The notes beneath the pieces were generated by a model. It was not told the DNA's origin and made no database searches. It saw nothing but the letters and a program-made list of their open reading frames with translations. From the IMG/VR virus record IMGVR_UViG_3300017788_000024, positions 1 to 62,463 of that record: a stretch of DNA of 62,463 nt; one strand, written 5' to 3'. The position numbers were made by a program, and so were the translations under genes. How positions within the stretch are numbered: the stretch's first letter is position 1; each line of letters begins with the position of its first letter. Shown here piece by piece: positions 1 through 62,463 of this stretch. This DNA comes from a virus. Lineage: Duplodnaviria; Caudoviricetes.

Positions 1-1096
1 TTGCAAAAGATTCTCTATCTGCGTCACTTGTAAAAGCACTAACAGATTTTAGGTTATGGTTTACTATTGTTTCTATAAGTTTTCTTATATCATTAGGGTC
101 TTGTTTTTTTGAGATTGAATCAAGTAGGGATCCACTCATAATTTCCCAAACCCCCTCTTCTGTTTGTACCACTCCCAAACTATCAAATAGAGTCTCTGCA
201 TTTGGAACGTCGCCTACCCACTCCGTGAAAGCAGCAGGCCCCCAGGGTGTATCCAATGAAAGCATCATATCTGGAAGAGTATCCACAAGATTTTGTGTTG
301 CGTTCTGTACTGTTTCTGTTGCCGAGTCTAGTACATAGGCATGACTATCTCTTGCTGCTTTACTATCAACCTCAACAAATCTTCTTATTGCGTATTCCAT
401 TTGTGTTGATTTGGTATCTCTATAAGACAAGATTTGTTCTTTTAGTTCATTCAGTTTGGAATCTCCCTGAAGAGCAGTGTAGTATGCCTCAGGATTTAAT
501 AGAAGATGTTTTGGGTCTGATTCAAACCTAGTTATCTCTCGGTTGTATTCCTCCATTAGTTCTGATATACGACCATCCACATCTTTGTTTCTTGTTGCAA
601 GTATTCCTGTCCTTATTTCAGCAGCCTGTGCAGTTCCTCTTTTTGTCTTCATTCCATTTAGGATTGATTCCTGCATTCTAAGGTTTAAGGCAGAAAACGA
701 TTCTGGGCTGGATATATCGTTCTCCACTCCACCCCACTCAAACGTTCCCTTTCCATCTAACTGGGCTTGTTCAAGTTCAGCCTGAGCAGTCTGATATTCA
801 AACAACTTGTCTTGATCATGTTGGTCATTTTTTTCTTGCTCTGCTCGTTTTCTTTGTCTCTCTGCTGCTTCCATTTGGGCAGGAAACGTGAAGATGCTCA
901 TTGCGGATTGAGCCATGGATGCCAGATTACCATAGAGATATTCTTCCTGTGACTGGCTTGGTAGTTGGCCATACACATCACCTAGTTGGATCTGACCACC
1001 CTGTACAGTTCCCTGTCCATAGTATTGAGGTGATGGTGTTACTATATCCGTGGTTGGCGCAACTGCTTCGGGTCTGATCATCCTTGGATCAATCAT
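1..1096 (-). CDS. internal virion protein (T7 gp15-like position), partial, runs off the left edge
   Basis: Manual translation from ATG at 1096 (MIDPRMIRPEAVAPTT...DRESFA) gives 365 codons with no stop; GGAGGAGG lies upstream; directly follows the gp14-like gene; absent from the ORF track. Confidence 0.75.
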   Translation of the reverse strand, partial: MIDPRMIRPEAVAPTTDIVTPSPQYYGQGTVQGGQIQLGDVYGQLPSQSQEEYLYGNLASMAQSAMSIFTFPAQMEAAERQRKRAEQEKNDQHDQDKLFEYQTAQAELEQAQLDGKGTFEWGGVENDISSPESFSALNLRMQESILNGMKTKRGTAQAAEIRTGILATRNKDVDGRISELMEEYNREITRFESDPKHLLLNPEAYYTALQGDSKLNELKEQILSYRDTKSTQMEYAIRRFVEVDSKAARDSHAYVLDSATETVQNATQNLVDTLPDMMLSLDTPWGPAAFTEWVGDVPNAETLFDSLGVVQTEEGVWEIMSGSLLDSISKKQDPNDIRKLIETIVNHNLKSVSAFTSDADRESFA

Positions 1097-1098
1097 TG

Positions 1099-1776
1099 TC
1101 ATCCTCCTCCTAGATTAGTGGTTACTGTTCCGCCCTTCCCACTGAATGTAGATAGACCAACACCATGGAGTTGTGCAAACGAACCAAGACCAGCAGCAGT
1201 TCCTCCTAGGGTTCCTGCAATGATGTTCAATGCTCCATAGGACTCTCCAATTGGCTTCTGGCTGGAAAGTTGCATGTTTGGAATGATGAGGTCAAATCGT
1301 TGCTGAGCCATCATGTTTTGCATTTGTCTTTGGATGTTTGCTTCTGTTTGTTTGAAATTCCGATCTGATTGCAGTGCTTGTCCCAAGAAGTTTAGGCTTT
1401 GTGACAGACTTAATGCCTTTGCTGTTCCTCCAGTTATCCTAGATGAAGCAAGTCTTTGCCCTACTGCTCCCTTCATTTGCCGATATGTCTTGCTCATTTC
1501 TCCATCAACAAATGATTTTTGTCTGTCAAGAACTTTTAGAGAATCGCTTTCATAAAGATATGCAGCCCTTTGGATTGCAGCGTTTCGCTCTCGTTGCTGC
1601 ATCTCATTGTAGGATGCATTGAAGAGTTCCTTGCCATTGTTGATGGCCTTCTGCATCTCACCTTGAACCCAAGCCTGTTGTGCTTGTTGTTCCCTTCTTC
1701 TGGCGGCGGCGTTTCCAGCAATGCCTTGGAATATGCCACCTAGAATTCCAGCACCCAATGAAAGTTCTGCAAACAT
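1099..1776 (-). CDS. internal virion protein B (T7 gp14-like)
   Basis: 225 aa with hydrophobic G/A-rich ends and a Q/A-rich coiled-coil middle, typical of gp14-like ejection proteins; AGGAG RBS. Confidence 0.65.
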   Translation of the reverse strand: MFAELSLGAGILGGIFQGIAGNAAARRREQQAQQAWVQGEMQKAINNGKELFNASYNEMQQRERNAAIQRAAYLYESDSLKVLDRQKSFVDGEMSKTYRQMKGAVGQRLASSRITGGTAKALSLSQSLNFLGQALQSDRNFKQTEANIQRQMQNMMAQQRFDLIIPNMQLSSQKPIGESYGALNIIAGTLGGTAAGLGSFAQLHGVGLSTFSGKGGTVTTNLGGG

Positions 1777-1788
1777 AGTATTATCTCC

Positions 1789-3453
1789 TTAGTGCCATCC
1801 CCATTGATTCTTCTTTACATTGATTTTTTTAGCCGTGAGTTCCCGGATTGCTCCGCTGTGTGGAATCCATTCGGATGCACGGAAATTACTAGCCCAACTA
1901 GCGATCGTTCGTTCCCATTCCTTCTTCTTGTTTTCCTTCACCAACTTGTCCGTGTTGTATTGCATCATGTCCTTATAGAAGTCCACGGCACTTGACAATG
2001 CGTCCACCCTGTCGTCGTGCTTAAGACACCCACGCTCATCCGTAAGCCTTGTAAGTTGGATCTGGTTCTTCTCATCCTTGGCTACCCGCCGATCAAACAC
2101 AAGCCGATGTTGTGCTATCACAGGCTCAAGGACTTCAAGCATTCTGGCTTCCTTCCTACCCGAGACCTTGAATTCCTCGATCCCAATGCGACCGCAATGT
2201 TCGATGAGGAATGGGGTAATGACCTTTGAGAATAGACCATCGCCAAAGTTTGATTCGATCCTCACCATCTTTATCCTGTATTCAACACAAAGTTTGGCTA
2301 TCTTGTTAAGCACGACATCGCTGTAGCCTCCCTCCCATCCCGTGAGTTCATGAATGTAGATCATGCCTCCCGCCGTGGACGCGATGCACACGGCTGTCTC
2401 ATCGGCTCCCCTGCCAGATGGATCTATGACCATGTGTCTATGTTGATAGTCAACATATTGATTTGATATGTGCATGGGTTCCATGATCATGTCACCACCA
2501 AGACCCCAACTGGGCATCTTCTTGTTTGCGTTCTGCCCCTGCCATATGACCTTCTCTGGTGCCTTGTCGTGTGACACATCGAACACGATGAGGTCTGCCA
2601 ACTTGAGTGGGTATTTGTCGATGTCGGACAAGGTGGTATCAAGCATGTACTGCAAGGCAAATGCCTTGGGTCCGATCTTGGCTTTGCGCTCCATGAGTAT
2701 TTCGGTGTCGAAACGCTCAGGTTGGGTGGACTCTCCCGGAGGAAAACCAAGATCCCACACCCAATCAGCCACATCCTCGGACTCACCGGGCAGGCTAGGA
2801 TCAGGCATCAGGGCAGGATACTTGATCATTGGGTATGACTGCTTGAGTACCGTGTAGACCGATTCCGCAGAGTGCGGGGTACCTAGAAAGATAACTCTCG
2901 ATCCCTTGTTCCTGACGGATTCAAGTTCCGTCAACTTGTGCAACATGCTCTCCCTTGCCTCCACTGTCTGGGTGTTGGTGGAGATCTCTACGTCATCGCA
3001 GATGATGAGGTCTGCGTGTAGACCAGTGATCTGGGAGGTCGAGCCTCTTGCCGTGCAGGACAGATCCTGAGTGAAGGATGTCCTGATGTTGTGATTGAAC
3101 CCAAGTGCCGAGTCCTTGGTATGCTCGTCTGGGATCATGTGATTGCAGTAGGGAACCATGTTCAGGATCTTCCTAGTCTGGGAGATGAACTCGATTGCCT
3201 TCTGCTGGGTTGCGGACATGACGAGGATTGTCTTGTTTGGATTGCTCATCATGAACCACGAAGCAAACATGGCGGTGAGCGTTGACTTCCCTGTCCCACG
3301 CCCAGCCGCCAAGATAAAATCATTAGGTCCATACTGAAGTTGTCTTGCGATCTCGTACTGCATTGGGGTAGGCTCTCCAAGCCCTAGGTGCTTCATGCAG
3401 AAGAACACATGGTTCCTGAAATCATTTAAGACTTCTTCAGTAGGTGGTATCAA
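1789..3453 (-). CDS. terL: terminase large subunit (T7 gp19-like)
   Basis: Walker A AGRGTGKS, Walker B LIICDDVE, LGTP motif, nuclease motifs IDPSGRGADET and HDDRVDA. Confidence 0.97.
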   Translation of the reverse strand: MIPPTEEVLNDFRNHVFFCMKHLGLGEPTPMQYEIARQLQYGPNDFILAAGRGTGKSTLTAMFASWFMMSNPNKTILVMSATQQKAIEFISQTRKILNMVPYCNHMIPDEHTKDSALGFNHNIRTSFTQDLSCTARGSTSQITGLHADLIICDDVEISTNTQTVEARESMLHKLTELESVRNKGSRVIFLGTPHSAESVYTVLKQSYPMIKYPALMPDPSLPGESEDVADWVWDLGFPPGESTQPERFDTEILMERKAKIGPKAFALQYMLDTTLSDIDKYPLKLADLIVFDVSHDKAPEKVIWQGQNANKKMPSWGLGGDMIMEPMHISNQYVDYQHRHMVIDPSGRGADETAVCIASTAGGMIYIHELTGWEGGYSDVVLNKIAKLCVEYRIKMVRIESNFGDGLFSKVITPFLIEHCGRIGIEEFKVSGRKEARMLEVLEPVIAQHRLVFDRRVAKDEKNQIQLTRLTDERGCLKHDDRVDALSSAVDFYKDMMQYNTDKLVKENKKKEWERTIASWASNFRASEWIPHSGAIRELTAKKINVKKNQWGWH

Positions 3454-3671
3454 TAGGTTGATTCCCTGATCTTGAAGGGTGAAGCCTCGGACATAGCCTT
3501 GGTGACTTCCTCAAGAGCATCCTTGGAAATGCCGTCAGCAGCCAGTCTATTGTCATTGACAATGCCACGGACTACGGTATAGAGTCCGGGAGTACACTTG
3601 TCTGGATCCTTGAGGTCTCGGACAAGGGCATCAAGAAGCATCTCATTGAGAATGTTTACTTTGCTTTTCAT
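3450..3671 (-). CDS. terS: terminase small subunit (T7 gp18-like)
   Basis: 73 aa, overlaps the terL start; size and position match gp18. Confidence 0.65.
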   Translation of the reverse strand: MKSKVNILNEMLLDALVRDLKDPDKCTPGLYTVVRGIVNDNRLAADGISKDALEEVTKAMSEASPFKIRESTY

Positions 3672-3790
3672 TTAAGGCTCCCTCTGTGAATTAGTTCCAT
3701 GATCTTAGAAATGGGAAATACACAACCTAAAAAGTAACCCAATAGACCCACCAGTCCGGCAAACCACACACTTCCTAGAAATGATTCCAT
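3668..3790 (-). CDS. small membrane protein (possible lysis component)
   Basis: MESFLGSVWFAGLVGLLGYFLGC...; start coupled to the upstream stop; one TM segment. Confidence 0.5.
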   Translation of the reverse strand: MESFLGSVWFAGLVGLLGYFLGCVFPISKIMELIHRGSLK

Positions 3791-4332
3791 TACTTTTTCT
3801 CCTTTCGATATGCAGCATCGAAGTCTTTGTCCGTAGCCCTTAATACAGCAACGGCTTCTTCGACACTTGTTTCTGAGTTGGGATCCTGTGCTTCGATCAT
3901 CAACTTGGCAGCATCCCTTTTTCCAGATGGAATGAGTGATGCAAATGATCTCATAAAGGCTCTTATTGGTGTCCCCAATCCTAGGTACCACAGAAGAGCA
4001 AATGTCCCTACGACTGCCAGAGACATAAGTCCGTATTCTAGGATTGGAACCCACCATGGTACGGCGTCCTCTATGTCAGGCAGCAGTTCCACTGTGTCAT
4101 GTACTATGTCTATTATCCTTGATTGCTCTTTGGATCCAGCCCTAGCCTGATCCCCAATGAGCAGAACATCAATATGCTCTGTTTTAAGTGTTTCATTGGC
4201 AATAATATCGAAGCGTTCCTTGCTTGATTGAGCAGTCTTGGCCGCTTCTGTCATGTTTCTTGCTATTAATTTGGAGGGAGAACACCCACTACTTAATAGA
4301 CTCAAGGCGATCAATGCGTAGCCTAAGTGCAT
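3790..4332 (-). CDS. lipoprotein with C-proximal TM helix (possible spanin-like lysis protein)
   Basis: Signal peptide ending LLSSG-C, helical middle, later TM WWVPILEYGLMSLAVVGTFALLWYLGL. Confidence 0.45.
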   Translation of the reverse strand: MHLGYALIALSLLSSGCSPSKLIARNMTEAAKTAQSSKERFDIIANETLKTEHIDVLLIGDQARAGSKEQSRIIDIVHDTVELLPDIEDAVPWWVPILEYGLMSLAVVGTFALLWYLGLGTPIRAFMRSFASLIPSGKRDAAKLMIEAQDPNSETSVEEAVAVLRATDKDFDAAYRKEKK

Positions 4333-4552
4333 CTATTCTCTCCTTAATGGTTGCGTCTGTTGCAGCAAACTCGATCTGAGACTTGACAATACTCTCAACG
4401 ATTTCCTTAAGTTCCTTGAGTTGCTGATTATTGTATGTTTGTGTTGCTTGGTATTCTCCTATTCTGACGAACAGACTAGCGAGTCCTATAGCAATAACGA
4501 TTATCTGCAACACTTGCAAGATGATTGTCACATGTGGGTTTTTTTGTTCCAT
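4289..4552 (-). CDS. membrane protein with coiled coil (holin-like?)
   Basis: N-terminal TM then coiled coil; lies between tail genes and terminase. Confidence 0.4.
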   Translation of the reverse strand: MEQKNPHVTIILQVLQIIVIAIGLASLFVRIGEYQATQTYNNQQLKELKEIVESIVKSQIEFAATDATIKERIDALRLRIDRLESIK

Positions 4553-4563
4553 TCCTCCTCCTT

Positions 4564-6333
4564 TTAGTTGTCTTGTCTGGCTATTTCAATTTCATCCTTT
4601 ACTAATTCACATCTTTCTATTCCAAATAAATCAAGTTGACGACAGATAAAACCATGCCAATTACTTCCCTCAAACCAATCTATTTGTGGTGCATTTGGCA
4701 TTCCTGCAAAACGCCATTCAATATTTGCTCTTGATCTAGTTAACGCATCTGGGTTTGCTACACAACTACCCGTGCATGATGGATTTGGCAGCGATGCAGA
4801 AAATGGTCCTCTTCCGTGGTAAGAAATCCCAGACGACACCCACGACATTAGTTGATCAAGGTAATAATATGCTGCTGTCCAAAAGGACCAGTAGTTTGGT
4901 ATTAGTCTTTTACCGATTGTCTCTGAGGGTAAGGAATACAGCGTTGCTTCTTCTTGTGTTACTTTGTCTAGTATAGCATCTACATATATTGTCTTGTAGT
5001 CAAAAACATCTGTAGCCAACCCATTAAATCTATGATCATCAAATCCACCAAAGTCAAAACACAATTCCGTACCTACCGATGCTTTAGTTCCAAACCTTTT
5101 CCAGTTAGCAAACCAGTTTATTCTGTTTGCTTTGTATGTAGAGTCCATGGCATCCGGGTAATTGCAATATCTGGATCCGTCGCTGGACCAACCATTGGTT
5201 AATGCAAAGGAGTCTATTGATGTGTATCCATTTGGGTGTATTAAATCAAGTGTTCTCTCGATAGAATAAACAGGGAAATAAGATTGATGGACCACAACAT
5301 CAACATTGTTCTGTATACCTGCGCTGTTTGAGCATTTTTCAAAAGCAACTGCATTTGCTCTTGCTTGGTAGGTTCCATAGGGATAGGCACCCATACCGTA
5401 AGTCCATGTTGGAAGCGGATCTGGAATACTGACCGTAGTTCCAACTTCTCTGTGAAGTACATGTCCATTTATTGTTCTCAATCCCTCTACTGCTTGCTGA
5501 TAAGAATGATTCAAGCCAAAAGGTGGTGTTCCGTCTGAATCCAATGAAACCGGGTTGTTGTTGTTCCACCACCCTACACCGATTAATGGCACAGGACTTG
5601 TTGAGGTTTTCCACCAGTTTGCGATTTTTGCGTCTGGTATTTGTTGTTTTAGCCAAACAGCAACATCGTTATTTGCTTTTAAACAAGAGTCGTGTAGTTG
5701 GTGGTATGTTATTGTTGAACTTGTTGCATTTGGGTAATAGTGCAAAACAGTATTAATTACCTGTTGAGTAGCCGTGTCTATATTATTGGGATTATCTCTC
5801 TTTAAAAAAATGTAATTCAATGGAACTTGAACATTTGAGTCCTTTCCTCCACGAAGAATTGCTTCAACAGATGGGTAATTCTCTATGTTTATAGATGGTC
5901 CCCAGTCCCAGTTAAATGATGTTGTTGGATTAGTGCTTACTTTGTTTTGCCACGAAGATATAACGCCTGTAAATGCGTTCTGTGCGTGAGTAATAATCGT
6001 TTCACTTCCCCCACTGCTTCCAACGCCCGTATTCATTCCAAACTTTACTCCCAAGTTTCTATATGAACTTTCAATATTTAATGATTGAACAGGAACATTG
6101 TTATTATATTTTTGATCAAATCGTAAGGACAGTAGTTGTTGGTCTGTTCCTTGATTAAAGATGATTATTGTCGTTGTTTCTTCTTCTACATTTGGATAAA
6201 CAGATACAGCAACACCAGATGCATTTCGTATCCAAATGTCACTGATCTTTCTTGCCTGTCCTTGACTTCTTATCCAAACATCTCGTATTTCAAGTGGTTG
6301 TCCATTTGAATCCCGTATCCATAACTTGTTCAT
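4564..6333 (-). CDS. tail-associated hypothetical protein
   Basis: 589-aa ORF; three WIR repeats at the N-terminus; in the tail-fibre cluster; function not recognised. Confidence 0.5.
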   Translation of the reverse strand: MNKLWIRDSNGQPLEIRDVWIRSQGQARKISDIWIRNASGVAVSVYPNVEEETTTIIIFNQGTDQQLLSLRFDQKYNNNVPVQSLNIESSYRNLGVKFGMNTGVGSSGGSETIITHAQNAFTGVISSWQNKVSTNPTTSFNWDWGPSINIENYPSVEAILRGGKDSNVQVPLNYIFLKRDNPNNIDTATQQVINTVLHYYPNATSSTITYHQLHDSCLKANNDVAVWLKQQIPDAKIANWWKTSTSPVPLIGVGWWNNNNPVSLDSDGTPPFGLNHSYQQAVEGLRTINGHVLHREVGTTVSIPDPLPTWTYGMGAYPYGTYQARANAVAFEKCSNSAGIQNNVDVVVHQSYFPVYSIERTLDLIHPNGYTSIDSFALTNGWSSDGSRYCNYPDAMDSTYKANRINWFANWKRFGTKASVGTELCFDFGGFDDHRFNGLATDVFDYKTIYVDAILDKVTQEEATLYSLPSETIGKRLIPNYWSFWTAAYYYLDQLMSWVSSGISYHGRGPFSASLPNPSCTGSCVANPDALTRSRANIEWRFAGMPNAPQIDWFEGSNWHGFICRQLDLFGIERCELVKDEIEIARQDN

Positions 6334-7412
6334 TATGCCTGAGCCTTTCTAAATATGATCTGCCCCTCTGGACCAGTTGCCTCAGGTGCATTACCTGCTT
6401 CAATCACAACAAAGTAAGGTGATGCGTTTGCGTATGAATGGTTTGCGGTTGCGGTTATTCTTAGTGGTTTGCTTACCACTGGATTTACTCTTTCTACTGC
6501 ACCAATCTCATAGGAATTAAGACCATCACCACCAAGACCATTACCCGGTGCTGCGGTAGTCAGGGTTGTTGTGTGGTGTCGGCTTACATGTGCAGGAAGG
6601 TCTGATGCGATTGCAGGTTGAACATTAGTGATGAAACCACCAGCAACTTGAATCTTATGAAGACCTAAGGCTAGGGTTGGGTTGGTTGAAACATACACAT
6701 CTTGTCGTCTTACTATATGCGTATTGGCTGAGGGGGCTGTAGCAACAGTAGCATTTGTAAATGTACCCAGTGCAGATGTGATTGATGTTGTGAAGTTTCC
6801 TGTTCCTATGGTTGATGAAGTTCCTGTTATTGTTCCTAACGTAGATGTTCCGGGAACTGAGATGCTTCCATTGAATGTTGCAAGTCCCGTGAATGTTGAT
6901 GTACCACCTACAGAAAGAGTTGTTGGGCTTAACGACACAATTGCCAGTGTTCCAGAAACATCCAAATCAACCGTCCATGTCTTCTTGATTCTATTGCTTG
7001 TTGATCCTATTGAATGCTGGTTGTTTATGCTAGGAACAAAGTTACCACCAAGTGTTGTGCTTCCAATGGTACACCCAGCGTCGGCTATGATTGTGTTTCC
7101 GGTTGTTGTTTCAAACCTAGGACTCCTAATCTTGTCAGGATATACAATGGATTCGTTGGATGGAGATTTTGAGATGATCTCTGCTTTGTCATTTGCATTT
7201 CCCTGAACAGTAAGTGTTGATTTAGTTGAATCTGAAGGACTACCCAATGTAAATGAGTAAGGAGACCATGATGTGCTTGTCGATCCCAATGATTCTACAA
7301 ATAACCCATTATTTTTTGAAATAAAGAATCCCGTAAAATCAGACTCTACGCAATTACACTCTCCAGAAGAACCACCAACCACAACTTCAATAAGATCGAA
7401 ATTTTGTGGCAT
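6333..7412 (-). CDS. tail fibre-related protein
   Basis: 359 aa, S/T/G-rich beta-like repeats; position in tail cluster. Confidence 0.55.
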   Translation of the reverse strand: MPQNFDLIEVVVGGSSGECNCVESDFTGFFISKNNGLFVESLGSTSTSWSPYSFTLGSPSDSTKSTLTVQGNANDKAEIISKSPSNESIVYPDKIRSPRFETTTGNTIIADAGCTIGSTTLGGNFVPSINNQHSIGSTSNRIKKTWTVDLDVSGTLAIVSLSPTTLSVGGTSTFTGLATFNGSISVPGTSTLGTITGTSSTIGTGNFTTSITSALGTFTNATVATAPSANTHIVRRQDVYVSTNPTLALGLHKIQVAGGFITNVQPAIASDLPAHVSRHHTTTLTTAAPGNGLGGDGLNSYEIGAVERVNPVVSKPLRITATANHSYANASPYFVVIEAGNAPEATGPEGQIIFRKAQA

Positions 7413-7422
7413 GTTTTTTCCT

Positions 7423-7707
7423 TTATGGGGTTGGCTCTGGATCCGGCTCTGATGGGGTTGGCTCTGGATCCGGCTCCGGTGGGGGCGGAGGCGTGTACTC
7501 GATGTCCTTCAGGTCACTTGCCGACTGAAGCATGTTCGACGCGCTTGCGATGAGCAGGTCGATCCATGCCTCATCGGCCTCGCTCCGAGGCGCAATCACG
7601 GAAAACTGGGCTGCAAGAGCCGCCATGCGAGAGGAGATCCCACTGATGCTTCGTGCAATGCTTGAATAGTGGTCTGAACGATCTGCTGCAATTTGTAGTT
7701 CCGTCAT
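7423..7707 (-). CDS. hypothetical protein with Pro/Glu-rich tail
   Basis: 94 aa; C-terminal EPDPEPTP twice. Confidence 0.6.
   Translation of the reverse strand: MTELQIAADRSDHYSSIARSISGISSRMAALAAQFSVIAPRSEADEAWIDLLIASASNMLQSASDLKDIEYTPPPPPEPDPEPTPSEPDPEPTP
7425..7476. repeat. 27-bp-period tandem repeat (2 copies)
   Basis: atggggttggctctggatccggctc at 7425 and 7452. Confidence 0.9.
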
Positions 7708-7740
7708 AAGTTTCCTTTCAATAGTAGTAGAGAGTTATGT

Positions 7741-9438
7741 TTAGGGTGCGCAGTGCTTGTATGGGTGAGCGGCTGGAAGATTGATGGCGAGTCCCCATCT
7801 GTGGGCAAGATAGCCCTCGATCTTCTCTCGGTCAGCGGTTGATACCGCCTTGTTGAGCATGATCACCTCTCCGATGGAGTATTCGTAGGTAGCGGCTCCA
7901 AACTTGTTTCCAAAGAACCCGACTCGTTGCGGGGACACATTGGAGTACTTGTGTCCCACCGTTCCGAAGGTCGTCTGCTCATAGGTGGTTCCATTTACGG
8001 ACAACAGCAACTTGGTCCCGATGTCTGCAACTCCTCCTAGAACCACCGTGGTTCCCCTAGCCGCCGTTCCATTCGTCACATTTATGTCGGTCCCGGTATC
8101 GTTTCCACTGGTGTTCTGGCCCGGGGCAGAGGAGACTCGGTACTTGTTGTCCGATCTTTGCTCCAGCGTGAACCGAATTCCGTTGTGCGACCATCGCGTG
8201 ATCATGAGCAGGTCTTGGTTTGCTGATGCCTTGTCGGGACGCACCACCATGAATGCCGTGAATCCCGCGACATCCGTGCAGATGGTGGCTTGGTTGTCCT
8301 TTCCGAGGTAGTCTGACGTACCCTTTATCATGGCCAAGTCGTTGAACTCGTTTGTCTCATACTTGGGACGCGAGGTCGTCGATGTGTTTGCGTAGTTCAA
8401 GGACAGCGACCCACCCGAAGGCTCCCAACGACCAACGTCTGAGCCATCGGTCGTGACGTTCGATCCCCCGGTGGCCGCGTTGAACAATTCATCCGTGTCC
8501 GTGGCGTCGTACCAGACCAAGAGGTCGGTCAAGTCGGTCGGCAGCCAAGTTCCTCCTTCGCTCGTAGTGGAGGAGTCTGCATATCTCAGGATCACGACGC
8601 CTGAGCCGCCTGCGCCTCCAGTACCCTGTTGTGACCCCCCGCCCCCTCCTCCAGTGTTGGCTGTCGCAGCAGTTGGGGTTGCCGTGCTGCCGCCGTTGGC
8701 TCCTCCTCCTAGTCCTCCGATTCCGATTCCAGTTGTAGTCGCTCCGCCACCCCCGCCTCCTGCGTAGTAGTTTCCATTCAACCACTCTCTTCCCTTGCCA
8801 CCGGCACCTCCTACTGAGGCTGCGCCATTTCCACCAGCACCTCCCGCGCCGCCACCGCCGCCGGATGATGAACTTGTTTGGCCATGCGTTCCGCCGCCTT
8901 GTCCACCTGCGTTGCCGTACTTGGTTCCGGTGCCGCTGTAGGTGTCTGCGGAACCTGTTTGTGTTGGTTCGCTTGAGCCTGCGCCACCGCCGCTGCCGCC
9001 ACTCTTTGCCCGTTGATTGGCGACGTTAGCGAACGGCCAGCCGCCACCACCCCCTCCGGTCGCGGTGATGCTGATCGCCGTGCCGGTTGAGTTGATGAAC
9101 GACGAATTGCTTCCGTTTGTGCCTACTGCTTCCTGGCCCCCTGCTCCTCCAGCACCTACCGTCACCGTGTAGTCACCGGCTGCCAACGTAGCCGAGTGTT
9201 CTATCATGGCACCCGCGCCGCCTGCGCCACCTGCACCAGTCGTCTGCGCTCTTGAACTACCGCCCCCACCGCCGCCAACGACGAGGATGTCTATTGTGCC
9301 GCCTGTGGTGACGGTGAAGGTGCCACTTGAGTTGAAAACGTGGTACTTGTAGCCACAGAATGTGGTGGCCTCGGTGCCGCCGGTGGCTGCCACCAAATTC
9401 GATGACGAAGGCCAATATAGCCAAGTTGGAGGCGTCAT
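7741..9438 (-). CDS. glycine-rich tail protein with C-terminal LamG/ConA-like domain
   Basis: YKYHVF..GTF..VVGGGGGG glycine-rich domain ending GGSGVVILRY; LLVWYDA...IGEVIM...IEGYLAHRWG lectin-like pattern. Confidence 0.7.
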   Translation of the reverse strand: MTPPTWLYWPSSSNLVAATGGTEATTFCGYKYHVFNSSGTFTVTTGGTIDILVVGGGGGGSSRAQTTGAGGAGGAGAMIEHSATLAAGDYTVTVGAGGAGGQEAVGTNGSNSSFINSTGTAISITATGGGGGGWPFANVANQRAKSGGSGGGAGSSEPTQTGSADTYSGTGTKYGNAGGQGGGTHGQTSSSSGGGGGAGGAGGNGAASVGGAGGKGREWLNGNYYAGGGGGGATTTGIGIGGLGGGANGGSTATPTAATANTGGGGGGSQQGTGGAGGSGVVILRYADSSTTSEGGTWLPTDLTDLLVWYDATDTDELFNAATGGSNVTTDGSDVGRWEPSGGSLSLNYANTSTTSRPKYETNEFNDLAMIKGTSDYLGKDNQATICTDVAGFTAFMVVRPDKASANQDLLMITRWSHNGIRFTLEQRSDNKYRVSSAPGQNTSGNDTGTDINVTNGTAARGTTVVLGGVADIGTKLLLSVNGTTYEQTTFGTVGHKYSNVSPQRVGFFGNKFGAATYEYSIGEVIMLNKAVSTADREKIEGYLAHRWGLAINLPAAHPYKHCAP

Positions 9439-12400
9439 GAGATTGCTCCGGTGGCGGCGGTGTACTTGATGCAGAACTGCACCCTGACAGCCGTGCTGTT
9501 GCTGCTGATCGTCACCACCACTTTGTCGTTTGCCGTCAAGTTCTTGTAGGTGCTGTTGAGGTCGCCGCCGGACTTGGTGGCGATCGTGGAAGACACGCTC
9601 ACGCTGCCGACGATCGTGTTGGAACCGTTCTTCAACGCCGCCGTGCAGGTGCCGCTTGACGAGATGATGGAGAACTCGGTGACCACGCGGGCGAGCGGCA
9701 CGCGGAGGTCGATGGTGTAGTCCTGATTTGCCGCAGAGGCGATCTCGCCTACATAGGAGTCGGTCAACCCGTGCGTGTGCGCGGTCGGAGTGCGGGCGTC
9801 GCTCAGACGCGAGTCATTGCCTTGGCAGAACGTGCCCGAGGTCGTTCCAAACGACCCTGCCTCAAGCACCCCAGATGCGCCGGTCTTGATCGGAAGGTCT
9901 GCCGTGGTGCCGATTGCTCCGACGTTGCTTATCCCGCCGTGAACGTGACTAGTAGGCGTCCGTGCATCACTGAGTCGCGCGTCGTTCCCGACGCAGGCCG
10001 TGCTGCTGCTGGTGCCGTAGTCTACGGCAAAGGTGCGATTTGCCGAGAGGTTGCCGCCGCCGGTCAAACCTGTGCCAGCGGTCAGCGTGATTGACTGCAA
10101 GGCAAGGGCGTTTGCCAAGTCGAGTTGCTTATTGAGGTTGATGGTGAACGCCGAGGCCAGTCCAATCTCCTCGGCGCTGCCGCTTGTGGCGGCAGAGCGA
10201 CCCACGATCATCGGCCCCGTCACGTTCTGCAACTTGGCGAAGGTCACCGCGTCATCCGCAATTTTTGCCGAGGTCACCGCTGAGTTGGCAATCGTCGTGG
10301 CGTTTGAGTTTGCGCTTGCGGTCACATCGCCGGTCAGGGCGGCTCGCTGGAAGGCAACTTGTCCAGCCGTGTCCCAATTTGCGGTGATTGAGGTTGAATC
10401 TGTCACGACTCGTTCAGCCGACAATCCGCCGTTTGATGATTTTGTCAGGTAATCGGCGTCGGATGGGGCACCTGATCCTCCTGAAGCGGTGGCATCGTCG
10501 GCAGGAGACCACGCAGTGCCGTTCCATTTGATGACTTGATTGGTAGTTGCCCCGGATTGTGCAATCTTTGCCATCGTGACTGCTCCACTTTCGATTGCAG
10601 CGGCAGTTACTGAGTTGTTTGGCAGACTTACGCTAAGACCATCCGCGTCTCTAACAATGCCCCCATTGGTCTTGGTCTTTGCACGAAGTTGTTCAGTGGC
10701 AAATTCAAGACCAGAGTTGGTTGCTAGATCTATGTGAAACGTGCGATTTGCCGTTAAGTCGCCGCCGCCAGAAATACCGTCTCCGGTTGTAATGGTGCGG
10801 CTTGATGATGCAAAATCGCTGGTTGACGATGTTGCAGCACTTCCCAGTCCTAGGGTTGTCCTTGCAGTGCTGGCATTTGCGTCATCAATTAGAGTCAATC
10901 CAAATGCAGATGCAGCAGACGATGCGATGAAGTCTGTTGATGAAGCAGATGCAGCAGTTCCCAGAGTTGGTTTGTTCAGGATTTGAGCATCACCAGAGAT
11001 AGCATTCCAATCAGCATTTACATTTACTTCTGCACCACTGGCAATTCCATTTAACTTTGTTTTATCCGAAGAAGACATAAAACCACTTGCTGATGTAGTT
11101 GCATCGCTATGGCTGTGATTACCTAGGGATACTGTTGAAGATGTTGTTCCGGTTGGTATTCTTGAGATATTAAAAGTACCGCTAGTTATATCTCCAGCAA
11201 CATGGGAATGACCAACATCTGATTTGTTAGCCAATGCGTTTACAAGGTCTGTTTGCGAGGAAAGAGTTCCTGAGATTGCTCCCCAAGCAGAGGAACCAGC
11301 CACTACAGAGGTCCACTTGACCCCTAAGTTTTGGGTAGAATCTACGACAAGGTATTGACCATTGGATCCAATAGGAAGTCTGTCGGCTGTGTTTGCTCCA
11401 GTTGCTACTACTAGGTCTCCCTTACTATCCCAAATAGTATCCGTCTTTACATTTCCAGAACTAGGAACTCCAGAATCAGAGGTAGGTAGTTTATGGGCAC
11501 GGGATGTTATAACAAATAAAGAAGTGCTTGATATAGCAATTCCTACGGGATCGACAAGATCTCCGTAATCTGTTGGTCGTGTATCAGTTATTGAACCAGC
11601 AGTATTCTTGCTTAACCAATACCAGTTACCTATCTCTAGTCCACTGTATCCTGCTACAGTACCAAAAAATACAACAGAAAAAGATTGGTTAGGAGCAGTA
11701 CCACTTACATTATCTACAACACCAACAGCAAGAGTTAGTTTGTTATTTGCTTGAGATTTTGTCCACAACCCCGTTGCATTATCAAGATAAACCACATCTC
11801 TGTTTGATAGCGATGTGTTTGATCCCGTTACTGATATGATTATTTTATTTGTTGATGGAACTCCAGAACTCGCAATAACCTTTCCGTTTGCGTTTGTCGA
11901 TAAATAGTCTGCGTTTGTTATTTGTGGAAGAACTAATTCATATGTATTTAAAGTCCCAGATGTAGTTATATTCCCAACAGTTTCGATATTTCCTGTCGTT
12001 GCAAATAAATTAAGTTTAGATACAAAGGGTGAATTACAAGATGCAAGAGTTCCAAATTTAGCATCTCTTCCAAACCTTACTTCCGTAAAGGGAGGCTCAC
12101 CATTGCTATCAAGTGTGGCGGTGCCATAACAGTTTTGTGTCTCTGTTCCAGAAAACCATACAAGTTTGTTGATGAACTCTACTGTTCCTCCATCAACATA
12201 ATGACTTGCTGCTCCTGTAAAGACACTGGTGTCATTGATTCTAAACAGAACATTAGATGTATTGCTTGATGCTGTTGACTTAACAACCTCAAAAGCATTG
12301 TTACTGGATCGTCCTTTTACAGACAGAACCGGAGTATTGGCTACTGAATCAAAGGGAGTAAAGTTTAACCAGTTTGATCCTGATAGATATGAACTTCCCT

Positions 12401-13313
12401 TTGTCCATAACTTTGATCCTGTGTTTAAAACAAGTTCGTTTTCCCCCGTGAATTGGATTGCTGGTTGCTTGGAGTTATCATGTATTACAAAGGTGTCCAC
12501 AGCCTGCTGTGAATGTGGGAATATTGCAAGACCGTATGATGTCTTGTTCTTGATCTCGATTGTATTCCACTTTATCGCAGTGTTGTTTAAGCCCGGAAAC
12601 TTTCGTATATAGTTTAGGTTTTCTAATACATTGTTGTTTTGCGTCAACGACCAATAAGATGAACCCGGTCCAGTCTCAGATGGTTGAAGCCCAGTATTTG
12701 CTGTGTGGTCTACTGTACAATACCAAATAAGAACTTCATTGGATTCGGTAAAGGGATCATTATGAATGACAACCGCACCTTCAGTGTATTCCTCTCCGCT
12801 TACCCACGCTGGGACGATTGTTTGTGCATCAAAAAACCCATCAATCTGGGTCTTTGTATAATAACCGCTTAGTTGTGAGGAGATGTATGAATAAATATCA
12901 GCATCTGCTACATCAAGCCTAGCCGCCTCTTCTTCAAGAAGATGAATGCATTGTAGGTTTACAACATTTAAATCACGACCACTTAGTTTTGCACCATCGT
13001 TAAACGTAATATACAAAGAAGGAGAAGTTACTCTCTTGATCTTTATTTTGTGGGTGTTTGAGTCTACATATGCTGGGACTTCTTGACCATTGCTTGTGTA
13101 TGTGGCATTTTTTATGCTTACTGTTTGCGCAGTCCCATTATAGGAGGATTTCCAAGAGTTTTTTGTTAACTCAGTCCAAACACTGCTGTTTGCTGTTGTA
13201 TAATAGATCCTAAGTTGGGTCACACCTATATCTGTTATGAGTTGTATGGGTGTCCAAGTAACTACGTCAACATCATATGTTCCTGTGTTCTTGATTAGTT
13301 CTACTGTAGCCAT
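9435..13313 (-). CDS. tail fibre protein
   Basis: T7 gp17 N-terminal-like motif FNDGAKLSGRDLN..QCIHLLEE; HxH motifs; repeat RLSDARTPT(S/A)HxHG twice. Confidence 0.85.
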   Translation of the reverse strand: MATVELIKNTGTYDVDVVTWTPIQLITDIGVTQLRIYYTTANSSVWTELTKNSWKSSYNGTAQTVSIKNATYTSNGQEVPAYVDSNTHKIKIKRVTSPSLYITFNDGAKLSGRDLNVVNLQCIHLLEEEAARLDVADADIYSYISSQLSGYYTKTQIDGFFDAQTIVPAWVSGEEYTEGAVVIHNDPFTESNEVLIWYCTVDHTANTGLQPSETGPGSSYWSLTQNNNVLENLNYIRKFPGLNNTAIKWNTIEIKNKTSYGLAIFPHSQQAVDTFVIHDNSKQPAIQFTGENELVLNTGSKLWTKGSSYLSGSNWLNFTPFDSVANTPVLSVKGRSSNNAFEVVKSTASSNTSNVLFRINDTSVFTGAASHYVDGGTVEFINKLVWFSGTETQNCYGTATLDSNGEPPFTEVRFGRDAKFGTLASCNSPFVSKLNLFATTGNIETVGNITTSGTLNTYELVLPQITNADYLSTNANGKVIASSGVPSTNKIIISVTGSNTSLSNRDVVYLDNATGLWTKSQANNKLTLAVGVVDNVSGTAPNQSFSVVFFGTVAGYSGLEIGNWYWLSKNTAGSITDTRPTDYGDLVDPVGIAISSTSLFVITSRAHKLPTSDSGVPSSGNVKTDTIWDSKGDLVVATGANTADRLPIGSNGQYLVVDSTQNLGVKWTSVVAGSSAWGAISGTLSSQTDLVNALANKSDVGHSHVAGDITSGTFNISRIPTGTTSSTVSLGNHSHSDATTSASGFMSSSDKTKLNGIASGAEVNVNADWNAISGDAQILNKPTLGTAASASSTDFIASSAASAFGLTLIDDANASTARTTLGLGSAATSSTSDFASSSRTITTGDGISGGGDLTANRTFHIDLATNSGLEFATEQLRAKTKTNGGIVRDADGLSVSLPNNSVTAAAIESGAVTMAKIAQSGATTNQVIKWNGTAWSPADDATASGGSGAPSDADYLTKSSNGGLSAERVVTDSTSITANWDTAGQVAFQRAALTGDVTASANSNATTIANSAVTSAKIADDAVTFAKLQNVTGPMIVGRSAATSGSAEEIGLASAFTINLNKQLDLANALALQSITLTAGTGLTGGGNLSANRTFAVDYGTSSSTACVGNDARLSDARTPTSHVHGGISNVGAIGTTADLPIKTGASGVLEAGSFGTTSGTFCQGNDSRLSDARTPTAHTHGLTDSYVGEIASAANQDYTIDLRVPLARVVTEFSIISSSGTCTAALKNGSNTIVGSVSVSSTIATKSGGDLNSTYKNLTANDKVVVTISSNSTAVRVQFCIKYTAATGAIS

Positions 13314-13315
13314 GA

Positions 13316-16300
13316 TTACCCCTCAAATAGGTTGTTTTGTGGAGTTGTCACCGTATAAAAACTAACCCGAATGTTTGCGGGAATTCCCAAACGGATAAAT
13401 TGCACGGCTGTTTCTAGGCTAAATGCTGCTGCTGATCCTCCACTTGATGGTGAACTGTCATGTACGTTGATATTCATTTGATCATAGAAGGGGGTCTTGT
13501 TGTTGGTGTTGACGGTGTTGCCGCTTTCTGGAACCGAGGCTGTTGTTGAATCCCATGCTGTACCATCATAATCAGTGATGAAATCAAGTGCAAGTTGTCT
13601 AAAGTTGCCATCATTTGTGACATAGGGATCCTTGAATACATCAATCAAACCAATTCTCTTTAGTCTTGGTATCTTGAGAACAAGATCAAAACCATTGCCT
13701 GTCTTGTTTCTTACCTCAATCCCTAGTTTCTCGTATGGATAAGTATCCCACGCTCTTACCACGTTTTCATTAAAGTCGGTAGGATACACATGGTATTGCG
13801 TACCAGCAGAGTTTGTTGCGGTACTTCCCAATCCTGTACATCCTGTTCCTCCTGCATCACAACCATCCGTGTGTTTCTCGATCTTTGCCACGATTTCGTA
13901 GCACTTGGCATCGGGACATTGAGATGTGGAAACAGAGCCTTCTGCTGAGAATTGAACCTCAAACACATACTCATCGAACATGTCTGGAAGCACACGTTCA
14001 AGATTCGTGAATACCTTGTTGGCATCTACTTTGATTGAATAACTTCCTGTCTTTGCCATTGTAATATCTTCAGCATCTGTCGTGTAATCTGTTGTACTTG
14101 ATGACGCTGGAAGAATTGTGTATCCTGCTGTGGCTTCTAGGCTCAACTTGCTTGGATCAAATGGACTGTAATAACTTAAGTCATCATACTTGGCTGGAGT
14201 TGATCCTGTGCTATCTGTGTCTTGTCCGGTGATCCACCATCGCCAATAGAACCAATAGTTACCGTTTGCTCCAAGGTATGAGGAAACATCCGTTGGAATT
14301 CCTGATGCATCGATCTTTCCTAGTGTATCCATATTACCATCCCAAACAATGTAGTTTGGAGCGGTTTGCGAAGATGCATTCCACAGGTTTGCCAAGTAGT
14401 ATGTTACAACACTTGGGACTTGTTTTGTGTTTGAGTAATTGCCGGTATTCAATGAATCTGTAAATTGATACTCAGCAAATATCATCTCGTTTCCATCAAC
14501 ATAATTAAGATAACTTGATCCAGCACTTGGATAGTCTTTAAGGGGGTGGCTTTCAGTGTAACCAAGGGTAGATCCCCAATCCGTTTTGTTGATCACACTG
14601 CGAACCCTCTTGAGATACCTGTCTGTTGTTGGATTCAGGGTTCCTGATGTAAATTCAAGACCAAACGATCTTGATTTTGAGGAACTGAACTTGAATTTGT
14701 CGATGTTGGTGATGTACAGTTTGTTCTTGCATGTTGTGCATGTTCCACTAGACCATGGTCTATAGTATGCGATGTCAGACGAATTTGGACTAGACCCAGT
14801 AAGAATACCATTTGCTCCCGGGTGATCCAAGGCGTCAAAGTCTTCAATGTCAAAGTATGCCACAGGGTAGTTTGCCATGCCTGTGATTTTTCTTCCTTCT
14901 CCTCTGCCAATCTCCCATCTAAGTGAAGTCAGGATAGTACCGCCAGTTGCCATCGTGGAATTGATTTCAGATGCTATAAAAGTTTGCAACGCACTTCCTG
15001 TGTTTCCGTTAGCCAACTGATCTGCAACCTGTTGTTGGGCTGCGTAGTAACCCAAACCAAACGATGTGATGGCATTGGGGATCAAGTCATAAGGCACGTT
15101 AGACACACAGTTGATTGTAAGCCCGGACCATTTTGTTTTTAAATCTGCGTTACAAGCCTGAACATAATAATCATCAAGGGAAGCATTTGCTGTTGTGTTG
15201 TATTCTTCAAATACCTCAAAGTACACTGGTGCAGATGGAAGCGAGGAGTTTACCCATTCGGTTCCGTTGAAGGACAGGTATTGCCCGTTGCTCAGGCTAG
15301 TGATTTCAACATTACTGAGATTATCTAGTTGAATATGTCCACCCACTTGAGCGGGTGAGGATCCAACAAAGTTGCCATTACCATCCCAAGTAAGGACATC
15401 ATTTGCTGTGACTCCAGTAAGATTAAAGTTGAATGGTGAGAACGTGGCTGGCGTCACTGTGAACAAAGGATCGCCAGAACCATCGTCGTTTTGCACTTGA
15501 TAATAGTTGTTGCTTGCAAACTCTTTTTCTTGGATAAGGAACAAGAGTTGGTGAAGAGAAGTGTTGAGATCCTCTGCACTTAACTTTGCCCCATCCTTGA
15601 ATGTAAGGAACATTCGCTTGTCGTTGCTGCATCTTTCAAACCTGAGTTTGGCTACACCAACAACACTTACACTGGAAAGAAGAGTTATTGTTGCTGTTTG
15701 TTCATTGATTGTGAAGTCTGATTGATACGTCAGTTGTGTCTTTGCCCCTGCTCCATCTACCAGATACACACACAACTGAAGAGAATCAGGAACAGCACAT
15801 AGTGTTGCTATGTTTCCATATGCATATGGTGTTTCTGTTGCTGGGTTTTCATACTCAATGATGACGGATGCCCCAAGCACAGATGGGTTGTAGTAGATTG
15901 GATCATTGGTATTATAATCATAGCACACTGTTTCTTCTCCTGTAGTGCAATCTGGATTGAATGGGTTGGGACATGGGTCCACATCATAACACCCAAACCA
16001 AATGGGAATGTATGAACCATTGCATTCATAGCAATTGGCACTGAAGTCTCCGCACTCTGGTGGGTCACATGCTCCCTGCTCTACCGCAGAACAAGAAAGC
16101 CACACATTGCTTCCGGGACACCGGCAACAGTTTATGCAGTGTGATGCTGTTGGCTCTATGTTGCAATACTCGCATGACAGGCAGAAACTGGCTGGCATTG
16201 GGAATCCATAGGGCTGGCATTCAGCATCGCAGGATGAGCAACACAAATCAGCAGGTACCCATATGCCACATCCTTCCTCCCCACTAGGACAACACTCCAC

Positions 16301-16945
16301 ACATCCGGGTTCTCCGGGAATGCAGCACACTGCCGGGCATGGCGCGTCGGGAGGAAGAAGAACGCAACCATCCCCACAAGGACAGGGAAGAAGATCATCG
16401 CAAGATCCATCACATGGATTGCATATTGACTCTCCATCGCACTCTACAAACTTCCCATATTTATCCAAGCATTTGTTTTCAATAAGAGGAGGACATGACG
16501 TTAATTCGCAAAGACTTATGTTATATGTAAAGTTACATCCTTCTGGTAGATGTTCACAAGGGAAAGATCCCGTGGTACACCATTGCACAAGAGCATCGCA
16601 AAACGGTTGTCCCATTTGGCTTGCACACTGTGAGCATACAGCACATGTAAAGCCTTCACAATCTTCTCCCACAAACTTGGAAGCCTCGCAAACATAGTTC
16701 CATAGGTTTCCATTGGTACCGCAATTAACAAGCATTTCACACAAGCCACACTCCGCTTGTCCTAGTGCAGCCGTCTTGAAGTTTGGGTTGTCAGCATTAA
16801 GTCCGGGTGATATTAAAATCTTTGGATGAGATCCATAATAACTGTTCCATTGGGCATTCTCTGTTTCTGCCTTTTCAAATGCATAATTCACCCACCTAGA
16901 GTTGGTGAACCATATTTGAGAAGGTGATCTTACCCAATCAGCCAT
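13316..16945 (-). CDS. tail fibre/spike protein with Cys-rich N-terminal extension
   Basis: Internal gp17-like motif FKDGAKLSAEDLNTSLHQLLFLIQE; 49 Cys in residues ~66-341. Confidence 0.75.
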   Translation of the reverse strand: MADWVRSPSQIWFTNSRWVNYAFEKAETENAQWNSYYGSHPKILISPGLNADNPNFKTAALGQAECGLCEMLVNCGTNGNLWNYVCEASKFVGEDCEGFTCAVCSQCASQMGQPFCDALVQWCTTGSFPCEHLPEGCNFTYNISLCELTSCPPLIENKCLDKYGKFVECDGESICNPCDGSCDDLLPCPCGDGCVLLPPDAPCPAVCCIPGEPGCVECCPSGEEGCGIWVPADLCCSSCDAECQPYGFPMPASFCLSCEYCNIEPTASHCINCCRCPGSNVWLSCSAVEQGACDPPECGDFSANCYECNGSYIPIWFGCYDVDPCPNPFNPDCTTGEETVCYDYNTNDPIYYNPSVLGASVIIEYENPATETPYAYGNIATLCAVPDSLQLCVYLVDGAGAKTQLTYQSDFTINEQTATITLLSSVSVVGVAKLRFERCSNDKRMFLTFKDGAKLSAEDLNTSLHQLLFLIQEKEFASNNYYQVQNDDGSGDPLFTVTPATFSPFNFNLTGVTANDVLTWDGNGNFVGSSPAQVGGHIQLDNLSNVEITSLSNGQYLSFNGTEWVNSSLPSAPVYFEVFEEYNTTANASLDDYYVQACNADLKTKWSGLTINCVSNVPYDLIPNAITSFGLGYYAAQQQVADQLANGNTGSALQTFIASEINSTMATGGTILTSLRWEIGRGEGRKITGMANYPVAYFDIEDFDALDHPGANGILTGSSPNSSDIAYYRPWSSGTCTTCKNKLYITNIDKFKFSSSKSRSFGLEFTSGTLNPTTDRYLKRVRSVINKTDWGSTLGYTESHPLKDYPSAGSSYLNYVDGNEMIFAEYQFTDSLNTGNYSNTKQVPSVVTYYLANLWNASSQTAPNYIVWDGNMDTLGKIDASGIPTDVSSYLGANGNYWFYWRWWITGQDTDSTGSTPAKYDDLSYYSPFDPSKLSLEATAGYTILPASSSTTDYTTDAEDITMAKTGSYSIKVDANKVFTNLERVLPDMFDEYVFEVQFSAEGSVSTSQCPDAKCYEIVAKIEKHTDGCDAGGTGCTGLGSTATNSAGTQYHVYPTDFNENVVRAWDTYPYEKLGIEVRNKTGNGFDLVLKIPRLKRIGLIDVFKDPYVTNDGNFRQLALDFITDYDGTAWDSTTASVPESGNTVNTNNKTPFYDQMNINVHDSSPSSGGSAAAFSLETAVQFIRLGIPANIRVSFYTVTTPQNNLFEG

Positions 16946-16957
16946 TGTTAATCTCCT

Positions 16958-19720
16958 TTACTTCTGGATTGAAGTGTCGCCCTGTCTGAAGTTTCCAATC
17001 ACTTCAATGGTTGTTATGTTGCATGGTGTTGGGAAATTGCTCTTGATGAATATTGATGTTGAGTCTGCATATCCTAGTATCTTTGACACGCACTCTCCCT
17101 CTCCCTCAATCCTAAGCATGCCTAGAAGATCCGTCATGTCATTGAATGAGAATGCTTCGCTTCTTACAGAAGACTTGGCTCTGTTGTATCTTTGGATCTC
17201 CAAGGTATACTGAGCAGTATTCCTATGTTTTGTTGTCATTCTCTTTAGATTGAGAACTCCGGGTCTGGCGTTGTTCTCTTGGTCTCTTACATGCAGGGGT
17301 GATAATTGAATATTCATCACATATGGACGCCCTGCCCACACACGCCTTGCTTGGTATGTTCCATTGGCTGCTCTTTCAGAAGCAAGGTTTCCGGTCACAA
17401 TTAGTTCAGTCAGCAGATGTCCATCATGTTGTGCTGAGTTTACCCCAGTAGCCACATGTCTTGTGTATCTCCTGCCCTCAGACCAATCATCTGCAAGGAC
17501 AATCTCTTTGGCATTTGGATCATAATAAGGAAGCCTGATGGTAGTAAGGTTGGTCTCCATGTCATAGGTTATCTTATTGGATTCAACCTTGACAAGTCTG
17601 TCGAGCAATGGAGTAGCCAAGGTCACGGGTTCAAAGGTTCCATAGTATGCATACAGCCTTTGCCCAAGTCCATTGGTTCTCTTGACAACGACATAGAAAC
17701 CTGTTTCATATCCTTGTATTGCTAGGATCTGATCATTCTCGTCCAACACCCATTTGTAGAATGAGTTCTGCACCAGTTGCTGCCCATTGGTCTTCATGGT
17801 GTAGACGTACATGTGGTTCTTTTGATCCTTATCAACCATCACAAGAGAATTGTAGGAAGGGATTGCGGTGACCACTTGGTAGTTTTCTGGAAGATATCCA
17901 CGGCAATGCGTGCTTAGTTCATATGCTGTTGAATACTCATTGCCAAATGCATCAGACCCACTATACAAGAACAACTTTTCCTTGTCGAAGAAGTAGATGC
18001 TTGCTCCCATCTTTACGGGATTTGCTGTGGATGCCGTTGAATAAAACGACGTACTTCTTAGTTCAATGGAAGTGGGCGACACGTTCCCCGCATCTGTTGC
18101 CGAACCACGAATCTCAAACTGATTGCCGCTTCTTGTCGTGATGAACAGGAAGTTCTGGAAAGGAGTAAGGCTCTGCACCCTGTTGAACTGCCCGGTATTT
18201 ACTGAAAGATCTATGGGATCTGCATCAGTGATGTTCATTACATCCTCCAAGAAGAAGTTGAAGAACTCATTCACTCTTGATGCAAAGATGGTTGTGTCTG
18301 TGGCAACCCAGAGTCTTCCCTTCCAGAACTCCATTGCCTTGATTGTCTCATTTGCTTTGATTGCAGATGGACCGGGATTGTTGATGCTGGTTCCTGTCGT
18401 CTTTGGAATCAAGGGAGAATAATTGATTGTCCACTTGCCACTGTCTTCCTTTTTTATGATCACAGGAAATGTTCTGTGGTCTATGACGGAATTCTTGTCT
18501 TCAGATCTGACCTTTTGAAAGTAAGGTTGACCAAACTGAGAGTTGCTGACCACCCTATAAAAGCCTGATGTGAATGAGAAGTACGGATCTCTTGCATACC
18601 ATATCTCACCAAGTCCTGTTGTGTCTGCATTCTCATAATTGAAGATCGAGGAATCTCCATTGATGTTCTTGAATGGGGATGTAAGATATCCAGCATCATT
18701 TACTGCTCCCGATATTCCATCCTCATTGCGGTGATAAAGATGTTGTATCATGGCTCTAGCCTTCCACCCATTGTGTGACTTAATGTCATCTGCTACTGGA
18801 GGAATAGGAACCTCAGAGAAGTTGGCAACATTATGACCAACCGAGTATGTCTCTAGGCTTATTGAGTTGACCCTGCTTTCGATATCATTTACAACATTCT
18901 TGTATCCGCCTCCATTGACAGGGTTTGCAACACACGAAATCCATTTGCTATATAGGTTATCATTATCCTTTGATGGCTCATAAGGAACGGCTTCCTTGTC
19001 CTCTTCATTTGCACCGGGAAGCCTTACCATTCCACTCCCTCCGTTTGCTGGATTTCCCAAGGCGTCTACAAAGTTCATGTCTGCTGTCTTGTATTGTATC
19101 TTGTCCCCCGAGTGAATGTATGATGGATCTGGTTCGTAGAATCCCTCAACGCAATTGGAACCGGGAGGAGCAATCTCACAAGACAACTTAACCTTGTCGG
19201 AGTTGTCTGGAAGAAACGATAGTTTCTTTTGCTTGTTCCAAAAGATAGCACCGTTTCCGAACGTGATGCTTCCCATTATGTCGGCAATGGGAAGAGATGA
19301 GTCTGATGACAGGTTGTAGTTCATGAGGTATTCCTTCATGCCTCTGTCAAAACTATCCTTATCAAAATCTTCCTCAATCCATTCCGTTGGCTCGATCCTA
19401 AAGACACGAACCATGAGGTTTGTTTGTGTTACTGCTCTGTTGATAACAATGCAGTATCTGTTCTCACCATCCAAATCAATGAAGTGGAAGTAAAGATGGT
19501 CTGGATTGAATCCAGCCTCAGCCACAACATTGGGCATGTTTAGGAAATCACCTTCCATGTTTGTCTTGATGTGGGTAAGGGGAGGTCTCTTTTCAGCGGA
19601 CCTCTCAACCGTCAAGAGTACGTTGTCTGCATTCTCCACTTCTTGCGGCAGTCTCTTGGAAGAATCTCTTCTTGATACGCCACCATTAAGTGTTTGAATG
19701 GGTACTCTTACAGTCGGCAT
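16958..19720 (-). CDS. tail tubular protein B (T7 gp12-like nozzle)
   Basis: N-terminal IQTLNGGVSR...AEKRPP; FWKGRL..SR..FFNFF..DADPID; follows the gp11-like gene. Confidence 0.9.
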   Translation of the reverse strand: MPTVRVPIQTLNGGVSRRDSSKRLPQEVENADNVLLTVERSAEKRPPLTHIKTNMEGDFLNMPNVVAEAGFNPDHLYFHFIDLDGENRYCIVINRAVTQTNLMVRVFRIEPTEWIEEDFDKDSFDRGMKEYLMNYNLSSDSSLPIADIMGSITFGNGAIFWNKQKKLSFLPDNSDKVKLSCEIAPPGSNCVEGFYEPDPSYIHSGDKIQYKTADMNFVDALGNPANGGSGMVRLPGANEEDKEAVPYEPSKDNDNLYSKWISCVANPVNGGGYKNVVNDIESRVNSISLETYSVGHNVANFSEVPIPPVADDIKSHNGWKARAMIQHLYHRNEDGISGAVNDAGYLTSPFKNINGDSSIFNYENADTTGLGEIWYARDPYFSFTSGFYRVVSNSQFGQPYFQKVRSEDKNSVIDHRTFPVIIKKEDSGKWTINYSPLIPKTTGTSINNPGPSAIKANETIKAMEFWKGRLWVATDTTIFASRVNEFFNFFLEDVMNITDADPIDLSVNTGQFNRVQSLTPFQNFLFITTRSGNQFEIRGSATDAGNVSPTSIELRSTSFYSTASTANPVKMGASIYFFDKEKLFLYSGSDAFGNEYSTAYELSTHCRGYLPENYQVVTAIPSYNSLVMVDKDQKNHMYVYTMKTNGQQLVQNSFYKWVLDENDQILAIQGYETGFYVVVKRTNGLGQRLYAYYGTFEPVTLATPLLDRLVKVESNKITYDMETNLTTIRLPYYDPNAKEIVLADDWSEGRRYTRHVATGVNSAQHDGHLLTELIVTGNLASERAANGTYQARRVWAGRPYVMNIQLSPLHVRDQENNARPGVLNLKRMTTKHRNTAQYTLEIQRYNRAKSSVRSEAFSFNDMTDLLGMLRIEGEGECVSKILGYADSTSIFIKSNFPTPCNITTIEVIGNFRQGDTSIQK

Positions 19721-20364
19721 TATCTATATCTCCTTCTGGGATCTCGGAAGGTATAGTCTCTTGTTGAAGCAAGGAATGTCCCAACATCTCCATTAAGGAA
19801 GTTTCTTTTCTTGTTGGTGATGTCTGCTGCTCTTCCCTTGGACATGTAGACCATCTCTCTTTGAGCAAGATATTTGTCAACAGTGTGATCACCTTGTGTG
19901 ATCATTTGATAGTCTCTTGCAGCAGATGACATGATCCCTCTTTGCATTGGAGTCTCGATGTCAGACCAATCTAGGTTTGTGATGAGCATGATCAAGATGC
20001 CATCATTGCCACCATGCCCATTCCAATCTGCGGAGTTGTCTGTGACATTGAACAGATAAGGTGGACTTCCCTTGTAGGAAGCAATCACATACTGCTCTCT
20101 GTCCTTGCTCCAAATTGGCTCAGCAAGTTCGGCATGGACCGTATGTGCTGGAAGATAGATGTATCCTTGAGCATCTGGAACATACTTGTTGTAATAGGAG
20201 TTGTTGACCAATCCTCTCATGACGAATGATGTTATTGTTTCATTTAGGATATGCTCGGCAACGCTTGTGTCAACTCCAGAATCATTCTCCAGATGGTTGA
20301 CAATATGCTCACCTGACATGAGGAGCATGTGATTGACCGCATCCAATCTAGAGAATGTTCCCAT
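19720..20364 (-). CDS. tail tubular protein A (T7 gp11-like)
   Basis: LDAVNHML..SGE..V..L N-terminal motif; 214 aa; position. Confidence 0.9.
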   Translation of the reverse strand: MGTFSRLDAVNHMLLMSGEHIVNHLENDSGVDTSVAEHILNETITSFVMRGLVNNSYYNKYVPDAQGYIYLPAHTVHAELAEPIWSKDREQYVIASYKGSPPYLFNVTDNSADWNGHGGNDGILIMLITNLDWSDIETPMQRGIMSSAARDYQMITQGDHTVDKYLAQREMVYMSKGRAADITNKKRNFLNGDVGTFLASTRDYTFRDPRRRYR

Positions 20365-20365
20365 A

Positions 20366-20533
20366 TTACTTCTCCTTGTTGTAGGGCACCTTCTTGTTCA
20401 GTGCTTCTTGTCGCTTATTGCAACCACAGCCCTTCTTCTTTGGTCCAATAAGACCACCAAGTGTTGCAATGTATGCTACTTTTTCAACAGTATCACCAAG
20501 ACCTTGTGACTTCTTCTTTAGTGGATTAGACAC
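20366..20533 (-). CDS. small basic protein (GLGDTVEK...CGC..RQE.LN type)
   Basis: GTG start after AAGGAGGT RBS; 55 aa by manual translation. Confidence 0.7.
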   Translation of the reverse strand: MSNPLKKKSQGLGDTVEKVAYIATLGGLIGPKKKGCGCNKRQEALNKKVPYNKEK

Positions 20534-20548
20534 AAACCACCTCCTTTC

Positions 20549-20587
20549 AAAAAAAAAGAACCCTAGGAGATTTCTCTCCTAGGGTTC
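20549..20587 (-). terminator. intrinsic terminator downstream of capsid (T-phi position)
   Basis: 13-bp perfect stem GAACCCTAGGAGA/TCTCCTAGGGTTC, GAAA loop, U9 tract on the minus strand. Confidence 0.92.
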
Positions 20588-20604
20588 CAGATAGTTAAGA
20601 TGTG

Positions 20605-20932
20605 TATTTAATTATGTTTCACCGCTAGGTATTCCTCCGGCGGTTCGGGTTGTGAGGACGAGGTGGCCGTCCCTTGGCGGTACGACGCCCAGCCAACCCA
20701 AAGCCGGGAGTCATATACATGTTCGCAAACTGATTTGCCCGAACTGCGTCGGCGTTCATCTCACGGGCGGAAAACATGTACCCGGAGTTCAGCATCTTAT
20801 TGTACTCAGCCGCGGAAATCTGGGAAACCCGTCCCGTATTGCTGGTCGTTTTCTTGGTGGGTTTCTTCTTAGACATAATTCAGTCTCCTTAGTTGGGGAA
20901 GATATTTAATTATGTTTCACCGCTAGGTATTC
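20605..20932. repeat. 30-bp perfect direct repeat pair (20605-20634, 20903-20932)
   Basis: tatttaattatgtttcaccgctaggtattc twice, flanking an 83-aa ORF. Confidence 0.95.
20625..20876 (-). CDS. small basic hypothetical protein
   Basis: 83 aa, K/R-rich ends, AAGGAG RBS. Confidence 0.6.
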   Translation of the reverse strand: MSKKKPTKKTTSNTGRVSQISAAEYNKMLNSGYMFSAREMNADAVRANQFANMYMTPGFGLAGRRTAKGRPPRPHNPNRRRNT

Positions 20933-22337
20933 AGTCGAGTCTTGCTCCACAAATAGCAGCGCAGAGTTCGGGACGAAGAACGCCACCACCACGCATGACG
21001 GATGCTACTGTGAACTGGGTGTTACGACGAACGTCGCGGATGCTGTCAACCTTCATGCCTTGTAGGCTGAGTGATGCAACCGCATCCTTCTGCCAGATAA
21101 GAGCCTTGATGGGGAACATAGCATCAAATGCACCTGCGTTCCCTGCTGAAGCACCAACAGTAGAGAAACGGAGCCAATCGAAGTTGTACTTGGCATCGCC
21201 AAGATCTTTAATCTTCTTAAGTTGGTTTCCGTTTGCTGCGGCTGAAGAAGAGGTGCTGAATGCAGTTGCACCAGTGGGATCGACAATAATGTTTTCTAGG
21301 GAATTGGAAATCTGACCGGGGGACGCGGATGCAGCGGCAGCGACGGTATAATCAGTTCCGTCTAGTTCAACGGTCTGATTAAGAAGGTGATTGGTCTTGA
21401 TGATGGTTGCACCCATGTAGGTAAGAGAGTCGGTAAGGGCATTCATACCTACGGTGTATGGGGCACCAAGACCACCAGCAGCAGCAACACCACCAAACAA
21501 AGGTTGCAGATTTCCGGCGTCCGTGGCGGTGCGTGCAATGCCAAGGGCACGAATGTCTTGGAAAGCACGCGGAGATACTGCAACATAAACGCCATTGGTT
21601 GGTGCATCGATCTCCTGTAGACGAACCATGTACTTCTCGATATACTCTAGAAGAAGAAGTGCTGCGTTGTTTCGTTGGGTTGTTGTAGAAGCGGAACTTG
21701 ATGAACCAAGGTGGTTGAACGTAGTGGAAGCAGGCATGTCAGGGAAGGATGCTGCACTAGAAAGGTCTGATGCAGTAGTAGCACCTGCGAAGTTACCACC
21801 CTTGCTTACTGCTGGGTTGCGCGCTGGCATAAATGCTGCCTGAGCAATGAGACATGCAACCTGCTTGTCTCTTGCGTTGGCAAGCGTTAGACCAGCCTGA
21901 CGAGCGAGTTCTGCACGGTACTCCCACTGAGTGAGCATGAGCGAAATATCGTCAAGTTCAAAGTAGGATGCCATGGGTCTGGAGTCGAGCGAGATGTCGA
22001 ACCAACCGGGTACAGAAATAGCGGTGGAACCTTCTAGTTCCTCGCCAGCCTTCCATTGTGCCTTGTGACCAACGGTACCAGTGATTGGGAATCGCATGGT
22101 AGTGCCGCTGGTGATCTGGCGAGTGGTGACTAGTGGCTCAAAGATGTTGTACTCATCGTATGCATTGAGAACTTCACCACTCCAAATAGGAAGCCAGTAT
22201 TCTGGGGTATTGCTTTGATTAACGCCAAATTGGCCAATTGTGGTATTAGATGTTGAACCAGCAGCAGAACCACCAGTTAGCCACGCTGCGTTAGGTGCGC
22301 CAGCAGTATACGGATATGATTGAACGTTATCAGCCAT
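20931..22337 (-). CDS. major capsid protein (T7 gp10-like)
   Basis: IWSGEVL.AY, R.ITSG..MRFP.TG, YRAELARQAG..LA..RD, C-terminal GGVLRPE. Confidence 0.95.
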   Translation of the reverse strand: MADNVQSYPYTAGAPNAAWLTGGSAAGSTSNTTIGQFGVNQSNTPEYWLPIWSGEVLNAYDEYNIFEPLVTTRQITSGTTMRFPITGTVGHKAQWKAGEELEGSTAISVPGWFDISLDSRPMASYFELDDISLMLTQWEYRAELARQAGLTLANARDKQVACLIAQAAFMPARNPAVSKGGNFAGATTASDLSSAASFPDMPASTTFNHLGSSSSASTTTQRNNAALLLLEYIEKYMVRLQEIDAPTNGVYVAVSPRAFQDIRALGIARTATDAGNLQPLFGGVAAAGGLGAPYTVGMNALTDSLTYMGATIIKTNHLLNQTVELDGTDYTVAAAASASPGQISNSLENIIVDPTGATAFSTSSSAAANGNQLKKIKDLGDAKYNFDWLRFSTVGASAGNAGAFDAMFPIKALIWQKDAVASLSLQGMKVDSIRDVRRNTQFTVASVMRGGGVLRPELCAAICGARLD

Positions 22338-22414
22338 GAGATAATCTCCTTATGTTAAAAATAGAACATGAAGGATTAGATTATCCTAGTCCCTTCTCAT
22401 GGGGATTGTTAGGG

Positions 22415-23353
22415 TCATCTCCTCTTGTAGCCGTTTTGATGTGTAATCAAGATTCGTCTTTCGACGGCTTGCCGGAAAGCAGTGTCGGTACGATACCGAG
22501 GATCAGCAATTGCTGCTTTCATTTCCAACTCCGAGTTGAAGGCTTGTGCTTCAATTCCCGGCTTTGAAACCTGACCGGCGGGAACGGCATTGGGGGTTGA
22601 GACGGACGGTTCGGGTTGAGAAACCCGAGCGGCTGGCTGAGACTGCTGGTATCGAGCCTGAAGACCTAGAAGGATGGACCCACTTGCAGGCGTCTGTAAT
22701 CCTTTGTTCATGGCTTCAATCTCTTGAGCAGGCAAGTTTTCTCCAGCCCACTTGAGAACCCTCTTTAGATTATCCACACCGCCAACAACCTTGGCAGACT
22801 CCTCAAATGCTTGCTTCTGCATTGCTTGTCTGCCACGAACCATTTGTTCGACCACAATGGGATCTGCGTTGAGACGTTTTGCAACTTCCTTCTTCGTGGC
22901 TTCCGATAGGTCGCCATTCTTGTCGATCTCCTTTCCCCACCTCTGCCAATCCGTCGCGGTAATGCCACCGTACTCTGGATCTTTTGGTTTGGAAATCGAC
23001 AACTCATTGGGAACGTTGCTCACATCCTCAAGCGGCTTCTCTTGCTTGGGTTGTTCTTGAGCCTGTGGGTCGTAATTAGGATTCGCGACCGCCGTTTCGT
23101 TGTATTTCTTCTTTAGTTCGGCAATTTCTTGCCGAGATTTTGTGTACTGAGATTGGGCACTCTTTAGCGAGTTGAACCAATCATCTGCACTCTTGAAGTT
23201 TGATGGGATCTTTTCGCCCATCTCCTTTACGAATCTTGTGAATGCAGCACGCTCACCAGCAACAATAGGATCTTCTGCTGGTTCTTGTGGCATCACAATA
23301 TCATTACCTACCTGAGTCTCTGTGGATTGTTCAGGCTTGTTTTCTTCGATCAT
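22415..23353 (-). CDS. capsid scaffolding protein (T7 gp9-like)
   Basis: VGG..NL..WA.ENL, C-terminal AIADPRY..D..FR..VE; position before capsid. Confidence 0.9.
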   Translation of the reverse strand: MIEENKPEQSTETQVGNDIVMPQEPAEDPIVAGERAAFTRFVKEMGEKIPSNFKSADDWFNSLKSAQSQYTKSRQEIAELKKKYNETAVANPNYDPQAQEQPKQEKPLEDVSNVPNELSISKPKDPEYGGITATDWQRWGKEIDKNGDLSEATKKEVAKRLNADPIVVEQMVRGRQAMQKQAFEESAKVVGGVDNLKRVLKWAGENLPAQEIEAMNKGLQTPASGSILLGLQARYQQSQPAARVSQPEPSVSTPNAVPAGQVSKPGIEAQAFNSELEMKAAIADPRYRTDTAFRQAVERRILITHQNGYKRR

Positions 23354-23477
23354 TCTTCTTCATCTCCTTTGCGATTGTTCGTTTCTTGCGAGTCGCTTTG
23401 GAACTATCGGGCTTAAGCCCGGTATTCTCAACTGCGTATTTCTTTGAGTTATAAGGCGTTTTCAACCGTGTGGGCAT

Positions 23478-23660
23478 TTAATGTTTCCCGAACCGCTTGA
23501 GGGCGAGGATTGAGGTCGGCGGTCCCAAGAACGCCCCGACCAAGGCGCACGCGATGATCGGTGCGCCGGTGGCGACCGCGACGAAGGTTCCGATAAGAGC
23601 GCCGATCACTGCGGCGACGAGAGCGATGACGACGACGGCTTTGGCAAGGCTTTCCATCAA
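23478..23660 (-). CDS. small GC-rich membrane protein
   Basis: Two hydrophobic segments; GC-rich relative to neighbours. Confidence 0.5.
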   Translation of the reverse strand: MMESLAKAVVVIALVAAVIGALIGTFVAVATGAPIIACALVGAFLGPPTSILALKRFGKH

Positions 23661-23773
23661 TACTTCTTCTTCATTGTAGGCTTATTGCCCTTAGCAGACG
23701 CGGCCTTTGTCACCTTTTTGCCCTTCATGGGGGAATAATTCTTCATCATTTCTTTCTTAGACTTCATAGGCAT
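23657..23773 (-). CDS. small Lys/Met-rich peptide
   Basis: MPMKSKKEMMKNYSPMKGKK...KKKY, 38 aa, AAAGGAGG RBS. Confidence 0.55.
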   Translation of the reverse strand: MPMKSKKEMMKNYSPMKGKKVTKAASAKGNKPTMKKKY

Positions 23774-23831
23774 TGATGCCTCCTTTAATAATGCAACCAT
23801 TAATAAATTTTAAGAGAAAATAGATAATGGA

Positions 23832-23999
23832 TCACCTTCCTTTCTTCTTTGTAAGTCTTTTCAATGTCCTTGCGTGGTTGCGTTGACGCTTGGATTAGAT
23901 TGAAAGACTTGAAGAACCACAGTACTCTGATATAGATTTACCGGCTGCTTTTGCTCCGGGTCTTTTTATAGCGGACTGTATCCATTTCTTTCTTGCCAT
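23832..23999 (-). pseudogene. small basic protein gene (KWIQ.AIKRPGA type) with internal TAA
   Basis: MARKKWIQSAIKRPGAKAAGKSISEYCGSSSLSI*SKRQRNHARTLKRLTKKKGR; in-frame stop at 23895-23897. Confidence 0.5.
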
Positions 24000-24068
24000 T
24001 CACTGCTTTTCTAGCATGTGATCCTGTTTTTCTTGTGGTGGAGCCGCAGTTGCACTTGAATTTTTTAA

Positions 24069-25685
24069 TCATTGTTGTGGTCCGTTTAGTCCAAACATTT
24101 GCATTGCTTGGTTGACGGCTTCAGGAGGAATGTTCTTACCTCCTGTTTCCATGATGTCCTTGTTTGCTGCATTTGCTGCAACTCCTGCTGCTTCCTTGGC
24201 AAGGATCTGTTGCATCTGCATCTGCTGTTGTGCCTGTGCTACCCTTGCTTCCTGCTTACGGATCTCTTCTTCACTCTTGACCCACAACTTGGGATCAAAT
24301 CCTAGTGCAAGGATCAAGGCTCTGCCATATTCATCCCACTTGAACATCTTGTTTGCAAACTCTGGAAGGTTTCTTGCAAGTTCACCTAGTTGCATGAGTT
24401 TGGTGAGGTCGCTGTCCCTTGACAAAGCCTGAAGACCAGTGGTGATCTCGATTGAAAGAAGTCCTGCTTCCTCATCGAATTGTTCCCTCATCCCCGAATC
24501 TATTTCGTTGTTGTTGATCATAAGAAGTATTGTTCTTCTGACAAGAGGCTCCATAAGGTCTCTGGCAATGGCACCAAAGGTGCCGCCTAGGATGGTCTCA
24601 AGTTCATTTCCTACGGCTCTTACCGCAGTGGCTGTGACTCGATCTCCCGTTGGCATTGCTGCTGTTTGGAGGAGGAACCCGTTGCCTACTTCTTTTCTCA
24701 TTGTCTCGACTGCTGCCTGAGACACCTGAACCTGCGGGTTCATGGTTGAGGATGGTGAGATTACATACACATCTGATTGCCTTGCTGGAACCCAGTCACC
24801 ATTGCTTGCCTTTGACAAGTCGTTCAGTTCAGTAAGTCCTGCTGGGTCAACACCCATGAAGAATGTGGATGATGCGGCCATGCCCTGCACCATGGATCTT
24901 GAGTACGCCTCAAGAGTCATGATGTCTCCGTAGATGTCTTCAACATGGGATCTACCATAGTCTTCATTGGCTACTCCGGTCCACCGGAGGATAATGAAGG
25001 GGCTTACTTCAAAGAAACCTGATTCAATGATCTCCTCATTGAGTTCCTTTTCCATATACCATTGCCCATCATTTTCCTTGGTGATCCGAATATAGACTGA
25101 ATCGTATCCAGTCTGATCATTCTCCCCATGCTGGAAGTATCGCGACTCATCTACCTTCTCATCATTGGGTTTGCTTAGGTACTCAACATAGATGAGTTCC
25201 TTAACATCACCCTGCACATTGCGTCTAATGACAAATTGATCAAGAGGAATTACCCTGAATGAGAAGTCATTGTCCATGATTATCAAGGCATTTCCAGTGA
25301 CGATGAGATGTTGAAGAGAAAGATAGATTGCATCACGCATGTTCTTGCCCAACAGTTTGCGATATATTTGTTGAGAAAGAACCTCAAGATACTCGGCAAC
25401 CTGATGTTCTGGTTGTCTTCCGTTATTGAGTCCTAGTTTGAAGAATGGAGTATCGTTGAGTGGGATGAGAACACTGAGGATCTTTGATGACAGACTAGTC
25501 ACGCCTCTTGATGCAACACTGGAGTATTGCTGGAACATTGGTGCTTGTTCAGTATGGTCCTTTGGAGGAAGGAGAGTTGGGATTGTGAGTGCAGCGCATG
25601 CTCTTGCCCTCTCTAGATAGAGTTCTCTTTTTCTATCCAGTGCTTCCCATCTTTCCTTTATGTTCCGTTCAGGTACCATGCTCAT
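24069..25685 (-). CDS. portal (head-tail connector, T7 gp8-like)
   Basis: ALTIPTL, RGV.SLSSK, HLIVTGNAL, EDYGRSHVE, DRVTATAVR. Confidence 0.96.
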   Translation of the reverse strand: MSMVPERNIKERWEALDRKRELYLERARACAALTIPTLLPPKDHTEQAPMFQQYSSVASRGVTSLSSKILSVLIPLNDTPFFKLGLNNGRQPEHQVAEYLEVLSQQIYRKLLGKNMRDAIYLSLQHLIVTGNALIIMDNDFSFRVIPLDQFVIRRNVQGDVKELIYVEYLSKPNDEKVDESRYFQHGENDQTGYDSVYIRITKENDGQWYMEKELNEEIIESGFFEVSPFIILRWTGVANEDYGRSHVEDIYGDIMTLEAYSRSMVQGMAASSTFFMGVDPAGLTELNDLSKASNGDWVPARQSDVYVISPSSTMNPQVQVSQAAVETMRKEVGNGFLLQTAAMPTGDRVTATAVRAVGNELETILGGTFGAIARDLMEPLVRRTILLMINNNEIDSGMREQFDEEAGLLSIEITTGLQALSRDSDLTKLMQLGELARNLPEFANKMFKWDEYGRALILALGFDPKLWVKSEEEIRKQEARVAQAQQQMQMQQILAKEAAGVAANAANKDIMETGGKNIPPEAVNQAMQMFGLNGPQQ

Positions 25686-25688
25686 TCA

Positions 25689-26036
25689 TTACTCCAGTTC
25701 TGTTCTTGGTGCGTAGTCTGGCGACTCGATCTGAGGTGCATCTAGATTGGTGAGGCCGAATGCATTATTTTCTGCTTGCATGCCTTCGGACTCAGCCATG
25801 ATCATCCCCTCTCTCTTCTCTTCCTCTGCCATATGTCCAGCCTTTTCAAGTTCCGACATGCGTCGGCGTTCAAGTTCTGCCAAACGCTCTTCTTCCCTGC
25901 GTCTGGCAGCACGCTCTTCCTGCTGGATAGAGGCTTGTTGCTGCATGTCAAAGGCTTCTCGTTGAAGTTGGCGTTGCATTTCCATTACTTGTTGCTGACT
26001 AAGACCACCACCGCCGCCTTTACCTCCTCCCATCAC
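25689..26036 (-). CDS. virion assembly protein (T7 gp7.3 position)
   Basis: MMGGGKGGGG start, coiled coil, immediately upstream of portal. Confidence 0.5.
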   Translation of the reverse strand: MMGGGKGGGGGLSQQQVMEMQRQLQREAFDMQQQASIQQEERAARRREEERLAELERRRMSELEKAGHMAEEEKREGMIMAESEGMQAENNAFGLTNLDAPQIESPDYAPRTELE

Positions 26037-26202
26037 TCACCTCCTTCCACGCTGCTATCTTCTTTATGACTTGGGTCTGACCAAACAGAATCCCCCTGTC
26101 GAACTCGTTCTTCTTCAGATCGTCTGGGACGACCTCTCCGAATACTTTTTTCAGTTCGTCCATCAACTCCTTGCTGATGAACAGGTTCTTTTGTTGGTTC
26201 AT
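26020..26202 (-). CDS. hypothetical protein
   Basis: 60 aa, AAGGA RBS, coupled to the next gene. Confidence 0.55.
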   Translation of the reverse strand: MNQQKNLFISKELMDELKKVFGEVVPDDLKKNEFDRGILFGQTQVIKKIAAWKEVSDGRR

Positions 26203-26303
26203 TCCTTAGTTCCATGTAAAGTGTGTATAGAAAAGAAACATCAGAATCTCTGGGGACAAGTCCTTTTTTGATTCTGTGTTCAATGGATTGCAATCTAATA
26301 TCA

Positions 26304-26549
26304 TTATTCAAAATTGTCATCTGACTCCTCGGCAGGTTCTTCAACAAGGACATCCACATGAAAGTCCATGTCTGAAGGATTGAGGTCTCGATCCTTGACT
26401 TCTTGGCTTAGGTTTGACATGAAGATCTTGACCATCTTCATGTTGTTGAATCCTAACTTGATTCTTGAGTTCTTAAGAGACATGAGTTTCACGCACTCGT
26501 TGATGGCAAGATCAAGATCGTACTCATTGTTAACTAGATAGAAACTCAT
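26304..26549 (-). CDS. hypothetical protein
   Basis: 81 aa, AAGGAG RBS. Confidence 0.6.
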   Translation of the reverse strand: MSFYLVNNEYDLDLAINECVKLMSLKNSRIKLGFNNMKMVKIFMSNLSQEVKDRDLNPSDMDFHVDVLVEEPAEESDDNFE

Positions 26550-26560
26550 AGTCTTTCTCC

Positions 26561-28456
26561 TTATGTTACCTCACATCCCGATGCACTGCATGCAAGGGTG
26601 TGATGATGCTTGGTGTCATCTTCTATTTCATATGCCGACAACTGATTAAAGTCGATGATTTCTGGTAGGCATGAATTGAGTTTGTGGTATTGCTCTTCCG
26701 AGATTGCCTCAAATGGAGCCTGTTGATAAACATGATCTTCCTTGGGCAGGAATGAGATCCCAGATACCATATCCCAATTGTTATACACCCATTGACCTAT
26801 AGATAGAAACTCATTGTCTGTGTATGAAACAGTGATTGAAGGCTTGTGGTCGCAGTACTCTGTCTGCCACTCCATCCACCAATCAAGATGATGTTGTGCT
26901 GTAAGATTGTCTTGAGTTATGCAGTCTTTTGGTGACTTGATGGGAAACGAGAAGACGATTGTGTTGTCTGGTCTCATGACGCACGGCTCCCAAGGAACAC
27001 CATTATCCTTCATTAACTTGCCGATTGGATCCTTTGCATCAAGACGAACTCGTCTGATATAATAATCGGAGTATCGAGGATGCATGCCTGACGAGCAACC
27101 AGCAACGCAGGATGTTGTGCCTTCTGGCTTTACGCAAGTGATGCTTGCACTGGGATTGATGCCAAGGAACTCTGCCCAATTACGATTGACATCATGGGCC
27201 AACTTCTTCATTTCCTTGAGGATGTTCATGTCCTTGCGGAACAACTTGCAATCCATGATTCCGGTAACAGATACTCCAAGAAGACGCTCCTCCATGCAAT
27301 TCTGCGTGAATGAATGGTCTCCTCTATCGGTGAAGAAAGTGAAGTTGACTAGGTTGCTCTGAAGGGTTCCGAGTATCGTAGCCAGCCGGATCTTATCTAA
27401 TATGTCCTGTTTTGTGTCGTTTGGAAGGGCAACTACGGTTGAAAGGTTGCAGAATTGCTTGGATCTTAGGATGATTTCAGAACATGGATTGGTCCCAAAC
27501 TTGTGACCTTCCACCCTGCGTCCAGCCTTTCTGGCAATTGTCTCCATTGCCTTTCGGTTGCAGATGCCACGCTCACCAGAGTGTGAATCATAGAGAGAAC
27601 CCCACTCTTGGATGAACTCGCTGAGGGATGGCTTGGATTCATAGACTGCCGAGTTGTTGGCAAGGCTTCGATGACCAGAGGTCTCCCACCAAGCACCCGA
27701 CTTGCACAATGCCATCTCCCTATCGTTTAGATCCGACAAGGAAATTAGTGCAGATCTGCGAACTCCACCGCAGATTACAATCTCTGCAATCTGACAAATG
27801 AGATCATGAACCTCAATGGACTTGAGTTTTCTGCCCTTTGCTTTGTTGAACATGTTGCTGGTGAACCTGATCAAACGCTCTAGAGGCTCTGGGCCTGATG
27901 CCCTTCCTCCAAAGGTCTTGAGTCTTGTTCCTGCTGGCCTCACCTTGCTTAGATCTACAAAGGGGTGGTGACCAGAGTACAGGTTATGGATGAACTTATG
28001 GAAGGAGTCTGCCCAACCAGCCCTTGAGTCCTCTACAACAATGACATCATCTGTCTTCCTGATTTCAGAGGGAACTTCAGGAAGTTTGTTGATGAACTGG
28101 GCCTCGCAGGAGAACCCAACACCAGTGCCACACATGAGGATATACATAATGTTCCTAAAATCTGATGGTCTTTCTACAGCCACATAGGAACAATTGTATG
28201 CTGCCACATCATCCACATCTAGGGCTGGACCTGCGGTCATTAGTGCCCGCATGGATCCAAAGACTTCTCTTGCATGCATGTTGATTCGACAGGTTTCAAG
28301 ATCTTTGAGACGATCATTATCAACAATATTAAACCTCTTAATAAGGTAATTAATGTATCGATCTACGGCTTCTGACCAAGATTCTCTTCTTGTTTCTTCA
28401 GGAATCCATCTACAATATCGGGAAATGGCAACAAAATCCTCAAATATTCTTGACAT
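26561..28456 (-). CDS. nrdJ: class II (B12-dependent, monomeric type) ribonucleotide reductase
   Basis: SMRALMTAG, YNC, LMCGTGVGF, GGVRRSA, TNPCSE, TCVKPEGT, C-terminal CSASGC; no beta subunit gene nearby. Confidence 0.92.
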   Translation of the reverse strand: MSRIFEDFVAISRYCRWIPEETRRESWSEAVDRYINYLIKRFNIVDNDRLKDLETCRINMHAREVFGSMRALMTAGPALDVDDVAAYNCSYVAVERPSDFRNIMYILMCGTGVGFSCEAQFINKLPEVPSEIRKTDDVIVVEDSRAGWADSFHKFIHNLYSGHHPFVDLSKVRPAGTRLKTFGGRASGPEPLERLIRFTSNMFNKAKGRKLKSIEVHDLICQIAEIVICGGVRRSALISLSDLNDREMALCKSGAWWETSGHRSLANNSAVYESKPSLSEFIQEWGSLYDSHSGERGICNRKAMETIARKAGRRVEGHKFGTNPCSEIILRSKQFCNLSTVVALPNDTKQDILDKIRLATILGTLQSNLVNFTFFTDRGDHSFTQNCMEERLLGVSVTGIMDCKLFRKDMNILKEMKKLAHDVNRNWAEFLGINPSASITCVKPEGTTSCVAGCSSGMHPRYSDYYIRRVRLDAKDPIGKLMKDNGVPWEPCVMRPDNTIVFSFPIKSPKDCITQDNLTAQHHLDWWMEWQTEYCDHKPSITVSYTDNEFLSIGQWVYNNWDMVSGISFLPKEDHVYQQAPFEAISEEQYHKLNSCLPEIIDFNQLSAYEIEDDTKHHHTLACSASGCEVT

Positions 28457-28461
28457 TTTTA

Positions 28462-28899
28462 TTACGCTCCGGTAGAACCAAACCCGCCAGTTCCCCGTAC
28501 AGTCTCAGACAACTCCTCTACAACCACGATCTTAGGTGAGATATACGGAACAATTAACAATTGGGCAACCCGATCACCACGATAGATCGTGTGATCAAGT
28601 TTCCCATTATTTACAAAGTGAAGTATAATCTGTCCTCTGTAGTCACTATCAATGATGCCGATGGTATTGATTAGGGAGAACCCCTTCTTTCCCATGCTGG
28701 ATCTAGGACACAGAAGACCAAAGTAACCTTCCGGGATTTCTACGCTTATTTCTGTATTGATTACAACGACCTGTCCCACAGGGACAAACACGCTGTCTGG
28801 TGAATATAGATCATATCCAGCCGACTTGTCCGTCCCCTTGGTGGGGACGAAACTAAAGGTCTCTTTGTTTTCAACAACTATTTTCATTGTGTTAGTCAT
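28462..28899 (-). CDS. dut: trimeric dUTPase
   Basis: AGYDL, PRSS, GIIDSDYRG, RVAQL, RGTGGFGSTG. Confidence 0.97.
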   Translation of the reverse strand: MTNTMKIVVENKETFSFVPTKGTDKSAGYDLYSPDSVFVPVGQVVVINTEISVEIPEGYFGLLCPRSSMGKKGFSLINTIGIIDSDYRGQIILHFVNNGKLDHTIYRGDRVAQLLIVPYISPKIVVVEELSETVRGTGGFGSTGA

Positions 28900-29689
28900 T
28901 ATTTGCTATATGCTTGGTAATGGGTTGGGGGGACCAAAGAGTTACTTTCTTTGTGTCTTTGTTGTAGTCTCCATGACGGAGGATCCTGACACACCTTGCT
29001 TGAGAGAGGGCAAACTCAACCCTGTTGATTGTAGGTCGCTTGTCCTCTGGACGCTTGTCCCAATCTTCTTCCTCATACATCTTGAGGATTGTGTCTTCCC
29101 ACTCCTCATGAGGGGTGTTGTCAAGAATCTTCTTTGCCTTGGCTGGACCAACCTTCCATAGTCCCCACACGTTATCCGTGCTGTCGCCTGTCATCCACTG
29201 CTGATAAAAGAATCTGTCTGCGTCGTCTTGAGATACATAAACAGGCTTCTCTTCCTTGTCTGGATTCCAGTGCCAGCCGGGAACTTGTCGAAGATCCTTG
29301 TCAACAGTGATGCCGACAGCCTTTCCAGATGAAACCATCATGCCGATGAGATCATCTGCTTCCAATCTATCGACACATCTTGTTGTTGTGAAACTCATTT
29401 GTGGATGATGGTGGCTCCACAGCAACTCAATAGCATACTCCATGCAGTCGGGAGACTTTGCTCCTTCTCTGTGCTGTTTGTATGTTTGCCAAAAGTCACG
29501 CCTGAAGTTTCGTTCTCTTGGGCATGACATTGCAATGACCACCTTGTCAACTCCAGCAGGAGTCCAAGCATTGATGTCGGTGTCGATTCTATGGGGTAGT
29601 TCATCAACACCTTCCGCATCCGCCCAGAAAGCAGCACGATATGCTATGATGTCGCCATCAAGGATTGCTGTTTGAGGAATACTTGTCAT
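28892..29689 (-). CDS. 5'-3' exonuclease (T7 gp6-like)
   Basis: LDGD, LEADD, DKDL, GDSTDN..G..KVGP.KA. Confidence 0.93.
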   Translation of the reverse strand: MTSIPQTAILDGDIIAYRAAFWADAEGVDELPHRIDTDINAWTPAGVDKVVIAMSCPRERNFRRDFWQTYKQHREGAKSPDCMEYAIELLWSHHHPQMSFTTTRCVDRLEADDLIGMMVSSGKAVGITVDKDLRQVPGWHWNPDKEEKPVYVSQDDADRFFYQQWMTGDSTDNVWGLWKVGPAKAKKILDNTPHEEWEDTILKMYEEEDWDKRPEDKRPTINRVEFALSQARCVRILRHGDYNKDTKKVTLWSPQPITKHIANND

Positions 29690-29930
29690 TTCTACGTTGA
29701 ATCTCTTTCATGGTATTGAGGATTGTTTGAATAGTATCGATGTCCAACGAAGCGTGGAAGATGTTTTGTCCATCCTCGTTGTATCCCATCAACTCAACAT
29801 ACATAAAGTCTTCTGAAGAAAACTCTACTTGTAGATTCAAAGAACGGTGGGGCTTGTCTTTTCTTGCAGGAATATGAACAGCATCAAGGATTGTCATTGT
29901 TAGGTTGTACATTATTGTCCTCCATTTCAT
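29658..29930 (-). CDS. hypothetical protein
   Basis: ORF packed between the kinase and exonuclease genes; start uncertain. Confidence 0.45.
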   Translation of the reverse strand: MKWRTIMYNLTMTILDAVHIPARKDKPHRSLNLQVEFSSEDFMYVELMGYNEDGQNIFHASLDIDTIQTILNTMKEIQRRNDKYSSNSNP

Positions 29931-30648
29931 CTTGGATGAACGACAAAAGGTCTTCTACCTTGTCAAGTTCATCCTTTAACATTAGAAGTTTAAGGAACCC
30001 TTCATTTGGAACCTTACCATTACGGTATTTCTGAGTCATTGGATCCATTGAAGCAGACTCTTCGGTGATCCACTTGTAGAAGTTTGAATTAACATACTCT
30101 ACGAGTTCAGGAATGGGAGACCTGTTTACAAGATACTCATGGAAGAGATCGGTGTAGTCTGTTCTGCCTGCCTCCACACGGGTAGCGATGTCTTCTGACT
30201 CATGAAGTCTCCACTCCTCAAACATCTCTGGGATTATTCTTTCTCCGGTTGTGATGAAGATCTGGTATGCACCGACATCCCTACCAAAGGCAATCTCGTT
30301 CATGTATCTTACATCGTCTTGAATGATGATGTGTTCAAACCTGTCTTCTCCCTTTTCCTTGAGAGTCCCTTCAATCTGAATAAGATTGGAGACTTCCTGA
30401 CGAATCTTGTTGACCCAATAGTCTGGGTCTTCTGCCCTTCGTTTGGCTCCCCATTCCTGACAATACTTCCTGTATGCTTCTGGGTTGCTGTCTTTTGAGT
30501 AGCCCATCTCTTGGGCTTCCCTTTTGAGAGCCTTGGCAAAAGGAAGAATAACGGGAATGTAGTTGTTCTCCATTGCAACATCATAAAGAATGGATGCAAC
30601 GGTTGACTTTCCTGCTCTTCCTGCTCCGCATAGTTGTATGAATTTCAT
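29884..30648 (-). CDS. deoxynucleoside monophosphate kinase-like P-loop protein
   Basis: GAGRAGKST, FAKALK, Q.WG..R..DPDYWV, DDVRYMNE, HESE. Confidence 0.8.
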   Translation of the reverse strand: MKFIQLCGAGRAGKSTVASILYDVAMENNYIPVILPFAKALKREAQEMGYSKDSNPEAYRKYCQEWGAKRRAEDPDYWVNKIRQEVSNLIQIEGTLKEKGEDRFEHIIIQDDVRYMNEIAFGRDVGAYQIFITTGERIIPEMFEEWRLHESEDIATRVEAGRTDYTDLFHEYLVNRSPIPELVEYVNSNFYKWITEESASMDPMTQKYRNGKVPNEGFLKLLMLKDELDKVEDLLSFIQDEMEDNNVQPNNDNP

Positions 30649-30658
30649 TATTGATTCC

Positions 30659-31222
30659 TTATATGATGGATGCCTTACTTATCATCTCCTTGATTGCTTG
30701 TTCTCGTTTGAGCAAGACAAACCAAAGAGAAAGGGTATTGTAGGCGTCGTTTGCAGCACGATGTGGCGTGCCAAAGAACTTTAATCCGTATCTATGGAGA
30801 AAGGAACTAAGACCACCAGTTGTTTTCCGTTCTTGGGCAAGACGGTGATACACGCAGATTGTCTTTATGTCCAAGTCTCTTCTTCCAAAGTGTGGAAAAT
30901 TAACATTGTTCTCCTTGAACTCTTGAAGAAGAAGCCTTGTGTCTCCTTGACCCCATGTAACAGCATTGACAAAACAGTTGTATTTGAGTATTAGTTCAGA
31001 AAGATCTCTTGCTACATCCTCAATTGAACTTGACGTTTCGGCAATTGTATGATTGCTGATTCCAGTCAGGTTGGTTATATACTCTTCAATAGATTCTTTA
31101 GGATCTATATACCAGTTTTTTGTGGTGATTATACCATCAGTTATGTTCCCGATGGCCACGCCCACCTCAATTATCTTGTTAGAGGGTTGGTTCATTTCAA
31201 GATCAAGTGCTATGTAGTTCAT
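30659..31222 (-). CDS. DEDDh 3'-5' exonuclease
   Basis: ALDLE, LTGI, TWG..D, HRAANDA; start placed at the ATG coupled to the polymerase stop. Confidence 0.88.
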   Translation of the reverse strand: MNYIALDLEMNQPSNKIIEVGVAIGNITDGIITTKNWYIDPKESIEEYITNLTGISNHTIAETSSSIEDVARDLSELILKYNCFVNAVTWGQGDTRLLLQEFKENNVNFPHFGRRDLDIKTICVYHRLAQERKTTGGLSSFLHRYGLKFFGTPHRAANDAYNTLSLWFVLLKREQAIKEMISKASII

Positions 31223-32922
31223 CAATGTGTTTCCGACCAGTTCTTTCCTACCCTGTACTCTGCATCGATCCTGATCCGGCATTCTAGGTATTCTCCTGCC
31301 TTGGTGGCACAGTCCTTGACCTCCCTGCCAAGATCATGTGCTATGTCTGGCGAGCATTCGATTTGAATCTCGTCATGGACATTGGCTACCCAACGCCACT
31401 GGTTCTTGAACATCTTGTCAAGCCTTGCATCACAATAACATGTCCACACCTTTGCAATGTGGGCACCTGATGACTGAAGCAAGGTGTTCAGAGCAGCATG
31501 TGCAGATCTTACGGGAATGTCACGCCAGTTGAATGGCCTTACGCAACCCTTTGAATGGGTTGCAAACTCACAATCCTTGATTATTCTGCTAAGACCCGGG
31601 ATGTTCTTGAGTAGTTGGTTCTTGGTGTCCCTTGCCTTCTTGGTTGAGATGCCGACAACGGAGCCAAACTTGGCATCACCACCACCATACAAGAAGCAAT
31701 ATATTCCATTCTTGGCCTTGCTTCTGGAATCAAGTCCCATTGCATTTTGATTGTGAACATGAATGTCACCTTCTAGAATTTGTTTTGCATATGCACCATT
31801 ATCGTAGGGATAGAGATAGTGTGCAAGCATTCGCAACTCAAGACCGCTAAGGTCTGCACCCACAAGAACCCATCCCTTGCGGGGAACGAACAGTGATCTT
31901 GCTCTCTTGTCGCTTGATACCTGTTGCATGTTTGGGTTGTTGGATGTCATTCTTCCGGTGACTGTTCCTAGGGTGTTGAGGCTGCCATGGATTCTCTTGT
32001 CCCTGCTGCATCTTGCTCGTTGTATCCAATCAGATACTTGGGACATGAGTTTGGTCTCATCGAAATACCTAACAAGAACCTTTGCTTCTGGGTATTCCAA
32101 CTTGGCAAGTACAGACCTGTCAACTTGAGGATTGCCCTTGTCTGTTTCTGGTGCTACCCATCCATACTTCTTATGAAGTTGCTCGGCAATTTGCTGACGA
32201 GATCCCGGATTGAACACCGTGATCTTGTCCTTGAGTTTCTTGCCTGTCTTGTCAGACCACCTTTCTTCTATCTTGTCGGGAAAGATGATACGCATCTGGT
32301 CCTCGATTGCAACCTTGTCAAGCATGAGTTGCTTTTCGGTCTCCTCTGCTTGAGCAAGATCAAACCCAAAACCATTCTCAACCTGATTGGAAATGATTCT
32401 TGCAACCCTCATCTCCATGGCAATTGCCTTCTCGTTGTTCTTTCTGAAGTTTTCTTGATACTTGTATATCTTTGCCGTGACAATGGCGTCTTGAGTGCAA
32501 TAGTCCAGCATCTCTTGACTGAAGGAGTCAAAGCCTCCCGAGTAATCTATCTTGTGTTCTCCAAGAAGGAGTCCCCAAGACTTGAGTGAATGGGATTGAC
32601 CGGGAAGCATTGGCTTGTCGGGCCAGATCATTCTTGAGATAACGAGGGTATCCGAGAAGGTTGCGTTGACTTTTCTTACGAGTCTTTCTAGGATAGGGAT
32701 GTCATAGCCAAAAATGTTGTGACCCACTGCAAGATCAGCACCCTCAAGTTCCTTGATGAACTGTTCGAGCATGTCCTCAGTGTATGTCTTTGTCTCTCCT
32801 GTCTCTACATCACAGGTTGCTGCACACCAGATTCTTGTAGCCTCTGGAATGCAGGTTCCTTTCTTGTTTATTGTCACTTCATTGAGACCGTTGCCTTCTA
32901 TGTCAAATGCCAATACTCGCAT
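31222..32922 (-). CDS. polA: family A DNA polymerase (T7 gp5-like)
   Basis: FDIE and GHNI..YD exonuclease motifs, TVTGR, DLSGLELR, RSKAKNGIYCFLYG, VHDE; start at MRVLAFDIE. Confidence 0.96.
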   Translation of the reverse strand: MRVLAFDIEGNGLNEVTINKKGTCIPEATRIWCAATCDVETGETKTYTEDMLEQFIKELEGADLAVGHNIFGYDIPILERLVRKVNATFSDTLVISRMIWPDKPMLPGQSHSLKSWGLLLGEHKIDYSGGFDSFSQEMLDYCTQDAIVTAKIYKYQENFRKNNEKAIAMEMRVARIISNQVENGFGFDLAQAEETEKQLMLDKVAIEDQMRIIFPDKIEERWSDKTGKKLKDKITVFNPGSRQQIAEQLHKKYGWVAPETDKGNPQVDRSVLAKLEYPEAKVLVRYFDETKLMSQVSDWIQRARCSRDKRIHGSLNTLGTVTGRMTSNNPNMQQVSSDKRARSLFVPRKGWVLVGADLSGLELRMLAHYLYPYDNGAYAKQILEGDIHVHNQNAMGLDSRSKAKNGIYCFLYGGGDAKFGSVVGISTKKARDTKNQLLKNIPGLSRIIKDCEFATHSKGCVRPFNWRDIPVRSAHAALNTLLQSSGAHIAKVWTCYCDARLDKMFKNQWRWVANVHDEIQIECSPDIAHDLGREVKDCATKAGEYLECRIRIDAEYRVGKNWSETH

Positions 32923-34648
32923 AGTTGTAAAGGACTTCTCCTTCTGGGGTCTGGGTGAATTCCACTTCTTGCAGCCTGCTTGTGTCCTTGTTGTAGTAGA
33001 GGGCACAACCAATGCCGCACTGACCCGTCTTTCTGTTCTTCAAGACGCGGATGCAGGTGGTGTTTGAGATGTTGGGATCGGGATGCTGCCTGTTTCTTTC
33101 CAGTGCAAACACATAGTCTGCAATCTGAGCAAGAGAACCTGAACCACGAAGGTCGCTGAGCGAGATCTTATCTCCCTCGTCAACATTCTTGTCGGTCTTC
33201 TTGATGTGAGAAACCACATGGACAATGCAACCAGTACGCTCGACAAGGGAACGCAACTGCTTCATGACATCATCAAGAACCAGTCTTTCAGAGTTGCCAT
33301 AGTTGTCTTGCTGGCTCAGCAGCATGTTGCCAAGAAGGGTGATGTGATCCACGATGAGTACCTTGCAGTTGAGTGCAACCGCCATGTACTCAAGACGAGA
33401 CATCACATTATCGATGTTTGAGTTGCCGATGTGATCATAGATGTACAACGGATACTCGCCCACTTCTCTCTTTGCTGCATTGTATTCATCCTCAGACAGG
33501 TTGTCTGCAACGCCTAAATCAACCTCATCCTTGTTGAATTTCTTCCTCAACTTGTTGAGTTGCCTCTGACCCATTATCTTTCGGACGCTCTTGCCGAGTT
33601 TTAGGGAGATGAGGTCATCAACGGTTGACTCTGGAGATTCTTCTAGGAAGATGCAACCAGTGGCATTGTTGTTCTCAAGGTGATGAATGATGATCTCCTT
33701 GATGATTGATGACTTGCCATGACCAGTTGCCGATGTCCACAGATAGAGACGCCCTGCATCTTGACCTACCATGAAGTTGGTCATGCGTTCCCAAGGAAAC
33801 TCGTACAGAACAATCTCATCCGTGTCGCCACTAGTGACCTGAGACACATGAAGGATTGAGTCTGGGCTGTGGGTCTTGGCATTCCAGTATGCTTGGAGCA
33901 ACTGCTTGCCTTCACCCGACGTAAGCATTTCGTTGGGATCTTTGCGGGGAAGTTCCATGATCTTGACCTTGCCGGGCGGCAGGATCTCAGCCACTTCCCG
34001 AGCAGCCTTGCGGCCTGGGTCATCCATGTCGAAGCACAAGACAATGGTGTCGAAGGATGATACGAATTCGTAGTTTTCCTTGATGCTGCGAACAGCACCT
34101 TGAACACCGGATGGGATGGACACGACTGGATACTTGTTCTCAAACAATTGACTCATGGTGAGGCAGTCGATTGCACCCTCGGTGATCAGGATCCTAGGAC
34201 CACCCTTCTCCCACAAGTGTTGACCATAAAGTTGAATGTTCTTTGTATTACCGACCCAATGGAACTCTTTGTTGTTCACATTGCGGATCTTCTGTGCCTG
34301 AAGAGTTCCGTCTGAACCGTAGTAGTTCTCGATCTCGATGTGACGATCCATGGTATTGGATGTCTGATATCTGAACTTGCGGCAGGTGTCTACATTGATT
34401 CGACGATGCGGCAACATCTCGGTGTCGCCAACATATGGCACAAAGTCTTTAATGATGTTTTCATCCTTGACTTCCGTCATGTATTTCTTATCACCTCTTT
34501 CATAATAGCCACATGCAAAGCAATACTTGTGGTTGTCGTTGTAGCATGCAAGGTTGTCTCCTGATGTGTCCCCTCCGCTGCTCACGCACTTGGGGCATGA
34601 CATCCTTTCTATCACCTTGCTATCACTGATTGTAGATTCAATACTCAA
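32903..34648 (-). CDS. primase-helicase (T7 gp4-like)
   Basis: CPKC...CFAC zinc finger, ITEGAID and FDMD TOPRIM, GHGKS, IVDHI, DLRGSGSLAQ, KNR.TG. Confidence 0.97.
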   Translation of the reverse strand: MSIESTISDSKVIERMSCPKCVSSGGDTSGDNLACYNDNHKYCFACGYYERGDKKYMTEVKDENIIKDFVPYVGDTEMLPHRRINVDTCRKFRYQTSNTMDRHIEIENYYGSDGTLQAQKIRNVNNKEFHWVGNTKNIQLYGQHLWEKGGPRILITEGAIDCLTMSQLFENKYPVVSIPSGVQGAVRSIKENYEFVSSFDTIVLCFDMDDPGRKAAREVAEILPPGKVKIMELPRKDPNEMLTSGEGKQLLQAYWNAKTHSPDSILHVSQVTSGDTDEIVLYEFPWERMTNFMVGQDAGRLYLWTSATGHGKSSIIKEIIIHHLENNNATGCIFLEESPESTVDDLISLKLGKSVRKIMGQRQLNKLRKKFNKDEVDLGVADNLSEDEYNAAKREVGEYPLYIYDHIGNSNIDNVMSRLEYMAVALNCKVLIVDHITLLGNMLLSQQDNYGNSERLVLDDVMKQLRSLVERTGCIVHVVSHIKKTDKNVDEGDKISLSDLRGSGSLAQIADYVFALERNRQHPDPNISNTTCIRVLKNRKTGQCGIGCALYYNKDTSRLQEVEFTQTPEGEVLYNYASIGI

Positions 34649-34848
34649 GGATCATTCCTTGTAAGGAAGAAAGACCAAGTAAATGCAACAAGAACCAAAG
34701 AACCAAATATAATGGTTGGAGTTACAAGAACGGCCAGAATAAGAAAAGGAATCCAAGAAGAAGTATCTAGATAGCACAAGGCTAATATCCAAGATAACGC
34801 AAGTGCAATGTAGTTACTGTAGTAATAGGTCTTTTCAATGTCTTTCAA
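34645..34848 (-). CDS. small membrane protein
   Basis: Two TM segments; overlaps both neighbours by 4 nt. Confidence 0.55.
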   Translation of the reverse strand: MKDIEKTYYYSNYIALALSWILALCYLDTSSWIPFLILAVLVTPTIIFGSLVLVAFTWSFFLTRNDP

Positions 34849-35222
34849 GCAACAGGCTCCCTATCAAAATCATCGTAATAAAAATCATCATCGATGTAGT
34901 TTGCAGGAGGATAGACATTCTCGACAAGTTCTGCAACCTTGGCATCGATTGTACTGAAGAAGTCCCTATCAGAATCACTCATTACGAAATGATTTTCACA
35001 ATCATAGGTATCAGGAACGTCAGTACCGTAGTAGTTCTCAATGACACGGAAAGAAGTGATGAAGTATCCAGACAATTCATATCTTTTTGAGTAGTATAGA
35101 ATGTCCTCAAAGAGACTATCCTCCTCCCAATAGAGTTCGACATCTGCTGCAATGATAAACTCCTCATCGTTGTAGGTGAGGGGGAATTCTAGAGTGGTAC
35201 GCTGAACGGTTTCATATCCCAT
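34845..35222 (-). CDS. highly acidic hypothetical protein
   Basis: 125 aa, about 31 D/E versus 7 K/R; AAAGGA RBS. Confidence 0.7.
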   Translation of the reverse strand: MGYETVQRTTLEFPLTYNDEEFIIAADVELYWEEDSLFEDILYYSKRYELSGYFITSFRVIENYYGTDVPDTYDCENHFVMSDSDRDFFSTIDAKVAELVENVYPPANYIDDDFYYDDFDREPVA

Positions 35223-35237
35223 TTATGTTTCCTTTGG

Positions 35238-35271
35238 AAAAAAAAAGGGAAGTCTATTGCTAGACTTCCCT
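35238..35271 (-). terminator. intrinsic terminator
   Basis: Stem AGGGAAGTCTA/TAGACTTCCCT, GCAA loop, U-tract on the minus strand. Confidence 0.88.
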
Positions 35272-35622
35272 TACCAACCCATGACGGGTGGTGTAGTAGA
35301 TTTCTTTGAAGAGTTCTTTGCACCAAGGCATGCATAGGTTGCATGGTCTTGCCATTCTCCATTGGTTCATATGACCAAACCTGAAGTTGACAAGAGTAAA
35401 CTTCCTGCATCTTTCCTTCACCTTCAACCAAGCATCAAGTTCAGAATGAATTTCATTGAACCTGTACCTGTATGTCAACGCGAGCGGATGAGTCTTTCTT
35501 TTGTTGACTCCTATTGCTATTGGTGTTGACTTGTTGAGTATGATTGACACATGCTTGAATTTTCTGCCATCAAGCACTGGCAAGTTGTCTATAGCCAGTG
35601 ACTCTAATGCATCTATGTTCAT
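35260..35622 (-). CDS. zinc-dependent cytidine/dCMP deaminase-fold protein
   Basis: IHSE and RPCNLC motifs; start MNIDALES coupled to the rusA stop. Confidence 0.75.
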   Translation of the reverse strand: MNIDALESLAIDNLPVLDGRKFKHVSIILNKSTPIAIGVNKRKTHPLALTYRYRFNEIHSELDAWLKVKERCRKFTLVNFRFGHMNQWRMARPCNLCMPWCKELFKEIYYTTRHGLVREV

Positions 35623-35993
35623 ACCTGCTCCACTGCAACGACGAAGTATCCTTCTTGACCGGGCTTCGCCCATTGCTTGCTTACATACAATCCGATTATT
35701 TGAGAGTCATCTACCCAAAGCCTTTTGTTCATTAGATCCATGATGGCCTTGGCTAGATTATCCACATCCGATCTTGGGTGTGGTAGTTTGGTTGTCTTGG
35801 GTCGTGTGCAATAGCACTTGATATCAACCATCAGACGGTCCTCAAATGGAACGAATGTGTTGAGTATCTTGTTTGCGACCTTTGATCCTTCTTCCCTGAA
35901 ACGCTTGTAGGCACCCGTGTAGTAGGATCCATGCCTACCAACACGGGGCCTAGAAGCGGCGACTGGACTCACCGGGAAGGTGAGTTCAATCAT
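35619..35993 (-). CDS. rusA: RusA-like Holliday junction resolvase
   Basis: P...RPR, DVDNLAKAIMD, WVDDSQI. Confidence 0.92.
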   Translation of the reverse strand: MIELTFPVSPVAASRPRVGRHGSYYTGAYKRFREEGSKVANKILNTFVPFEDRLMVDIKCYCTRPKTTKLPHPRSDVDNLAKAIMDLMNKRLWVDDSQIIGLYVSKQWAKPGQEGYFVVAVEQV

Positions 35994-36499
35994 CAGAAGG
36001 GGACTTCCTCGTCAGTAGAAGACGTACCTGCACCCACATAACCACCATCGACGGAACCCATGCCGCCGCCGTTTGTGCCGGGCTGGTAGTTACGCTCGAT
36101 CAGTTGGATCTTCTCCATGTAGAAGGAGACCGACTGATCTCGATCGATGAGCGCAGGAGTTACCTTGATCCGAACGACATCGGTTCCGAACGGAATGGTT
36201 TCCGTTGGCTTGTCGGACGAATCAAGAACAGGGAATGTCTTGACTCCCTTGCGTGCCTGAAGCACATTCTTGAAACGCATGAGTCGATCTCCGGTCTCAG
36301 TATCATTCTTTAGACCGTTGATCTTCTTGCCACCAAGTTGCTTTGCGGCAGCCTCAAGTTGAGACTTGATTGCATCGCTTACGATAATGGTGACGGAATG
36401 GTTCGGGTTGCCGAACTTGTCATCAGGTGTCATTAGATGAGACCATCGGACAGTTGCGGGACCAACCACGATTGAATTGCCATAATTACTTTTCGTCAT
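35993..36499 (-). CDS. ssb: single-stranded DNA-binding protein (T7 gp2.5-like)
   Basis: WSHL.TPDDKF, acidic C-terminus DEEVPF. Confidence 0.85.
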   Translation of the reverse strand: MTKSNYGNSIVVGPATVRWSHLMTPDDKFGNPNHSVTIIVSDAIKSQLEAAAKQLGGKKINGLKNDTETGDRLMRFKNVLQARKGVKTFPVLDSSDKPTETIPFGTDVVRIKVTPALIDRDQSVSFYMEKIQLIERNYQPGTNGGGMGSVDGGYVGAGTSSTDEEVPF

Positions 36500-36740
36500 C
36501 AGATTCTACTCCTTTAATAACAGGGTCTGAAGCACCTTCACTTTTTGGGTTCTTCATGACGAAGTTTTGAACATCATTCTTGTTGGCATCAACAATGTTG
36601 TTCATGGTAGTGCGGATCTGGAAACTAATGTTGTCCAGAGCCATGAAAATCTCCCGCAGGTATTGCAGCACAGCATTGGTTGCAATAAGCGGGGGATACG
36701 ATTGTTTGTTGTTTGAGGTTTGCTCAGTCTGTTCGCTCAC
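36486..36740 (-). CDS. hypothetical protein
   Basis: Fills the gap between the phosphoesterase and SSB genes; probable GTG start. Confidence 0.5.
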   Translation of the reverse strand: MSEQTEQTSNNKQSYPPLIATNAVLQYLREIFMALDNISFQIRTTMNNIVDANKNDVQNFVMKNPKSEGASDPVIKGVESDDEK

Positions 36741-37390
36741 ATGATCTCCAAATACGGTTGCCCATCCTTCACGACACCACATGACAAGACAGGCTTCTTC
36801 AAGGAATATCTACCATAGGACAAAGCAAGATGATCTGCATCCACACCGGATCCCACATTCATACCAAAGATGGTGTCAACTCCATTGTTATGATGAAAGA
36901 TTGAAGCGATGGAGTGGCAATGCCCGCAGACGACGCTTCGTCTCAGGTAGCATGCAGCGTTGAACGCTGGGGATTTGCCGCTCCAGTTTGTGCCGTGTGT
37001 GTACAATATGTTGTCGATGACATGATCATTTGCCCATGTCCAGCCATATGTTCCATATACATCGTTATAGGGTTTGAGATACATACTAGGAATACCTTCT
37101 GCCTTTGCTCGACGCATGACTCTTTCATCATGATTGCCGATGCACACTAAAGCCTCAGGAAATTCCTTGTACCATCTATTGACAAACCTCATTGTCTGGG
37201 TGAACTCGTCCTTGGCAGCAGGAAGATCAGGATTCTTCTCATGCTTTGAGATAGACTCATGATCTATGATGTCGCCAATGAACACGGTTTTGTTTGTGTC
37301 ATGAATTCTTGCTACTTTCTTGCAAAAGGCAAGGTAACTTTTGTGTATTGCTGGGGCGTGCAAGTCGCCTATTACCAGCACTCTGCTCAA
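36737..37390 (-). CDS. calcineurin-like metallophosphoesterase
   Basis: GDLH, GDIID, GNHD, THG, GHCH. Confidence 0.92.
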   Translation of the reverse strand: MSRVLVIGDLHAPAIHKSYLAFCKKVARIHDTNKTVFIGDIIDHESISKHEKNPDLPAAKDEFTQTMRFVNRWYKEFPEALVCIGNHDERVMRRAKAEGIPSMYLKPYNDVYGTYGWTWANDHVIDNILYTHGTNWSGKSPAFNAACYLRRSVVCGHCHSIASIFHHNNGVDTIFGMNVGSGVDADHLALSYGRYSLKKPVLSCGVVKDGQPYLEIM

Positions 37391-37725
37391 TGGCGTTGAC
37401 TCCTAATCTCTGCATCCCTACGCCATTGCTCTGCAATGGAAGGAAGATCCTGCCTGCGGCGTGTCCCTTCTTTGGGATGGGCGGATATGAATTTGCCTTC
37501 TGCATCGGCAAGATGAATCCACTCCTCGATGTAGGCAACAACAGGCTTGTACACATCAAGCGTGCCTTCATTGTGCTGCTTTTGAATGGAGTTAAGATCT
37601 CTTGAATTTGCGGCGTTTGCGTCGTTCGTTGTCACGATTTCGTTCCTTTCTTTTTCTGGCAAACTTGTCACGGTCCCAGCCACGCTGGTCTTTTCTTCGG
37701 ATGTTCTTATCTTCAGCCATTCCAC
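37387..37725 (-). CDS. hypothetical protein
   Basis: Tightly packed ORF; the exact gene model competes with overlapping frame 37592-37825. Confidence 0.35.
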   Translation of the reverse strand: MEWLKIRTSEEKTSVAGTVTSLPEKERNEIVTTNDANAANSRDLNSIQKQHNEGTLDVYKPVVAYIEEWIHLADAEGKFISAHPKEGTRRRQDLPSIAEQWRRDAEIRSQRH

Positions 37726-37961
37726 ACCATGATGTCAGTGACCATGCATTTTGGAATCTTGTGGATTTGGCTGGTTTCAACAGGACCAACTGTGGAAGCA
37801 ATGACATATTGAGTCTCATCCTCATGAATCAAGAACCCAGATGTTGCCATGGTTGGGAGTTTGAGTTTGCTAAGTTTACATGCTTCTTTCTTCTCCATCC
37901 ACTCAGCACCACCTATGGTTTGTGCATCAACCCAATGGATAGTGACGACCTTTAACTTCAA
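37713..37961 (-). CDS. hypothetical phage protein (V.I.WVDA...W type)
   Basis: Plausible compact protein downstream of the RNAP gene; TTG start assumed. Confidence 0.55.
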   Translation of the reverse strand: MKLKVVTIHWVDAQTIGGAEWMEKKEACKLSKLKLPTMATSGFLIHEDETQYVIASTVGPVETSQIHKIPKCMVTDIMVWNG

Positions 37962-37965
37962 GGAG

Positions 37966-40395
37966 TCAACTGAAGAAGTAGATTGACTTAGCGACTTCAT
38001 TGATGTCAAATTCATCTTCTCTTTCTGGAATCTGCGGTAACTTGATCTCATATTTCTTCTCAAGGTATGCCTTGAATTTCTCCAATGGGTTGCTCTTGTG
38101 TATCTGGATGAACTGCTGCTTGAGTATGCGATCCATGGCATCCACATGAGGAGCATAGGTTCCATATGAATCATGAACAAAACTGAATGCTCTTATTCCT
38201 TCAAGAAGCATGGATGATATTGTCATGAACATGTGAGCAGCATCCAAGGAATGAATGAAGTTTGGTGATATCGCAAGGAACTGTGCATCACCGTCAAGAT
38301 CATTGCTGAGCGTGGAGAAAACAAGTTGTTGCTTGTTGAACAACTCCGCATATGATATTCTTTCAATGATCTGGTTGTACACATGCTGAACAACAAAACC
38401 ACTGTCCGTCTCCCATATGAGGGGCTTATTCATTGCGTTGATGAGACGAGCGACTTCCCTAAGGTAGTCTTTGCCCTTGTTTGGTTCCTCCATGGTGCCA
38501 CGAAGACCGTCTTGCAATGCCCTGCTTAGTTCAACAATGGCACCACCACGCTCTTCTTTTGGCACCCAATCAACATGACCTTCTTCCTTGACATACTTCT
38601 GTATGCCATAGAAGGTGAGACCATACGAGTCGCACATGGTTGATCTCTTTGCAACCTTGCGAGGCAGACCATCATCCCAATGCGTAAGGAATTTGGTGTA
38701 CCACTCGTTGTCTGTATGTGTTTTAAAGATTTCATAAGTCTTTTGCGCGACGAATTGATAGAGATCCTGAGGCTTGTCGCTAGGCAATACATTGGTCAAC
38801 TTGGCAAGCCTTGAATCTCTTCTGATTGCAGCCCAATGCTGAACGCCATTGTTGGCACCGTCCTTTTGAACGGGCAACTGAGTCATGCCATCGGTTCGGC
38901 ACAACTCAAAGCATGCAGCAAGTCTTTGGAAGGATGGGTTCTTCTTCTTTGCATCGGACACCCACTCACGATTGTGGTATGGGTCTTCTGCAATGCCCCT
39001 TATCATATCCATGTTGTCATCAACCCATTTGACTCTCTCTTCATACGTCAGTTTGTCCTGATCAAAGAGATTGGCAGCATGAATCTTGAGCCACCATAGA
39101 CCGCGAGGAGTCTGCTTGATTGGCTCTGCAAAATGGATGAGGGCACGATCGAAGTCGATGCCTTGACAACTGAGGAGTTCACATACGGTGTATGCTCTGC
39201 CCCTGAAGTCCAAGGTATATGGCATGTAGAAGAAGTCGTTCTCAAGCATGTTGCGTGCAAGGGAGAGACGAACGAGCATGCGTGAGCGTGCCTGTTCCTC
39301 CTTGTACCATTCACCCCATGCTTCTGTTGATTCCGACATCCACCTTGCCTTCTCTTGCTTTGTCCCTTCTTCTGGAAAGGGACGGGAGAAGGCAAAGTCA
39401 TTGTATGTATGAGCAGGAAGGTTTGCAATCCTGTAGTCCTTGAAGAACATCGTCTTCATGACCTCATAGACTGATCTATTGATCGACCATTCGGTCATCA
39501 TCATTGCATTGATGCCGTCAAGCACCATGTCGGATGGCTTGGAATTGTAGTCCCTTGGATCACATCCGATGGGATGATATCTCTTTATCATCTTCTTTCT
39601 GATCCAAGGATTGAGGAAGCCTCCGTCCTTGGATCTTTCATGAGGAACAGGAGGACAAAGCATTGGTCTGTAGACCATGCTTCCTGTCTCAAGAACATCA
39701 TGCTTTTTGCTCAGTTCCTTGAGTACGTCAGGGGAAAAGGATACCAACAAGGATTTCTTGTTGCGTCCAGTCCATACCACCTTGCCTTCAAGAATGTCCG
39801 AAGCCAAGGCAATCCTGAGCATGTTGTGACCAAAGTCTTCCTTTTGTTTTGGGGTATACTTGTATATCTTGCCCATCTTCTTGGTGAATGCACGACACCT
39901 CTTGGGTGTCCAGTTCTTGATGAACTTGGACTGCCTAAGCCAGTCATCCTTGAACTTTTGCTTTGCTCTCTGGTAGGAGACAATGTTGATTACATTCTCA
40001 GATATGAGTTTTGATAGTGATTGTGCGGTAGGTGCAGAAAGAGGAACACCATGCACAAAGTCTATGTGTGTTATGTTGGATCTGGTAAGAAACAACTCAA
40101 TTACTGCCCTGATGGTTATGTCTGCCATCTTTGCAGCACCAATGGACAAGAGAGGAGGAAGCCATTCGGGATTCTTTGGTCCCTTGCAAACCTTGTCTAT
40201 CCATTGCTGGTAGAAGGGCGTGAGGTGAATGACGGCAGATTCCAGAAGCAACTGCTCTGGCTTGCCTTCGTCCTTAACCCTGTCCCATTCCTTCCAGTAC
40301 CGTTCAACTCCTGCGTTAAGCAGATCCTCTTCCCACAGGAGTTGCTTGTCGATTCTTAACTGCTTCTCAACTGAGTTGAGTTTGTCCCATAGCAT
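37966..40395 (-). CDS. T7-type single-subunit RNA polymerase (RNAP-1, full length)
   Basis: DFRGRAY, motif A KDGANNGVQH, PQDLY, motif B RKVAKRSTMCDSYG, PNFIHSLDAAH, motif C VHDSYGT, C-terminal YFFS. Confidence 0.98.
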   Translation of the reverse strand: MLWDKLNSVEKQLRIDKQLLWEEDLLNAGVERYWKEWDRVKDEGKPEQLLLESAVIHLTPFYQQWIDKVCKGPKNPEWLPPLLSIGAAKMADITIRAVIELFLTRSNITHIDFVHGVPLSAPTAQSLSKLISENVINIVSYQRAKQKFKDDWLRQSKFIKNWTPKRCRAFTKKMGKIYKYTPKQKEDFGHNMLRIALASDILEGKVVWTGRNKKSLLVSFSPDVLKELSKKHDVLETGSMVYRPMLCPPVPHERSKDGGFLNPWIRKKMIKRYHPIGCDPRDYNSKPSDMVLDGINAMMMTEWSINRSVYEVMKTMFFKDYRIANLPAHTYNDFAFSRPFPEEGTKQEKARWMSESTEAWGEWYKEEQARSRMLVRLSLARNMLENDFFYMPYTLDFRGRAYTVCELLSCQGIDFDRALIHFAEPIKQTPRGLWWLKIHAANLFDQDKLTYEERVKWVDDNMDMIRGIAEDPYHNREWVSDAKKKNPSFQRLAACFELCRTDGMTQLPVQKDGANNGVQHWAAIRRDSRLAKLTNVLPSDKPQDLYQFVAQKTYEIFKTHTDNEWYTKFLTHWDDGLPRKVAKRSTMCDSYGLTFYGIQKYVKEEGHVDWVPKEERGGAIVELSRALQDGLRGTMEEPNKGKDYLREVARLINAMNKPLIWETDSGFVVQHVYNQIIERISYAELFNKQQLVFSTLSNDLDGDAQFLAISPNFIHSLDAAHMFMTISSMLLEGIRAFSFVHDSYGTYAPHVDAMDRILKQQFIQIHKSNPLEKFKAYLEKKYEIKLPQIPEREDEFDINEVAKSIYFFS

Positions 40396-41122
40396 CTATC
40401 TTTCCTGCTTGGGTTGTGAGATGTTCCCAACTAACTGGGAAGATTTTCTTCATGATGTCACCTATGGCCTTTGCATATTGCCTGATCTCCCACTGTGCAT
40501 GAGGATCTATTCGTAGATTGTAGAATCTTGCATAGGCTGAAAGAGAACCAGTCCAAATCCATTCAGTGTAGGTGCCTTGAGGTAGGACGAACCTTGCTTG
40601 CTCGGGGGCTACACCATATGAAAGAAGTGTGTTGTATGCATATGAGGCGTGATTTACCGCATCATTGTATGCCTTGTCAAGAATACTTAATATTGATTCT
40701 GAATCATCTTCAAGATCGGAATCAATGAAATCAAGGGAACCTTGCTTGTTGTTCTTTGCCTTGTTCCTCCATACAGGAAGGTAGATCTGTGGCTCTCTTT
40801 GCTCTACATATCTGCCTGATATCTCGTTCTCTACAAAGCCCTGCTTGTGCTTGAAGAACTGAGTCCTAATGGGAAAGGGAGCCTTGATCCTCATTCTTAC
40901 TTGAGGATGGGCAAAGGGAGTCCAATGGTTGTTCTTGGCAAGGTATTCAATCAACTTGACATCCTTGTCAGATAACTTTCCTACTCCAGTCGAATCAAAG
41001 GAGCCGTATTCACTCTCCTTGTCAAAGGAAACACGGGCAGCATTCACTACAGTGAGGTCTGATCCCATGAAATCCAACAACTGAACATGTCCTAAATCAA
41101 GCACTTCAATATCCATGGTCAT
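40367..41122 (-). CDS. thyX: flavin-dependent thymidylate synthase
   Basis: VNAARVSF, HWTPF, KH...NEISGRY, EQARFVLP, HAQWEIR. Confidence 0.96.
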   Translation of the reverse strand: MTMDIEVLDLGHVQLLDFMGSDLTVVNAARVSFDKESEYGSFDSTGVGKLSDKDVKLIEYLAKNNHWTPFAHPQVRMRIKAPFPIRTQFFKHKQGFVENEISGRYVEQREPQIYLPVWRNKAKNNKQGSLDFIDSDLEDDSESILSILDKAYNDAVNHASYAYNTLLSYGVAPEQARFVLPQGTYTEWIWTGSLSAYARFYNLRIDPHAQWEIRQYAKAIGDIMKKIFPVSWEHLTTQAGKIDAMGQTQLS

Positions 41123-41570
41123 TCAACTCCTGTAGTAAAGTATTAGGAGTCTGTGCATGGAGGGGTCCAATCTCCATGCACAGATCCAGCATTTCCTTGG
41201 TGAAGGAAACACAATCTTTCTTGTTCTTATACAAGCCAAGACTGTAGAACCAAGCATAACTGGACCACAACTTAACATCTCTTTGTTCAGAGTTAATGAC
41301 AAAGAATGAAAGAGGGTGCCTTGCTTGTCCGATATGGACCTCCCTGCACGGCTCTCCAAAGCAACGCAAGGATATCTTTTCCTTCAGCCACTTGATGCTA
41401 CTACTTGACAATCCCTTGGTGAATGGATGAACTATCCAATCATTTAACTTGATGGCAAGATGATTGACAGTCATGTCCAAGCCAATGAGAGTCAAGGGCT
41501 TGCTGTGCCATTTGAGGTAGCCAGCCCTGTACTCCTTGCCAAAACAGTAGCCAAGAACGGATACATTCAT
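41106..41570 (-). CDS. hypothetical protein
   Basis: 154 aa, coupled to both neighbours. Confidence 0.55.
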   Translation of the reverse strand: MNVSVLGYCFGKEYRAGYLKWHSKPLTLIGLDMTVNHLAIKLNDWIVHPFTKGLSSSSIKWLKEKISLRCFGEPCREVHIGQARHPLSFFVINSEQRDVKLWSSYAWFYSLGLYKNKKDCVSFTKEMLDLCMEIGPLHAQTPNTLLQELNDHGY

Positions 41571-41893
41571 ACCGACACGGCCTGATCCCGAAGCAACTGT
41601 GCTTGCTTTTCGGAGAACTCCTTGGTCTCCTCGGCAATGCTGCGCATGTTGTAGTCAGAATTATCATACTGAGCAGTGGTGTTGTAGTACATGTGCCTTC
41701 TCACGTCGCGCAATGCAGCAATGATGTGCCGCTCAAGAGCGAACACCTCCGAATACACGCTGACGGACTTAACGAACTCGGCATCCCTTGCCAAGCATGT
41801 GTAGTTATCAATAAGATTCTTCTTGAAGTTGAGGAGATCGACGATGAGGGCCTCAAGGGTCTCATCAATTGTGGTGTTCTCATTCTGACACAT
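41567..41893 (-). CDS. hypothetical protein
   Basis: 108 aa, TAATG coupling. Confidence 0.6.
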   Translation of the reverse strand: MCQNENTTIDETLEALIVDLLNFKKNLIDNYTCLARDAEFVKSVSVYSEVFALERHIIAALRDVRRHMYYNTTAQYDNSDYNMRSIAEETKEFSEKQAQLLRDQAVSV

Positions 41894-42837
41894 TAGGTAC
41901 CGGCTCCAGTAAGGGCGTAACTAAAGAGATCTTCCTTCTTGTCGGCATTGGTGCCGAAGAGATTGGAAGTGAAACGATTCTCGATCTTGTTGTCTCCACG
42001 GAACGGAGTGTTGTGATCGATCCAATTGGTGACGGCATTGAATGCAGTCCAGAGATTGGAACCGAACATCTCGGACTCGCGATCAAAGACCTGATACCAT
42101 CTCATGATGGCATCCGTCTTCTTGTTGAGTCTTCGCTCGTCCTTCTTGTTTCGAGGATTCCACTCGACAGGACCAGAGACAATGGCGTAGGCCTTGTCAA
42201 AGAAACTAGACAGGCTTGACTTGTCAACCTGCTGAACGGACATCCAATTGGCATGCATGGCGAACTCATGGGTTCTGTTGTAGAACTCACCAAGGGTGTT
42301 CATGACGCCCGTGATCTTGCTTGCCATGTCGCCTTTGTGTCGGATGCTGATGTAATGACCAGACCTTCGACCATCCTTGATGGCAAGATTCAAGGTGTTC
42401 TCGCAGATCACGCGGACGCTGGTAGGAGTTCCACCAAGCGAGTGAAGACCATCATGACCATTGGTAAGAAGAAGATAAGGATGAATGACATCCCCTCCTC
42501 TGCTACCAATCTCAAACGAGTCTGCCTGCACGGCAAACCAGACCCTCTCGCCACCGCGAAGTTCACCAGCATTGGTAACCTTCATGTTGGTGTTCTTGGT
42601 GATGGTCTCAGCCATGTAGACAAGTTCGGAATTTTGAACGATCTGATAGTCCTTGCCCACGATGCCGAGAACACGACCATTGTCCGTTCTCACCGTGGCA
42701 CGCTTGCTTGTAGTGTAGCCTTCACTGGAAGGACACGGAGCGTGAAGACAAGAAGAAAGTTCAACATGCCAATTCAACCTTGCATCACGAAGGATGTCAT
42801 CCTTGGTGGTGCTTCCAGCAATATCAAGAATGCTCAT
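41893..42837 (-). CDS. DUF932-family phage/plasmid protein
   Basis: VRTD...LGIVG..Y.IVQN, AG.L.GG.RVW, N.HDG, T.VRV.CENTL, LW.AFNAVT.W.DH. Confidence 0.85.
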   Translation of the reverse strand: MSILDIAGSTTKDDILRDARLNWHVELSSCLHAPCPSSEGYTTSKRATVRTDNGRVLGIVGKDYQIVQNSELVYMAETITKNTNMKVTNAGELRGGERVWFAVQADSFEIGSRGGDVIHPYLLLTNGHDGLHSLGGTPTSVRVICENTLNLAIKDGRRSGHYISIRHKGDMASKITGVMNTLGEFYNRTHEFAMHANWMSVQQVDKSSLSSFFDKAYAIVSGPVEWNPRNKKDERRLNKKTDAIMRWYQVFDRESEMFGSNLWTAFNAVTNWIDHNTPFRGDNKIENRFTSNLFGTNADKKEDLFSYALTGAGT

Positions 42838-43027
42838 TGTTTTTCCTTTGAGTCTTGATGAAGTAGGAGAACGGGATCCATTCGGATTCGACACGAACCC
42901 ATCCGTCCTCGGTATAGTCCTCAATTAGACCTGACTTGAAGAAGTTCTCCATGGAGACAAACTCCATCATAGGTAGAGTCCCTCTCGTATTCGTTGGGTT
43001 GATCTTGCCAGAATTCATGTACTTCAA
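42824..43027 (-). CDS. hypothetical protein
   Basis: 67 aa, GGAGG RBS. Confidence 0.45.
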   Translation of the reverse strand: MKYMNSGKINPTNTRGTLPMMEFVSMENFFKSGLIEDYTEDGWVRVESEWIPFSYFIKTQRKNNEHS

Positions 43028-43220
43028 TCTCCTCCGGGAACGAGTCCTCGGGACAGAAGTTCAACATCAATTCTATCGATCTCCTCCTGAAGTTCAAGCA
43101 CAGTTGGTCCTTGCTCAAAAGAGATCTCTTTGGCATTGATCTTTTCCTGCATCATGTTGAATATGCTTCTTGCCATTATCAACACGGAATCATCCATGTT
43201 GTCCAGAGTTTTTGGAGAAT

Positions 43221-43589
43221 TCACCAAACTTGAAATCCTCCAGAGTTTCTGACAAAGGATATCCAACTCTTCAGCCAAGCAGGATCAATTGCATATGCAG
43301 GGATCAACGAAGGTGGGCATGTAGGATCATTCTCAAATGGATTGTAACTCTCAAGATCCTTGAACTCCTTGTCATAGAGTTCCTGCATCCTGTCAGCACA
43401 GACTTCCACTAGTTCGCTAGGGATCCCCTTGCCATCATTATACGACATTTTCTCATCCAGATCCTTTCCATATATACTACTACAAGCCATGCTCATAAAC
43501 GAATGGATTCCTCTCCATCCCCAGACATTTGCTCTGAAGTAGTTATTGGTAGGATCCTTAGGATTAGAAGCATAAACATCCATTCCCAT
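43221..43589 (-). CDS. hypothetical phage protein
   Basis: MGMDVY...YFRANVWGWR...FVRNSGGFQVW; AAAGGA RBS. Confidence 0.7.
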   Translation of the reverse strand: MGMDVYASNPKDPTNNYFRANVWGWRGIHSFMSMACSSIYGKDLDEKMSYNDGKGIPSELVEVCADRMQELYDKEFKDLESYNPFENDPTCPPSLIPAYAIDPAWLKSWISFVRNSGGFQVW

Positions 43590-43623
43590 GATTAGTCCTT
43601 TCTTTATACTAGGTTATTGGGAA

Positions 43624-43677
43624 GTAAGTCACAACATGTGATAACGAAAGGATTTATACCTCCGTAAGTCACAACAT
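43624..43677. repeat. 14-bp direct repeat pair in an intergenic region (possible regulatory site)
   Basis: gtaagtcacaacat at 43624 and 43664; each is followed on the minus strand by GTATAAA. Confidence 0.75.
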
Positions 43678-43850
43678 TAAGAACCAAACCCGCCAGTTCC
43701 CGTCATTGCAATTTCTGCTTTGGGAGTGATGTCCTTCATACTAAATCCAGCAATCAAGAGTTCCATTTGCCCTTGATCTAGGACCACAATGGAACATCCG
43801 TTTATTCCTGAATATGTTTCACCATCGCTTAGGACTACAAAAGTATACAT
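43677..43850 (-). CDS. 57-aa hypothetical protein ending in GTGGFGS
   Basis: TAATG coupling with the upstream gene; manual translation MYTFVVLSDGETY...MTGTGGFGS*. Confidence 0.6.
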   Translation of the reverse strand: MYTFVVLSDGETYSGINGCSIVVLDQGQMELLIAGFSMKDITPKAEIAMTGTGGFGS

Positions 43851-44230
43851 TAGACATCCTTTGTCAGTCGAGAATAATGACCATAAAGAAATCTTTCCCG
43901 ATCATCGTCTGCTCTTTGCAGAAGATACTCTTTAATAATTTCCCTGCCATACTCAGGATTAACGATCTCCAAATAATCCTTTGACTCATCCAAATGACTC
44001 TTGAGGAAGTCAACTAGAGTAGGGATAAGATTCATGGGGAAGTTCCGAGCAATGGCAAAGTTATTGTCAACAAACCCATGGTCATTGTATTCAGACCATG
44101 TGCCGTAATTGTAGTTCCTGAATGAAAGAATGGCAACCTCAACATAACCCTCTGTACACTCAGTACTTACAACACTAATGCCCCAATGGTTGTTGAAACG
44201 CCATCTAATGCTTACATTGTATCTAGACAC
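43850..44230 (-). CDS. hypothetical protein
   Basis: Probable GTG start; RFNNHWGISVV...VEVAIL. Confidence 0.55.
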   Translation of the reverse strand: MSRYNVSIRWRFNNHWGISVVSTECTEGYVEVAILSFRNYNYGTWSEYNDHGFVDNNFAIARNFPMNLIPTLVDFLKSHLDESKDYLEIVNPEYGREIIKEYLLQRADDDRERFLYGHYSRLTKDV

Positions 44231-44630
44231 CTTGCTTTTGCTCCGTATGCATTGTGATGTAGATGAAATCATACCCCTCAGGAACTGCTTCTCCATCCCC
44301 AAGTTCATAGGAAATGTAGATGGTCCTGATGATAAGATCATTCTCCATGATCTTGAAGGTATAACCTGAGTCTAGTCTTAGCCAAAGTTTAAGACTATTT
44401 CCTATACCAATAGTTCCTATGCCAACCTGATTGACATCAAACCAAATCTTATTATCTTCCCGATGATAGGACTTGGAAACCTTGATGATCAAGGAGTTGC
44501 TCAGCAGATCAAAAGTGACATCATCCAGACTAAACTTGAAGTCATAAAATGAAATCCTTCCATCAAAGCATGACTTGTACTGCAAAACCTTGAAGAGAAA
44601 TCCATCCAACGAATCTACAATCTTGAACAT
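44223..44630 (-). CDS. hypothetical protein
   Basis: 135 aa, AAGGAG RBS. Confidence 0.6.
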   Translation of the reverse strand: MFKIVDSLDGFLFKVLQYKSCFDGRISFYDFKFSLDDVTFDLLSNSLIIKVSKSYHREDNKIWFDVNQVGIGTIGIGNSLKLWLRLDSGYTFKIMENDLIIRTIYISYELGDGEAVPEGYDFIYITMHTEQKQGV

Positions 44631-44639
44631 GACATCTCC

Positions 44640-44852
44640 TTAGATGTGGTCCAGAAGTTCCCTTCGTAGTTTTGCGTTGTCCTCGTCTTCTAGAAAACGA
44701 CGAATCTTGTCAAGGGCTTCCTTGTGAATCTGGCAGACGCGCTGTCGAGTGAGCCTCTCACCTGAGATGGCATGCCACGCATCGATCACCTCGTCAAGAG
44801 TTCGGATCGGAGCGAACATGCCCGAGGTAGATGGAGGAATTGTCTTCTCCAT
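44640..44852 (-). CDS. stand-alone sigma-70 region-4-like HTH protein
   Basis: RTLDEV...LTRQRVCQIHKEALDKIR resembles region 4.2 TLEEVG...VTRERIRQIE.KAL.KLR; AAGGAG RBS. Confidence 0.7.
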   Translation of the reverse strand: MEKTIPPSTSGMFAPIRTLDEVIDAWHAISGERLTRQRVCQIHKEALDKIRRFLEDEDNAKLRRELLDHI

Positions 44853-44872
44853 GAGTAGTCATCTCCTTAATA

Positions 44873-44944
44873 TGGTCCCGGTGGGAATCGAACCCACGAC
44901 CCATTGATTAAAAGTCAACTGCTCTGCCGCTGAGCCACGGGACC
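44873..44944 (-). tRNA. tRNA-Lys(UUU)
   Basis: GGTCCCG acceptor stem, anticodon loop CTTTTAA, GTTCGATTC T-loop. Confidence 0.95.
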
Positions 44945-44947
44945 GCG

Positions 44948-45020
44948 CGTTCCCGGCAGGAATTGAACCTGCAACCTACTGCTTAGAAGGCAGTTACTCT
45001 ATCCGTTGAGTTACGGGAAC
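44948..45020 (-). tRNA. tRNA-Arg(UCU)
   Basis: GTTCCCG acceptor stem, anticodon loop CTTCTAA, GTTCAATTC T-loop. Confidence 0.95.
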
Positions 45021-45221
45021 TCAATAGGGACTGTGCTTCTCGATCCTGATCTTGTTCCACTTGAACCAATCGATGATGTGCATGACGAGCGCAGCACCCC
45101 AAAGAACGCCCGTGTACACCCCCACGGTAACCAATGCAGACAAGTCATACAAGTGACCTACTGAAATGCTTGCAATCCCACAAGCAACGAGAACCAATCC
45201 CAACACAAACAAGTCCTTCAT
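45021..45221 (-). CDS. small membrane protein between tRNA genes
   Basis: MKDLFVLGLVLVACG..., two TM segments, AAAGGA RBS. Confidence 0.6.
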   Translation of the reverse strand: MKDLFVLGLVLVACGIASISVGHLYDLSALVTVGVYTGVLWGAALVMHIIDWFKWNKIRIEKHSPY

Positions 45222-45251
45222 AGTCTGGATCCTTTCTGGGTTATTACCCAA

Positions 45252-45326
45252 TAGGCCGGGCAGGATTCGAACCTGCGTCTCCCCAATTATAAGTCGGGGT
45301 GCTTTGGACCGCTGAGCCACCAGCCC
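45252..45326 (-). tRNA. tRNA-Ile(UAU)
   Basis: GGGCTGG acceptor stem, anticodon loop CTTATAA, GTTCGAATC T-loop. Confidence 0.92.
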
Positions 45327-45520
45327 AAAGGCTACTGCATGAGTCAACATACAGTAGCCCATAGACCACACCATGCCTGATGTGGAATCTTCGCCTAGCC
45401 TTTTTGCAAGCAGCCTGTTCGGCTTTGCCTAGGCGAACCCGAGGAGACCTAGGTCGTTGTCTTATACCTCGGTTCTGCAATTGACAGGTATAGCGTAGCG
45501 CGTTGCGTCACTGTGTTGCA

Positions 45521-45556
45521 AGGAAAGAAGCCTAGGATATTTCTACCCTAGGCTTC
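45521..45556 (-). terminator. terminator-like hairpin
   Basis: GAAGCCTAGG/CCTAGGCTTC stem, GAAA loop, short TTTCCTT tail. Confidence 0.55.
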
Positions 45557-45794
45557 ACGGCTATGGTAACCTATAAGACCTCTCTGCCAACAAGGTCTTA
45601 ACTCCAATTACTTTTCTAGCAGTAATTGAACGGCATTTTATGTGTCCTGCTATTTATATCCCGCCTACAGGCTAGGTTGCTTGCGGTCCCCTTCTGGCTA
45701 GAACCAAGGCTAGGGATAGCCTCAAGAATTCTAGGGTATTTCTACCCTAGAATCCTCAACCCGTCTATAAGCCGGACGGGGACGGGGCGGGGTC

Positions 45795-46031
45795 TTAGGC
45801 CTTCGCTTCCGAAGTTGCCGCCGGGGTCTCAACCTTCTTCGCCAACTTGCGCTCCACGCAAACGGCGATCAATGCCTCGATCTTTGCAGGGTCTCGCATA
45901 GTACCCTGCTCAACCATTCCCACCATTCCAAGCAAGCCATGGTCATCCATGGCACGATACCGCTCCAACGCTGACTGCCGTTGGGTGACGGTGACGGCGT
46001 ACTTCACGCCATCTAACAGAAATGTAGGCAT
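45795..46031 (-). CDS. early hypothetical protein
   Basis: 78 aa, AGGAG RBS. Confidence 0.65.
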   Translation of the reverse strand: MPTFLLDGVKYAVTVTQRQSALERYRAMDDHGLLGMVGMVEQGTMRDPAKIEALIAVCVERKLAKKVETPAATSEAKA

Positions 46032-46144
46032 GTCCTACTCCTAAGTTGCCTGTATCCACAGGCAAGGTAGTGAAAGTGTACCAGAAACACTCTGGTACAT
46101 GAAACACCCGTCAAGCCTTCCCGCTCAACGGGCGCGAAAGAGGA

Positions 46145-46531
46145 TCACCTCTCATGCTTGCACAGGAACATCGAACAACGAACTGCCACTGTGTGCAGTT
46201 CAGACTCCTGAACTAGAATCTTCCGAATCGACTTGGAACCGTTGGAGACATCCTCCTTGTCGGAGTCGGTGTAGTTATGAACCGGCTCATTTTCGTACTT
46301 CTCCGTGAACTCGATCAGTCGTTCAAGAGTATCCAAGAGCAAGGTCAACTTCTGAACAAACTTCTTCCAATCCAACATGGTAGCATCAACCACGATCACA
46401 TCCGTGGCAACGCTCTCCTGCGTGGATTCATCCACGCTCCGTACTCTAGACATCCTGTCTAGAATCTTCAACCCTCGGAGACGGAAGTCTCCAAGGACAG
46501 ACCTATAGTAATGGTCTATGTACTCTGACAT
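46145..46531 (-). CDS. early hypothetical protein
   Basis: Start MSEYIDHY after AAAGGA RBS. Confidence 0.55.
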   Translation of the reverse strand: MSEYIDHYYRSVLGDFRLRGLKILDRMSRVRSVDESTQESVATDVIVVDATMLDWKKFVQKLTLLLDTLERLIEFTEKYENEPVHNYTDSDKEDVSNGSKSIRKILVQESELHTVAVRCSMFLCKHER

Positions 46532-46622
46532 GCATGCTTCCTTTCCGGCAGGCACACCCCACCGTGCCCTGCCACATCTGCCCGGCAGCCCCCGGGCTTA
46601 CCACCGGGGGCTGCGGTCCGGG

Positions 46623-46876
46623 GTACACTCCGGGGTAGAAAAAAGCAGATACCCCCAAGGATGTACCCATGTACCCAAAATCGTACCAAAAGTACCCCAA
46701 GGCGTACCCAAAAGGCACGAACTACGGTACGGTACGAGTACAATGCGGTACTTAGGGGTACCCTACGGTACGGATTACGGTATGGTAAAAGTACCATGCG
46801 GTACATAGGGGTACCCCACGACGTACCGTAGGGTATGGTATGGTAGGGCATGGTACAGTAGGGTACCGTGGGTACC
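46623..46876. repeat. GTAC-dense non-coding array
   Basis: 19 GTAC tetramers counted in about 255 bp. Confidence 0.9.
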
Positions 46877-46901
46877 TTTCTTCATCTCCTTCTTGCTTCA
46901 T

Positions 46902-47324
46902 TTAGCCATTCTTCTGCTTGTATCCCTCCTTGACATGGAGATGGGTGTGCCACCCAGTGGCACGCGCCTCAGCGGTGAACTTCTTGAAGAACTGCCACTT
47001 GGCCTCCGACAGGTTGGGATTCCTGACGGTGACCGAGATCTTCTCTCCCGAGACAGTATGAACTGCCTTCGCGGAGACGAGGAACTCGTCCCCAATCTTC
47101 TCCAAGGAGATGTGGGGAGTCTCCCACTGATTGGGGATGAAGTCCCACCCCAATGCCTTCAACTTCATCTTCAAGGGAGCGTAGGGCATGCCCACGCTCA
47201 CCTTGAACGGGAGACTGCTGATGTCTCCCTCGATGTTGGTGACGGCATACGTCCTGTCCACGATGATCGAAATCATCGTGGTCCTGTCCTTGGACAAGAT
47301 CAGGTGGTGCAACGATCCACGCAT
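46902..47324 (-). CDS. early hypothetical protein
   Basis: GGAGG RBS before ATG at 47324; a downstream alternative start (MISIIVDRT) is possible. Confidence 0.6.
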   Translation of the reverse strand: MRGSLHHLILSKDRTTMISIIVDRTYAVTNIEGDISSLPFKVSVGMPYAPLKMKLKALGWDFIPNQWETPHISLEKIGDEFLVSAKAVHTVSGEKISVTVRNPNLSEAKWQFFKKFTAEARATGWHTHLHVKEGYKQKNG

Positions 47325-47434
47325 GACAACCTCCGGTGCTAAGCACCGATAGAGAAATGAACGCCCAGCCACGTTGGCTGGGTAAATCCTCCGCCCCCGG
47401 TTAAGGGAGCGGAGGGTTCCACGCCCTGCGTGCG

Positions 47435-49195
47435 TCAGCCCAAGAAGTGTTGAGCCTTCCCGAACCGGTTCACATCTGCTCCCTCGTAGGGGAGCGGCTG
47501 AACCTTGGAAGGAATCAACACGGCAGTGTTGAGCCACTGCCGATCCAACTTGTGGATCATGGCCACCCTGAACGCTCTCCTGACCCAGAATGCCCCACAG
47601 ATGTGGGTACCAAACGAGTCATGGATCGGAGCCAGACGGTACCCCGAATTCTTGGCCATCACGGCCAGGAAGTGAACGAGAGAGGCATCCACCGAATGGA
47701 TCACATTCGGTGGTCCCGCCGCATCCGAGGACTCCATCTTCACGGGCTGGAAGGACACGCGGTACCTACCATCATACCTACTGGTAAGGTTGATGGTGAT
47801 AGGATCTGCCTCAAGATCCACCACCATCTGGCGGTTGAACACATGACAGCCGCTTGGTGATGTCCAGTTAAGGACACAACCAGCCTTCCCAACCGCCCTA
47901 GATGCTGCCTTGATCGCCATCATGGCAGGCCTCAAGCGAGTGGTCAAGCCACTGACCGTCTCACTTCCGAACAAGGCATTCTCGTAGGCACGGGCGACAT
48001 CGCTTGCCACACGAACGGCAAGTTCCCAGCCCATGTCCCTCCACACATCGCAGAACCGACCGTTGAGGTCGTCCAACGAGATTGCCTCAAGCGAACCCGG
48101 AAGATAGTTCCCGATGTCATCAAGGAACTTGATCTTCTTGGTGCCATCCTTGAGGATTGCTCCCCGAGTCAGGCTGGGATTCGCTGCCGAGTACACCATC
48201 GGCATGATGAAGCCCTTTGCGGTCTTCCGATCCCAGAAGAGAGGGTTTCCCCTCACTTGGGGAGGAAGAAGACCACCCTTGTCCACCAACTCAGCAGTTG
48301 CACGGTAGATGCATTGCTTGGTCTCCGAGGGGTAGAGGTTTGTGAATCGACACAAGCCCTCGTCACCAGTGAACCAACCGAACAACGCCGGTCCACTGGC
48401 AGTCTGGTCCTGCTGAAGGATGTATCCAGACTTCCCCTCTTCAAGGATCTCTCGGATTGCCTCCGCTGCACGGAGAGTGCAGAACGGCTTCTTGCTTGTG
48501 GCAGTTTTGATGAACGCCACTGGGTCGGCAAGAATTGACCGATAGTTGGCTTCGGTCACGCCGTACTCCTCTGCAACCACCTGCAAGAAGATCTGGATGT
48601 CATGATCCGATGCTGGCAACTTCTCCGAGAAGTCACAGATGGCTCTGTGTGCATCCCCACCTTGGTAGGAGGCGATGCCTTGGCTATCCGTGTACACTCG
48701 GTAGCGGAAGTCCGGGAACATGGGAAGGAAGTACTCCCTAGTCCCGAAGACAGCGAACTCCTTCAACATCAGGAGTTCCATCATGTCTTTCTTCGGATCG
48801 AAGAACCCTTCCGAAGCAAGGCTCCGCATCGTCGCCAGAATCAGGGGATTGGGAACGAACGTTCCCTCGCTCAGGTAGTTGACCGCCTCCATGTAGGTTG
48901 GAGACAAGTCATTCCCGAGGATGTTTCCCTCTGGGGCGATGCTACGACGCCGAACCTCATCGTTTCCACGCTGAAGCCGACCCGCAGTGCTACCCTTGAA
49001 GGGAACTCTGCCGTTCCTGATGAACAGCCTAGCGTCCTTGCCCTTGCCGAGCGGGAACACCTTGAGGTTTCCCTCGTCGATCCCCATCTGGACCAAATTC
49101 GCCAGATCCTCCGGCTCCGTGCAGCCGGTCATGCTGGCGATGCGCTGCATGAAAGCAGACGCACGCAGAACATGGTTCAACAGGTACTCGTACAT
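47435..49195 (-). CDS. second, N-terminally truncated single-subunit RNA polymerase (RNAP-2)
   Basis: DFRYRVY, motif A QDQTASG, motif B RKTAKGFIMPMVYS, PNVIHSVDAS, motif C IHDSFGT, C-terminal HFLG; AGGAG RBS. Confidence 0.93.
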   Translation of the reverse strand: MYEYLLNHVLRASAFMQRIASMTGCTEPEDLANLVQMGIDEGNLKVFPLGKGKDARLFIRNGRVPFKGSTAGRLQRGNDEVRRRSIAPEGNILGNDLSPTYMEAVNYLSEGTFVPNPLILATMRSLASEGFFDPKKDMMELLMLKEFAVFGTREYFLPMFPDFRYRVYTDSQGIASYQGGDAHRAICDFSEKLPASDHDIQIFLQVVAEEYGVTEANYRSILADPVAFIKTATSKKPFCTLRAAEAIREILEEGKSGYILQQDQTASGPALFGWFTGDEGLCRFTNLYPSETKQCIYRATAELVDKGGLLPPQVRGNPLFWDRKTAKGFIMPMVYSAANPSLTRGAILKDGTKKIKFLDDIGNYLPGSLEAISLDDLNGRFCDVWRDMGWELAVRVASDVARAYENALFGSETVSGLTTRLRPAMMAIKAASRAVGKAGCVLNWTSPSGCHVFNRQMVVDLEADPITINLTSRYDGRYRVSFQPVKMESSDAAGPPNVIHSVDASLVHFLAVMAKNSGYRLAPIHDSFGTHICGAFWVRRAFRVAMIHKLDRQWLNTAVLIPSKVQPLPYEGADVNRFGKAQHFLG

Positions 49196-49265
49196 GATGT
49201 ACCTATCTCCTAGTTGACCCAGTTAGTGAAAGATCTGTGGTTGGGTCAGTTCACAGACCTTAGTT

Positions 49266-49328
49266 GCTGCGACAGTGCAGCCCAAGGACTCCCCCATTGC
49301 TGGGGGAGCCAAGGGCAGCACTGTCGCA
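49266..49328 (-). promoter_or_regulatory. hairpin element copy 1 (upstream of RNAP-2)
   Basis: gctgcgacagtgcagc plus ctccccca-ttgc-tgggggag plus gcactgtcgca. Confidence 0.75.
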
Positions 49329-49342
49329 ACGGAAGATCTTAC

Positions 49343-49732
49343 TTACTTGAGTTGTGGCGGACAGTTCTCTCCCTTCTTAATCATGGCCAGGATTGCGGCG
49401 TTTGCACGCCGACAATCAAACTTGGAGCCGAAGGTGTCGTGGAGGCTGCGTTGCCCCCACTTGGGGCCGGAGGTGTCGTGGAGGCTGCGCTCCCCGGCCT
49501 CCTTTCGACCCACCACCACAGATTCCACCGTCTTCCTCAAGGAGGAAATGAACTCCTCCATTGTGAAGATGGCGGTCTTGATCTCGTCCCCTGCAACACT
49601 CAGGGGAAGGCTCACCGAGAAAACTGGGACATCATAGCCCCCGCCTCGGTGAGCATGGTGGATGATGTAGCCAAACTTATCGCTACACCAGAGGGAGAGC
49701 CCCTCGCCTGCTGGACACAGATACCGTTTCAA
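49343..49732 (-). CDS. early hypothetical protein with a 13-aa tandem repeat
   Basis: TTG start after AGGAGG; RSLHDTSGPK / RSLHDTFGSK. Confidence 0.6.
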   Translation of the reverse strand: MKRYLCPAGEGLSLWCSDKFGYIIHHAHRGGGYDVPVFSVSLPLSVAGDEIKTAIFTMEEFISSLRKTVESVVVGRKEAGERSLHDTSGPKWGQRSLHDTFGSKFDCRRANAAILAMIKKGENCPPQLK

Positions 49733-49790
49733 TGGTATCCTCCTTTGCCCTATAGTGTAATGCCATGCATTGGGCATGTGCATGACATGT

Positions 49791-49844
49791 GCTGTGACAG
49801 TACAGCCATGGCTCCCCTATTGCTAGGGGAGCCGAGGTTATACT
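49791..49844 (-). promoter_or_regulatory. hairpin element copy 2
   Basis: gctgtgacagtacagc-cat-ggctccccta-ttgc-taggggagcc. Confidence 0.8.
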
Positions 49845-50049
49845 ATCCGTTCTCTTCCTCCAGCATGTGCTGGAGGACTTCTCCCGCGTAGGAAAGAAGA
49901 GTACCGCTAAGGACCACAGGGGGTGTTCCCAACTCCAAAACACCCGAGGGGCCCCTTGCGGAGAGCAAGAGATCCCTATCCCCGTACCAAATTGTGAACA
50001 CCCCAAACTGATTCGCCACCACACCGATGCAATGACTTTCCTTAGTCAT
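49843..50049 (-). CDS. early hypothetical protein
   Basis: 68 aa, AGGAG RBS, between elements 2 and 3. Confidence 0.6.
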   Translation of the reverse strand: MTKESHCIGVVANQFGVFTIWYGDRDLLLSARGPSGVLELGTPPVVLSGTLLSYAGEVLQHMLEEENG

Positions 50050-50107
50050 TACACTCTCCTATTGCCCTACGGTGTCATGTTATGCATCGGGCATGTGCAT
50101 GACATTT

Positions 50108-50162
50108 GCTGCGACAGTGCAGCCATGGCTCCCCTATTGCTAGGGGAGCCTAGGTTACACTG
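50108..50162 (-). promoter_or_regulatory. hairpin element copy 3
   Basis: gctgcgacagtgcagc-cat-ggctccccta-ttgc-taggggagcc. Confidence 0.8.
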
Positions 50163-50259
50163 ACAAGCCCGCAAGGACCGCGTAGAGGATCCATGCGGCG
50201 ATCGCGAACACCCAGACCAAACGATCAACATAACGCTGCATTCTTTGCGAGAAACGCAT
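50155..50259 (-). CDS. 34-aa early membrane peptide
   Basis: MRFSQRMQRYVDRLVWVFAIAAWILYAVLAGLSV; AAAGGA RBS. Confidence 0.55.
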   Translation of the reverse strand: MRFSQRMQRYVDRLVWVFAIAAWILYAVLAGLSV

Positions 50260-50298
50260 GACGGATTCCTTTGCCCAATGGTAGGCTGGGCTGCCTTT

Positions 50299-50354
50299 GC
50301 TGTGACAGTACAGCCATGGCTCCCCTATTGCTAGGGGAGCCAAGGACATACTGT
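50299..50354 (-). promoter_or_regulatory. hairpin element copy 4
   Basis: gctgtgacagtacagc-cat-ggctccccta-ttgc-taggggagcc. Confidence 0.8.
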
Positions 50355-50437
50355 TCTAATTGGGGGGGTAAGGGGGGTAACGCTACCTCCCAATTTGTTA
50401 CTACCCCCGTCCAAATTCCTGACCCCCTAGTCGATTT

Positions 50438-50581
50438 TTATTTTGCGGTTTTCTTGGACTCCCTGAATGCTCTTGATGTGGGGGCACCCTTGGATCCCGG
50501 CTTGCGCATCTTTTCTCCAGATCCTGCCTTGATTCTCTTCCGTTTTGCGTGTATGTTGTCGTAAAGACCTCTTTTCTTCAT
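50438..50581 (-). CDS. small basic phage protein
   Basis: MKKRGLYDNIHAKRKRIKAGSGEKMRKPGSKGAPT... Confidence 0.75.
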   Translation of the reverse strand: MKKRGLYDNIHAKRKRIKAGSGEKMRKPGSKGAPTSRAFRESKKTAK

Positions 50582-50582
50582 G

Positions 50583-50837
50583 TCAGCACTTCCACTTTCT
50601 TCGTGCCTTGCATGCCCTCTTGTCCGGGGTAGCACGGCAATCGATGTCGAATTTCTTGATCTGACCTAGGTTGCGGGCACAAAAGGACTTCTTTCTTGGT
50701 CCCCCTCCGGGTTGCGGCGGCTTGAGGTTGGATCCGGTCTTTCGGTTGATCATGGACCTTCCCTTGGCGGTAAGCCCTCCGCTTGGATCTTTGCATCCAT
50801 TCTTGATGCTACATCCTTTCATATCTCCCTTGCTCAT
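50583..50837 (-). CDS. small basic phage protein
   Basis: GGLTAKGR...GSNLKPP...RKKSFCAR...ARRKWKC; TAATG coupling to the giant ORF. Confidence 0.75.
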   Translation of the reverse strand: MSKGDMKGCSIKNGCKDPSGGLTAKGRSMINRKTGSNLKPPQPGGGPRKKSFCARNLGQIKKFDIDCRATPDKRACKARRKWKC

Positions 50838-53800
50838 TATGGTCCTCCTAGTTGTGGGGGTGGGGTTGATGGGTTTGAGGCTCTGGCCGATGCCTTCTTA
50901 CTACCCCAAGGTGTTAGAACTTGTACGTTCTTTGGTGGGGTTGGGGTGGTTGGAGCCTGAGGTTGCGTAGGAGCCACGGTATTGCCCTGTGTTGGGTTTT
51001 GTGGCGTTGTTGGTGTCTGGGTAGCCTGCGGGCTTGCTGCCTGCACAGGGGGAATCAGGGCGTCTAGGAATGGGGGCATGGATCTAGACAGATTTGAGTA
51101 CCCTGTTGGAAACAGTTCCTTAAGAAGGTCTCTTACAAGTTTATATTCATCCATGTGATCCTTGTCCATGATGTGGTTGGCTATGGATACAGGACTGAAG
51201 GAGGATCCATTGGATGAGGACTTTGTTTTTCTACCTGCTTGGTAATTGGGATCTATTGATCTTGTTATTCCATATCTTACGGTTGGTCCGATGGCCGGGA
51301 CCAACCTCAACAACAGATCCGCTAGTGCTGCTGAATCAAAGGTTTCATCTTGGTTAACGGCATCATTTACTATTCTTCCTGCTCTTGAAAATCCAGATAC
51401 CATGGCCATGAATGATGGTGGAAGACCAGCGGCCATGATTCTTGGATTTGTAAATTGATTCTTACCAGTGAAGACCGTGCTTCCACTGATTATTGCAAGT
51501 TGTGCAAGTGTTCCAAAAAGCATCCGGTTTGAGATGAATGGGTTTCTTGCAACAACGGATGCAATCTTGGTTATGTCCTCTCCGTTGATGTTTCCCCGTG
51601 AAATTCTTTCCAGATCGTCATCTGATATCACACCAGCAAGGAACATGAGGCCAAAGTTGTAGATGATGTCTGCTGCTGCCGCAACAAGAAGGCGACCGGC
51701 AAGGAGCATGGGTGTTGTCCTGCCATAAGTCTCAAGGGCAAACTGGGTGACGAACAGTTTTGGGAAGGATCGGTATAGGTTGAATAGGAATGATTTTGGA
51801 TCTCCCTTTGTGGGCCTGTCCAATGTGTTTCCTTCTACGATTGTTTGTCTTGCATATGCTTTTTGGAATCTTCCAACTGCTGCAAGTGCCTCATAAAGAT
51901 CGTTCTTTATCAAGCCCCCAGATTCAGGAACCTCTTCCCACAATGTTCTATTGAGGTCCATCTCCATTTGGATTTGGATGTTTCCGATGTCCAAGAACTC
52001 ACGCCTTGTGATTCCCTGCTTGGATGTCCCGTATCTATCTATGATGTACTTGAGTGCCTTTATGTTCTTGTCTGACAAAACCCCGGATTCCCACATGAGT
52101 TGCAGCAGCACCTTTTCTGTTCCTGCAAAGTCAAGTATTCTTTCTGTTCCGACCTCTCTTATTGCATTCTCATACATGTCTTGGTTCTTTGGTCCTTTGT
52201 AGTTCTTGATGAACTCAAGGTATTCTTCCATCTTCCCGAGCCTCTTGAGCAGTTGTCTTTGCCCTTGACGCATGAGTGCTGCTCTTAGTGCGGGTTCTGC
52301 AATGAGGTGAGAATCCCTTAGTCTCCTCCACCAACTTGCTCCCACAGCACCAAGGTTTCTACGATTCATTCCAAGTCTTTCCCTTGCATCAAATGGTATT
52401 TCGTCATAGTCAATAAGGTGATGCTCCATAAATCCTCTTGTTGCTGTGTCCATGTCAAACAACGCATCAGGCACCGTGGTCCACAATGATCTATTTAGCA
52501 GCCTGTTTCCATATCTTCTGCTGAATACGTTCACCAAAAGACCAGCCATTCCGGTAAGCATATCCTTGTAGAGGGAGATATGGTTTCCGCCAAACATGGC
52601 AGTTGTTGCTGCACCTATGGTACCTTCGTTAAGCATGGTTGCTGCGTTTCTGTTTGGTCCCCACATTGTTGTTGTAACCACATCGGCAGTCTTGACAAGA
52701 ATGTTTTCTGCTCCAGATCCTTCTGTTTCTTCGATCTTTGTGGCGGCACCAATTGCAAGATCATGCTTTCTCTTCACTTCCTTGAGGACAATATCCCAAT
52801 CACTATCTGATTGTGCTTTCTGGATTGCCTTAATGAGCCATGAAAAGGATAATCCCTTGACTCCGGTGAGGTCTTGTATTGCTTTGTTGTTGTATGCAGA
52901 TCTTGAAATATTCCTTTCCATGCCGACAATGATGGATCTCAGGTCAATTGTAAACCCTTCTTGCAAGATTCTTCCTTGTTCAGGGGTCAATCCATTGTCT
53001 TGACGAAAGATATCATTGGCAGTCAGGTCCAATGACGAGGAATCTGGCATGATTGTGCCATGGCCATGGGTCATAAGGTGCTTTCTGGCATGCAAGGAAG
53101 CCACGGAATATCCCATGTTGTCTATTGATTCCTTCATATACTTGGGAGGCGAAGACGATCCGTGGAAAATGGAGGAAAGACGACCATCTAGAATGTCCGT
53201 TGCATGGGAGACTACCGAGTAATCGCTTGTGTCCACCCTGTTTTTCAACTCATTGATCACAATATCCAATTGCTCAGGGTTCAAGGATTTGAAAATTGAT
53301 TTATAAGTGGCTCCAGACTTTGCCATTCTTAGTAATCTTATTGCAGCATCGTTCAAGGTTTCCTGAATTGATAAAAATTCACCACTGTATGGTGAGTATT
53401 TAATCTTAGACTTGAAGTTAAACTTTGCTTGCTTATCGTTTGGTCTTTTTTCTGCCCAAATATTTGAAGCAAACTCTTCAATCTCGTCCAGAATAAGTCT
53501 TTGACCGCGAGTAAGAACTTTGGTCCCGCCCATATCTTTATTTATTGAGGCATAAAACACCTGTATGGATGAAAGTACTCCCGTTTCGGTTGAAATGGTC
53601 TTGTCAATCTGGAAAAACCCTCCGCTAAGGTAGAGTGAGTAAGAATCTGCAATTCCATCTTGACGCATGTTTGAAAGAATCTTGTTTCGGTATGCAGTTG
53701 TAAGGGAATTCACAAAGGACGAGGCTGTTTCTGCTGTTGTCTCTGCAAGATAAGAGTTGTTTACTCTCAAGGCAATCATGTCTTTTGGCGGAATGAGTGA

Positions 53801-56800
53801 TTCTGTGTATGCTCCATACTTTTTTGCTATGTCTACGAAATTTTGCATGTTTCTTGCATACAGTTCAGCATGTTTTTTGGCATCCTCAAACATTTGATCT
53901 GTAAGTCTACCTCCCAAAGGAAGAGAATCTTTGCTTTCTGGTCTATCATAAAGAAGATAATCAAATGCACTCCTTTCAATCAGAATGCCTTGTTCTGTGT
54001 TATAGGTACTTCTTATGCGGTGTGAGTTTCTTACGACTGGTCTTGAAAACTGTTGAATATAGTTCAATGAGTGAAGGACTCCACCAACAGCACCACCATA
54101 TACATTTTGCCCCGATCCTTTTGTTGCATCTAGAAGAAAGCCTAGAGCCGCTAGGATTGGTTCAGATGATGCATAGGTGAGGTTTGCACTGTTTCCTCCC
54201 CCTATTCCATAGACTCCTCCTGTTCCAGGCTCGCCAATCTTTCTGGAAGTCCCATAGTACAAGACATCTGCAAGCCATTGCTTGATTCTTTTGCCTTTGC
54301 TTGGCAGGTCTCTGAGTATCCCGGCAATGCTGGCAATTTCTCCGCCCCTTCTGCCCCTAAGTGTTGCAACCTTTTCAAGAACAAAAGTAGCCAATGCTTT
54401 GTCTTCTGCCGCATTGCGTGGTTGTCTGCTTATTGTCATGTCTCCGTCAACAATACCAATCATTCCACTCATTTGTTTTAGATAATCTAATGTTGATTGT
54501 CCAAGAATAGTTCTTGATTTTGGACCAGATAAATATGGCTCGGTTTCTTCCACAAGTGAAGCAAATATTGCAGTCTGATCTTCATTCAATGTTTTGATTT
54601 GTTCAAGGTCGTTTCTAAGTGTTATCTTGTCGTGGAGTGTTTTTATGTCTGCCTCGGTCAACAGTGCTGATCCCTTCGGCAATTCAGTCAGTGGGTATGA
54701 GAATGATCTGGTTGCGATCTCTGCCAAGGCCCTAGACTTGCTATAGGTGTTTCCAAAATTGAACATTACCTCAATGGCATTGTCCATCAGTCTCATGGCT
54801 TCTGGGTTTTGATTTTTGAATACCTGCATTCTCTGTACAACGGATGAAGCCAATCTCTTTATTCTGTTGAACGCTCTTTCCCACCAACTGGCAGACTCAT
54901 CTGCAACAACATACTTGTCTCTTATTCTTCTTACATTTTCAATCACGCTCTTGTTGTTGATTGTTCTGGAAATAAGGATGAATGCTCCCCACTCAGCAAG
55001 GAACTCTTCTGGGTTTGTGGTATAGTGTTGGATCAGGTCGTTGATTTCCATGCGATCCCCAGAAAACATCGTTGTCACCATGTCTGTTATGGCATCCTTG
55101 CCAGAATTTGTCCTGAATGCAGTAAGGAACCCCTGATATACTTCACTATCTGTTTCAAGGTGTTGCATTCTTGCGATGTGGGATATTTCGTGGGCAAACA
55201 CTTCAAGTGCTTCTGGTGCTGCTCTCTTCTTCAGCAACTCTGGATTCAACTTGATTACAAACCTATCCTTAATCTGAAGTGATTTACCAGCACGCTCCAT
55301 GTTTGGGTCTAGTATTATGGATAGGTTGTTTGCAAACTCTTCGTTGTGGACAAGGATGATTCCAAGCATTCCCTTGTACAACTCGGCAGTCTCTTCCGAT
55401 ATTGCACCTTGTTTTACAAGGTCTTGAATGGCAATCTCAATCTTCTGTCCATCTACCCCGAAAGCACTTGTCAATCCATCTTCCTCCGCAAGAGAAAGGA
55501 CATCCTCATCCATTAGCCGGATTTCTTCTGTAGAATACTGGTGATTGGCTCTTTGTAGTGCCTTCTTTGCCTTGGTTACTTCCTTTGCATTGGTAATGTC
55601 AGTGACCCCAATGCTTTGAAGGACGCTGTTCAATACGTTTGGGATGTCTGCAATAGGTCCATTTAGTTCCACATATCTCTTGGCAGCATGGAAGTATTGG
55701 TTTCTGATCTCATCCCTATTTAAGGCTGAAAGATATGCCCCTGTATATTCTCTTGCCACGGAATAAAGGCTGTTTAGTTCCGCGTCACTCATGACATCGC
55801 CCACATATGCACGAAGTCTTCGTTTTGATGAGATGGTATTCTGGCCATCAACCTGTGCAAGGAGGATTACAGCGGGAATAATGTATTTGTTAGTTGAGTC
55901 TAGTAATGCACGCAGTTGCCTCCCTTCTTCCTCAAGACCATACATGTCTGCAAGTTGAATTGCTTGGTTGATCTTGGCTCCCCATGCCATATCAAGAGCC
56001 GTTCCTCTTGGATCACCATCCTTACCGGCAACATAATAACCTGCATCATATACCTCAAGAGGAAGACCAAAGTCACCACGCATTCTTGTGTTGTTGGTTG
56101 TCCTCAACTTGGTTCCTGCTCTTTGGTGAAGCAGGGCTAGGATGTCCATTTGATCTGCATACTCAAGTCTTTGCATCTCATAGAACTTTCTTCTCTCTGC
56201 ATTCATGAACTTCATGTTCTCATTGGTTGCAACTCCAACGTCCGACCCAAGTGCTGCTGCAATTTCAGCATTGTTGAAGAACACTTGGTTTCGGATCTGT
56301 GTGAACATTTTTTTAATGTCTTCAGGAGTAAGATGATACACGGCATTTGCACTTGTTCGTGAGGTATCGAATCTTATTAATCCACCAGATCTTACCTTTG
56401 GTGCCTTTCCAGATGATGTGTCTATTTTTGCTGCTTCCTCAAGGTTTTCAAAGTCAACCCTGTTCCCAATCTGCATTCCTCCATAATCATCAAGGAACAA
56501 GTAGAGATCAAAATCTCCATATGTACTCATTCTTTCCGACTGTAAGATCTCATCCAGAACTGCTTCTTGATATTGCAATGGAACAGAACTCAACAGCACA
56601 AATCCAGTGCCATCTTTTTCCAAGGAATCAAAGTTATCTGGGTCTACCTTTTTCATGTAGTTGGTTGCTATTTCCCTTCCGACAACCTCATACAGGACAC
56701 CGAAGATTACCCCCAAAGAGTCACGGCTTTGAACCGTAAGTGTTAGTATTCTTGTTTCTCTTTGGTCTGCGGCTGGATCTCCAGTTGCAAGCAAGTTGTT

Positions 56801-59800
56801 TGTTGGACTAAGACCGAGCGTCAATGGGCTGAGGCTATTGATTCCTTGCTGTGCCATGAATTTGAGGAAATCAATGTAGTACATTCCCTTTATCTTTCTT
56901 CCTTCAATTCCTACCATCCTGCCAAACTCAAGATAACTTCTTGACTCATGTGAAACATTGTCGTGGAAAGACCATAGGTTGGTGAGGTCTTGATACATTG
57001 CAAGAACGTTTCCTTGAGCCTCTTTGTATTCCGTTTGTTCTTCAATGCCTCCGCCCCTTAACTTCAACCTTTCCATCTTTCTTAAGAACGGATTGATAAT
57101 TGCATTGGTTATTTTCCAAATAGTAAACAGTTTGGCAATGTCTCCAGATTCAAGAATGTCTCGATATCCATTGGTTTCAGCAAACTTCTCAAGCACATGC
57201 ATTAGGTTGTTTGCTCTTAGTTCAATTCGTCTTGTTGAACTTCCGGTTGTCATTTCATATGTTGAATCAAATGGTGTTTCATAAACATAAGGTGTCTTGG
57301 ATCCCTTGTATCTATTCTTGTATCCTCTTGATTCCTTTGGAATAACATCGTTGATTGTGGCAATTTCTCGATCTGGTCTTTGTGCCCTTGTTTTTCTTGT
57401 TTCTTCCAACTCCCTTGCATAGAACATTTCTTGTAGTGAGAAGATTCCTCTTTCCTCCCATGGAATATCTGAGTATGGTGCCCTGAATGCAAGAAGTCCC
57501 TTTAGATTTGAATTGGAACCGGGATTGTATTCTGATTGAAGAGCATCACCCATGTTTCGTGATGGATCAAGAAGGAATCTAGCGGAGTTTCTAAGTAGTC
57601 CTCCATTGCTTCTTCTTAGGTCTCTTACATTATCTGGAAGAGTGGCCTCTTCTCCCATTCCTCTTGCCCACGCACGATTTTCTCTTTCAGACTTTCTCAG
57701 CCATTCTGTCATAAATCCTTGTCTGTTTTCCGAGTCTAATGAATAGCCGCCAAACTTTGGAGCATAGGATTTTGAAAGTTGGAGGGCTATGTGTCTTGCA
57801 ATAAGTTTTTCAATCTCTGTCTCCGCTTGCTCTCTCCCTAGTTTTCCAAGATTGTTTCTACCAAATTCCCACATTGCGTATGGGTTGTCATCCTTATTGT
57901 CTGGTGTGTTTTCTCTGACAATGGAGGACAACGCAGAGTTCATTGGTTGGTGCCTGTGCCCATGCATGTAAAGACGCTCACCACTTGAGTCAAGTCCCAT
58001 TAGAAAGAATATGTTGAAATCCTCAAAGCCCAGAAGATCTTTCTCCTCTAGATCTCTTCCCATAATTCTGGAATGCTCTTCAATCCTTCCCCTAATTCCC
58101 TCGGCCTCTGTTTCCCTAAGGCGATATGGAACCCTTTGAAGAGCATTAAGGGCCGTTAGGACTAGAGTAGACTTGTATGCTTCCTCATTGCCCATAAGGA
58201 TAACATTGAGTTCTCTCATTTGCTCGCTGTTAGAAGTTCTCCCACCAATTTTCTTCATGTATTTGTTTGCTTTGTTGATTCTTTTTTCGTAGGTTTTGAA
58301 AACTTCTTCTTCTGTTCTTCGTTCCATGGCAGCAATAAACTTGATTCTCTCTTTCAATGCTTCTTCGACTTGATTAAGAGAAAACATGCTCTTGCCTGCC
58401 TCGACAAACCCATTCTTGATTGCAATTTCCCGCAGTCTTGTATGCCATCCCGTAGATGCATATACCTCTCTTAACTCATTTGCAATTTTTTCAGATAGTT
58501 TTCTTCTTCCTGCTTCATCTAGGTTTCCAATGGCAGAATCCAATATGTTAAATTGGAGAAATGCTTTGGCATTCATGAGATGCTCTGCAATAAATCTTGC
58601 ATCAACACCATTCATGTTGTTTTCATTTTTTAATGCCCAATCTCTAATTCCTTCATGTACTGCCTTAAGACCACCCATGTAAAGTCTAGCAATCACTGCG
58701 ATTTTAAATGCATCTCGTCCTTTACCACTATCTAAGAACTCTCTTAGCCTATCTGTTTGCTCTGCGTTTTTTGTGTCTCGCCTTGCAATGTAAGCCAACT
58801 TGATTTTTTCAAGGTTGTCCCTAAGAATATCAACTGCCATTTGATATCTATCTTGTGGATTGTCCTTGAATTCCACTTCTTCAAGCATCCTATCCAATGC
58901 TGATCCGTCCTCATCCAAATACATAAGGGTAAGGGCAGCCATGTGGTGAATGCCGTTCATGTCGAAGTCGAAGTAATTGCTTAGGCTATATCCACCCTCT
59001 TTATAGGCAGCCTTTCCTCTTTCTAAAGACTTGTAGATCAGATCTGTTGTTAGGATTGGATATGTCATAACATGTGCAAACAGAGGCCCCAAACCAGATA
59101 GCAATGCTGCTCCTGATAGGGAACCCGGTGATAATGCATCGTCTGCAAATATTTTTCCTTTAACCTCCTCATTCAAGAAGATCCGTGATCCGGGAGCATA
59201 TGAAACCGAGTCGTGTTGCCACATCATTAGAAGTTCAGGAAGATCAAGCAAGGCTTCTATTGCTCTTCTTCGGTATTCATTCATATCTGGAAGTCGATTC
59301 AGCAGTCCTCTATTGTTTGTGTTTGGAAGAAGTTGCAAAAGCAATTCACTTATTTCTGCAATGACCTCATCAGGGTTTTCTCTCTGTTTCTTGTAGGCAT
59401 CGATGATTGCTGTTGCCGCTTCCCTGCTGCTTATTGGTGAACTAAGAATGTGACTAATTCTTTGCCTAAGTCTGTAGTCGCCATATGCAGTTTCAATTTC
59501 AGACAACGATCGTGGGAAAATATGGTTGACTTCCCCAAGCAAAGGCAGGCGGTAAATCATCGGCATGTCTACCTTATGAGATGCATCTGAAGCCTTGGCT
59601 ATTTCCTCGGCCCGCATTGCATCTGTCCCTCTTGCTATTATCCCCTCAGCATGGAGAGATTTCCTGAATCCCTGAGGTGTTCTTGTTATGATCTGAATGA
59701 CGCCCCTGCCTAGGCTGTTGCCAATCGCAAAGTCAATTTTTCCGTTTCCAAAATCAACAATATCAAACTCCTTGTGGCTGGAGTATTTTTTGATGGTGTG

Positions 59801-62463
59801 GACAATTAGGTTAAAGATGAAATCCTGTTCTGATTCTAGGCTATCCTTAGGAACAAAACCAACAATCTCAGCCAACTCAGAAAGGTCAAGTCTTGATTCC
59901 TTAATCTGATCCATGGCACCCTTGATAATTGAGTCAATGTATTGGTTTTTCTGTGTCTCTTTGCTTCCCTCAGCAAAGTTGATCCCGGGTATTCTTCCGC
60001 CTGTCTCAGTTATACCTCTTATGCTGATAGGAAGCCTGCTCCCTGCTTTTTCATATGCTGCCTTGTTGTTTTCTGAAGAAGCCTTTGAGTTCTCTCTTGC
60101 AATGTTTATTGCAGTGAGGTAAGCCTGTTCTTCTGGCGTAACCCCTCGTTCGGCAAGGTCCATCATTGCCTTGCCAAATGCCCTTGTGTTTGGGGAATAC
60201 TCAAGAGAAATAGCCATCAATGACATGATGATGGGTTGTGCCTTGTCTAGGTCAATTACAACCTTGGCAGAGCCATCTCTAGGAAGAACCCCATCAAATG
60301 CTGTTGCCATCTGCCTTCCCTCAGGAAGTGCGCGCCAATTAGAAACAGCATCCTCAACCCCACCAAAGATTTGGGATTGATATGATGCAAGACTCCAAGT
60401 TGGAATGATTGGCTTGAGTGCGACGGAGTAGATGTTTCCATCCGCATTCCTGATTCTTACGGCTGCTCCATCTCTTTGTCTTAGTTCCTTGAGAGTCTGG
60501 ATGGTAAGCCTTCCGTCAGACATGGAGTATTCATAAAGAAGCCTTCTTGCATCGGACTCACTCAATTCATTCATTTCCTCTACAATGACTTCCTTTTCAC
60601 CATCACTCATCTTTGAGTTGTCTATCTTAGACAAGTCTCTAATTGTAATGGTTCTTCCCATTGATCTCTTCTTCCACAATGTTGGCATATAACCTCGCCC
60701 AACCTTGCTTTCAAGGATGTTGAGTGCATCTGCTGTGTTGCCTAGGCTATACATCCTGCTTTTTGGTGTTGTGTCTGTGCTTGTTGTGCTGTCAAATGCT
60801 CTTAGGTTTTGGAAGATATCAACGCTTCTTAATACAATTCTAGCAGCAAGTTGTCTTGCTTCTGGTGTTCCAATTGTTTCTGCCATTGCAAGGAGGTCAA
60901 ATCCGTTTCCATTGAATGTTACAAGCATCTTTCCTTGGTTCTGCATGTCTTCAATCTCTTGAAGCATGCTCATTAGTTCTTCATTTGTGAATATGTTGCC
61001 ATCTCCACTGGATCTTACGGACTCAGGGTTTTCTGAATTATTCTCATCCATAAGAATGATTGTGTGAATGCCACCTTGATTGTCGAGGTGGGTCTCAATA
61101 TCAAAAGAGAATACTGTAGCAGTCTTTGCCCATTCAACTGGGTCCGTAAACTCCCTTGAGTTAAAGACCTCATCGCTTAACCCAAGATCCTTAAGAACGC
61201 TCTTGGCAATGGACACCATCTCGGCATGAGACATGTGTGCATTTCGTGTGTTTCCTCTGTCCCATCTAATAGCACTCTTAAACAAGACGGAAGCATCGAC
61301 ATCATCTAGTTTCTCAATCTCACTTAGGATCTTGCTAATAAAGGCAACATCAACAAACTTACCAAATTGAGGAAGTCTTCTCAGTGTTTCCAATCTATAG
61401 AGAAATGACCTTAGTTTGCCGTATAGAACCTCGCCCTCATTCTCTGAAAATAGATTGGCTGGTGGTATGATTCCCGGTGTAGATAGGACACCTGCGTCCT
61501 TAATTGTAATGGTTGGAACAATAGGATAATCCCCATCTGCCTCTTCAATAGAGGCCCCCTCTGTCTCAGGATCAATAGATGTTTCAGAGATTTCCGTTAG
61601 CGACTGCTTGTCTGAGAACTCCATATCCAAAATAAATCGTTCTCTAGATCCTGCATACTCAAAGGCAAGTGCCTTGTATTCAGAAAACAAAGCATCAACA
61701 TCCTTGCGTGTCAATGGCTTGTTCTTCTCCACCCGTTGCATGACAAAGTTGTCACCGAATAGTTTTCCTACCACAACAGCATCAACTGTGCTTGACTCTT
61801 TGAACAGTCCCTCGATAACTTGATTCTTGAATTGAATGTCTTCTGAGACCTCCGCAAGTTGCATAGCCAATTGCCTTCCAGTTGCTGGAGCATTGTCGAT
61901 AATGTTGTTAATTGCCACTGCTCTATTAATACCAAACTTAGACAATTCAGAGATCAATCTTCTTCTGTCCATCTCCAATCTTGATATTGCCCCACCCATT
62001 GGAGAGTCGTTTGTTTTTTCTATAAGTTTGGCCAAACTTTGTTTTAGTGTTTCGCTAATACTACCTGTCTCTTCTTTTATTTTTTCTATTTGCTTTTTGA
62101 TTCTAGCCGCTTCTTGTTTTAACCTTCTCTTTTGTGCCTCAGGAGATGAATCGATCTTTCTATTTAGTGCTTCTAATGAATTTCCTAGTTTTGTTAGTCT
62201 TTCCGCATTTTTTCTTAACTTGTCTTTTATCCTTTTTTTCTCATTGTCTAGACCTTTAGTTTCATTCTCCCTGAGGGTTTTATATGTTATGAGAGACTCT
62301 TCAATGATCCTCAGTTCTGCATCCAGTTCTTTTATCTTCCTGTAATCCCTTCCAAGTTTTGTGTTCTGCTTGTCAATGCGTTCTATCTTTCTTCTAATAA
62401 GACGCATCCTTCTTGCGCCTTTGGTGTTTCCTGCTGCTGCCAGTTCCTTCTCACGTTGAGCAA
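50837..62463 (-). CDS. giant multidomain protein, probably virion-borne: coiled coil, DEDD exonuclease, T7/N4-like RNAP, HExxH metallopeptidase; 5'-partial
   Basis: Frame stays open to the window edge (..AQREKELAAAGNTKGARRMRL); FDIETH/TFNGNGFD/YSMSD; DFDMNGIHH, PQDRY, RDAFKIAVIARLYMGG; AHEISH...EEFLAE. Confidence 0.85.
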   Translation of the reverse strand, partial: AQREKELAAAGNTKGARRMRLIRRKIERIDKQNTKLGRDYRKIKELDAELRIIEESLITYKTLRENETKGLDNEKKRIKDKLRKNAERLTKLGNSLEALNRKIDSSPEAQKRRLKQEAARIKKQIEKIKEETGSISETLKQSLAKLIEKTNDSPMGGAISRLEMDRRRLISELSKFGINRAVAINNIIDNAPATGRQLAMQLAEVSEDIQFKNQVIEGLFKESSTVDAVVVGKLFGDNFVMQRVEKNKPLTRKDVDALFSEYKALAFEYAGSRERFILDMEFSDKQSLTEISETSIDPETEGASIEEADGDYPIVPTITIKDAGVLSTPGIIPPANLFSENEGEVLYGKLRSFLYRLETLRRLPQFGKFVDVAFISKILSEIEKLDDVDASVLFKSAIRWDRGNTRNAHMSHAEMVSIAKSVLKDLGLSDEVFNSREFTDPVEWAKTATVFSFDIETHLDNQGGIHTIILMDENNSENPESVRSSGDGNIFTNEELMSMLQEIEDMQNQGKMLVTFNGNGFDLLAMAETIGTPEARQLAARIVLRSVDIFQNLRAFDSTTSTDTTPKSRMYSLGNTADALNILESKVGRGYMPTLWKKRSMGRTITIRDLSKIDNSKMSDGEKEVIVEEMNELSESDARRLLYEYSMSDGRLTIQTLKELRQRDGAAVRIRNADGNIYSVALKPIIPTWSLASYQSQIFGGVEDAVSNWRALPEGRQMATAFDGVLPRDGSAKVVIDLDKAQPIIMSLMAISLEYSPNTRAFGKAMMDLAERGVTPEEQAYLTAINIARENSKASSENNKAAYEKAGSRLPISIRGITETGGRIPGINFAEGSKETQKNQYIDSIIKGAMDQIKESRLDLSELAEIVGFVPKDSLESEQDFIFNLIVHTIKKYSSHKEFDIVDFGNGKIDFAIGNSLGRGVIQIITRTPQGFRKSLHAEGIIARGTDAMRAEEIAKASDASHKVDMPMIYRLPLLGEVNHIFPRSLSEIETAYGDYRLRQRISHILSSPISSREAATAIIDAYKKQRENPDEVIAEISELLLQLLPNTNNRGLLNRLPDMNEYRRRAIEALLDLPELLMMWQHDSVSYAPGSRIFLNEEVKGKIFADDALSPGSLSGAALLSGLGPLFAHVMTYPILTTDLIYKSLERGKAAYKEGGYSLSNYFDFDMNGIHHMAALTLMYLDEDGSALDRMLEEVEFKDNPQDRYQMAVDILRDNLEKIKLAYIARRDTKNAEQTDRLREFLDSGKGRDAFKIAVIARLYMGGLKAVHEGIRDWALKNENNMNGVDARFIAEHLMNAKAFLQFNILDSAIGNLDEAGRRKLSEKIANELREVYASTGWHTRLREIAIKNGFVEAGKSMFSLNQVEEALKERIKFIAAMERRTEEEVFKTYEKRINKANKYMKKIGGRTSNSEQMRELNVILMGNEEAYKSTLVLTALNALQRVPYRLRETEAEGIRGRIEEHSRIMGRDLEEKDLLGFEDFNIFFLMGLDSSGERLYMHGHRHQPMNSALSSIVRENTPDNKDDNPYAMWEFGRNNLGKLGREQAETEIEKLIARHIALQLSKSYAPKFGGYSLDSENRQGFMTEWLRKSERENRAWARGMGEEATLPDNVRDLRRSNGGLLRNSARFLLDPSRNMGDALQSEYNPGSNSNLKGLLAFRAPYSDIPWEERGIFSLQEMFYARELEETRKTRAQRPDREIATINDVIPKESRGYKNRYKGSKTPYVYETPFDSTYEMTTGSSTRRIELRANNLMHVLEKFAETNGYRDILESGDIAKLFTIWKITNAIINPFLRKMERLKLRGGGIEEQTEYKEAQGNVLAMYQDLTNLWSFHDNVSHESRSYLEFGRMVGIEGRKIKGMYYIDFLKFMAQQGINSLSPLTLGLSPTNNLLATGDPAADQRETRILTLTVQSRDSLGVIFGVLYEVVGREIATNYMKKVDPDNFDSLEKDGTGFVLLSSVPLQYQEAVLDEILQSERMSTYGDFDLYLFLDDYGGMQIGNRVDFENLEEAAKIDTSSGKAPKVRSGGLIRFDTSRTSANAVYHLTPEDIKKMFTQIRNQVFFNNAEIAAALGSDVGVATNENMKFMNAERRKFYEMQRLEYADQMDILALLHQRAGTKLRTTNNTRMRGDFGLPLEVYDAGYYVAGKDGDPRGTALDMAWGAKINQAIQLADMYGLEEEGRQLRALLDSTNKYIIPAVILLAQVDGQNTISSKRRLRAYVGDVMSDAELNSLYSVAREYTGAYLSALNRDEIRNQYFHAAKRYVELNGPIADIPNVLNSVLQSIGVTDITNAKEVTKAKKALQRANHQYSTEEIRLMDEDVLSLAEEDGLTSAFGVDGQKIEIAIQDLVKQGAISEETAELYKGMLGIILVHNEEFANNLSIILDPNMERAGKSLQIKDRFVIKLNPELLKKRAAPEALEVFAHEISHIARMQHLETDSEVYQGFLTAFRTNSGKDAITDMVTTMFSGDRMEINDLIQHYTTNPEEFLAEWGAFILISRTINNKSVIENVRRIRDKYVVADESASWWERAFNRIKRLASSVVQRMQVFKNQNPEAMRLMDNAIEVMFNFGNTYSKSRALAEIATRSFSYPLTELPKGSALLTEADIKTLHDKITLRNDLEQIKTLNEDQTAIFASLVEETEPYLSGPKSRTILGQSTLDYLKQMSGMIGIVDGDMTISRQPRNAAEDKALATFVLEKVATLRGRRGGEIASIAGILRDLPSKGKRIKQWLADVLYYGTSRKIGEPGTGGVYGIGGGNSANLTYASSEPILAALGFLLDATKGSGQNVYGGAVGGVLHSLNYIQQFSRPVVRNSHRIRSTYNTEQGILIERSAFDYLLYDRPESKDSLPLGGRLTDQMFEDAKKHAELYARNMQNFVDIAKKYGAYTESLIPPKDMIALRVNNSYLAETTAETASSFVNSLTTAYRNKILSNMRQDGIADSYSLYLSGGFFQIDKTISTETGVLSSIQVFYASINKDMGGTKVLTRGQRLILDEIEEFASNIWAEKRPNDKQAKFNFKSKIKYSPYSGEFLSIQETLNDAAIRLLRMAKSGATYKSIFKSLNPEQLDIVINELKNRVDTSDYSVVSHATDILDGRLSSIFHGSSSPPKYMKESIDNMGYSVASLHARKHLMTHGHGTIMPDSSSLDLTANDIFRQDNGLTPEQGRILQEGFTIDLRSIIVGMERNISRSAYNNKAIQDLTGVKGLSFSWLIKAIQKAQSDSDWDIVLKEVKRKHDLAIGAATKIEETEGSGAENILVKTADVVTTTMWGPNRNAATMLNEGTIGAATTAMFGGNHISLYKDMLTGMAGLLVNVFSRRYGNRLLNRSLWTTVPDALFDMDTATRGFMEHHLIDYDEIPFDARERLGMNRRNLGAVGASWWRRLRDSHLIAEPALRAALMRQGQRQLLKRLGKMEEYLEFIKNYKGPKNQDMYENAIREVGTERILDFAGTEKVLLQLMWESGVLSDKNIKALKYIIDRYGTSKQGITRREFLDIGNIQIQMEMDLNRTLWEEVPESGGLIKNDLYEALAAVGRFQKAYARQTIVEGNTLDRPTKGDPKSFLFNLYRSFPKLFVTQFALETYGRTTPMLLAGRLLVAAAADIIYNFGLMFLAGVISDDDLERISRGNINGEDITKIASVVARNPFISNRMLFGTLAQLAIISGSTVFTGKNQFTNPRIMAAGLPPSFMAMVSGFSRAGRIVNDAVNQDETFDSAALADLLLRLVPAIGPTVRYGITRSIDPNYQAGRKTKSSSNGSSFSPVSIANHIMDKDHMDEYKLVRDLLKELFPTGYSNLSRSMPPFLDALIPPVQAASPQATQTPTTPQNPTQGNTVAPTQPQAPTTPTPPKNVQVLTPWGSKKASARASNPSTPPPQLGGP

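What the first reader, a model, noticed from the sequence alone, without database searches (positions are those of the whole stretch)
37966..62463. Three single-subunit RNA polymerase-family proteins in one T7-like genome: candidate three-tier transcription cascade
Seen: a full T7-type RNAP (37966-40395); a second divergent RNAP with all catalytic motifs but only 586 aa (47435-49195); and RNAP motifs A and B inside a >3,870-aa protein (about 58670-58975). Known: T7-like phages normally encode one RNAP and use host RNAP for early genes, whereas N4 injects a ~3,500-aa virion RNAP that reads hairpin promoters and turns on a small RNAPII. Inference: the injected giant RNAP transcribes the hairpin-led early genes including RNAP-2; RNAP-2 transcribes the middle block down to RNAP-1; RNAP-1 transcribes replication and late genes. 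This could make transcription independent of host RNAP.
Basis: partly seen in the sequence, partly recalled or inferred. Interest (0 to 1): 0.95.

Follow-up and report, generated by a model that had tools for sequence, protein, structure and literature searches.

The report
T7-like phage with three polymerase-type proteins
An uncultured T7-like phage carries two clear phage-type RNA polymerases plus a 4,000-residue, almost cysteine-free virion-type protein with polymerase motifs in an unusual order, so it may start its own transcription much as phage N4 does.

Summary
RNAP1 (37966-40395, 809 aa) and RNAP2 (47435-49195, 586 aa) are true single-subunit RNAPs (Pfam PF00940, E 6e-84 and 9e-16). 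The giant ORF (50837 to the window end; 4,000 aa in full) has invariant motifs A and B at 58670-58975, with T7 spacing.

The giant's polymerase identity is supported only by profile-profile comparison (hhalign P 1e-4 to 5e-4 against N4-vRNAP-like and T7-like profiles; reversed and shuffled controls P >= 0.2) and by language-model neighbours (0.89, a lead). Pfam, PHROGs and PDB searches find no polymerase. Two AlphaFold2 models failed (pLDDT 48 and 51).

The blocks are not in the canonical order: the TxxGR block follows motif B, and motif C is unresolved.

Context favours an ejected protein. The gene ends a module that starts with a weak T7-gp14-like gene after the terminase gene, and it has 1 Cys in 4,000 aa (N4 gp50: 0 in 3,500).

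Four double-hairpin repeats precede the early genes. They are conserved in relatives and show compensatory changes.

The trio occurs in all 3 related records that are at least 90% complete.

The three-tier cascade is plausible but untested. I rate it a new variant of the N4 strategy in a T7-like genome.

The parts
37966..40395 (-). RNAP1: full-length T7-type single-subunit RNA polymerase, 809 aa
   Evidence: Pfam PF00940 E 6e-84 and phrog_414 E 8.8e-152. DFRGR, motifs A, B and C are intact. It is 64-84% identical in five related records.
47435..49195 (-). RNAP2: short, divergent single-subunit RNA polymerase, 586 aa, without the T7 N-terminal domain
   Evidence: Pfam PF00940 E 9.4e-16 and phrog_414 E 8.6e-44, matching profile positions 375-771 of 816 only. 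At most about 26% identity to any GenBank phage. Motifs are in canonical order. It is 24-63% identical in relatives.
50837..62463 (-). Giant gene, 5' end cut by the window; 3,874 aa here, 4,000 aa in full; candidate ejected virion protein
   Evidence: It has 13 full-length relatives, 0 Cys in 3,874 aa and 1 in 4,000. In relatives it is the last gene of a module that follows the terminase gene.
57413..59590 (-). Polymerase-like region of the giant protein (first sequence of alignments A4/A5, 726 aa)
   Evidence: hhalign against the N4-like vRNAP profile P 1.9e-4, with controls P >= 0.2. ESM Atlas neighbours for residues 100-600 score 0.89 and are vRNAP_dom_2 / RNA_pol clusters. AlphaFold2 pLDDT was 50.6.
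58943..58975 (-). Motif A (Y-x-D-x4-G-x-H-H); candidate catalytic Asp at 58967-58969
   Evidence: D, G and H are invariant in 13 sequences. The block aligns to T7 D537..H544.
58670..58717 (-). Motif B ([RK]-x3-K-x7-Y-x2-G), the O-helix equivalent
   Evidence: K, Y and G are invariant. The block aligns to T7 R627/K631/Y639 and to N4 'RGIAKNPLTITIYGSG'.
58844..58852 (-). D-x-Y block between motifs A and B (aligned to T7 'QDIYG' and N4 'NDLYQ')
   Evidence: The D is invariant. See the hhalign alignments.
58133..58159 (-). 'ALNALQR' block, aligned to T7 'AINIAQN' and N4 'ALKAEQA'. It lies downstream of motif B.
   Evidence: hhalign.
57968..57991 (-). T/DxxGR-like block (D-S-S-G-E-R-L-Y; E-T-A-S-G-R in distant relatives). 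It lies downstream of motif B, which is a non-canonical position.
   Evidence: The R is invariant. In the restricted hhalign, P is 1.7e-4 against T7 residues 300-500 and 9.6e-5 against N4 mini-vRNAP residues 310-520.
59210..59215 (-). Invariant His-Asp after a hydrophobic run: motif C candidate 1, upstream of motif A
   Evidence: Invariant in 13 sequences. The best local alignment puts it on T7 H811-D812 and on N4 F-D951, but P is only 0.066 and 0.2.
58538..58540 (-). Invariant Asp in 'h-h-D-x-x-h-G': motif C candidate 2, about 45 aa after motif B
   Evidence: Invariant. It aligns to T7 motif C with P 0.72 and 0.2, which is not significant.
60797..61105 (-). DEDD-type exonuclease / RNase H-like domain in the N-terminal third of the giant protein
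   Evidence: Pfam RNase_H_2 E 5.9e-4, 20.3 bits, below the 22-bit cut-off. PF13482 is precomputed on 4 of 13 relatives. The Exo II block aligns to T7 DNA polymerase with P 0.017.
55169..55315 (-). HExxH (SprT-like) metallopeptidase-like motif in the giant protein
   Evidence: Pfam SprT-like E 0.006, below the cut-off. H2550, E2551 and H2554 of P0004 are invariant.
50297..50341 (-). Double-hairpin repeat, copy 1 (10-bp stem with GCAA loop, then a 5-bp stem)
50106..50150 (-). Double-hairpin repeat, copy 2
49789..49833 (-). Double-hairpin repeat, copy 3
49264..49310 (-). Double-hairpin repeat, copy 4, about 70 nt upstream of the RNAP2 start codon; it carries compensatory stem changes
50363..50444 (-). 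82-nt non-coding block between the late genes and the first hairpin; candidate genome-end, packaging or replication signal
   Evidence: About 89-90% identical in L005, L017, L013 and L010, although the proteins there are 34-56% identical.
45527..45556 (-). Terminator-like hairpin followed by a T-rich tail; candidate end of the early unit
   Evidence: Conserved in L004, L005 and L017.
45724..45750 (-). Second copy of the terminator-like hairpin
1099..1776 (-). 225-aa gene after the terminase gene; weak T7 gp14-like internal virion protein; first gene of the module that ends with the giant gene
   Evidence: Its L004 homologue (77% identical) hits PF24072 T7_gp14 at E 2.9e-4 (below the cut-off) and phrog_805 'internal virion protein' at E 0.0029.
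2..1102 (-). First 367 aa of a gene that is 1,672 aa long in relatives (second gene of the same module); it runs off the window

Best explanation
The window is most of a roughly 69-kb genome of an uncultured T7-like podophage. Its clade carries three members of the single-subunit RNA polymerase family.

Shown:
- RNAP1 and RNAP2 are true ssRNAPs with intact catalytic motifs.
- The 4,000-aa protein holds a very divergent ssRNAP-type module. Its invariant residues include the motif A Asp, the motif B Lys and Tyr, a TxxGR-type Arg and two further Asp.
- The blocks of that module stand in a non-canonical order (A-B first, then the ALNxxQ/TxxGR block).

Inferred:
- The giant protein is made late, packed in the head with the products of the three genes before it (a gp14-like protein of about 225 aa, then proteins of about 1,670 aa and 900 aa) and ejected into the cell, like T7 gp14-16 and N4 gp50-52.
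- Once inside, its polymerase module transcribes the 4.6-kb early unit. That unit starts at four conserved double-hairpin elements (50341 to 49264) and ends at terminator-like hairpins (about 45.7 and 45.5 kb). It includes RNAP2.
- RNAP2, a minimal enzyme comparable in size to N4 RNAPII, then transcribes the middle genes down to RNAP1.
- RNAP1 transcribes the replication and structural genes, as in T7.

My odds for the steps:
- two real RNAPs: 0.98
- giant protein is an ejected virion protein: 0.8
- its module derives from an ssRNAP: 0.75
- it is catalytically active and makes the early RNA: 0.5
- the hairpins are its promoters: 0.4
- the whole three-tier order as stated: 0.3
For: RNAP1 and RNAP2.

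Giant module:
- Invariant motif residues with T7 spacing in 13 sequences down to about 20% identity.
- hhalign P 5.3e-4 and 0.026 (A2 against T7-like profile); 5.9e-4 and 2.6e-3 (A4 against N4-like profile); 1.9e-4 (A5 against N4-like profile); 1.7e-4 and 9.6e-5 for the TxxGR block alone.
- Null controls: reversed profiles give P 0.41-0.6; the best of 15 column shuffles per profile gives 0.2 and 0.46.
- In the 4,000-column comparison with the T7-like profile, the only two alignments with P < 0.5 fall on these same two regions.
- ESM Atlas neighbours are all N4-vRNAP or RNA_pol clusters, scoring 0.80 for 1,101 aa and 0.89 for the core. These scores are leads only.

Ejected-protein reading:
- In 5 of 6 related loci the order is terminase gene, gp14-like gene, the roughly 1,670-aa gene, then the giant gene. 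Where sequence continues (L003, L004, L005) RNAP2 follows, and in L004 RNAP1 follows too.
- The giant has 1 Cys in 4,000 aa, against 242 in 15,211 aa (1.6%) in the other window proteins. N4 gp50 has 0 in 3,500.

Hairpins:
- There are 4 copies where 0 are expected by chance.
- They are present in relatives whose giant protein is 34-50% identical, and in a similar architecture in a record at about 22% identity.
- 4 of 16 pairs change on both sides, 97.7% of cells are paired, 0 of 500 shuffles reach the covariation score, and slid controls pair 41-54%.
- DNA folding z-score is -4.6 on both strands.
- No minus-strand sigma-70-like site lies between 49200 and 50450.

Trio: all 3 records at least 90% complete have both a frame of about 812 aa and a frame of about 600-637 aa matching PF00940. 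Five of the 10 records searched have both, and 8 of 10 have at least one.
Against: - No sequence-to-profile method sees a polymerase in the giant protein. Pfam at E <= 1 on the whole protein and at E <= 10 on 8 region sequences, PHROGs, PDB phmmer and two PDB profile searches and tblastn against 50,697 phage records are all negative.
- Against the N4-like profile, the full-length alignment A1 gave nothing significant (best P 0.1, in a different region).
- Both AlphaFold2 models are of low confidence (pLDDT 48.2 and 50.6, no beta strands). Foldseek on the second gave 0 matches at E <= 0.001. The fold is therefore untested.
- The block order differs from every known ssRNAP. Motif C is not identified (P 0.066-0.72 for the two candidates).
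- ESM scores are below the tool's 0.9 line, and the shared-feature counts (154-164) are below 170.
- The hairpins are larger than N4 promoters. One G-T pair on the coding strand would be a wobble pair in RNA but a C-A mismatch on the template strand, which slightly favours an RNA-level element.
- No promoter classes for RNAP2 or RNAP1 were found.
Confidence: 0.5

Rival explanations
1. The giant protein is an ejected internal virion protein (the counterpart of T7 gp16). Its polymerase-like module is a relic, or serves another nucleic-acid task such as binding or pulling in the DNA. Host RNAP makes the early RNA. The double hairpins act in the RNA, for example in processing, stability, antitermination or translational control. 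RNAP2 and RNAP1 then divide middle and late transcription between them.
For: - Gene position and cysteine depletion fit any ejected protein.
- The non-canonical block order and the unresolved motif C could mean a non-catalytic remnant.
- One G-U-compatible pair lies on the coding strand.
- The hairpins sit between the small early ORFs, as RNase III sites do in the T7 early region (recalled, not tested here).
- A DEDD-exonuclease-like domain and an HExxH motif show that the protein carries other enzyme-like parts.
Against: - The residues that stay invariant at about 20% identity are the ones an active polymerase needs: the motif A Asp, the motif B Lys and Tyr, the TxxGR Arg and two further Asp.
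- No minus-strand sigma-70-like site lies upstream of the early genes. This is a weak point: the scan uses an E. coli-type consensus and the host is unknown.
- The hairpin sequence, not only its pairing, is kept nearly unchanged between phages whose proteins are 34% identical. That suggests a sequence-specific phage reader rather than a host RNase.
- The stems of 10-13 bp seem short for RNase III (recalled).
Confidence: 0.27
2. The polymerase likeness of the giant protein is a chance resemblance of short motifs in a long, helix-rich protein. The phage has two RNAPs, not three. One of them (probably RNAP2, read by host RNAP) is simply an extra early enzyme.
For: - All direct family searches are negative.
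- hhalign probabilities never exceed 47%.
- Several hhalign variants were tried, so the P values are somewhat optimistic.
- A 4,000-aa protein offers many places for a match.
- AlphaFold2 predicts only helices and coil.
Against: - Two independent profile families (T7-like and N4-like) pick the same giant residues and put them on the homologous functional motifs.
- The motif residues are among only 24 invariant columns of 726.
- The spacing within motifs A and B is identical to T7.
- All reversed and shuffled controls give P >= 0.2.
- The language-model neighbours point to the same family out of thousands of possible ones.
Confidence: 0.15
3. The double-hairpin repeats and the 82-nt block are not promoters but genome-end elements: terminal-repeat, packaging or replication-origin signals. 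They happen to lie next to the early genes. This can hold together with any reading of the giant protein.
For: - The 82-nt block and the repeats sit exactly between the last late gene and the first early gene, where a T7-like genome would have its ends.
- Their nucleotide conservation is far above that of the flanking genes.
- Hairpins form equally well on both strands.
Against: - Each copy stands directly upstream of an ORF (64 aa, 68 aa, 146 aa and RNAP2). That is the pattern of promoters or RNA leaders.
- Copy number varies (1 to at least 4) between relatives.
- The one related record with terminal repeats (G006) has its contig ends far from this region. That says nothing either way if the assembly is circularly permuted.
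Confidence: 0.15

Closest known systems
Coliphage N4 (Schitoviridae) transcription scheme: virion RNAP gp50, then heterodimeric RNAPII (gp15/gp16), then host RNAP with N4SSB
   Same: - A giant late-gene protein (3,500 against 4,000 aa) that is almost free of cysteine (0 against 1) and lies next to other candidate ejection-protein genes.
- An ssRNAP-type module in the middle of the protein.
- Repeated hairpin elements in front of the early genes. N4 has three hairpin promoters (PMC4496689, passages read).
- A small ssRNAP without the T7 N-terminal domain is encoded in the early region.
   Different: - There is no detectable sequence homology to gp50 by BLAST, Pfam vRNAP families or PHROGs.
- The polymerase blocks are in a different order.
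- The hairpins have 10-13-bp stems with 4-6-nt loops plus a second hairpin. N4 has 5-7-bp stems and 3-nt loops.
- RNAP2 is one chain, not a heterodimer.
- The third tier would be a phage T7-type RNAP rather than host RNAP.
- The replication and structural genes and the single-strand gene order are T7-like, not N4-like.
T7-like phages (Autographiviridae): one RNAP plus internal virion proteins gp14, gp15 and gp16
   Same: - RNAP1 is full length, 27-28% identical to RNAPs of isolated autographiviruses.
- The primase-helicase, DNA polymerase, exonuclease, portal, scaffold, capsid, tail tube A/B and terminase genes stand in T7 order on one strand.
- A weak gp14-like gene opens the module that ends with the giant gene.
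   Different: - A second ssRNAP gene is present.
- The genome is about 69 kb rather than about 40 kb.
- The internal-protein module follows the terminase gene. Its last member is three times the size of gp16 and carries polymerase motifs instead of a recognisable transglycosylase.
- Hairpin repeats stand where T7 has its host promoters (recalled).
Other large cysteine-free podophage proteins proposed as virion RNAPs (Stenotrophomonas phage StenR_269; split gp50-like genes of Alteromonas AltAD45 phages)
   Same: The proposal rests on large size, lack of cysteine, helical predictions and low-confidence AlphaFold models (PMC10747016, passages read). In the AltAD45 phages it rests on BLAST likeness to the ends of gp50 (PMC3821669, passages read).
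   Different: - Here the catalytic motifs themselves were found and tested against null controls.
- The genome also has two ordinary ssRNAPs.
- I did not compare these proteins with the giant protein directly.
Permuted palm-domain polymerases (birnavirus and tetravirus RdRps with motif order C-A-B); recalled from the literature, not read here
   Same: If the invariant His-Asp upstream of motif A is motif C, the order C-A-B would be the same kind of internal permutation of a palm domain.
   Different: Those enzymes belong to a different polymerase family and use an RNA template. Here a further block (TxxGR) is also displaced, and the permutation is inferred from sequence only.

Membership tests
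Single-subunit (T7-type) RNA polymerases, Pfam PF00940: RNAP1 | Pfam RNA_pol match above the curated cut-off, with motifs T/DxxGR, A, B and C in that order | tested here: met
   282.9 bits against a 22-bit cut-off. DFRGR, DGANNGVQH, RKVAKRSTM..Y and VHDSYG are seen in the alignments.
Single-subunit (T7-type) RNA polymerases, Pfam PF00940: RNAP2 | Pfam RNA_pol match above the cut-off, with the motifs in canonical order | tested here: met
   58.1 bits against a 22-bit cut-off. DFRYR, QQDQTASG, RKTAKGFIMPMVYS and IHDSFG are present. The T7 N-terminal domain is not matched: the phrog_414 match covers positions 375-771 of 816.
Single-subunit RNA polymerases: giant protein | A family profile (Pfam PF00940, PHROG RNAP families) recognises the sequence | tested here: not met
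   No RNAP family at E <= 1 (whole protein) or at E <= 10 (8 region sequences) in Pfam, and none in PHROGs.
Single-subunit RNA polymerases: giant protein | Motif A (Asp, then Gly at +5 and His at +8) and motif B (R/K-x3-K-x7-Y) | tested here: met
   The residues are invariant in 13 sequences. They are aligned to T7 D537/R627/K631/Y639 and to N4 motif B by hhalign. The residue numbers of T7 and N4 are recalled.
Single-subunit RNA polymerases: giant protein | T/DxxGR block upstream of motif A | tested here: not met
   A TxxGR-like block is present (P 1.7e-4 and 9.6e-5) but lies about 330 aa downstream of motif A. The 200 aa upstream of motif A give P >= 0.21.
Single-subunit RNA polymerases: giant protein | Motif C (His-Asp hairpin) downstream of motif B | tested here: inconclusive
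   There are two invariant candidates: H-D upstream of motif A (P 0.066 and 0.2) and an Asp 45 aa after motif B (P 0.2-0.72). No A-B-C signal lies downstream of the TxxGR block (P >= 0.23).
Single-subunit RNA polymerases: giant protein | Right-hand palm/fingers/thumb fold | tested here: inconclusive
   Two AlphaFold2 jobs gave pLDDT 48.2 and 50.6. Foldseek against the PDB gave 0 matches at E <= 0.001.
N4-type virion RNA polymerase (Schitoviridae gp50) | Sequence homology to gp50 (Pfam PF21867, PF21894, PF21624; BLAST) | tested here: not met
   Searches were negative. Only profile-profile matches at motif B and TxxGR and ESM neighbours below 0.9 point that way.
N4-type virion RNA polymerase (Schitoviridae gp50) | Protein over 3,000 aa, cysteine-free, encoded among late genes next to ejection-protein genes | tested here: met
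   4,000 aa with 1 Cys. It is the last gene of the module after the terminase gene, which opens with a weak gp14-like gene.
N4-type virion RNA polymerase (Schitoviridae gp50) | Packed in the virion and injected; rifampicin-resistant early transcription | not testable with these tools
   The sequences are uncultured.
N4-type virion RNA polymerase (Schitoviridae gp50) | Early promoters are DNA hairpins with a 5-7-bp stem and a 3-nt loop | tested here: inconclusive
   Conserved, covarying hairpins precede the early genes. However, they have 10-bp stems, 4-nt loops and a second hairpin. Whether they act in DNA or in RNA is unknown.
T7 gp14-gp16 internal virion (ejection) proteins | A module of a small gp14-like gene followed by large genes; recognisable gp14, gp15 or gp16 families | tested here: inconclusive
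   PF24072 T7_gp14 E 2.9e-4 (21.3 bits, cut-off 27) and phrog_805 E 0.0029 for the first gene. No family was found for the 1,672-aa, 899-aa and giant proteins.

The most novel reading that the evidence does not exclude
A deep clade of T7-like phages has replaced the last internal virion protein by a 4,000-residue ejected enzyme. Its single-subunit RNA polymerase domain is sequence-permuted, either as A-B-C-TxxGR (as if the two N4 RNAPII subunits were fused in reverse order) or as C-A-B-TxxGR. This enzyme reads conserved double-hairpin DNA promoters at the genome end and starts a cascade of three phage polymerases (virion enzyme, then minimal RNAP2, then T7-type RNAP1). A 69-kb podophage would then be fully independent of host RNA polymerase, and the clade would link the T7 and N4 transcription strategies.
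Probability: 0.25. Interest if true: 0.9.

Novelty: new variant of a known kind. Interest (0 to 1): 0.75.

Why it matters
If it holds, T7-type genomes can use the N4 trick of bringing their own polymerase. That would also give a small phage whose whole programme runs on three single-subunit polymerases, without host RNAP. It would make a long-standing question testable: how virion RNAPs arose, from internal ejection proteins or from T7-type enzymes.

A permuted single-subunit RNAP would be a new topology for this fold.

It would also supply three new orthogonal polymerase and promoter sets, one of them hairpin-dependent, of possible use in vitro.

Even on the cautious reading, two separate ssRNAP genes in one T7-like genome is unusual, as is a conserved, covarying double-hairpin repeat that is more conserved than the proteins around it.

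Tried and rejected
- **Direct family searches on the giant protein.** Pfam, PHROGs, PDB phmmer, PDB profile searches with A1 and A5, and tblastn against GenBank phages found no polymerase. They gave only coiled-coil noise, weak RNase_H_2 and weak SprT-like hits.
- **Structure.** AlphaFold2 on 1,101 aa (15-row alignment) and on 726 aa (13 rows, more diverse) gave pLDDT 48.2 and 50.6. Foldseek against the PDB on the second model gave no match at E <= 0.001 and meaningless top hits. I draw nothing from these models.
- **Family A DNA polymerase instead of RNAP.** I considered this because of the upstream exonuclease-like domain. hhalign of A5 against a 3-sequence PolA profile gave P 0.37. That profile did not detect T7 RNAP (P 0.14) or N4 vRNAP (P 0.53) either, so the control has little power. 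Motif A has Gly where family A DNA polymerases have the steric-gate Glu (recalled), which fits an RNAP.
- **A canonical TxxGR upstream of motif A.** A 'PNxNNR' run lies 114 aa before the motif A Asp. It has no support (P >= 0.21).
- **A second A-B-C set after the TxxGR block.** None was found (P >= 0.23).
- **Rfam.** Only three tRNAs were found in 43000-51000. No known family covers the hairpins.
- **Promoter classes for RNAP1 and RNAP2.** Exact 11-mers and repeat families gave only a 25-nt repeat (2 exact copies plus 1 diverged copy) and a duplicated dUTPase coding piece. This is not enough to define promoters.
- **Genome ends.** The window's own genome record is the window itself. The terminal repeats of G006 lie far from the early region and may only reflect a circular assembly.
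- **Hairpin pair count.** I dropped two rows (both copies from L069, record G002) because their stems were out of register in alignment A6.
- **Wrong frame.** In one search I picked the wrong frame for the G005 RNAP2 row. Ignore that row.
- **Literature.** Five searches listed no paper on a T7-like phage with two ssRNAPs plus a giant polymerase-like protein, or on a permuted ssRNAP. The library is limited to open-access papers, and supplements were closed.

Full report
**Layout of the window.** All long ORFs are on the minus strand. Read in that direction, the window holds:
- the giant ORF (62461 to 50837, open at the window end)
- two small basic ORFs
- a 1.2-kb leader with small ORFs
- RNAP2 (49195-47435) and small ORFs
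- three tRNA genes (Lys-ttt, Arg-tct, Ile-tat)
- thymidylate synthase and RNAP1 (40395-37966)
- a T7-ordered set: primase-helicase, DNA polymerase, exonuclease, dUTPase, ribonucleotide reductase, portal, scaffold, capsid, tail tube A and B, large tail and fibre proteins, and the large terminase subunit (3453-1789)
- two more genes, the second running off the window at position 2

This is a T7-like genome plan. The window is also the whole of its own genome record. An identical giant protein of 4,000 aa sits on a 69,158-base contig in the protein database, so about 6.7 kb are missing from the window.

**The two ordinary polymerases.** RNAP1 (809 aa) matches Pfam RNA_pol at E 6e-84 and phrog_414 over its whole length at E 8.8e-152. 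Its best relatives among 50,697 GenBank phage records are autographivirus RNAPs at 27-28% identity.

RNAP2 (586 aa) matches RNA_pol at E 9.4e-16 (58 bits, cut-off 22). It matches only positions 375-771 of the 816-position phrog_414 profile (E 8.6e-44), so it lacks the T7 N-terminal domain. No GenBank phage protein is more than about 26% identical. It is 25% identical to RNAP1 over 165 aa (E 3e-7) and has only weak BLAST matches to N4 gp15 (E 2e-4) and gp16 (E 0.003). Both proteins have DxRxR, motif A, motif B and HDS in the canonical order.

**The giant protein: direct searches.** Pfam, PHROGs, a PDB sequence search, two PDB profile searches and tblastn against GenBank phages find no polymerase. 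The only hits, all below cut-off, are:
- an RNase_H_2 (DEDD exonuclease-like) domain at residues 453-555 of the window protein, precomputed on 4 of 13 relatives
- a SprT-like HExxH motif at residues 2383-2431

**The giant protein: motifs.** I collected 13 full-length relatives at 24-100% identity. I also fetched loci from IMG/VR and metagenome contigs, including a second group at only about 22% identity.

In a 13-sequence alignment of the 726-aa central region (A5, first row window:57413-59590:-), only 24 columns are invariant. Among them:
- D208, G213 and H215 (D-x4-G-x-H, motif A)
- D247 (a D-x-Y block)
- K296, Y304 and G307 ([RK]-x3-K-x7-Y-x2-G, motif B)
- R539 (in D-S-S-G-E-R-L-Y, or E-T-A-S-G-R in the distant group)
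- H126-D127 after a hydrophobic run
- D351 in h-h-D-x-x-h-G

The spacing within motifs A and B equals that of T7 RNAP.

**The giant protein: statistics.** I built two reference profiles in the script box. One holds 9 T7-type RNAPs: T7, RSB3, VEN, PM16, LUZ100, RNAP1 and three RNAP2 sequences. The other holds 8 N4-type mini-vRNAP regions from N4 and seven other schitoviruses. The hhalign results were:

| Query | Reference profile | P value | Region aligned |
|---|---|---|---|
| A2 (8 rows) | T7-like | 5.3e-4 | 'ALNALQR...DSSGERLY' on T7 312-443 (AINIAQN...DWRGRVY) |
| A2 | T7-like | 0.026 | motif A, D-x-Y and motif B on T7 530-650 |
| A2 | N4-like | 0.0054 | motif B |
| A4 (12 rows) | N4-like | 5.9e-4 | D-x-Y plus motif B |
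| A4 | N4-like | 2.6e-3 | ALNxxQ plus TxxGR on N4 'TRVGR' |
| A5 | N4-like | 1.9e-4 | 201 columns from D-x-Y through the fingers |
| A5 | T7-like | 0.0087 and 0.12 | TxxGR block, then A-B |
| A5 residues 440-640 | T7 300-500 | 1.7e-4 | TxxGR block alone |
| A5 residues 440-640 | N4 310-520 | 9.6e-5 | TxxGR block alone |

Controls:
- Reversed references and a reversed query gave a best P of 0.41-0.6. Fifteen column shuffles per reference gave best P values of 0.2-1.0 (T7-like) and 0.46-0.97 (N4-like).
- The positive control, T7-like against N4-like, gave P 1.2e-10 for TxxGR-A-B but only 0.027 for motif C.

Results against my reading:
- With the full 4,000-column alignment, the T7-like profile still picked the same two regions (P 0.0029 and 0.28). 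The N4-like profile gave nothing significant: its best hit (P 0.1) was elsewhere, and motif B reached only P 0.14.
- hhalign probabilities never exceeded 47%.
- I ran about ten variants, so the P values are somewhat optimistic.

The ESM Atlas feature search gave N4-vRNAP or RNA_pol clusters for all listed neighbours. The score was 0.80 for the 1,101-aa region and 0.89 for residues 100-600. By the tool's own calibration these are leads, not evidence.

**The giant protein: order of the blocks.** In T7 and N4 the order is ALNxxQ, T/DxxGR, A, B, C. In the giant protein it is:
1. H126-D127
2. motif A (208)
3. motif B (292-307)
4. D351
5. ALNxxQ (about 480)
6. TxxGR (about 535-541)

The 200 aa upstream of motif A show no likeness to the TxxGR region (P >= 0.21). 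The 1,000 aa after the TxxGR block show no A-B-C set (P >= 0.23). The displaced order is therefore what the data support.

Motif C is open:
- The His-Asp block looks most like 'hhhIHDS' of T7-type enzymes and 'hxhHDA' of some schitovirus vRNAPs. It aligns there with P 0.066 and 0.2.
- D351 aligns to T7 motif C with P 0.2-0.72.

If D351 is motif C, the order A-B-C-TxxGR is a cyclic permutation. That is what one would get by fusing the two subunits of an N4-RNAPII-like enzyme (gp15 with TxxGR, gp16 with A-B-C) in reverse order. If H-D is motif C, the order C-A-B recalls the permuted viral RdRps (recalled).

Two AlphaFold2 jobs gave pLDDT 48.2 and 50.6 with no strands, and Foldseek found nothing.

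**Is the giant protein an ejected virion protein?** In five of six related loci with upstream sequence (L001-L005), the genes before the giant gene are the large terminase subunit, a homologue of window ORF 1099-1776 and a homologue of window ORF 2-1102. In the sixth (L006) only the terminase was matched.

In L004 the series is terminase, 226 aa, 1,672 aa, 899 aa, then the giant protein (3,946 aa). The 226-aa protein hits T7_gp14 (E 2.9e-4, below cut-off) and phrog_805 'internal virion protein' (E 0.0029).

The giant gene therefore closes a late module that begins like the T7 internal-protein module. It is not the first gene of the genome, as the window alone suggests.

The giant protein has 0 Cys in 3,874 aa here and 1 (an invariant Cys near residue 4) in 4,000. 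Its 12 close relatives have 1-2, and four distant ones have 1-5. The other window proteins have 242 Cys in 15,211 aa (1.6%). N4 gp50 has 0 in 3,500.

Lack of cysteine has been pointed out for N4 vRNAP and used as an argument for other putative vRNAPs (PMC3821669 and PMC10747016, passages read). N4 ejects gp50 with gp51 and gp52 (PMC13434306, abstract read).

**The early leader.** Between the last late ORF and RNAP2 lie four copies of a 45-nt element (4 found, 0 expected). Each has a 10-bp GC-rich stem with a GCAA loop, then a 5-bp stem 4-6 nt further on. Each stands just upstream of an ORF (64, 68 and 146 aa, then RNAP2).

- The same element was found in 10 of the 17 loci held at that time (a pattern search allowing up to 5 substitutions). 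Several of those loci are copies of the same contigs. They include phages whose giant protein is 34-50% identical.
- A record at about 22% identity has two copies of a similar double hairpin (13- and 12-bp stems sharing GCTCCC/GGGAGC, then GTTGC/GCAAC), and another has two copies of an 11-bp-stem hairpin.
- On 12 copies (11 distinct), 4 of 16 pairs change on both sides and 97.7% of cells pair. None of 500 shuffles reaches the covariation score, and slid controls pair 41-54%. Two rows were dropped, as explained under Tried and rejected.
- Both DNA strands fold into the two hairpins, with z about -4.6.
- One G-T pair lies on the coding strand.
- No Rfam family matches the element.
- No minus-strand sigma-70-like site lies in 49200-50450.
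- Upstream of the first copy, an 82-nt block (50363-50444) is about 89-90% identical in four relatives.
- Terminator-like hairpins at about 45.7 and 45.5 kb, conserved in relatives, would end a 4.6-kb early unit. A third copy follows the capsid gene.

N4 early promoters are three hairpins with a 5-7-bp stem and a 3-nt loop, extruded by supercoiling (PMC4496689, passages read). The elements here are analogous in place and number but differ in form. Whether they act in DNA or in RNA is not known.

**Conservation of the trio.** PF00940 was searched in the 10 records that hold relatives of the giant protein.
- All 3 records at least 90% complete (G001, G006, G009) have both a frame of 812-815 aa and a frame of 600-637 aa that match.
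- Two incomplete records (G002, G004) also have both.
- Three have only the short one.
- Two fragments have none.

RNAP1 is 64-84% identical across the clade. RNAP2 is only 24-63% identical, similar to the giant protein's region (20-80%). Motifs A and C and the motif B Lys and Tyr are kept in all RNAP2 rows that were read in the right frame. The motif B Arg is lost in two of them.

**What is known and what is new.** The scheme of an injected giant ssRNAP, then a small ssRNAP, then a third polymerase is N4's (PMC4496689). The genome body is T7's. I found no paper describing a T7-like phage with two ssRNAP genes plus a polymerase-like giant protein, or a permuted ssRNAP (searches; open-access library only; supplements closed).

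I therefore rate it a new variant of a known kind. The cascade itself (which enzyme reads which genes) remains an inference, with odds of about 0.3. The more modest claim, that the giant protein is an ejected protein with an ssRNAP-derived module, has odds of about 0.6-0.75.

Noticed in passing
window 13316-16945 (-): This 1,209-aa ORF, between the tail tube B gene and the fibre gene, has 60 cysteines (5%). That is the opposite extreme to the giant protein. Its only hit is a weak match to the Phage_T7_tail N-terminal domain (E 3.6e-4).
   Followed up: partly
window 44873-45327 (-): Three tRNA genes (Lys-ttt, Arg-tct, Ile-tat) lie between the early and middle genes. The listed ORF 45021-45374 overlaps tRNA-Ile (45251-45327) and is probably not a gene.
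   Followed up: yes
window 50363-50444 (-): This 82-nt non-coding block, rich in G and C runs, is about 89-90% identical in relatives whose proteins are 34-56% identical. It is a candidate genome end, packaging site or origin.
   Followed up: partly
window 20556-20582, 45527-45556, 45724-45750 (-): A family of hairpins (CTAGGGTAGAAATAyCCTAG type) followed by T-rich tails. One copy lies right after the capsid gene, where T7 has its main terminator (recalled), and two lie at the end of the early region.
   Followed up: partly
window 20605-20629 and 20903-20927 (-); diverged copy near 43.82 kb: An exact 25-nt repeat flanks an 83-aa ORF after the capsid gene (2 found, 0 expected). A related sequence lies in the middle region. 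It is a candidate phage promoter.
   Followed up: partly
window 46001-50000 and 8001-10000: GC content is 0.545-0.559 in the early region and 0.608 at 8-10 kb, against about 0.41-0.49 elsewhere.
   Followed up: no
window 60797-61105 and 55169-55315 (-): The giant protein also carries a DEDD-exonuclease-like domain and an invariant HExxH motif. Both hits are below the Pfam cut-offs, and their roles in an ejected protein are unknown.
   Followed up: partly
residue 4 of the full-length giant protein (outside the window; P0004 and relatives): The only cysteine of the 4,000-aa protein lies in a conserved N-terminal 'M-x-P-C-S-P-E'. It is invariant in all 13 relatives.
   Followed up: no
window 50583-50837 and 50438-50635 (-): Two small, very basic ORFs follow the giant gene. 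They match PHROGs of unknown function, including the C-terminal ends of much longer family profiles (E 4e-19 and 1.2e-24).
   Followed up: no
window 28474-28495 and 43680-43701: This exact 22-nt duplicate lies at the 3' end of the dUTPase gene and again inside a 57-aa ORF in the middle region. It looks like a duplicated coding piece, not a promoter.
   Followed up: partly
window 7425-7478 and 46714-46819: Short tandem repeats: 2 x 27 nt upstream of the 359-aa gene, and 2 x 53 nt inside the early ORF 46516-46851.
   Followed up: no

What the first reader, a model, noticed from the sequence alone, without database searches (positions are those of the whole stretch)
47435..49195. Minimal 586-aa RNAP lacking most of the N-terminal promoter-binding domain
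Seen: the DxxGR-equivalent motif (DFRYR, G replaced by Y) falls near residue 160 versus about 395 in RNAP-1; motifs A, B and C are intact; it has its own RBS and GC-rich codons. Known: T7 RNAP needs its N-terminal domain for duplex promoter opening, and N4 RNAPII has a reduced one and needs the ssDNA-binding cofactor gp2. Inference: a single-chain RNAPII analogue that needs a cofactor among the neighbouring small early ORFs, or acts on hairpin/ssDNA templates.
Basis: partly seen in the sequence, partly recalled or inferred. Interest (0 to 1): 0.8.

Follow-up and report, generated by a model that had tools for sequence, protein, structure and literature searches.

The report
Minimal second RNA polymerase in podophage
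This phage carries, beside a normal T7-type RNA polymerase, a second, unusually small (586 aa) single-chain polymerase that always travels with an unknown 140-aa protein and two DNA elements, and it belongs to a large clade of miniature polymerases that my searches found neither in deposited phage genomes nor in print.

Summary
ORF 47435-49195 (-) encodes a 586-aa T7-family single-subunit RNAP. DFRYR lies at 162-166 (DFRGR at 396-400 in the 809-aa RNAP-1), and motifs A, B and C are intact. It is not a local truncation: all 20 homologues are 550-641 aa. On a core-only tree it sits in an all-short set of 46 representative clusters, apart from N4 RNAPII. The model aligns to T7 RNAP 246-883 (Z 28-30). 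About 200 N-terminal residues have no counterpart, and the thumb is about 45 aa shorter.

It is part of a conserved module:
- a double-hairpin element upstream;
- the RNAP;
- a 140-aa ORF of no known family (6 of 6 contexts);
- a GTAC-repeat array (5 of 6).

Every record long enough also has a full-length RNAP downstream. The module is GC-rich and avoids AAA, AGA and AUA, the codons read by the phage's three tRNAs, which suggests immediate-early expression.

Best reading: an active, factor-dependent auxiliary RNAP acting on its module's own cis elements. It resembles N4 RNAPII in architecture but is not related to it by descent. Cofactor binding, template and promoter remain untested. I rate it a new variant of a known kind, interest about 0.7.

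The parts
47435..49195 (-). Short single-subunit RNA polymerase, 586 aa. DFRYR at 162-166, motif A D263, motif B K327/Y335, motif C H525-D526, C-terminal ...HFLG.
46902..47324 (-). Co-conserved 140-aa ORF of no known family (ATG 47324, GGAGG 6 nt upstream). Candidate cofactor or DNA/RNA-binding partner.
49252..49329 (-). Double-hairpin element, copy 4, ending 70 nt upstream of the RNAP start codon: a 10-bp GC-rich stem with a GCAA loop, then a 5-bp stem.
49777..50360 (-). Three further copies of the double-hairpin element (49777-49852, 50094-50169, 50285-50360). Each lies about 39-60 nt upstream of my re-read start of a small ORF.
46651..46900 (.). GTAC-repeat array directly after the 140-aa ORF: 18 GTAC in 250 nt against a window mean of 0.59. 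It includes a 53-nt tandem pair at 46714-46819.
45527..45755 (-). Two tandem terminator-like hairpins (45724-45755 and 45527-45556) that close the GC-rich module. They are the same sequence type as the one after the capsid gene (20556-20587).
44873..45327 (-). tRNA-Lys(UUU), tRNA-Arg(UCU) and tRNA-Ile(UAU). Their codons are avoided in the module.
37966..40395 (-). RNAP-1, the canonical full-length (809 aa) T7-like RNA polymerase of the same phage.

Best explanation
The ORF encodes an active but stripped-down T7-family single-subunit RNA polymerase.

Shown:
- It keeps the whole catalytic core: palm, fingers, motifs A, B and C, the DxxGR-region Asp and Arg, a beta-rich segment where T7 has its specificity loop, and the C-terminal foot.
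- It lacks about 200 residues of the N-terminal promoter-binding and refolding domain, and it has a thumb about 45 aa shorter than RNAP-1.
- This is the native state of a large clade of short RNAPs.
- It is one part of a conserved four-part module: hairpin element, RNAP, 140-aa protein, GTAC array. The phages that carry it also encode a canonical RNAP-1 a few kb downstream.

Inferred:
- The module is expressed immediately early. It is GC-rich and avoids the three codons read by the phage's own tRNAs, whose genes lie just behind the module's terminators.
- The enzyme cannot open a duplex promoter on its own as T7 RNAP does. It works as a factor-dependent auxiliary polymerase on its module's own lineage-specific cis elements. 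The 140-aa protein is the most likely specificity or loading factor.
- RNAP-1 carries out the bulk middle and late transcription.

In logic this resembles N4 RNAPII with gp2, but it arose separately.
For: Catalytic integrity and family membership:
- PF00940 scores 58.1 bits (cut-off 22).
- Catalytic residues are invariant or nearly so.
- hhalign to the RNAP-1 family gives probability 99.8% over 98-586 against 288-809.
- The AF2 model has pLDDT 84.2 and pTM 0.83. It aligns to T7 RNAP elongation complexes at Z 28-30, rmsd 3.2-3.9, 445-465 residues, model 49-586 against T7 246-883.

Short form is native:
- 20 of 20 homologues are 550-641 aa.
- Of the best 150 representatives, 61 are 480-679 aa, and 59 of those start with M.
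- It lies in an all-short set of 46 of 144 rows, SH-like support 99, on core columns only.

Module:
- The 140-aa ORF is directly downstream in 6 of 6 distinct contexts, down to 32% RNAP identity.
- The densest GTAC window of each locus lies right after that ORF in 5 of 6 contexts.
- The hairpin element is found only in front of module genes: 4 copies in the window, and exactly 1 in the complete 67-kb relative G001, right before its short RNAP.
- L003 and L006 carry repeats of different sequence at the same place.

Two polymerases per genome: a full-length RNAP lies downstream in 5 of 5 records long enough to show it (G000, G001, G004, and the distant G002 and G003).

Early expression:
- AAA, AGA and AUA make up 6%, 7% and 7% of Lys, Arg and Ile codons in the module. 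The figures are 19/36/33% in RNAP-1 and 41/60/24% in the giant ORF.
- The tRNAs are Lys-UUU, Arg-UCU and Ile-UAU.
- The GC3 contrast is kept in all six contexts.

Faster evolution than RNAP-1: 61% against 84% identity to L002, and 52% against 77% to L003. This fits a polymerase that co-varies with lineage-specific elements.
Against: - No activity, transcript or binding data exist, and no RNA run holds the region.
- The 140-aa protein has no family and no convincing structural relative. The best meaningful matches are Z 5-6.5, dsRBD/HPF-like, over residues 64-126.
- In the distant short-RNAP phage G002 I recognised no homologue of it among the listed ORFs after the RNAP. That was by eye only, with no comparison run. 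So a cofactor of this kind may not be general.
- If the hairpin element were this enzyme's promoter, its only target in G001 would be its own operon. That needs another polymerase for the first round.
- The element could equally be an RNA processing or stability site.
- The most conserved motif stretch (159-178) is modelled with pLDDT 31-40.
- The module also directly follows the late operon on the same strand: terminase, then three giant ORFs. Position alone does not prove early expression.
- GC-richness could be a trace of foreign origin rather than of timing.
- I found no promoter family for either polymerase.
Confidence: 0.6

Rival explanations
1. Replication-priming polymerase. The GTAC array behind the RNAP-partner pair is a replication origin. 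The short RNAP makes the primer RNA there, and the 140-aa protein is the origin-binding factor. The parallels are T7 RNAP at the primary origin just behind gene 1, and mitochondrial RNAP priming at a stem-loop origin (both recalled, not read here).
For: An iteron-like array (18 GTAC in 250 nt against a mean of 0.59) is conserved directly after the partner gene in 5 of 6 contexts. An enzyme without a duplex-opening domain suits single-stranded or structured DNA. A canonical RNAP-1 is present for ordinary transcription. [quoted passage not shown]
Against: The phage has its own primase/helicase (phrog_239, 2.2e-154). I saw no AT-rich unwinding stretch beside the array. There is no evidence that the array is an origin. 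It could be a packaging or terminus feature, or a promoter cluster. It does not explain the upstream hairpin element.
Confidence: 0.2
2. Hairpin-promoter polymerase in an N4-like cascade. The short RNAP, made very early or brought in with the virion, starts at the extruded double-hairpin elements without melting duplex DNA. It drives the immediate-early module, and RNAP-1 then takes over.
For: Two conserved hairpins show compensatory changes: 3 of 15 pairs, for example UA to CG in 4 of 8 copies. They lie 39-70 nt before module genes. They are restricted to the module. Sigma-70-like sites are not enriched there (4 found against 3.9 expected). Three giant ORFs (1672, 899 and 3856-3946 aa) lie just upstream, as in N4 where a giant protein is ejected.
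Against: No RNAP domain is detectable in the giant ORFs with PF00940, phrog_2166 or a PHROG scan. The hairpins differ from N4 early promoters, which have a 5-7 bp stem and a 3-nt loop (passages). L006 carries an AT-rich repeat with only weak hairpins at the same place. The module's codon usage argues for early translation, not for virion packaging of a late product. The sigma-70 scan uses the E. coli consensus and the host is unknown.
Confidence: 0.1
3. Catalytically dead or regulatory paralogue. It is a decayed copy of RNAP-1 that binds nucleic acid or RNAP-1 but no longer polymerises.
For: The Gly of DxxGR is replaced (Y, F, W or T) in all 20 family members of A1. The motif stretch is modelled at low confidence. 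The protein evolves faster than RNAP-1.
Against: The metal-binding Asp residues, the motif B Lys and Tyr and the PNxIHSxD block are invariant across 43-100% identity. The whole core folds like T7 RNAP (Z 28-30). Relatives in the same clade keep the canonical motif: DNAGR in L007 and DWRGR in L087. It is only about 25% identical to RNAP-1, so it is not a recent decayed copy.
Confidence: 0.05
4. An N4 RNAPII orthologue, fused into one chain and acquired from an N4-like phage.
For: It shares a reduced N-terminal domain and thumb (passages). It gives weak hits to phrog_2051 and phrog_2166 and to 6dt7_B (E 4.8e-4).
Against: The profile matches T7 and mitochondrial RNAPs far better (1e-12 to 2e-16). 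VIA gives Z 28-30 for T7 against 16.5 for N4 RNAPII. hhalign to gp15 and gp16 gives only 26-29% probability over short stretches. On the core tree N4 gp16 groups with other rows (P0165 674 aa, P0140, P0123), outside the 46-row clade. The partner is unlike gp2 (probability 3.6%).
Confidence: 0.03

Closest known systems
Bacteriophage N4 RNAPII (gp15 269 aa + gp16 404 aa, 673 aa in all; PDB 6dt7) with its ssDNA-binding activator gp2
   Same: It is a minimal T7-family RNAP with a truncated N-terminal domain and thumb. It is encoded among early genes of a phage that uses more than one RNAP, and it is expected to need a factor (passages of PMC4496689).
   Different: This one is a single chain and 87 aa smaller. 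Its DxxGR sits at 162, against about 234 in gp15. It is no closer in sequence or fold to N4 RNAPII than to T7 RNAP and lies outside its branch on the tree. The neighbouring 140-aa protein is unrelated to gp2. The host phage is T7-like in layout, not N4-like.
T7 RNA polymerase (883 aa) and the phage's own RNAP-1 (809 aa)
   Same: Same fold for T7 residues 246-883 (Z 28-30). Same catalytic motifs and C-terminal foot. A beta-rich segment at 442-488 aligns with T7 724-836, where the specificity loop lies (the loop's numbering is recalled).
   Different: No counterpart of roughly the first 200 residues. The AT-rich recognition loop and the refolding subdomain would lie there (their location is recalled). 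The thumb is about 45 aa shorter. The Gly of DxxGR is replaced by an aromatic residue. No RPOL_N match.
Mitochondrial RNA polymerases (yeast Rpo41, human POLRMT)
   Same: They are the best sequence-profile matches in the PDB (2.1e-16 and 1.7e-14), with Z 25-28. They are factor-dependent for promoter opening, and from recall they also prime DNA replication at a stem-loop origin.
   Different: They are twice the size, with large N-terminal extensions. Their factors (Mtf1, TFB2M, TFAM) have no detectable counterpart here.

Membership tests
T7-like single-subunit RNAP (Pfam PF00940 RNA_pol) | Polymerase domain match above the curated threshold | tested here: met
   58.1 bits against a cut-off of 22, residues 234-547. 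Six-frame search gives 57.9 bits.
T7-like single-subunit RNAP (Pfam PF00940 RNA_pol) | Catalytic motifs A (Asp), B (Lys, Tyr) and C (His-Asp) | tested here: met
   D263, K327 and Y335 are invariant in 20 of 20. H525 and D526 are kept in at least 90%. They align to the same motifs of the RNAP-1 family.
T7-like single-subunit RNAP (Pfam PF00940 RNA_pol) | T/DxxGR region: conserved Asp and Arg before the palm | tested here: met
   D162, R164 and R166 are conserved and align to DFRGR of RNAP-1. The Gly itself is Y, F, W or T in all 20 sequences of A1. Clade relatives L007 (DNAGR) and L087 (DWRGR) keep it.
T7-like single-subunit RNAP (Pfam PF00940 RNA_pol) | T7 RNAP fold of palm, fingers and thumb | tested here: met
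   Z 28-30, rmsd 3.2-3.9, 445-465 residues aligned, model 49-586 against T7 246-883.
Canonical full-length phage RNAP architecture (T7, T3, SP6, RNAP-1) | N-terminal promoter-binding domain (Pfam PF14700 RPOL_N) of about 250-300 aa | tested here: not met
   No RPOL_N hit at E up to 1; RNAP-1 gives one. Residues 1-97 have no match to RNAP-1 1-287. Neighbouring ORFs do not supply it (probability 0.1% and 0.4%).
N4 RNAPII | Heterodimer of two gene products, split just after the DxxGR block | tested here: not met
   One uninterrupted ORF. gp15 matches only 154-193 and gp16 only 206-288.
N4 RNAPII | Closer in sequence to N4 RNAPII than to other ssRNAPs | tested here: not met
   E 4.8e-4 for 6dt7_B against 1e-12 to 2e-16 for T7 and mitochondrial RNAPs. 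N4 gp16 lies outside the 46-row short clade (FastTree only).
N4 RNAPII | gp2-type ssDNA-binding activator encoded by the phage | tested here: not met
   The co-conserved 140-aa ORF against N4 gp2 gives hhalign probability 3.6%. The other ORFs of the phage were not compared.
N4 RNAPII | Activity only on single-stranded or pre-opened templates | not testable with these tools
   Needs in vitro transcription.

The most novel reading that the evidence does not exclude
A T7-type podophage runs an N4-like polymerase relay. A self-contained immediate-early module consists of a hairpin element, a 586-aa RNAP, a 140-aa loader and a GTAC array. Its minimal polymerase starts on structured (hairpin or iteron) DNA without a duplex-opening domain, for transcription or origin priming. 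The canonical RNAP-1 takes over afterwards. The clade of 520-660-aa enzymes would then be the smallest natural single-chain DNA-dependent RNAPs, with a new class of specificity factor.
Probability: 0.2. Interest if true: 0.85.

Novelty: new variant of a known kind. Interest (0 to 1): 0.7.

Why it matters
[quoted passage not shown] Here a single chain of 586 aa keeps every catalytic element. Relatives go down to about 520 aa. These enzymes form a large clade with no full-length match in 50,697 deposited phage records for the three members tested.

Three questions become testable:
- What is the minimum needed for promoter-specific, processive transcription by a single-subunit RNAP?
- How does a polymerase without the refolding N-terminal domain leave its promoter?
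- Why does a phage that already has a canonical RNAP keep a second one under strong selection?

Compact orthogonal RNAPs with their own small specificity factor would also be useful tools. The conserved 140-aa protein and the GTAC array are concrete handles for experiments.

Tried and rejected
- Co-folding of the RNAP (A1) with the 140-aa protein (A4): 'no answer', score 0.00 in two runs, controls not run. This is no evidence either way.
- Fold of the 140-aa protein: Foldseek found no PDB match at E up to 0.001. In VIA wide the top row is a de novo designed binder (Z 8.5), followed by dsRBD/HPF-like rows at Z 5-6.5 over residues 64-126. The Atlas gave TM under 0.5 throughout. There is no Pfam or PHROG hit. 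I take the dsRBD-like alpha-beta-beta-beta-alpha topology as a lead only.
- Fused or longer forms of the 140-aa protein: none found (weak evidence).
- A third RNAP hidden in the giant ORFs: PF00940 and phrog_2166 six-frame searches of G000 and the complete G001 found only the two known RNAPs each. PHROG and Pfam scans of the pieces found nothing relevant, and phmmer against the PDB found nothing. N4-vRNAP-like domains are hard to detect, so this is not an exclusion.
- Promoter discovery: exact k-mers and 16-mers with up to 3 mismatches in 6270 nt of intergenic DNA gave no promoter family for either polymerase. They returned only the hairpin element, the terminator type, the GTAC repeats and purine-rich ribosome-binding-like strings. 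The sigma-70 scan found 4 sites against 3.9 expected.
- A 22-nt exact repeat (28474 and 43680) turned out to encode a shared C-terminal peptide of two ORFs. It is not a promoter.
- Expression data: no RNA holder listed. Read laying was not used, because the only good holder is kept as DNA contigs.
- Literature: four searches and passages of PMC13029058, PMC11880802, 10.1101/2024.01.28.577649 and PMC8386662 gave no description of single-chain ssRNAPs under 600 aa, nor of T7-like phages with a second short RNAP. Subscription journals and supplementary files were not seen, so this is not proof of absence.
- Genome ends: G001's direct terminal repeats fall among structural genes, which points to a circular-assembly artefact, and G000 is cut inside the giant ORFs. 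Physical ends, and therefore the order of DNA entry, could not be set.
- The search for related loci with P0052 and P0024 found nothing in viral contigs.
Full report
**1. The observation**

The window is a T7-like podophage with every gene on the minus strand. Reading along that strand:
- a giant 3856-aa ORF (62407-50837);
- a GC-rich stretch (about 50.4-45.5 kb; GC 0.55 against 0.41-0.49 over most of the rest);
- three tRNA genes;
- small ORFs and a thymidylate synthase;
- an 809-aa RNAP (RNAP-1);
- primase/helicase, DNA polymerase, ribonucleotide reductase;
- portal, capsid, tail and internal proteins, terminase.

ORF 47435-49195 (-) lies in the GC-rich stretch and encodes 586 aa. It cannot be extended upstream: the open frame is 595 codons. 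It matches Pfam RNA_pol above threshold and phrog_414 over profile positions 375-771 of 816. This means it matches only the C-terminal half of a normal phage RNAP. DFRYR is at 162-166 and RNAP-1 has DFRGR at 396-400.

**2. Not a truncation but a family, and a clade**

The word-indexed search returned 20 proteins at 43-100% identity, all 550-641 aa and 17 of them 583-602 aa. The index-free profile search of 1.84 billion representatives gave 4993 hits at E up to 0.001. Among the best 150, 61 are 480-679 aa (59 of them start with Met), 76 are 740-900 aa, 8 are under 480 aa and 5 are over 900 aa. The first full-length RNAPs appear only at E of about 1e-22, and they match the core alone.

I built a FastTree of the 142 representatives of at least 480 aa, plus RNAP-1 and N4 gp16. 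It used only the 435 columns shared by short and long forms. The window's protein falls in a set of 46 rows that are all short (SH-like support 99). The short/long label needs 11 changes on the tree, against 46 when labels are shuffled. N4 gp16 joins other rows (a 674-aa, a 581-aa and a 637-aa protein) outside that set (with all columns agrees). FastTree joins long branches readily, so I treat the clade as likely, not proven.

Three members of the short group were searched against 50,697 deposited phage records: the window's protein, P0052 and P0024. None has a match covering 80% of its length. Only the cores match full-length RNAPs, at 23-27% identity.

**3. What is kept and what is missing**

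Invariant in 20 of 20 sequences: D263 (motif A), K327 and Y335 (motif B), and P496-N497-x-x-H500-S501-x-D503. H525 and D526 (motif C) are kept in at least 90%. The C-terminus ...HFLG aligns to ...YFFS of the RNAP-1 family.

The AF2 model (pLDDT 84.2, pTM 0.83) aligns to T7 RNAP elongation complexes at Z 28-30. Model residues 49-586 align to T7 246-883. Some initiation-state entries extend this to model 5 against T7 201. The profile aligns 442-550 with T7 724-836. That span is modelled as a run of beta strands. It is where T7 has its specificity loop (numbering recalled), so a specificity loop is probably kept.

Profile-profile comparison with the RNAP-1 family aligns 98-586 with 288-809. It leaves a gap of about 45 residues where RNAP-1 has its thumb helices. 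Nothing aligns for residues 1-97. A helix-helix-beta-hairpin (12-61) is all that remains in front. Whether the hairpin at 44-61 stands in for the intercalating hairpin is open.

N4 RNAPII has its DxxGR at about residue 234 of gp15. The region in front of the palm is therefore about 70 aa shorter here than in the enzyme described as one of the smallest of the family (PMC4496689, passages). No neighbouring ORF supplies the missing domain.

**4. The module**

I compared six distinct contexts of the family: the window, L001/L002, L003 (which is also L005), L004, L006 and L007. RNAP identity to the window runs from 66% down to 32%.
- **The 140-aa ORF.** A roughly 140-aa ORF follows the RNAP directly in 6 of 6 contexts. 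In the window it runs 47324 to 46905, with GGAGG 6 nt before the ATG. Nine columns are invariant across its 10 known members, including Q66-W67, H89 and H126-x-H128. It has no Pfam or PHROG family. Only five database relatives were found. Its confident model (pLDDT 90.4) has no convincing structural relative.
- **The GTAC array.** Right after that ORF comes a GTAC-rich repeat array. The window has 18 GTAC in 250 nt, against a mean of 0.59 (sd 1.2). The densest 250-nt window of the locus is at this place in 5 of 6 contexts; L007 is the exception.
- **The hairpin element.** Upstream of the RNAP lies a conserved element with two hairpins. Its first stem occurs only four times in the window, all between 49264 and 50348. 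Each copy ends 39-70 nt before a gene start, using my re-reading of three starts from the sequence. The complete 67-kb relative G001 has exactly one copy, just before its short RNAP. L004 has three. In 8 aligned copies, 3 of 15 pairs show compensatory changes. L003 and L006 carry repeats of different sequence at the same position.
- **The terminators.** The module ends at two tandem terminator-like hairpins (45755-45527). They are of the same sequence type as the one after the capsid gene.
- **Upstream ORFs.** The giant ORF lies upstream in the four contexts that reach far enough. In G001 it is the last of three large ORFs (1672, 899 and 3946 aa) that follow the terminase without a gap. The window's left end (1102-2) is the start of the first of them.

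**5. Two polymerases per genome**

A full-length RNAP lies 5-8 kb downstream on the same strand in G000, G001 and G004. The same holds in G002 (complete, 61 kb) and G003, whose short RNAPs belong to a distant branch (38% identical to P0034). That is 5 of 5 records long enough to show it. RNAP-1 is far more conserved than the short enzyme: 84% against 61% to L002, and 77% against 52% to L003.

**6. Timing**

The short RNAP and its partner are GC-rich in all six contexts (GC3 0.59-0.83). RNAP-1 has GC3 0.36-0.54 and the giant ORF 0.32-0.40. The phage's three tRNAs read AAA, AGA and AUA. These codons are nearly absent from the seven module ORFs:
- AAA: 4 of 70 Lys codons (6%);
- AGA: 7% of Arg codons;
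- AUA: 7% of Ile codons.

Everywhere else they are common, at 10-60%. I infer that the module is translated before the phage's tRNAs are available, that is, immediately early. The alternative is a foreign origin kept unameliorated. That alternative is harder to square with the contrast being kept across lineages this diverged.

**7. Mechanism**

Shown: an intact catalytic core; loss of the domain that in T7 binds and opens the promoter and refolds on promoter escape; a fixed association with one small protein and two cis elements; and co-residence with a canonical RNAP.

Inferred: an early, factor-dependent auxiliary polymerase that acts on its own module's elements. The elements are lineage-specific and the enzyme evolves fast. 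That is what one expects of a polymerase and its recognition site.

I cannot tell whether the hairpin element is its promoter, a processing site, or both. Nor can I tell whether the GTAC array is a promoter cluster, an origin or a terminus feature. The rivals are origin priming, hairpin-promoter initiation in an N4-like relay, and a dead paralogue. They are set out above with the result that would refute each.

**8. Comparison and verdict**

It is a member of the T7 single-subunit RNAP family (domain, motifs and fold all met), but not of the canonical full-length architecture. It is not a member of the N4 RNAPII lineage. It works, at most, like N4 RNAPII.

Four full-text searches, and passages of four further papers, found no description of such enzymes. 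Subscription journals and supplements were not seen.

The co-fold gave no verdict.

I rate it a new variant of a known kind, interest 0.7.

Noticed in passing
window 50837-62407 (-), 2-1102 (-); L084, L085: After the terminase and a 225-aa ORF come three very large ORFs, with no gap before the first. In the complete relative G001 they are 1672, 899 and 3946 aa. The window holds the start of the first and all of the third (3856 aa), and is cut between them (CheckV 91%). The third has only weak hits: an RNase H-like stretch and a SprT-like HExxH stretch. No RNAP domain was detected. They may be ejected or polyvalent proteins.
   Followed up: partly
window 46651-46900; L002 about 12300-12650; L004 about 4500-4800; L006 about 10700-11050; L003 about 4300-4650: A conserved non-coding array is packed with GTAC / GGTAC(C) words directly after the 140-aa ORF. 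GTAC occurs only 148 times in the 62,463 bases of the window, fewer than I would expect for a 4-mer, and 18 of them fall in this one 250-nt stretch.
   Followed up: partly
window 44873-45327 against 45795-50259: The three phage tRNAs (Lys-UUU, Arg-UCU, Ile-UAU) read exactly the codons that the GC-rich module avoids (6-7% of their amino acid's codons) and the rest of the genome uses (10-60%).
   Followed up: yes
window 50583-50837 (-) and 50438-50635 (-): Two very basic small ORFs lie right after the giant ORF. The first (84 aa) is DUF6321 (1.1e-18), is 88% identical in L001/L002, and matches the C-terminal ends of several large PHROG families.
   Followed up: no
window 28474-28495 and 43680-43701 (-): An exact 22-nt repeat encodes the same C-terminal peptide (...GTGGFGS) of two otherwise unrelated small ORFs. 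One of them lies just before the ribonucleotide reductase gene.
   Followed up: partly
window 20556-20587, 45527-45556, 45724-45755 (-): Three terminator-like hairpins of one sequence type (CTAGGrnA-GAAAT-...CCTAGG, then a T-rich tail). One follows the capsid gene and two in tandem close the GC-rich module.
   Followed up: partly
window 47325-47434 (-): The 110-nt spacer between the RNAP and the 140-aa ORF holds three GC-rich hairpins. One of them (47382-47364) is followed by a T-rich run.
   Followed up: no
window 49343-49783, 49843-50049, 50155-50349 (-): The listed starts of the first and third of these small ORFs fall inside the repeated element. The likely true starts are a TTG near 49731 (the product is similar to the ORF just before the RNAP in L004) and ATG 50259 (a 34-aa hydrophobic peptide).
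   Followed up: partly
L087 (G002), L088 (G003), L008/L009: Distant short RNAPs (590-641 aa) keep the canonical DxxGR and the extended block ...YTDS...SYQxGD.HRA.CD(F/Y)AE. G002 and G003 also carry a full-length RNAP downstream. I recognised no homologue of the 140-aa ORF next to any of them, by eye only.
   Followed up: partly
P0165 (674 aa), P0140, P0123: On the core tree N4 gp16 groups with single-chain proteins of 581-674 aa. These may be fused one-chain forms of N4-type RNAPII.
   Followed up: no

What the first reader, a model, noticed from the sequence alone, without database searches (positions are those of the whole stretch)
49266..50354. Four covarying double-hairpin elements, each heading one early gene
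Seen: consensus GCTGYGACAGTRCAGC-cat-GGCTCCCCTA-TTGC-TAGGGGAGCC at 49266, 49791, 50108 and 50299, lying 71, 59, 59 and 40 nt upstream of starts. Both stems show compensatory changes (T-A to C-G in the small stem; ccccta/tagggg to ccccca/tggggg in copy 1) while the loops are invariant. Known: N4 virion RNAP recognises template-strand hairpins near the first-injected end. Inference: hairpin promoters for the giant RNAP. Alternatives are RNase III sites as in T7 early mRNA, or gene-shuffling cassette boundaries. The same CTA-GCAA-TAG loop occurs in the terminator at 35238-35271, which favours an RNA role for the large stem.
Basis: partly seen in the sequence, partly recalled or inferred. Interest (0 to 1): 0.85.

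Follow-up and report, generated by a model that had tools for sequence, protein, structure and literature searches.

The report
Repeated hairpin cassettes heading phage early genes
Four copies of a structured intergenic cassette each sit in front of one early gene of an undescribed phage that also encodes a cysteine-free 4,242-residue protein with an RNA-polymerase-like part, so they are good candidates for the signals that start and separate the phage's first messages.

Summary
In detail: four copies at the stated coordinates, none expected by chance. It is incomplete. All genes lie on the minus strand. Each cassette fills a whole intergenic space. On the sense RNA, the small hairpin competes with a longer interrupted hairpin that encloses the GC-rich stem. 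A structured leader follows, with a hairpin or pseudoknot next to the ribosome site. Twelve more copies in three related metagenome contigs, plus two diverged ones in a fourth, keep the architecture with compensatory changes. The large-stem loops are GCAA, GAAA or UACG only on the sense strand.

The "giant RNAP" is partly supported. There is no sequence match to N4 vRNAP. However, a motif-B-like segment of the predicted fold matches T7 and mitochondrial RNAP fingers best among 48,161 chains, and the protein has no cysteine.

Best reading (0.40): composite early cassettes. The large or long hairpin acts in RNA. The highly conserved small hairpin is the candidate promoter for an injected RNAP. 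Main rival (0.33): T7-style RNase III processing sites. 5'-end mapping would decide between them.

The parts
50298..50361 (-). Cassette copy 4, first in the direction of transcription. Long interrupted hairpin core: 5' arm, upper stem 50318-50341 with GCAA loop, small hairpin 50299-50314.
   Evidence: MFE is one long hairpin; 77.1 bits on the sense strand against 32.5 on the antisense
50260..50297 (-). Alpha-type leader of copy 4: GCCCA...UGGGC hairpin, AAGGAA ribosome site, then ATG at 50259.
50155..50259 (-). 34-aa hydrophobic peptide gene. Its stop codon lies in the 5' arm of copy 3.
   Evidence: no PHROG; similar peptides precede cassettes in L001 and L039
50107..50170 (-). Cassette copy 3 core: upper stem 50127-50150, small hairpin 50108-50123.
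   Evidence: 75.5 bits
50050..50106 (-). Beta-type leader of copy 3. Hairpin 3 has loop AUGCCCG, whose UGCCC can pair with GGGCA just 5' of the AGGAG ribosome site.
49843..50049 (-). 68-aa early gene of unknown function.
   Evidence: no Pfam or PHROG match
49790..49853 (-). Cassette copy 2 core: upper stem 49810-49833, small hairpin 49791-49806.
   Evidence: 77.6 bits
49733..49789 (-). Beta-type leader of copy 2. Hairpin 3 carries a U.G wobble that is valid only in sense RNA. Then ACACUAUAGGGCAAAGGAGG and TTG at 49732.
49343..49732 (-). 129-aa early gene of unknown function. It contains a 39-nt tandem duplication at 49420-49495.
   Evidence: (D18)
49265..49331 (-). Cassette copy 1 core. A 13-bp lower stem (the inverted copy at 49315-49330 pairs with the small hairpin 49266-49281) encloses the upper stem 49287-49310.
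   Evidence: -60.4 kcal/mol; 79.6 bits
49196..49264 (-). Gamma-type leader of copy 1. Hairpin GGUCUGUG...CACAGAUC has loop UGACCCA, complementary to UGGGUCA just 5' of the UAGGAGA ribosome site (pseudoknot).
   Evidence: covarying equivalents in L062 and L135
47435..49195 (-). 586-aa minimal T7-like single-subunit RNAP, the last gene headed by a cassette.
   Evidence: (PF00940, E = 9.4e-16), (DFRYR, QQDQTASG, IHDSFGTH seen in the alignments)
50362..50440 (-). Conserved non-coding stretch upstream of the first cassette. It includes hairpin X, GGGAGGTA-GCGT-TACCCCCC (50372-50391), which has an A.C mismatch on the sense strand and G.T on the template strand.
50837..62463 (-). Giant gene, main part. 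It continues in frame from 1102..1 across the contig junction, giving 4,242 aa in all. The RNAP-like fingers lie at P0001 residues about 1185-1287.
1..1102 (-). N-terminal 367 codons of the giant gene, plus the first base of the codon that spans the contig junction.

Best explanation
Each element is one modular intergenic expression cassette of the phage's early region. It runs from the stop codon of one early gene to the start codon of the next and has three functional parts.

(1) The GC-rich 7-10-bp stem with a GNRA or UNCG loop, extended by a lower stem into a hairpin of about 22 bp, forms in the sense RNA. It marks and protects the 3' end of the upstream message, by termination, insulation or processing.

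(2) The small hairpin (6-bp stem, invariant loop region ACUGU, covarying stem) is the recognition site for the RNA polymerase that reads early genes. That polymerase is most likely the cysteine-free 4,242-aa protein brought in with the DNA. By analogy with N4 and LUZ7, initiation would lie about 13 nt 3' of the hairpin centre.

(3) The leader that follows folds into a hairpin or pseudoknot abutting the Shine-Dalgarno sequence and tunes translation or stability.

The small hairpin and the lower stem exclude each other. Read-through RNA therefore adopts the long hairpin, while DNA opened at the promoter can adopt the small one.

Shown: the repeats, their confinement to the early region, the pairings and their covariation, and the sense-strand character of the large stem and the leader structures. 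Inferred: the promoter function, injection of the giant protein, and the fate of the RNA.
For: Repeats and confinement: 4 copies against 0 expected. The covariance model finds only these 4 in the window and 12 in relatives L001, L039 and L062, and nothing elsewhere.

Small hairpin plus upper stem: 95.1% of 247 cells are paired, against 38.5-56.6% when partners are slid. Pair 59-66 is UA 9, CG 5, UG 2. Pair 34-41 is CG 9, UA 4.

Upper-stem variants are GGCUCCCCUA-GCAA, GGCUCCCCCA-GCAA, GGCUCCCCC-GAAA, GCCUCCC-UACG and one ACAA. That these are stable tetraloops, and only on the sense strand, is recalled knowledge.

Leader structures: hairpin 3 has sense-only G.U pairs in W_c2, L001_3, L001_4 and L039_1. 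The three gamma leaders have three different complementary loop/downstream pairs: UGACCCA/UGGGUCA, UUGGGUCCA/UGGACCCAA and CCUCUAG/CUAGAGG.

Small hairpin conservation: all but 3 of the 18 positions of GGCUGYACUGUYRCAGCA are identical in 16 copies, although the adjacent RNAP-like proteins are only 34-66% identical. On the template strand it is 6 bp plus a 4-nt loop in 14 of 16 copies, the window's four through G.T. 14 of 16 copies have G 13 nt 3' of the hairpin centre (read). LUZ7 early starts are G, 13-14 nt from the hairpin centre (PMC9163698 passage).

No sigma-70-like site lies on the sense strand of 49100-50900.

Giant protein: the best fold matches of P0001 1185-1287 are all single-subunit RNAPs. 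The top 11 of 504 chains score Z 7.0-9.5. In the unbiased search, T7 RNAP scores Z 8.7 and human mtRNAP Z 8.1 as the top 2 of 48,161 chains, with the next at Z 6.0. The matched segment holds RDAFKIAVIARLYMGG, with K1235 near-invariant in the family. Protein-language-model neighbours carry PF21867, PF00940 or PF21894 at scores of 0.82-0.84, which is a lead only. The protein has 0 Cys in 4,242 aa, against 1.59% in the other ORFs. LUZ7 and LIT1 vRNAPs are reported to be cysteine-free (PMC3715699 passage).
Against: The giant protein hits no PHROG, while N4 gp50 hits phrog_2206 at E = 0. BLASTP against N4 gp50 finds nothing. A 26-sequence profile finds no RNAP among PDB sequences. hhalign against N4 mini-vRNAP gives probability 0.1%. 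Foldseek gives no match at E <= 0.001.

The fold match covers only about 100 helical residues, at Z values the tool itself calls middling. Both models are of modest confidence (pLDDT 64.5 and 56.5). The palm aspartates are not identified.

The hairpin loop is 4 nt (6 nt on the window's sense strand), not 3 nt. In 2 of 16 copies (L039_2 and L039_3) the stem has a C.A mismatch on the template strand.

The lower stem is kept in all 16 copies: 89.7% of 359 cells are paired, against 39-46% when slid, and 19-58 is U.G in 16 of 16. It overlaps the small hairpin, and a pure promoter does not need it.

Sense and antisense RNA folding energies of the 64-nt core differ by only 0.4 kcal/mol on average.

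The first early gene of L001 and of L135 has no cassette in front of it.

Three of the four window copies have no U after the large stem, so classical termination is unlikely. No transcript data could be obtained.
Confidence: 0.4

Rival explanations
1. These are pure RNA processing and stability sites of a polycistronic early transcript, as in the T7 early region. One promoter upstream of the first cassette makes a long early RNA. Each interrupted hairpin of about 22 bp is cut by host RNase III. The upstream message keeps the tetraloop hairpin at its 3' end. The freed 3' arm refolds into the small hairpin at the 5' end of the downstream message and protects it.
For: With flanks, the sense-RNA MFE is the long hairpin in all 4 window copies and in 15 of the 16 64-nt cores. 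The lower stem is kept with G.U pairs, and 11-65 covaries (AU 6, GC 3, GU 3). The upper stem has sense-only tetraloops. One site stands before each early gene, including the first phage RNAP gene. The genome has T7-like replication genes and T7-like RNAP genes. The first genes of L001 and L135 lack a cassette, so a promoter upstream of the cassettes must exist. The only Rfam near-hits are sub-threshold miRNA precursors, which are generic long hairpins. The layout of T7 early RNase III sites is recalled from the literature; only two reference-list entries were seen.
Against: RNase III has little sequence specificity, yet the small hairpin and the ACAGU/ACUGU core are nearly invariant across 16 copies, while the stems and leaders around them vary. 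Pair 17-59 of the lower stem holds in only 8 of 16 copies, whereas 59-66 of the small hairpin holds in 16 of 16. No upstream sigma-70-like promoter was found. The host, and therefore its RNase III, is unknown. No RNase III gene turned up among the 31 window proteins scanned against Pfam.
Confidence: 0.33
2. The small hairpin is an RNA operator. A phage or host RNA-binding protein recognises its invariant loop in the leaders of all early messages and co-regulates their translation or decay.
For: The loop and stem top are invariant while the stem covaries. A U.G pair valid only in sense RNA occurs in 2 of 16 copies. The site lies in the 5' untranslated region of every cassette-headed gene.
Against: No candidate RNA-binding protein was identified: the early proteins have no Pfam or PHROG match. 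The hairpin lies 24-55 nt upstream of the start codons, not over the ribosome site (distances). It competes with the lower stem.
Confidence: 0.1
3. These are PeSL-like cassettes, as in T4-type phages: a stem-loop attenuator plus a host sigma-70-type early promoter plus a ribosome site, repeated between small variable genes and serving as recombination linkers.
For: They have the same span (stop codon to start codon, about 100-150 nt), a G/C-rich stem-loop, and positions between small unknown genes. PeSLs are described this way in PMC2839356 (abstract and passages) and PMC4122927 (abstract). The gene content of the slots differs between the window, L001, L039 and L062, while the same leader types recur. 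By eye, weak 8-of-12 matches to -35/-10 exist in the alpha and beta leaders. That is my inspection, not a tool result.
Against: The promoter scan finds no site with 9 or more of 12 matches on the sense strand. The -10-like words are not conserved among copies. Hairpin 3, which would hold both hexamers, carries sense-only G.U pairs, as expected for RNA. The phage encodes up to three RNAPs of its own.
Confidence: 0.08
4. The repeats are only recombination scars or selfish small repeats left by gene shuffling, with no role in expression.
For: Cassettes border the slots whose genes differ between relatives.
Against: Compensatory changes occur in three separate helices and in the gamma pseudoknot across four or five genomes. 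All copies have the same orientation and register relative to stop and start codons. A distant relative, L135, keeps the architecture with different sequence.
Confidence: 0.05
5. The true promoter is a T7-type duplex promoter in the beta leader (ACACUAUAGGGCAA, initiating at GGG) for the 809-aa or 586-aa RNAP, and the hairpins are accessory.
For: The motif resembles T7, SP6 and K11 promoter cores (recalled). The alpha leader of copy 4 begins ATTGGGCA, like the Syn5 promoter ATTGGGCACCCGTAA (PMC3950665 passage).
Against: The motif occurs only in copies 2 and 3 of the window and nowhere else in 62 kb. GGGCA is accounted for by pairing with the UGCCC loop or with GCCCA. Starting there would leave out hairpin 3, which shows RNA-type covariation. 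The polymerases concerned are encoded downstream, so they cannot start the infection.
Confidence: 0.04

Closest known systems
N4-type virion-RNAP hairpin promoters (coliphage N4 P1-P3; LUZ7 early and middle promoters)
   Same: Both are small hairpins with conserved loop and stem-top bases and freely covarying stem positions. Both sit in front of early genes next to the probable first-entering end. In both cases the phage also carries a giant, cysteine-free, possibly RNAP-containing protein and a small T7-like second RNAP. A G lies 13 nt 3' of the hairpin centre in 14 of 16 copies. LUZ7 middle promoters have stems of at least 6 bp and loops of 3-4 nt (PMC4496689 and PMC9163698 passages).
   Different: The loop is 4 nt (ACAG on the template strand), not a 3-nt purine-centred loop. 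The N4 -17..+1 consensus is absent. The hairpin is embedded in a larger palindrome and preceded by a GC-rich tetraloop hairpin. The genome is T7-like and single-stranded in gene orientation, not Schitoviridae-like. The giant protein is not a sequence homologue of N4 gp50.
T7 early-region RNase III processing sites (R0.3, R0.5, R1, R1.1, R1.3; recalled from the T7 literature)
   Same: One interrupted hairpin of about two helical turns, with internal loops, stands before each early gene including the phage RNAP gene. The copies are related to each other in sequence. The upstream product would end in a protective hairpin.
   Different: There is no sequence similarity to the T7 sites. The apical loops here are GNRA or UNCG tetraloops. 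The 3' arm can refold into a second, highly conserved hairpin. Cleavage is untested and the host is unknown.
PeSL regulatory cassettes of T4-type phages (PMC2839356, PMC4122927)
   Same: Both are repeated cassettes of about 100 nt that run from stop to start codon, with a G/C-rich stem-loop and a ribosome site. Both lie between small variable genes of unknown function. Slot contents differ between relatives.
   Different: PeSLs are defined by a strong sigma-70 consensus promoter, and none is detectable here. Here there are two or three separate covarying RNA-type structures.
Intrinsic terminators of the same genome (35238-35271 and about 20540-20585, minus strand)
   Same: Both have a GC-rich stem with a GCAA or GAAA loop. 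The CUA-GCAA-UAG top is identical to that of the cassette stem.
   Different: The terminators carry a run of nine U. The cassette stems are followed by AUGG, UUGGG or UUU(G/A)GG, and then by the small hairpin.

Membership tests
N4-type vRNAP hairpin promoter | The phage carries a virion-packaged giant single-subunit RNAP | tested here: inconclusive
   The fingers-like segment matches T7 and mitochondrial RNAP best (Z 8.7-9.5). It has a motif-B-like sequence and the protein has 0 Cys. Against this: no PHROG, BLAST, HMM or hhalign match. The palm motifs were not found. Packaging is not testable here.
N4-type vRNAP hairpin promoter | Template-strand hairpin with a 4-7-bp stem and a conserved 3-nt loop | tested here: not met
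   The stem is 6 bp on the template strand in 14 of 16 copies, but the loop is 4 nt (ACAG). On the window's sense strand it is 5 bp plus 6 nt.
N4-type vRNAP hairpin promoter | Conserved loop and stem-top bases, with other stem positions free as long as they pair | tested here: met
   ACUGU and the four outer pairs are invariant. Pair 59-66 is UA 9, CG 5, UG 2.
N4-type vRNAP hairpin promoter | Initiation 11-14 nt 3' of the hairpin centre; dependence on supercoiling and SSB | not testable with these tools
   The only observation is that 14 of 16 copies have G at +13.
N4-type vRNAP hairpin promoter | Location at the first-injected genome end | tested here: inconclusive
   The cassettes follow terminase, the giant gene and a conserved non-coding stretch, where a T7-like left end would be. 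The contig is circularly permuted and the physical ends are unknown.
T7-type early RNase III site | Sense-RNA hairpin of about 20 bp or more with internal loops, lying between early genes | tested here: met
   (long hairpin in 15 of 16 cores)
T7-type early RNase III site | Cleavage by host RNase III within a polycistronic transcript | not testable with these tools
   No transcript data are available and the host is unknown.
PeSL cassette (T4-type phages) | Contains a sigma-70 consensus early promoter | tested here: not met
   No site with 9 or more of 12 matches on the sense strand in 49100-50900.
PeSL cassette (T4-type phages) | Repeated stop-to-start cassette with a G/C-rich stem-loop between variable small genes | tested here: met
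Intrinsic (rho-independent) terminator | GC-rich hairpin directly followed by a U run | tested here: not met
   None of the 4 sites the terminator scan reported in 49100-50900 is a cassette stem. The tails are AUGG or UUGGG. Compare the T9 run at 35238-35271.
Any Rfam 15 family | Score at or above the gathering threshold | tested here: not met
   Only 3 tRNAs in the window. In 49150-50450, only miRNA-precursor hits at 21-25 bits, against thresholds of 50-124.

The most novel reading that the evidence does not exclude
A previously undescribed lineage of T7-architecture phages runs its whole programme on three single-subunit-type RNA polymerases. The first is hidden in a 4,242-aa cysteine-free ejected protein that evolved or diverged beyond sequence recognition from N4 vRNAP. 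Its promoters are a new class of bistable element. The same 16 nt either forms the DNA promoter hairpin or, in read-through RNA, closes a 22-bp processing or termination hairpin. In this way the end of one early message is coupled to the start of the next.
Probability: 0.2. Interest if true: 0.85.

Novelty: new variant of a known kind. Interest (0 to 1): 0.66.

Why it matters
Hairpin promoters read by an injected giant RNAP are known only from N4-like phages (Schitoviridae). Finding an analogous system in a genome built like T7, with two further T7-like RNAP genes, would show that the injected-polymerase strategy is wider and older than one family. It would also supply a new polymerase and promoter pair for study. 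If the cassettes are instead RNase III-type sites, they extend the T7 early-mRNA processing design to a distant uncultured marine lineage. Either way they give a clean natural example of two conserved, mutually exclusive RNA folds. In both cases the 16 aligned copies, the covariance model and the defined coordinates make the question directly testable by 5'-end mapping and by in vitro transcription or cleavage.

Tried and rejected
N4 homology by sequence. Pfam and PHROGs scans of the giant protein, BLASTP against N4 gp50, phmmer and a 26-sequence profile against PDB sequences, and hhalign against N4 mini-vRNAP all found no RNAP. Foldseek on the 1,151-residue model gave no match at E <= 0.001. 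The second, shorter AF2 model was poorer (pLDDT 56.5) and did not resolve the palm.

A general phage promoter. k-mer enrichment over 30 intergenic gaps gave only Shine-Dalgarno words. The 22-nt exact repeat at 28474 and 43680 is coding (GTGGFGS), not a promoter. GACACTATAGGGCAA-like and ATTGGGCA-like motifs are not repeated outside the cassettes.

Strand assignment by folding energy. Sense and antisense cores differ by only 0.4 kcal/mol on average, so I do not use energy as an argument.

More relatives. A protein search with the 586-aa RNAP alone found nothing. An alignment of that RNAP with its L001 and L062 homologues found L135, and L136, which is the L001 contig again. The giant-protein search found L138 and L139, but both contigs stop at or just after the giant gene and hold no cassette. 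Of the 118 stretches of DNA the metagenome pattern scan matched, only L039, L062 and L103 (the L001 contig again) are relatives. The others held single matches that I took for chance from their context.

Nearest isolates. No phage record is close. The only DNA hits are to the small Lys-rich genes of cyanopodoviruses. The 809-aa RNAP is about 27% identical to Autographiviridae RNAPs.

Literature. Searches (listings only) showed no paper on a phage with this organisation. That is not proof that none exists. Supplementary tables listing the LUZ7 and LIT1 hairpin promoters were closed and could bear on the comparison of loop and stem.

Transcript evidence.
Full report
CONTEXT. The window is a whole 62,463-base contig, and every long ORF is on the minus strand. 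The ORF at 1102..2 runs in frame across the contig junction into the giant ORF at 62461..50837, giving one 4,242-codon gene. The contig is therefore a circularly permuted assembly.

In the direction of transcription the order is as follows: structural genes; large terminase (1789-3453); a 225-aa gene; the giant gene; small Lys-rich genes (50438-50837) related to genes of cyanopodoviruses P60, S-RIP1 and P-SCSP1; a conserved non-coding stretch; and the four cassettes with their genes. The last cassette-headed gene encodes a 586-aa minimal T7-like RNAP (47435-49195; PF00940, E = 9.4e-16). After it come three tRNAs, DUF932, ThyX, an 809-aa T7-like RNAP (37966-40395; E = 6e-84), primase-helicase, family A DNA polymerase, dUTPase and a ribonucleotide reductase.

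No isolated phage is close. The 809-aa RNAP is about 27% identical to Autographiviridae enzymes. The host is unknown.

THE OBSERVATION. It is confirmed at the stated coordinates and is far beyond chance. Because the genes are on the minus strand, the element reads on the sense strand as 5' arm, GC-rich stem, spacer, small hairpin, leader, ribosome site, start.

With flanks, the minimum-energy fold of the sense RNA is not two hairpins in any of the four copies. It is one long interrupted hairpin: a lower stem built on ACAGU/ACUGU, a CC/GG step, an internal loop, and the 10-bp upper stem with a GCAA loop. In copy 1 the lower stem is 13 bp, because an inverted copy of the small repeat lies at 49315-49330. 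The stop codon of the preceding gene lies in or next to the 5' arm. Each cassette therefore fills the whole space between two genes.

RELATIVES. Pattern scans found the same cassettes in three uncultured contigs: L001 (4 copies; L103 and L136 are the same contig), L039 (3 copies) and L062 (5 copies). L001 has the same gene order: giant gene, small genes, conserved non-coding stretch, cassettes, RNAP-like gene. In L062 a 584-aa RNAP-like gene likewise follows the last cassette.

A more distant contig, L135, has an RNAP-like protein 52% identical to the window's. It carries two diverged cassettes with the same plan and different sequence: upper stem GUCCGCC/GGCGGAC and small hairpin GGCA-ACUC-UGCC.

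A covariance model built on the 16 copies finds only those 16. It finds nothing elsewhere in the window, and nothing in L135, L138 or L139. Sense-strand scores are 56-83 bits, against 13-36 bits on the antisense strand.

WHICH STRUCTURES ARE SUPPORTED. Counts were made on the 16-copy alignment A2.

Upper stem plus small hairpin: 95.1% of 247 cells are paired, against 38.5-56.6% with slid partners. Changes on both sides occur at 34-41 (CG 9, UA 4), at 35-40, and at 59-66 (UA 9, CG 5, UG 2). MAFFT put the three UACG copies one column out of register, so the upper-stem figures are underestimates.

Long hairpin: 89.7% of 359 cells are paired, against 39-46% when slid. Pair 19-58 is U.G in 16 of 16 copies. 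Pair 20-57 is A-U in 10 and G.U in 6. Pair 11-65 is AU 6, GC 3, GU 3, other 4. Pair 17-59, however, is paired in only 8 of 16.

Both folds are therefore kept, and they exclude each other. The copies are related, so these counts are not independent events, and most columns are invariant.

The upper stem has five versions whose loops are GCAA, GAAA, UACG and one ACAA. On the sense strand three of these are the classic stable RNA tetraloop types (recalled knowledge). On the other strand they are not.

DOWNSTREAM LEADERS. The leaders come in three types.
- Alpha: GCCCA...UGGGC hairpin.
- Beta: a 10-12-bp hairpin 3 whose loop UGCCC is complementary to GGGCA next to the ribosome site.
- Gamma: found ahead of two of the four RNAP-like genes (the window's and L062's) and, in diverged form, ahead of L135's.

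In beta leaders, hairpin 3 carries sense-only G.U pairs in four copies. The three gamma leaders keep a complementarity between a hairpin loop and the downstream sequence, with three unrelated sequences: UGACCCA/UGGGUCA in the window, UUGGGUCCA/UGGACCCAA in L062, and CCUCUAG/CUAGAGG in L135.

These features show that the large stem and the leaders act as sense RNA, so the DNA 3' of the small hairpin is transcribed. Folding energy does not tell the strands apart: the mean difference is 0.4 kcal/mol.

IS THERE A GIANT RNAP? By sequence, no. There is no Pfam RNA_pol and no PHROG match, whereas N4 gp50 used as a control hits phrog_2206 at E = 0. BLASTP, a profile against PDB sequences, and hhalign all find nothing.

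Four weaker lines of evidence agree with each other.
- Protein-language-model neighbours of residues 900-2350 carry PF21867, PF00940 or PF21894. The scores are 0.82-0.84, which is a lead only.
- The family comprises 40 representatives, 22 of them over 3,000 aa. It conserves RxxxKxxxxxxxYxGG-like and DxxxxGxHH-like motifs, with K1235 and D1147 near-invariant.
- In AF2 models of modest confidence, the segment 1185-1287 that holds the K/Y motif matches RNAP fingers best. Yeast mtRNAP scores Z 9.5, T7 RNAP 568-689 scores Z 9.2, and N4 mini-vRNAP scores Z 4.6. The top 11 rows of 504 chains are all single-subunit RNAPs. In the search that does not depend on Foldseek, T7 RNAP (Z 8.7) and human mtRNAP (Z 8.1) are the top two of 48,161 chains, with the next at Z 6.0.
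- The protein has no cysteine in 4,242 residues, against 1.59% in the other ORFs. This property is reported for the vRNAPs of LUZ7 and LIT1 (PMC3715699 passage).

I put the chance that the giant protein contains a polymerase module derived from single-subunit RNAPs at about 0.7. The palm aspartates are not identified, and neither packaging nor activity has been shown.

WEIGHING THE READINGS. The small hairpin is the most conserved part of the cassette: all but three of 18 positions are fixed in 16 copies from genomes whose neighbouring RNAP-like proteins share 34-66% identity. That pattern fits sequence-specific recognition by a protein better than a mere RNase III duplex or a stabiliser.

On the template strand the small hairpin is a 6-bp stem with a 4-nt loop in 14 of 16 copies. 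No sigma-70-like promoter is present. G lies 13 nt 3' of the hairpin centre in 14 of 16 copies, which is the geometry of LUZ7 early starts. A phage that brings its own RNAP needs such sites in exactly this place.

On the other side, the lower stem with its many G.U pairs is real. A promoter does not need it, and it overlaps the hairpin. The first gene of L001 and of L135 has no cassette. The plan of one interrupted hairpin before each early gene, including the RNAP gene, is that of the T7 early RNase III sites (recalled).

I therefore favour a composite cassette at 0.40. In it, the RNA hairpin serves the upstream message, the small hairpin is the promoter candidate, and the structured leader serves the downstream gene. 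The pure RNase III-type reading stands at 0.33. The two readings are not fully exclusive.

The other readings are less likely for the reasons given under Rival explanations: PeSL-like host-promoter cassettes, an RNA operator, a T7-type duplex promoter in the beta leader, and mere recombination scars. The cassettes do border slots whose genes differ between relatives. A side role as recombination linkers, as proposed for PeSLs (PMC2839356 passages), is therefore plausible whatever their primary function.

WHAT IS KNOWN AND WHAT IS NEW. No Rfam family matches. The elements are not N4 promoters in the strict sense: the loop length and consensus differ, and the giant protein is not a sequence homologue of gp50. 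They are not PeSLs, because there is no sigma-70 promoter. They are not intrinsic terminators, because there is no U run. They work most like one or both of N4-type hairpin promoters and T7-type processing sites, in a lineage for which two searches found no description (listings only).

I file them as a new variant of a known kind.

LIMITS. Supplementary tables of the N4-like promoter papers were not available. Residue numbers of the T7 and N4 motifs, the stability of tetraloops, the T7 RNase III site layout, and the resemblance to SP6 and K11 promoters are recalled, not taken from any call.

Noticed in passing
window 1-1102 and 50837-62463 (minus strand): The giant ORF wraps the contig junction, giving 4,242 aa with no cysteine at all. 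It has weak Pfam hits to an RNase_H_2-type exonuclease (P0001 435-537, E = 6e-4) and to a SprT-like zincin with an HExxH motif (2365-2413, E = 6e-3). The family has 40 representatives in the 1.84-billion-protein library, 22 of them over 3,000 aa.
   Followed up: partly
window 47435-49195 and 37966-40395 (minus strand): There are two separate T7-like single-subunit RNAP genes in one phage. One is a 586-aa minimal form lacking the N-terminal domain. It is reminiscent in size of N4 RNAPII, though only weakly similar to gp16 (E = 0.003). The other is a full 809-aa form. With the giant protein, that makes up to three phage RNAPs.
   Followed up: partly
window 50372-50391, 46775-46794, 45724-45750, 45525-45551 (minus strand): Hairpins topped GGUA-N4-UACC recur in non-coding DNA of the early and middle region. 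Hairpin X, just upstream of the first cassette, is conserved in L001. It has an A.C mismatch on the sense strand that becomes G.T on the template strand. These may be a second hairpin-signal family.
   Followed up: no
window 46714-46819: Two tandem 53-nt repeats (83% identical) rich in GTAC and GGTACC words lie in an ORF-poor stretch downstream of the 586-aa RNAP gene. They could be an origin or a promoter array.
   Followed up: no
window 45375-45794: This is an ORF-free 420-nt stretch next to three tRNA genes (Lys-UUU, Arg-UCU, Ile-UAU at 44873-45327). It is bracketed by two near-identical CUAGGGUAGAAAUA(C/U)CCUAG hairpins. It may encode a small RNA. It has no Rfam match.
   Followed up: no
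window 28474-28495 and 43680-43701: A 22-nt exact repeat encodes GTGGFGS. One copy is the C-terminal motif of the dUTPase gene (28462-28899). The other ends a reading frame that spells MTGTGGFGS and then stops; whether that frame extends further upstream was not checked.
   Followed up: partly
window 50438-50837 (minus strand): Small Lys-rich genes after the giant gene are the only part of the genome with DNA-level similarity to isolates (69-76% to cyanopodoviruses P60, S-RIP1 and P-SCSP1). They match C-terminal parts of much longer PHROG families.
   Followed up: no
window 35238-35271 and about 20540-20585 (minus strand): These are canonical intrinsic terminators with GCAA and GAAA loops and nine U. 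The first shares the CUA-GCAA-UAG top with the cassette stem.
   Followed up: yes
window 50155-50259; L001 9478-9576; L039 130-231: Each genome has a hydrophobic peptide gene of 32-34 aa among the cassette slots, in a different position relative to the cassettes. The remaining slot genes differ between genomes, which is a sign of shuffling.
   Followed up: partly
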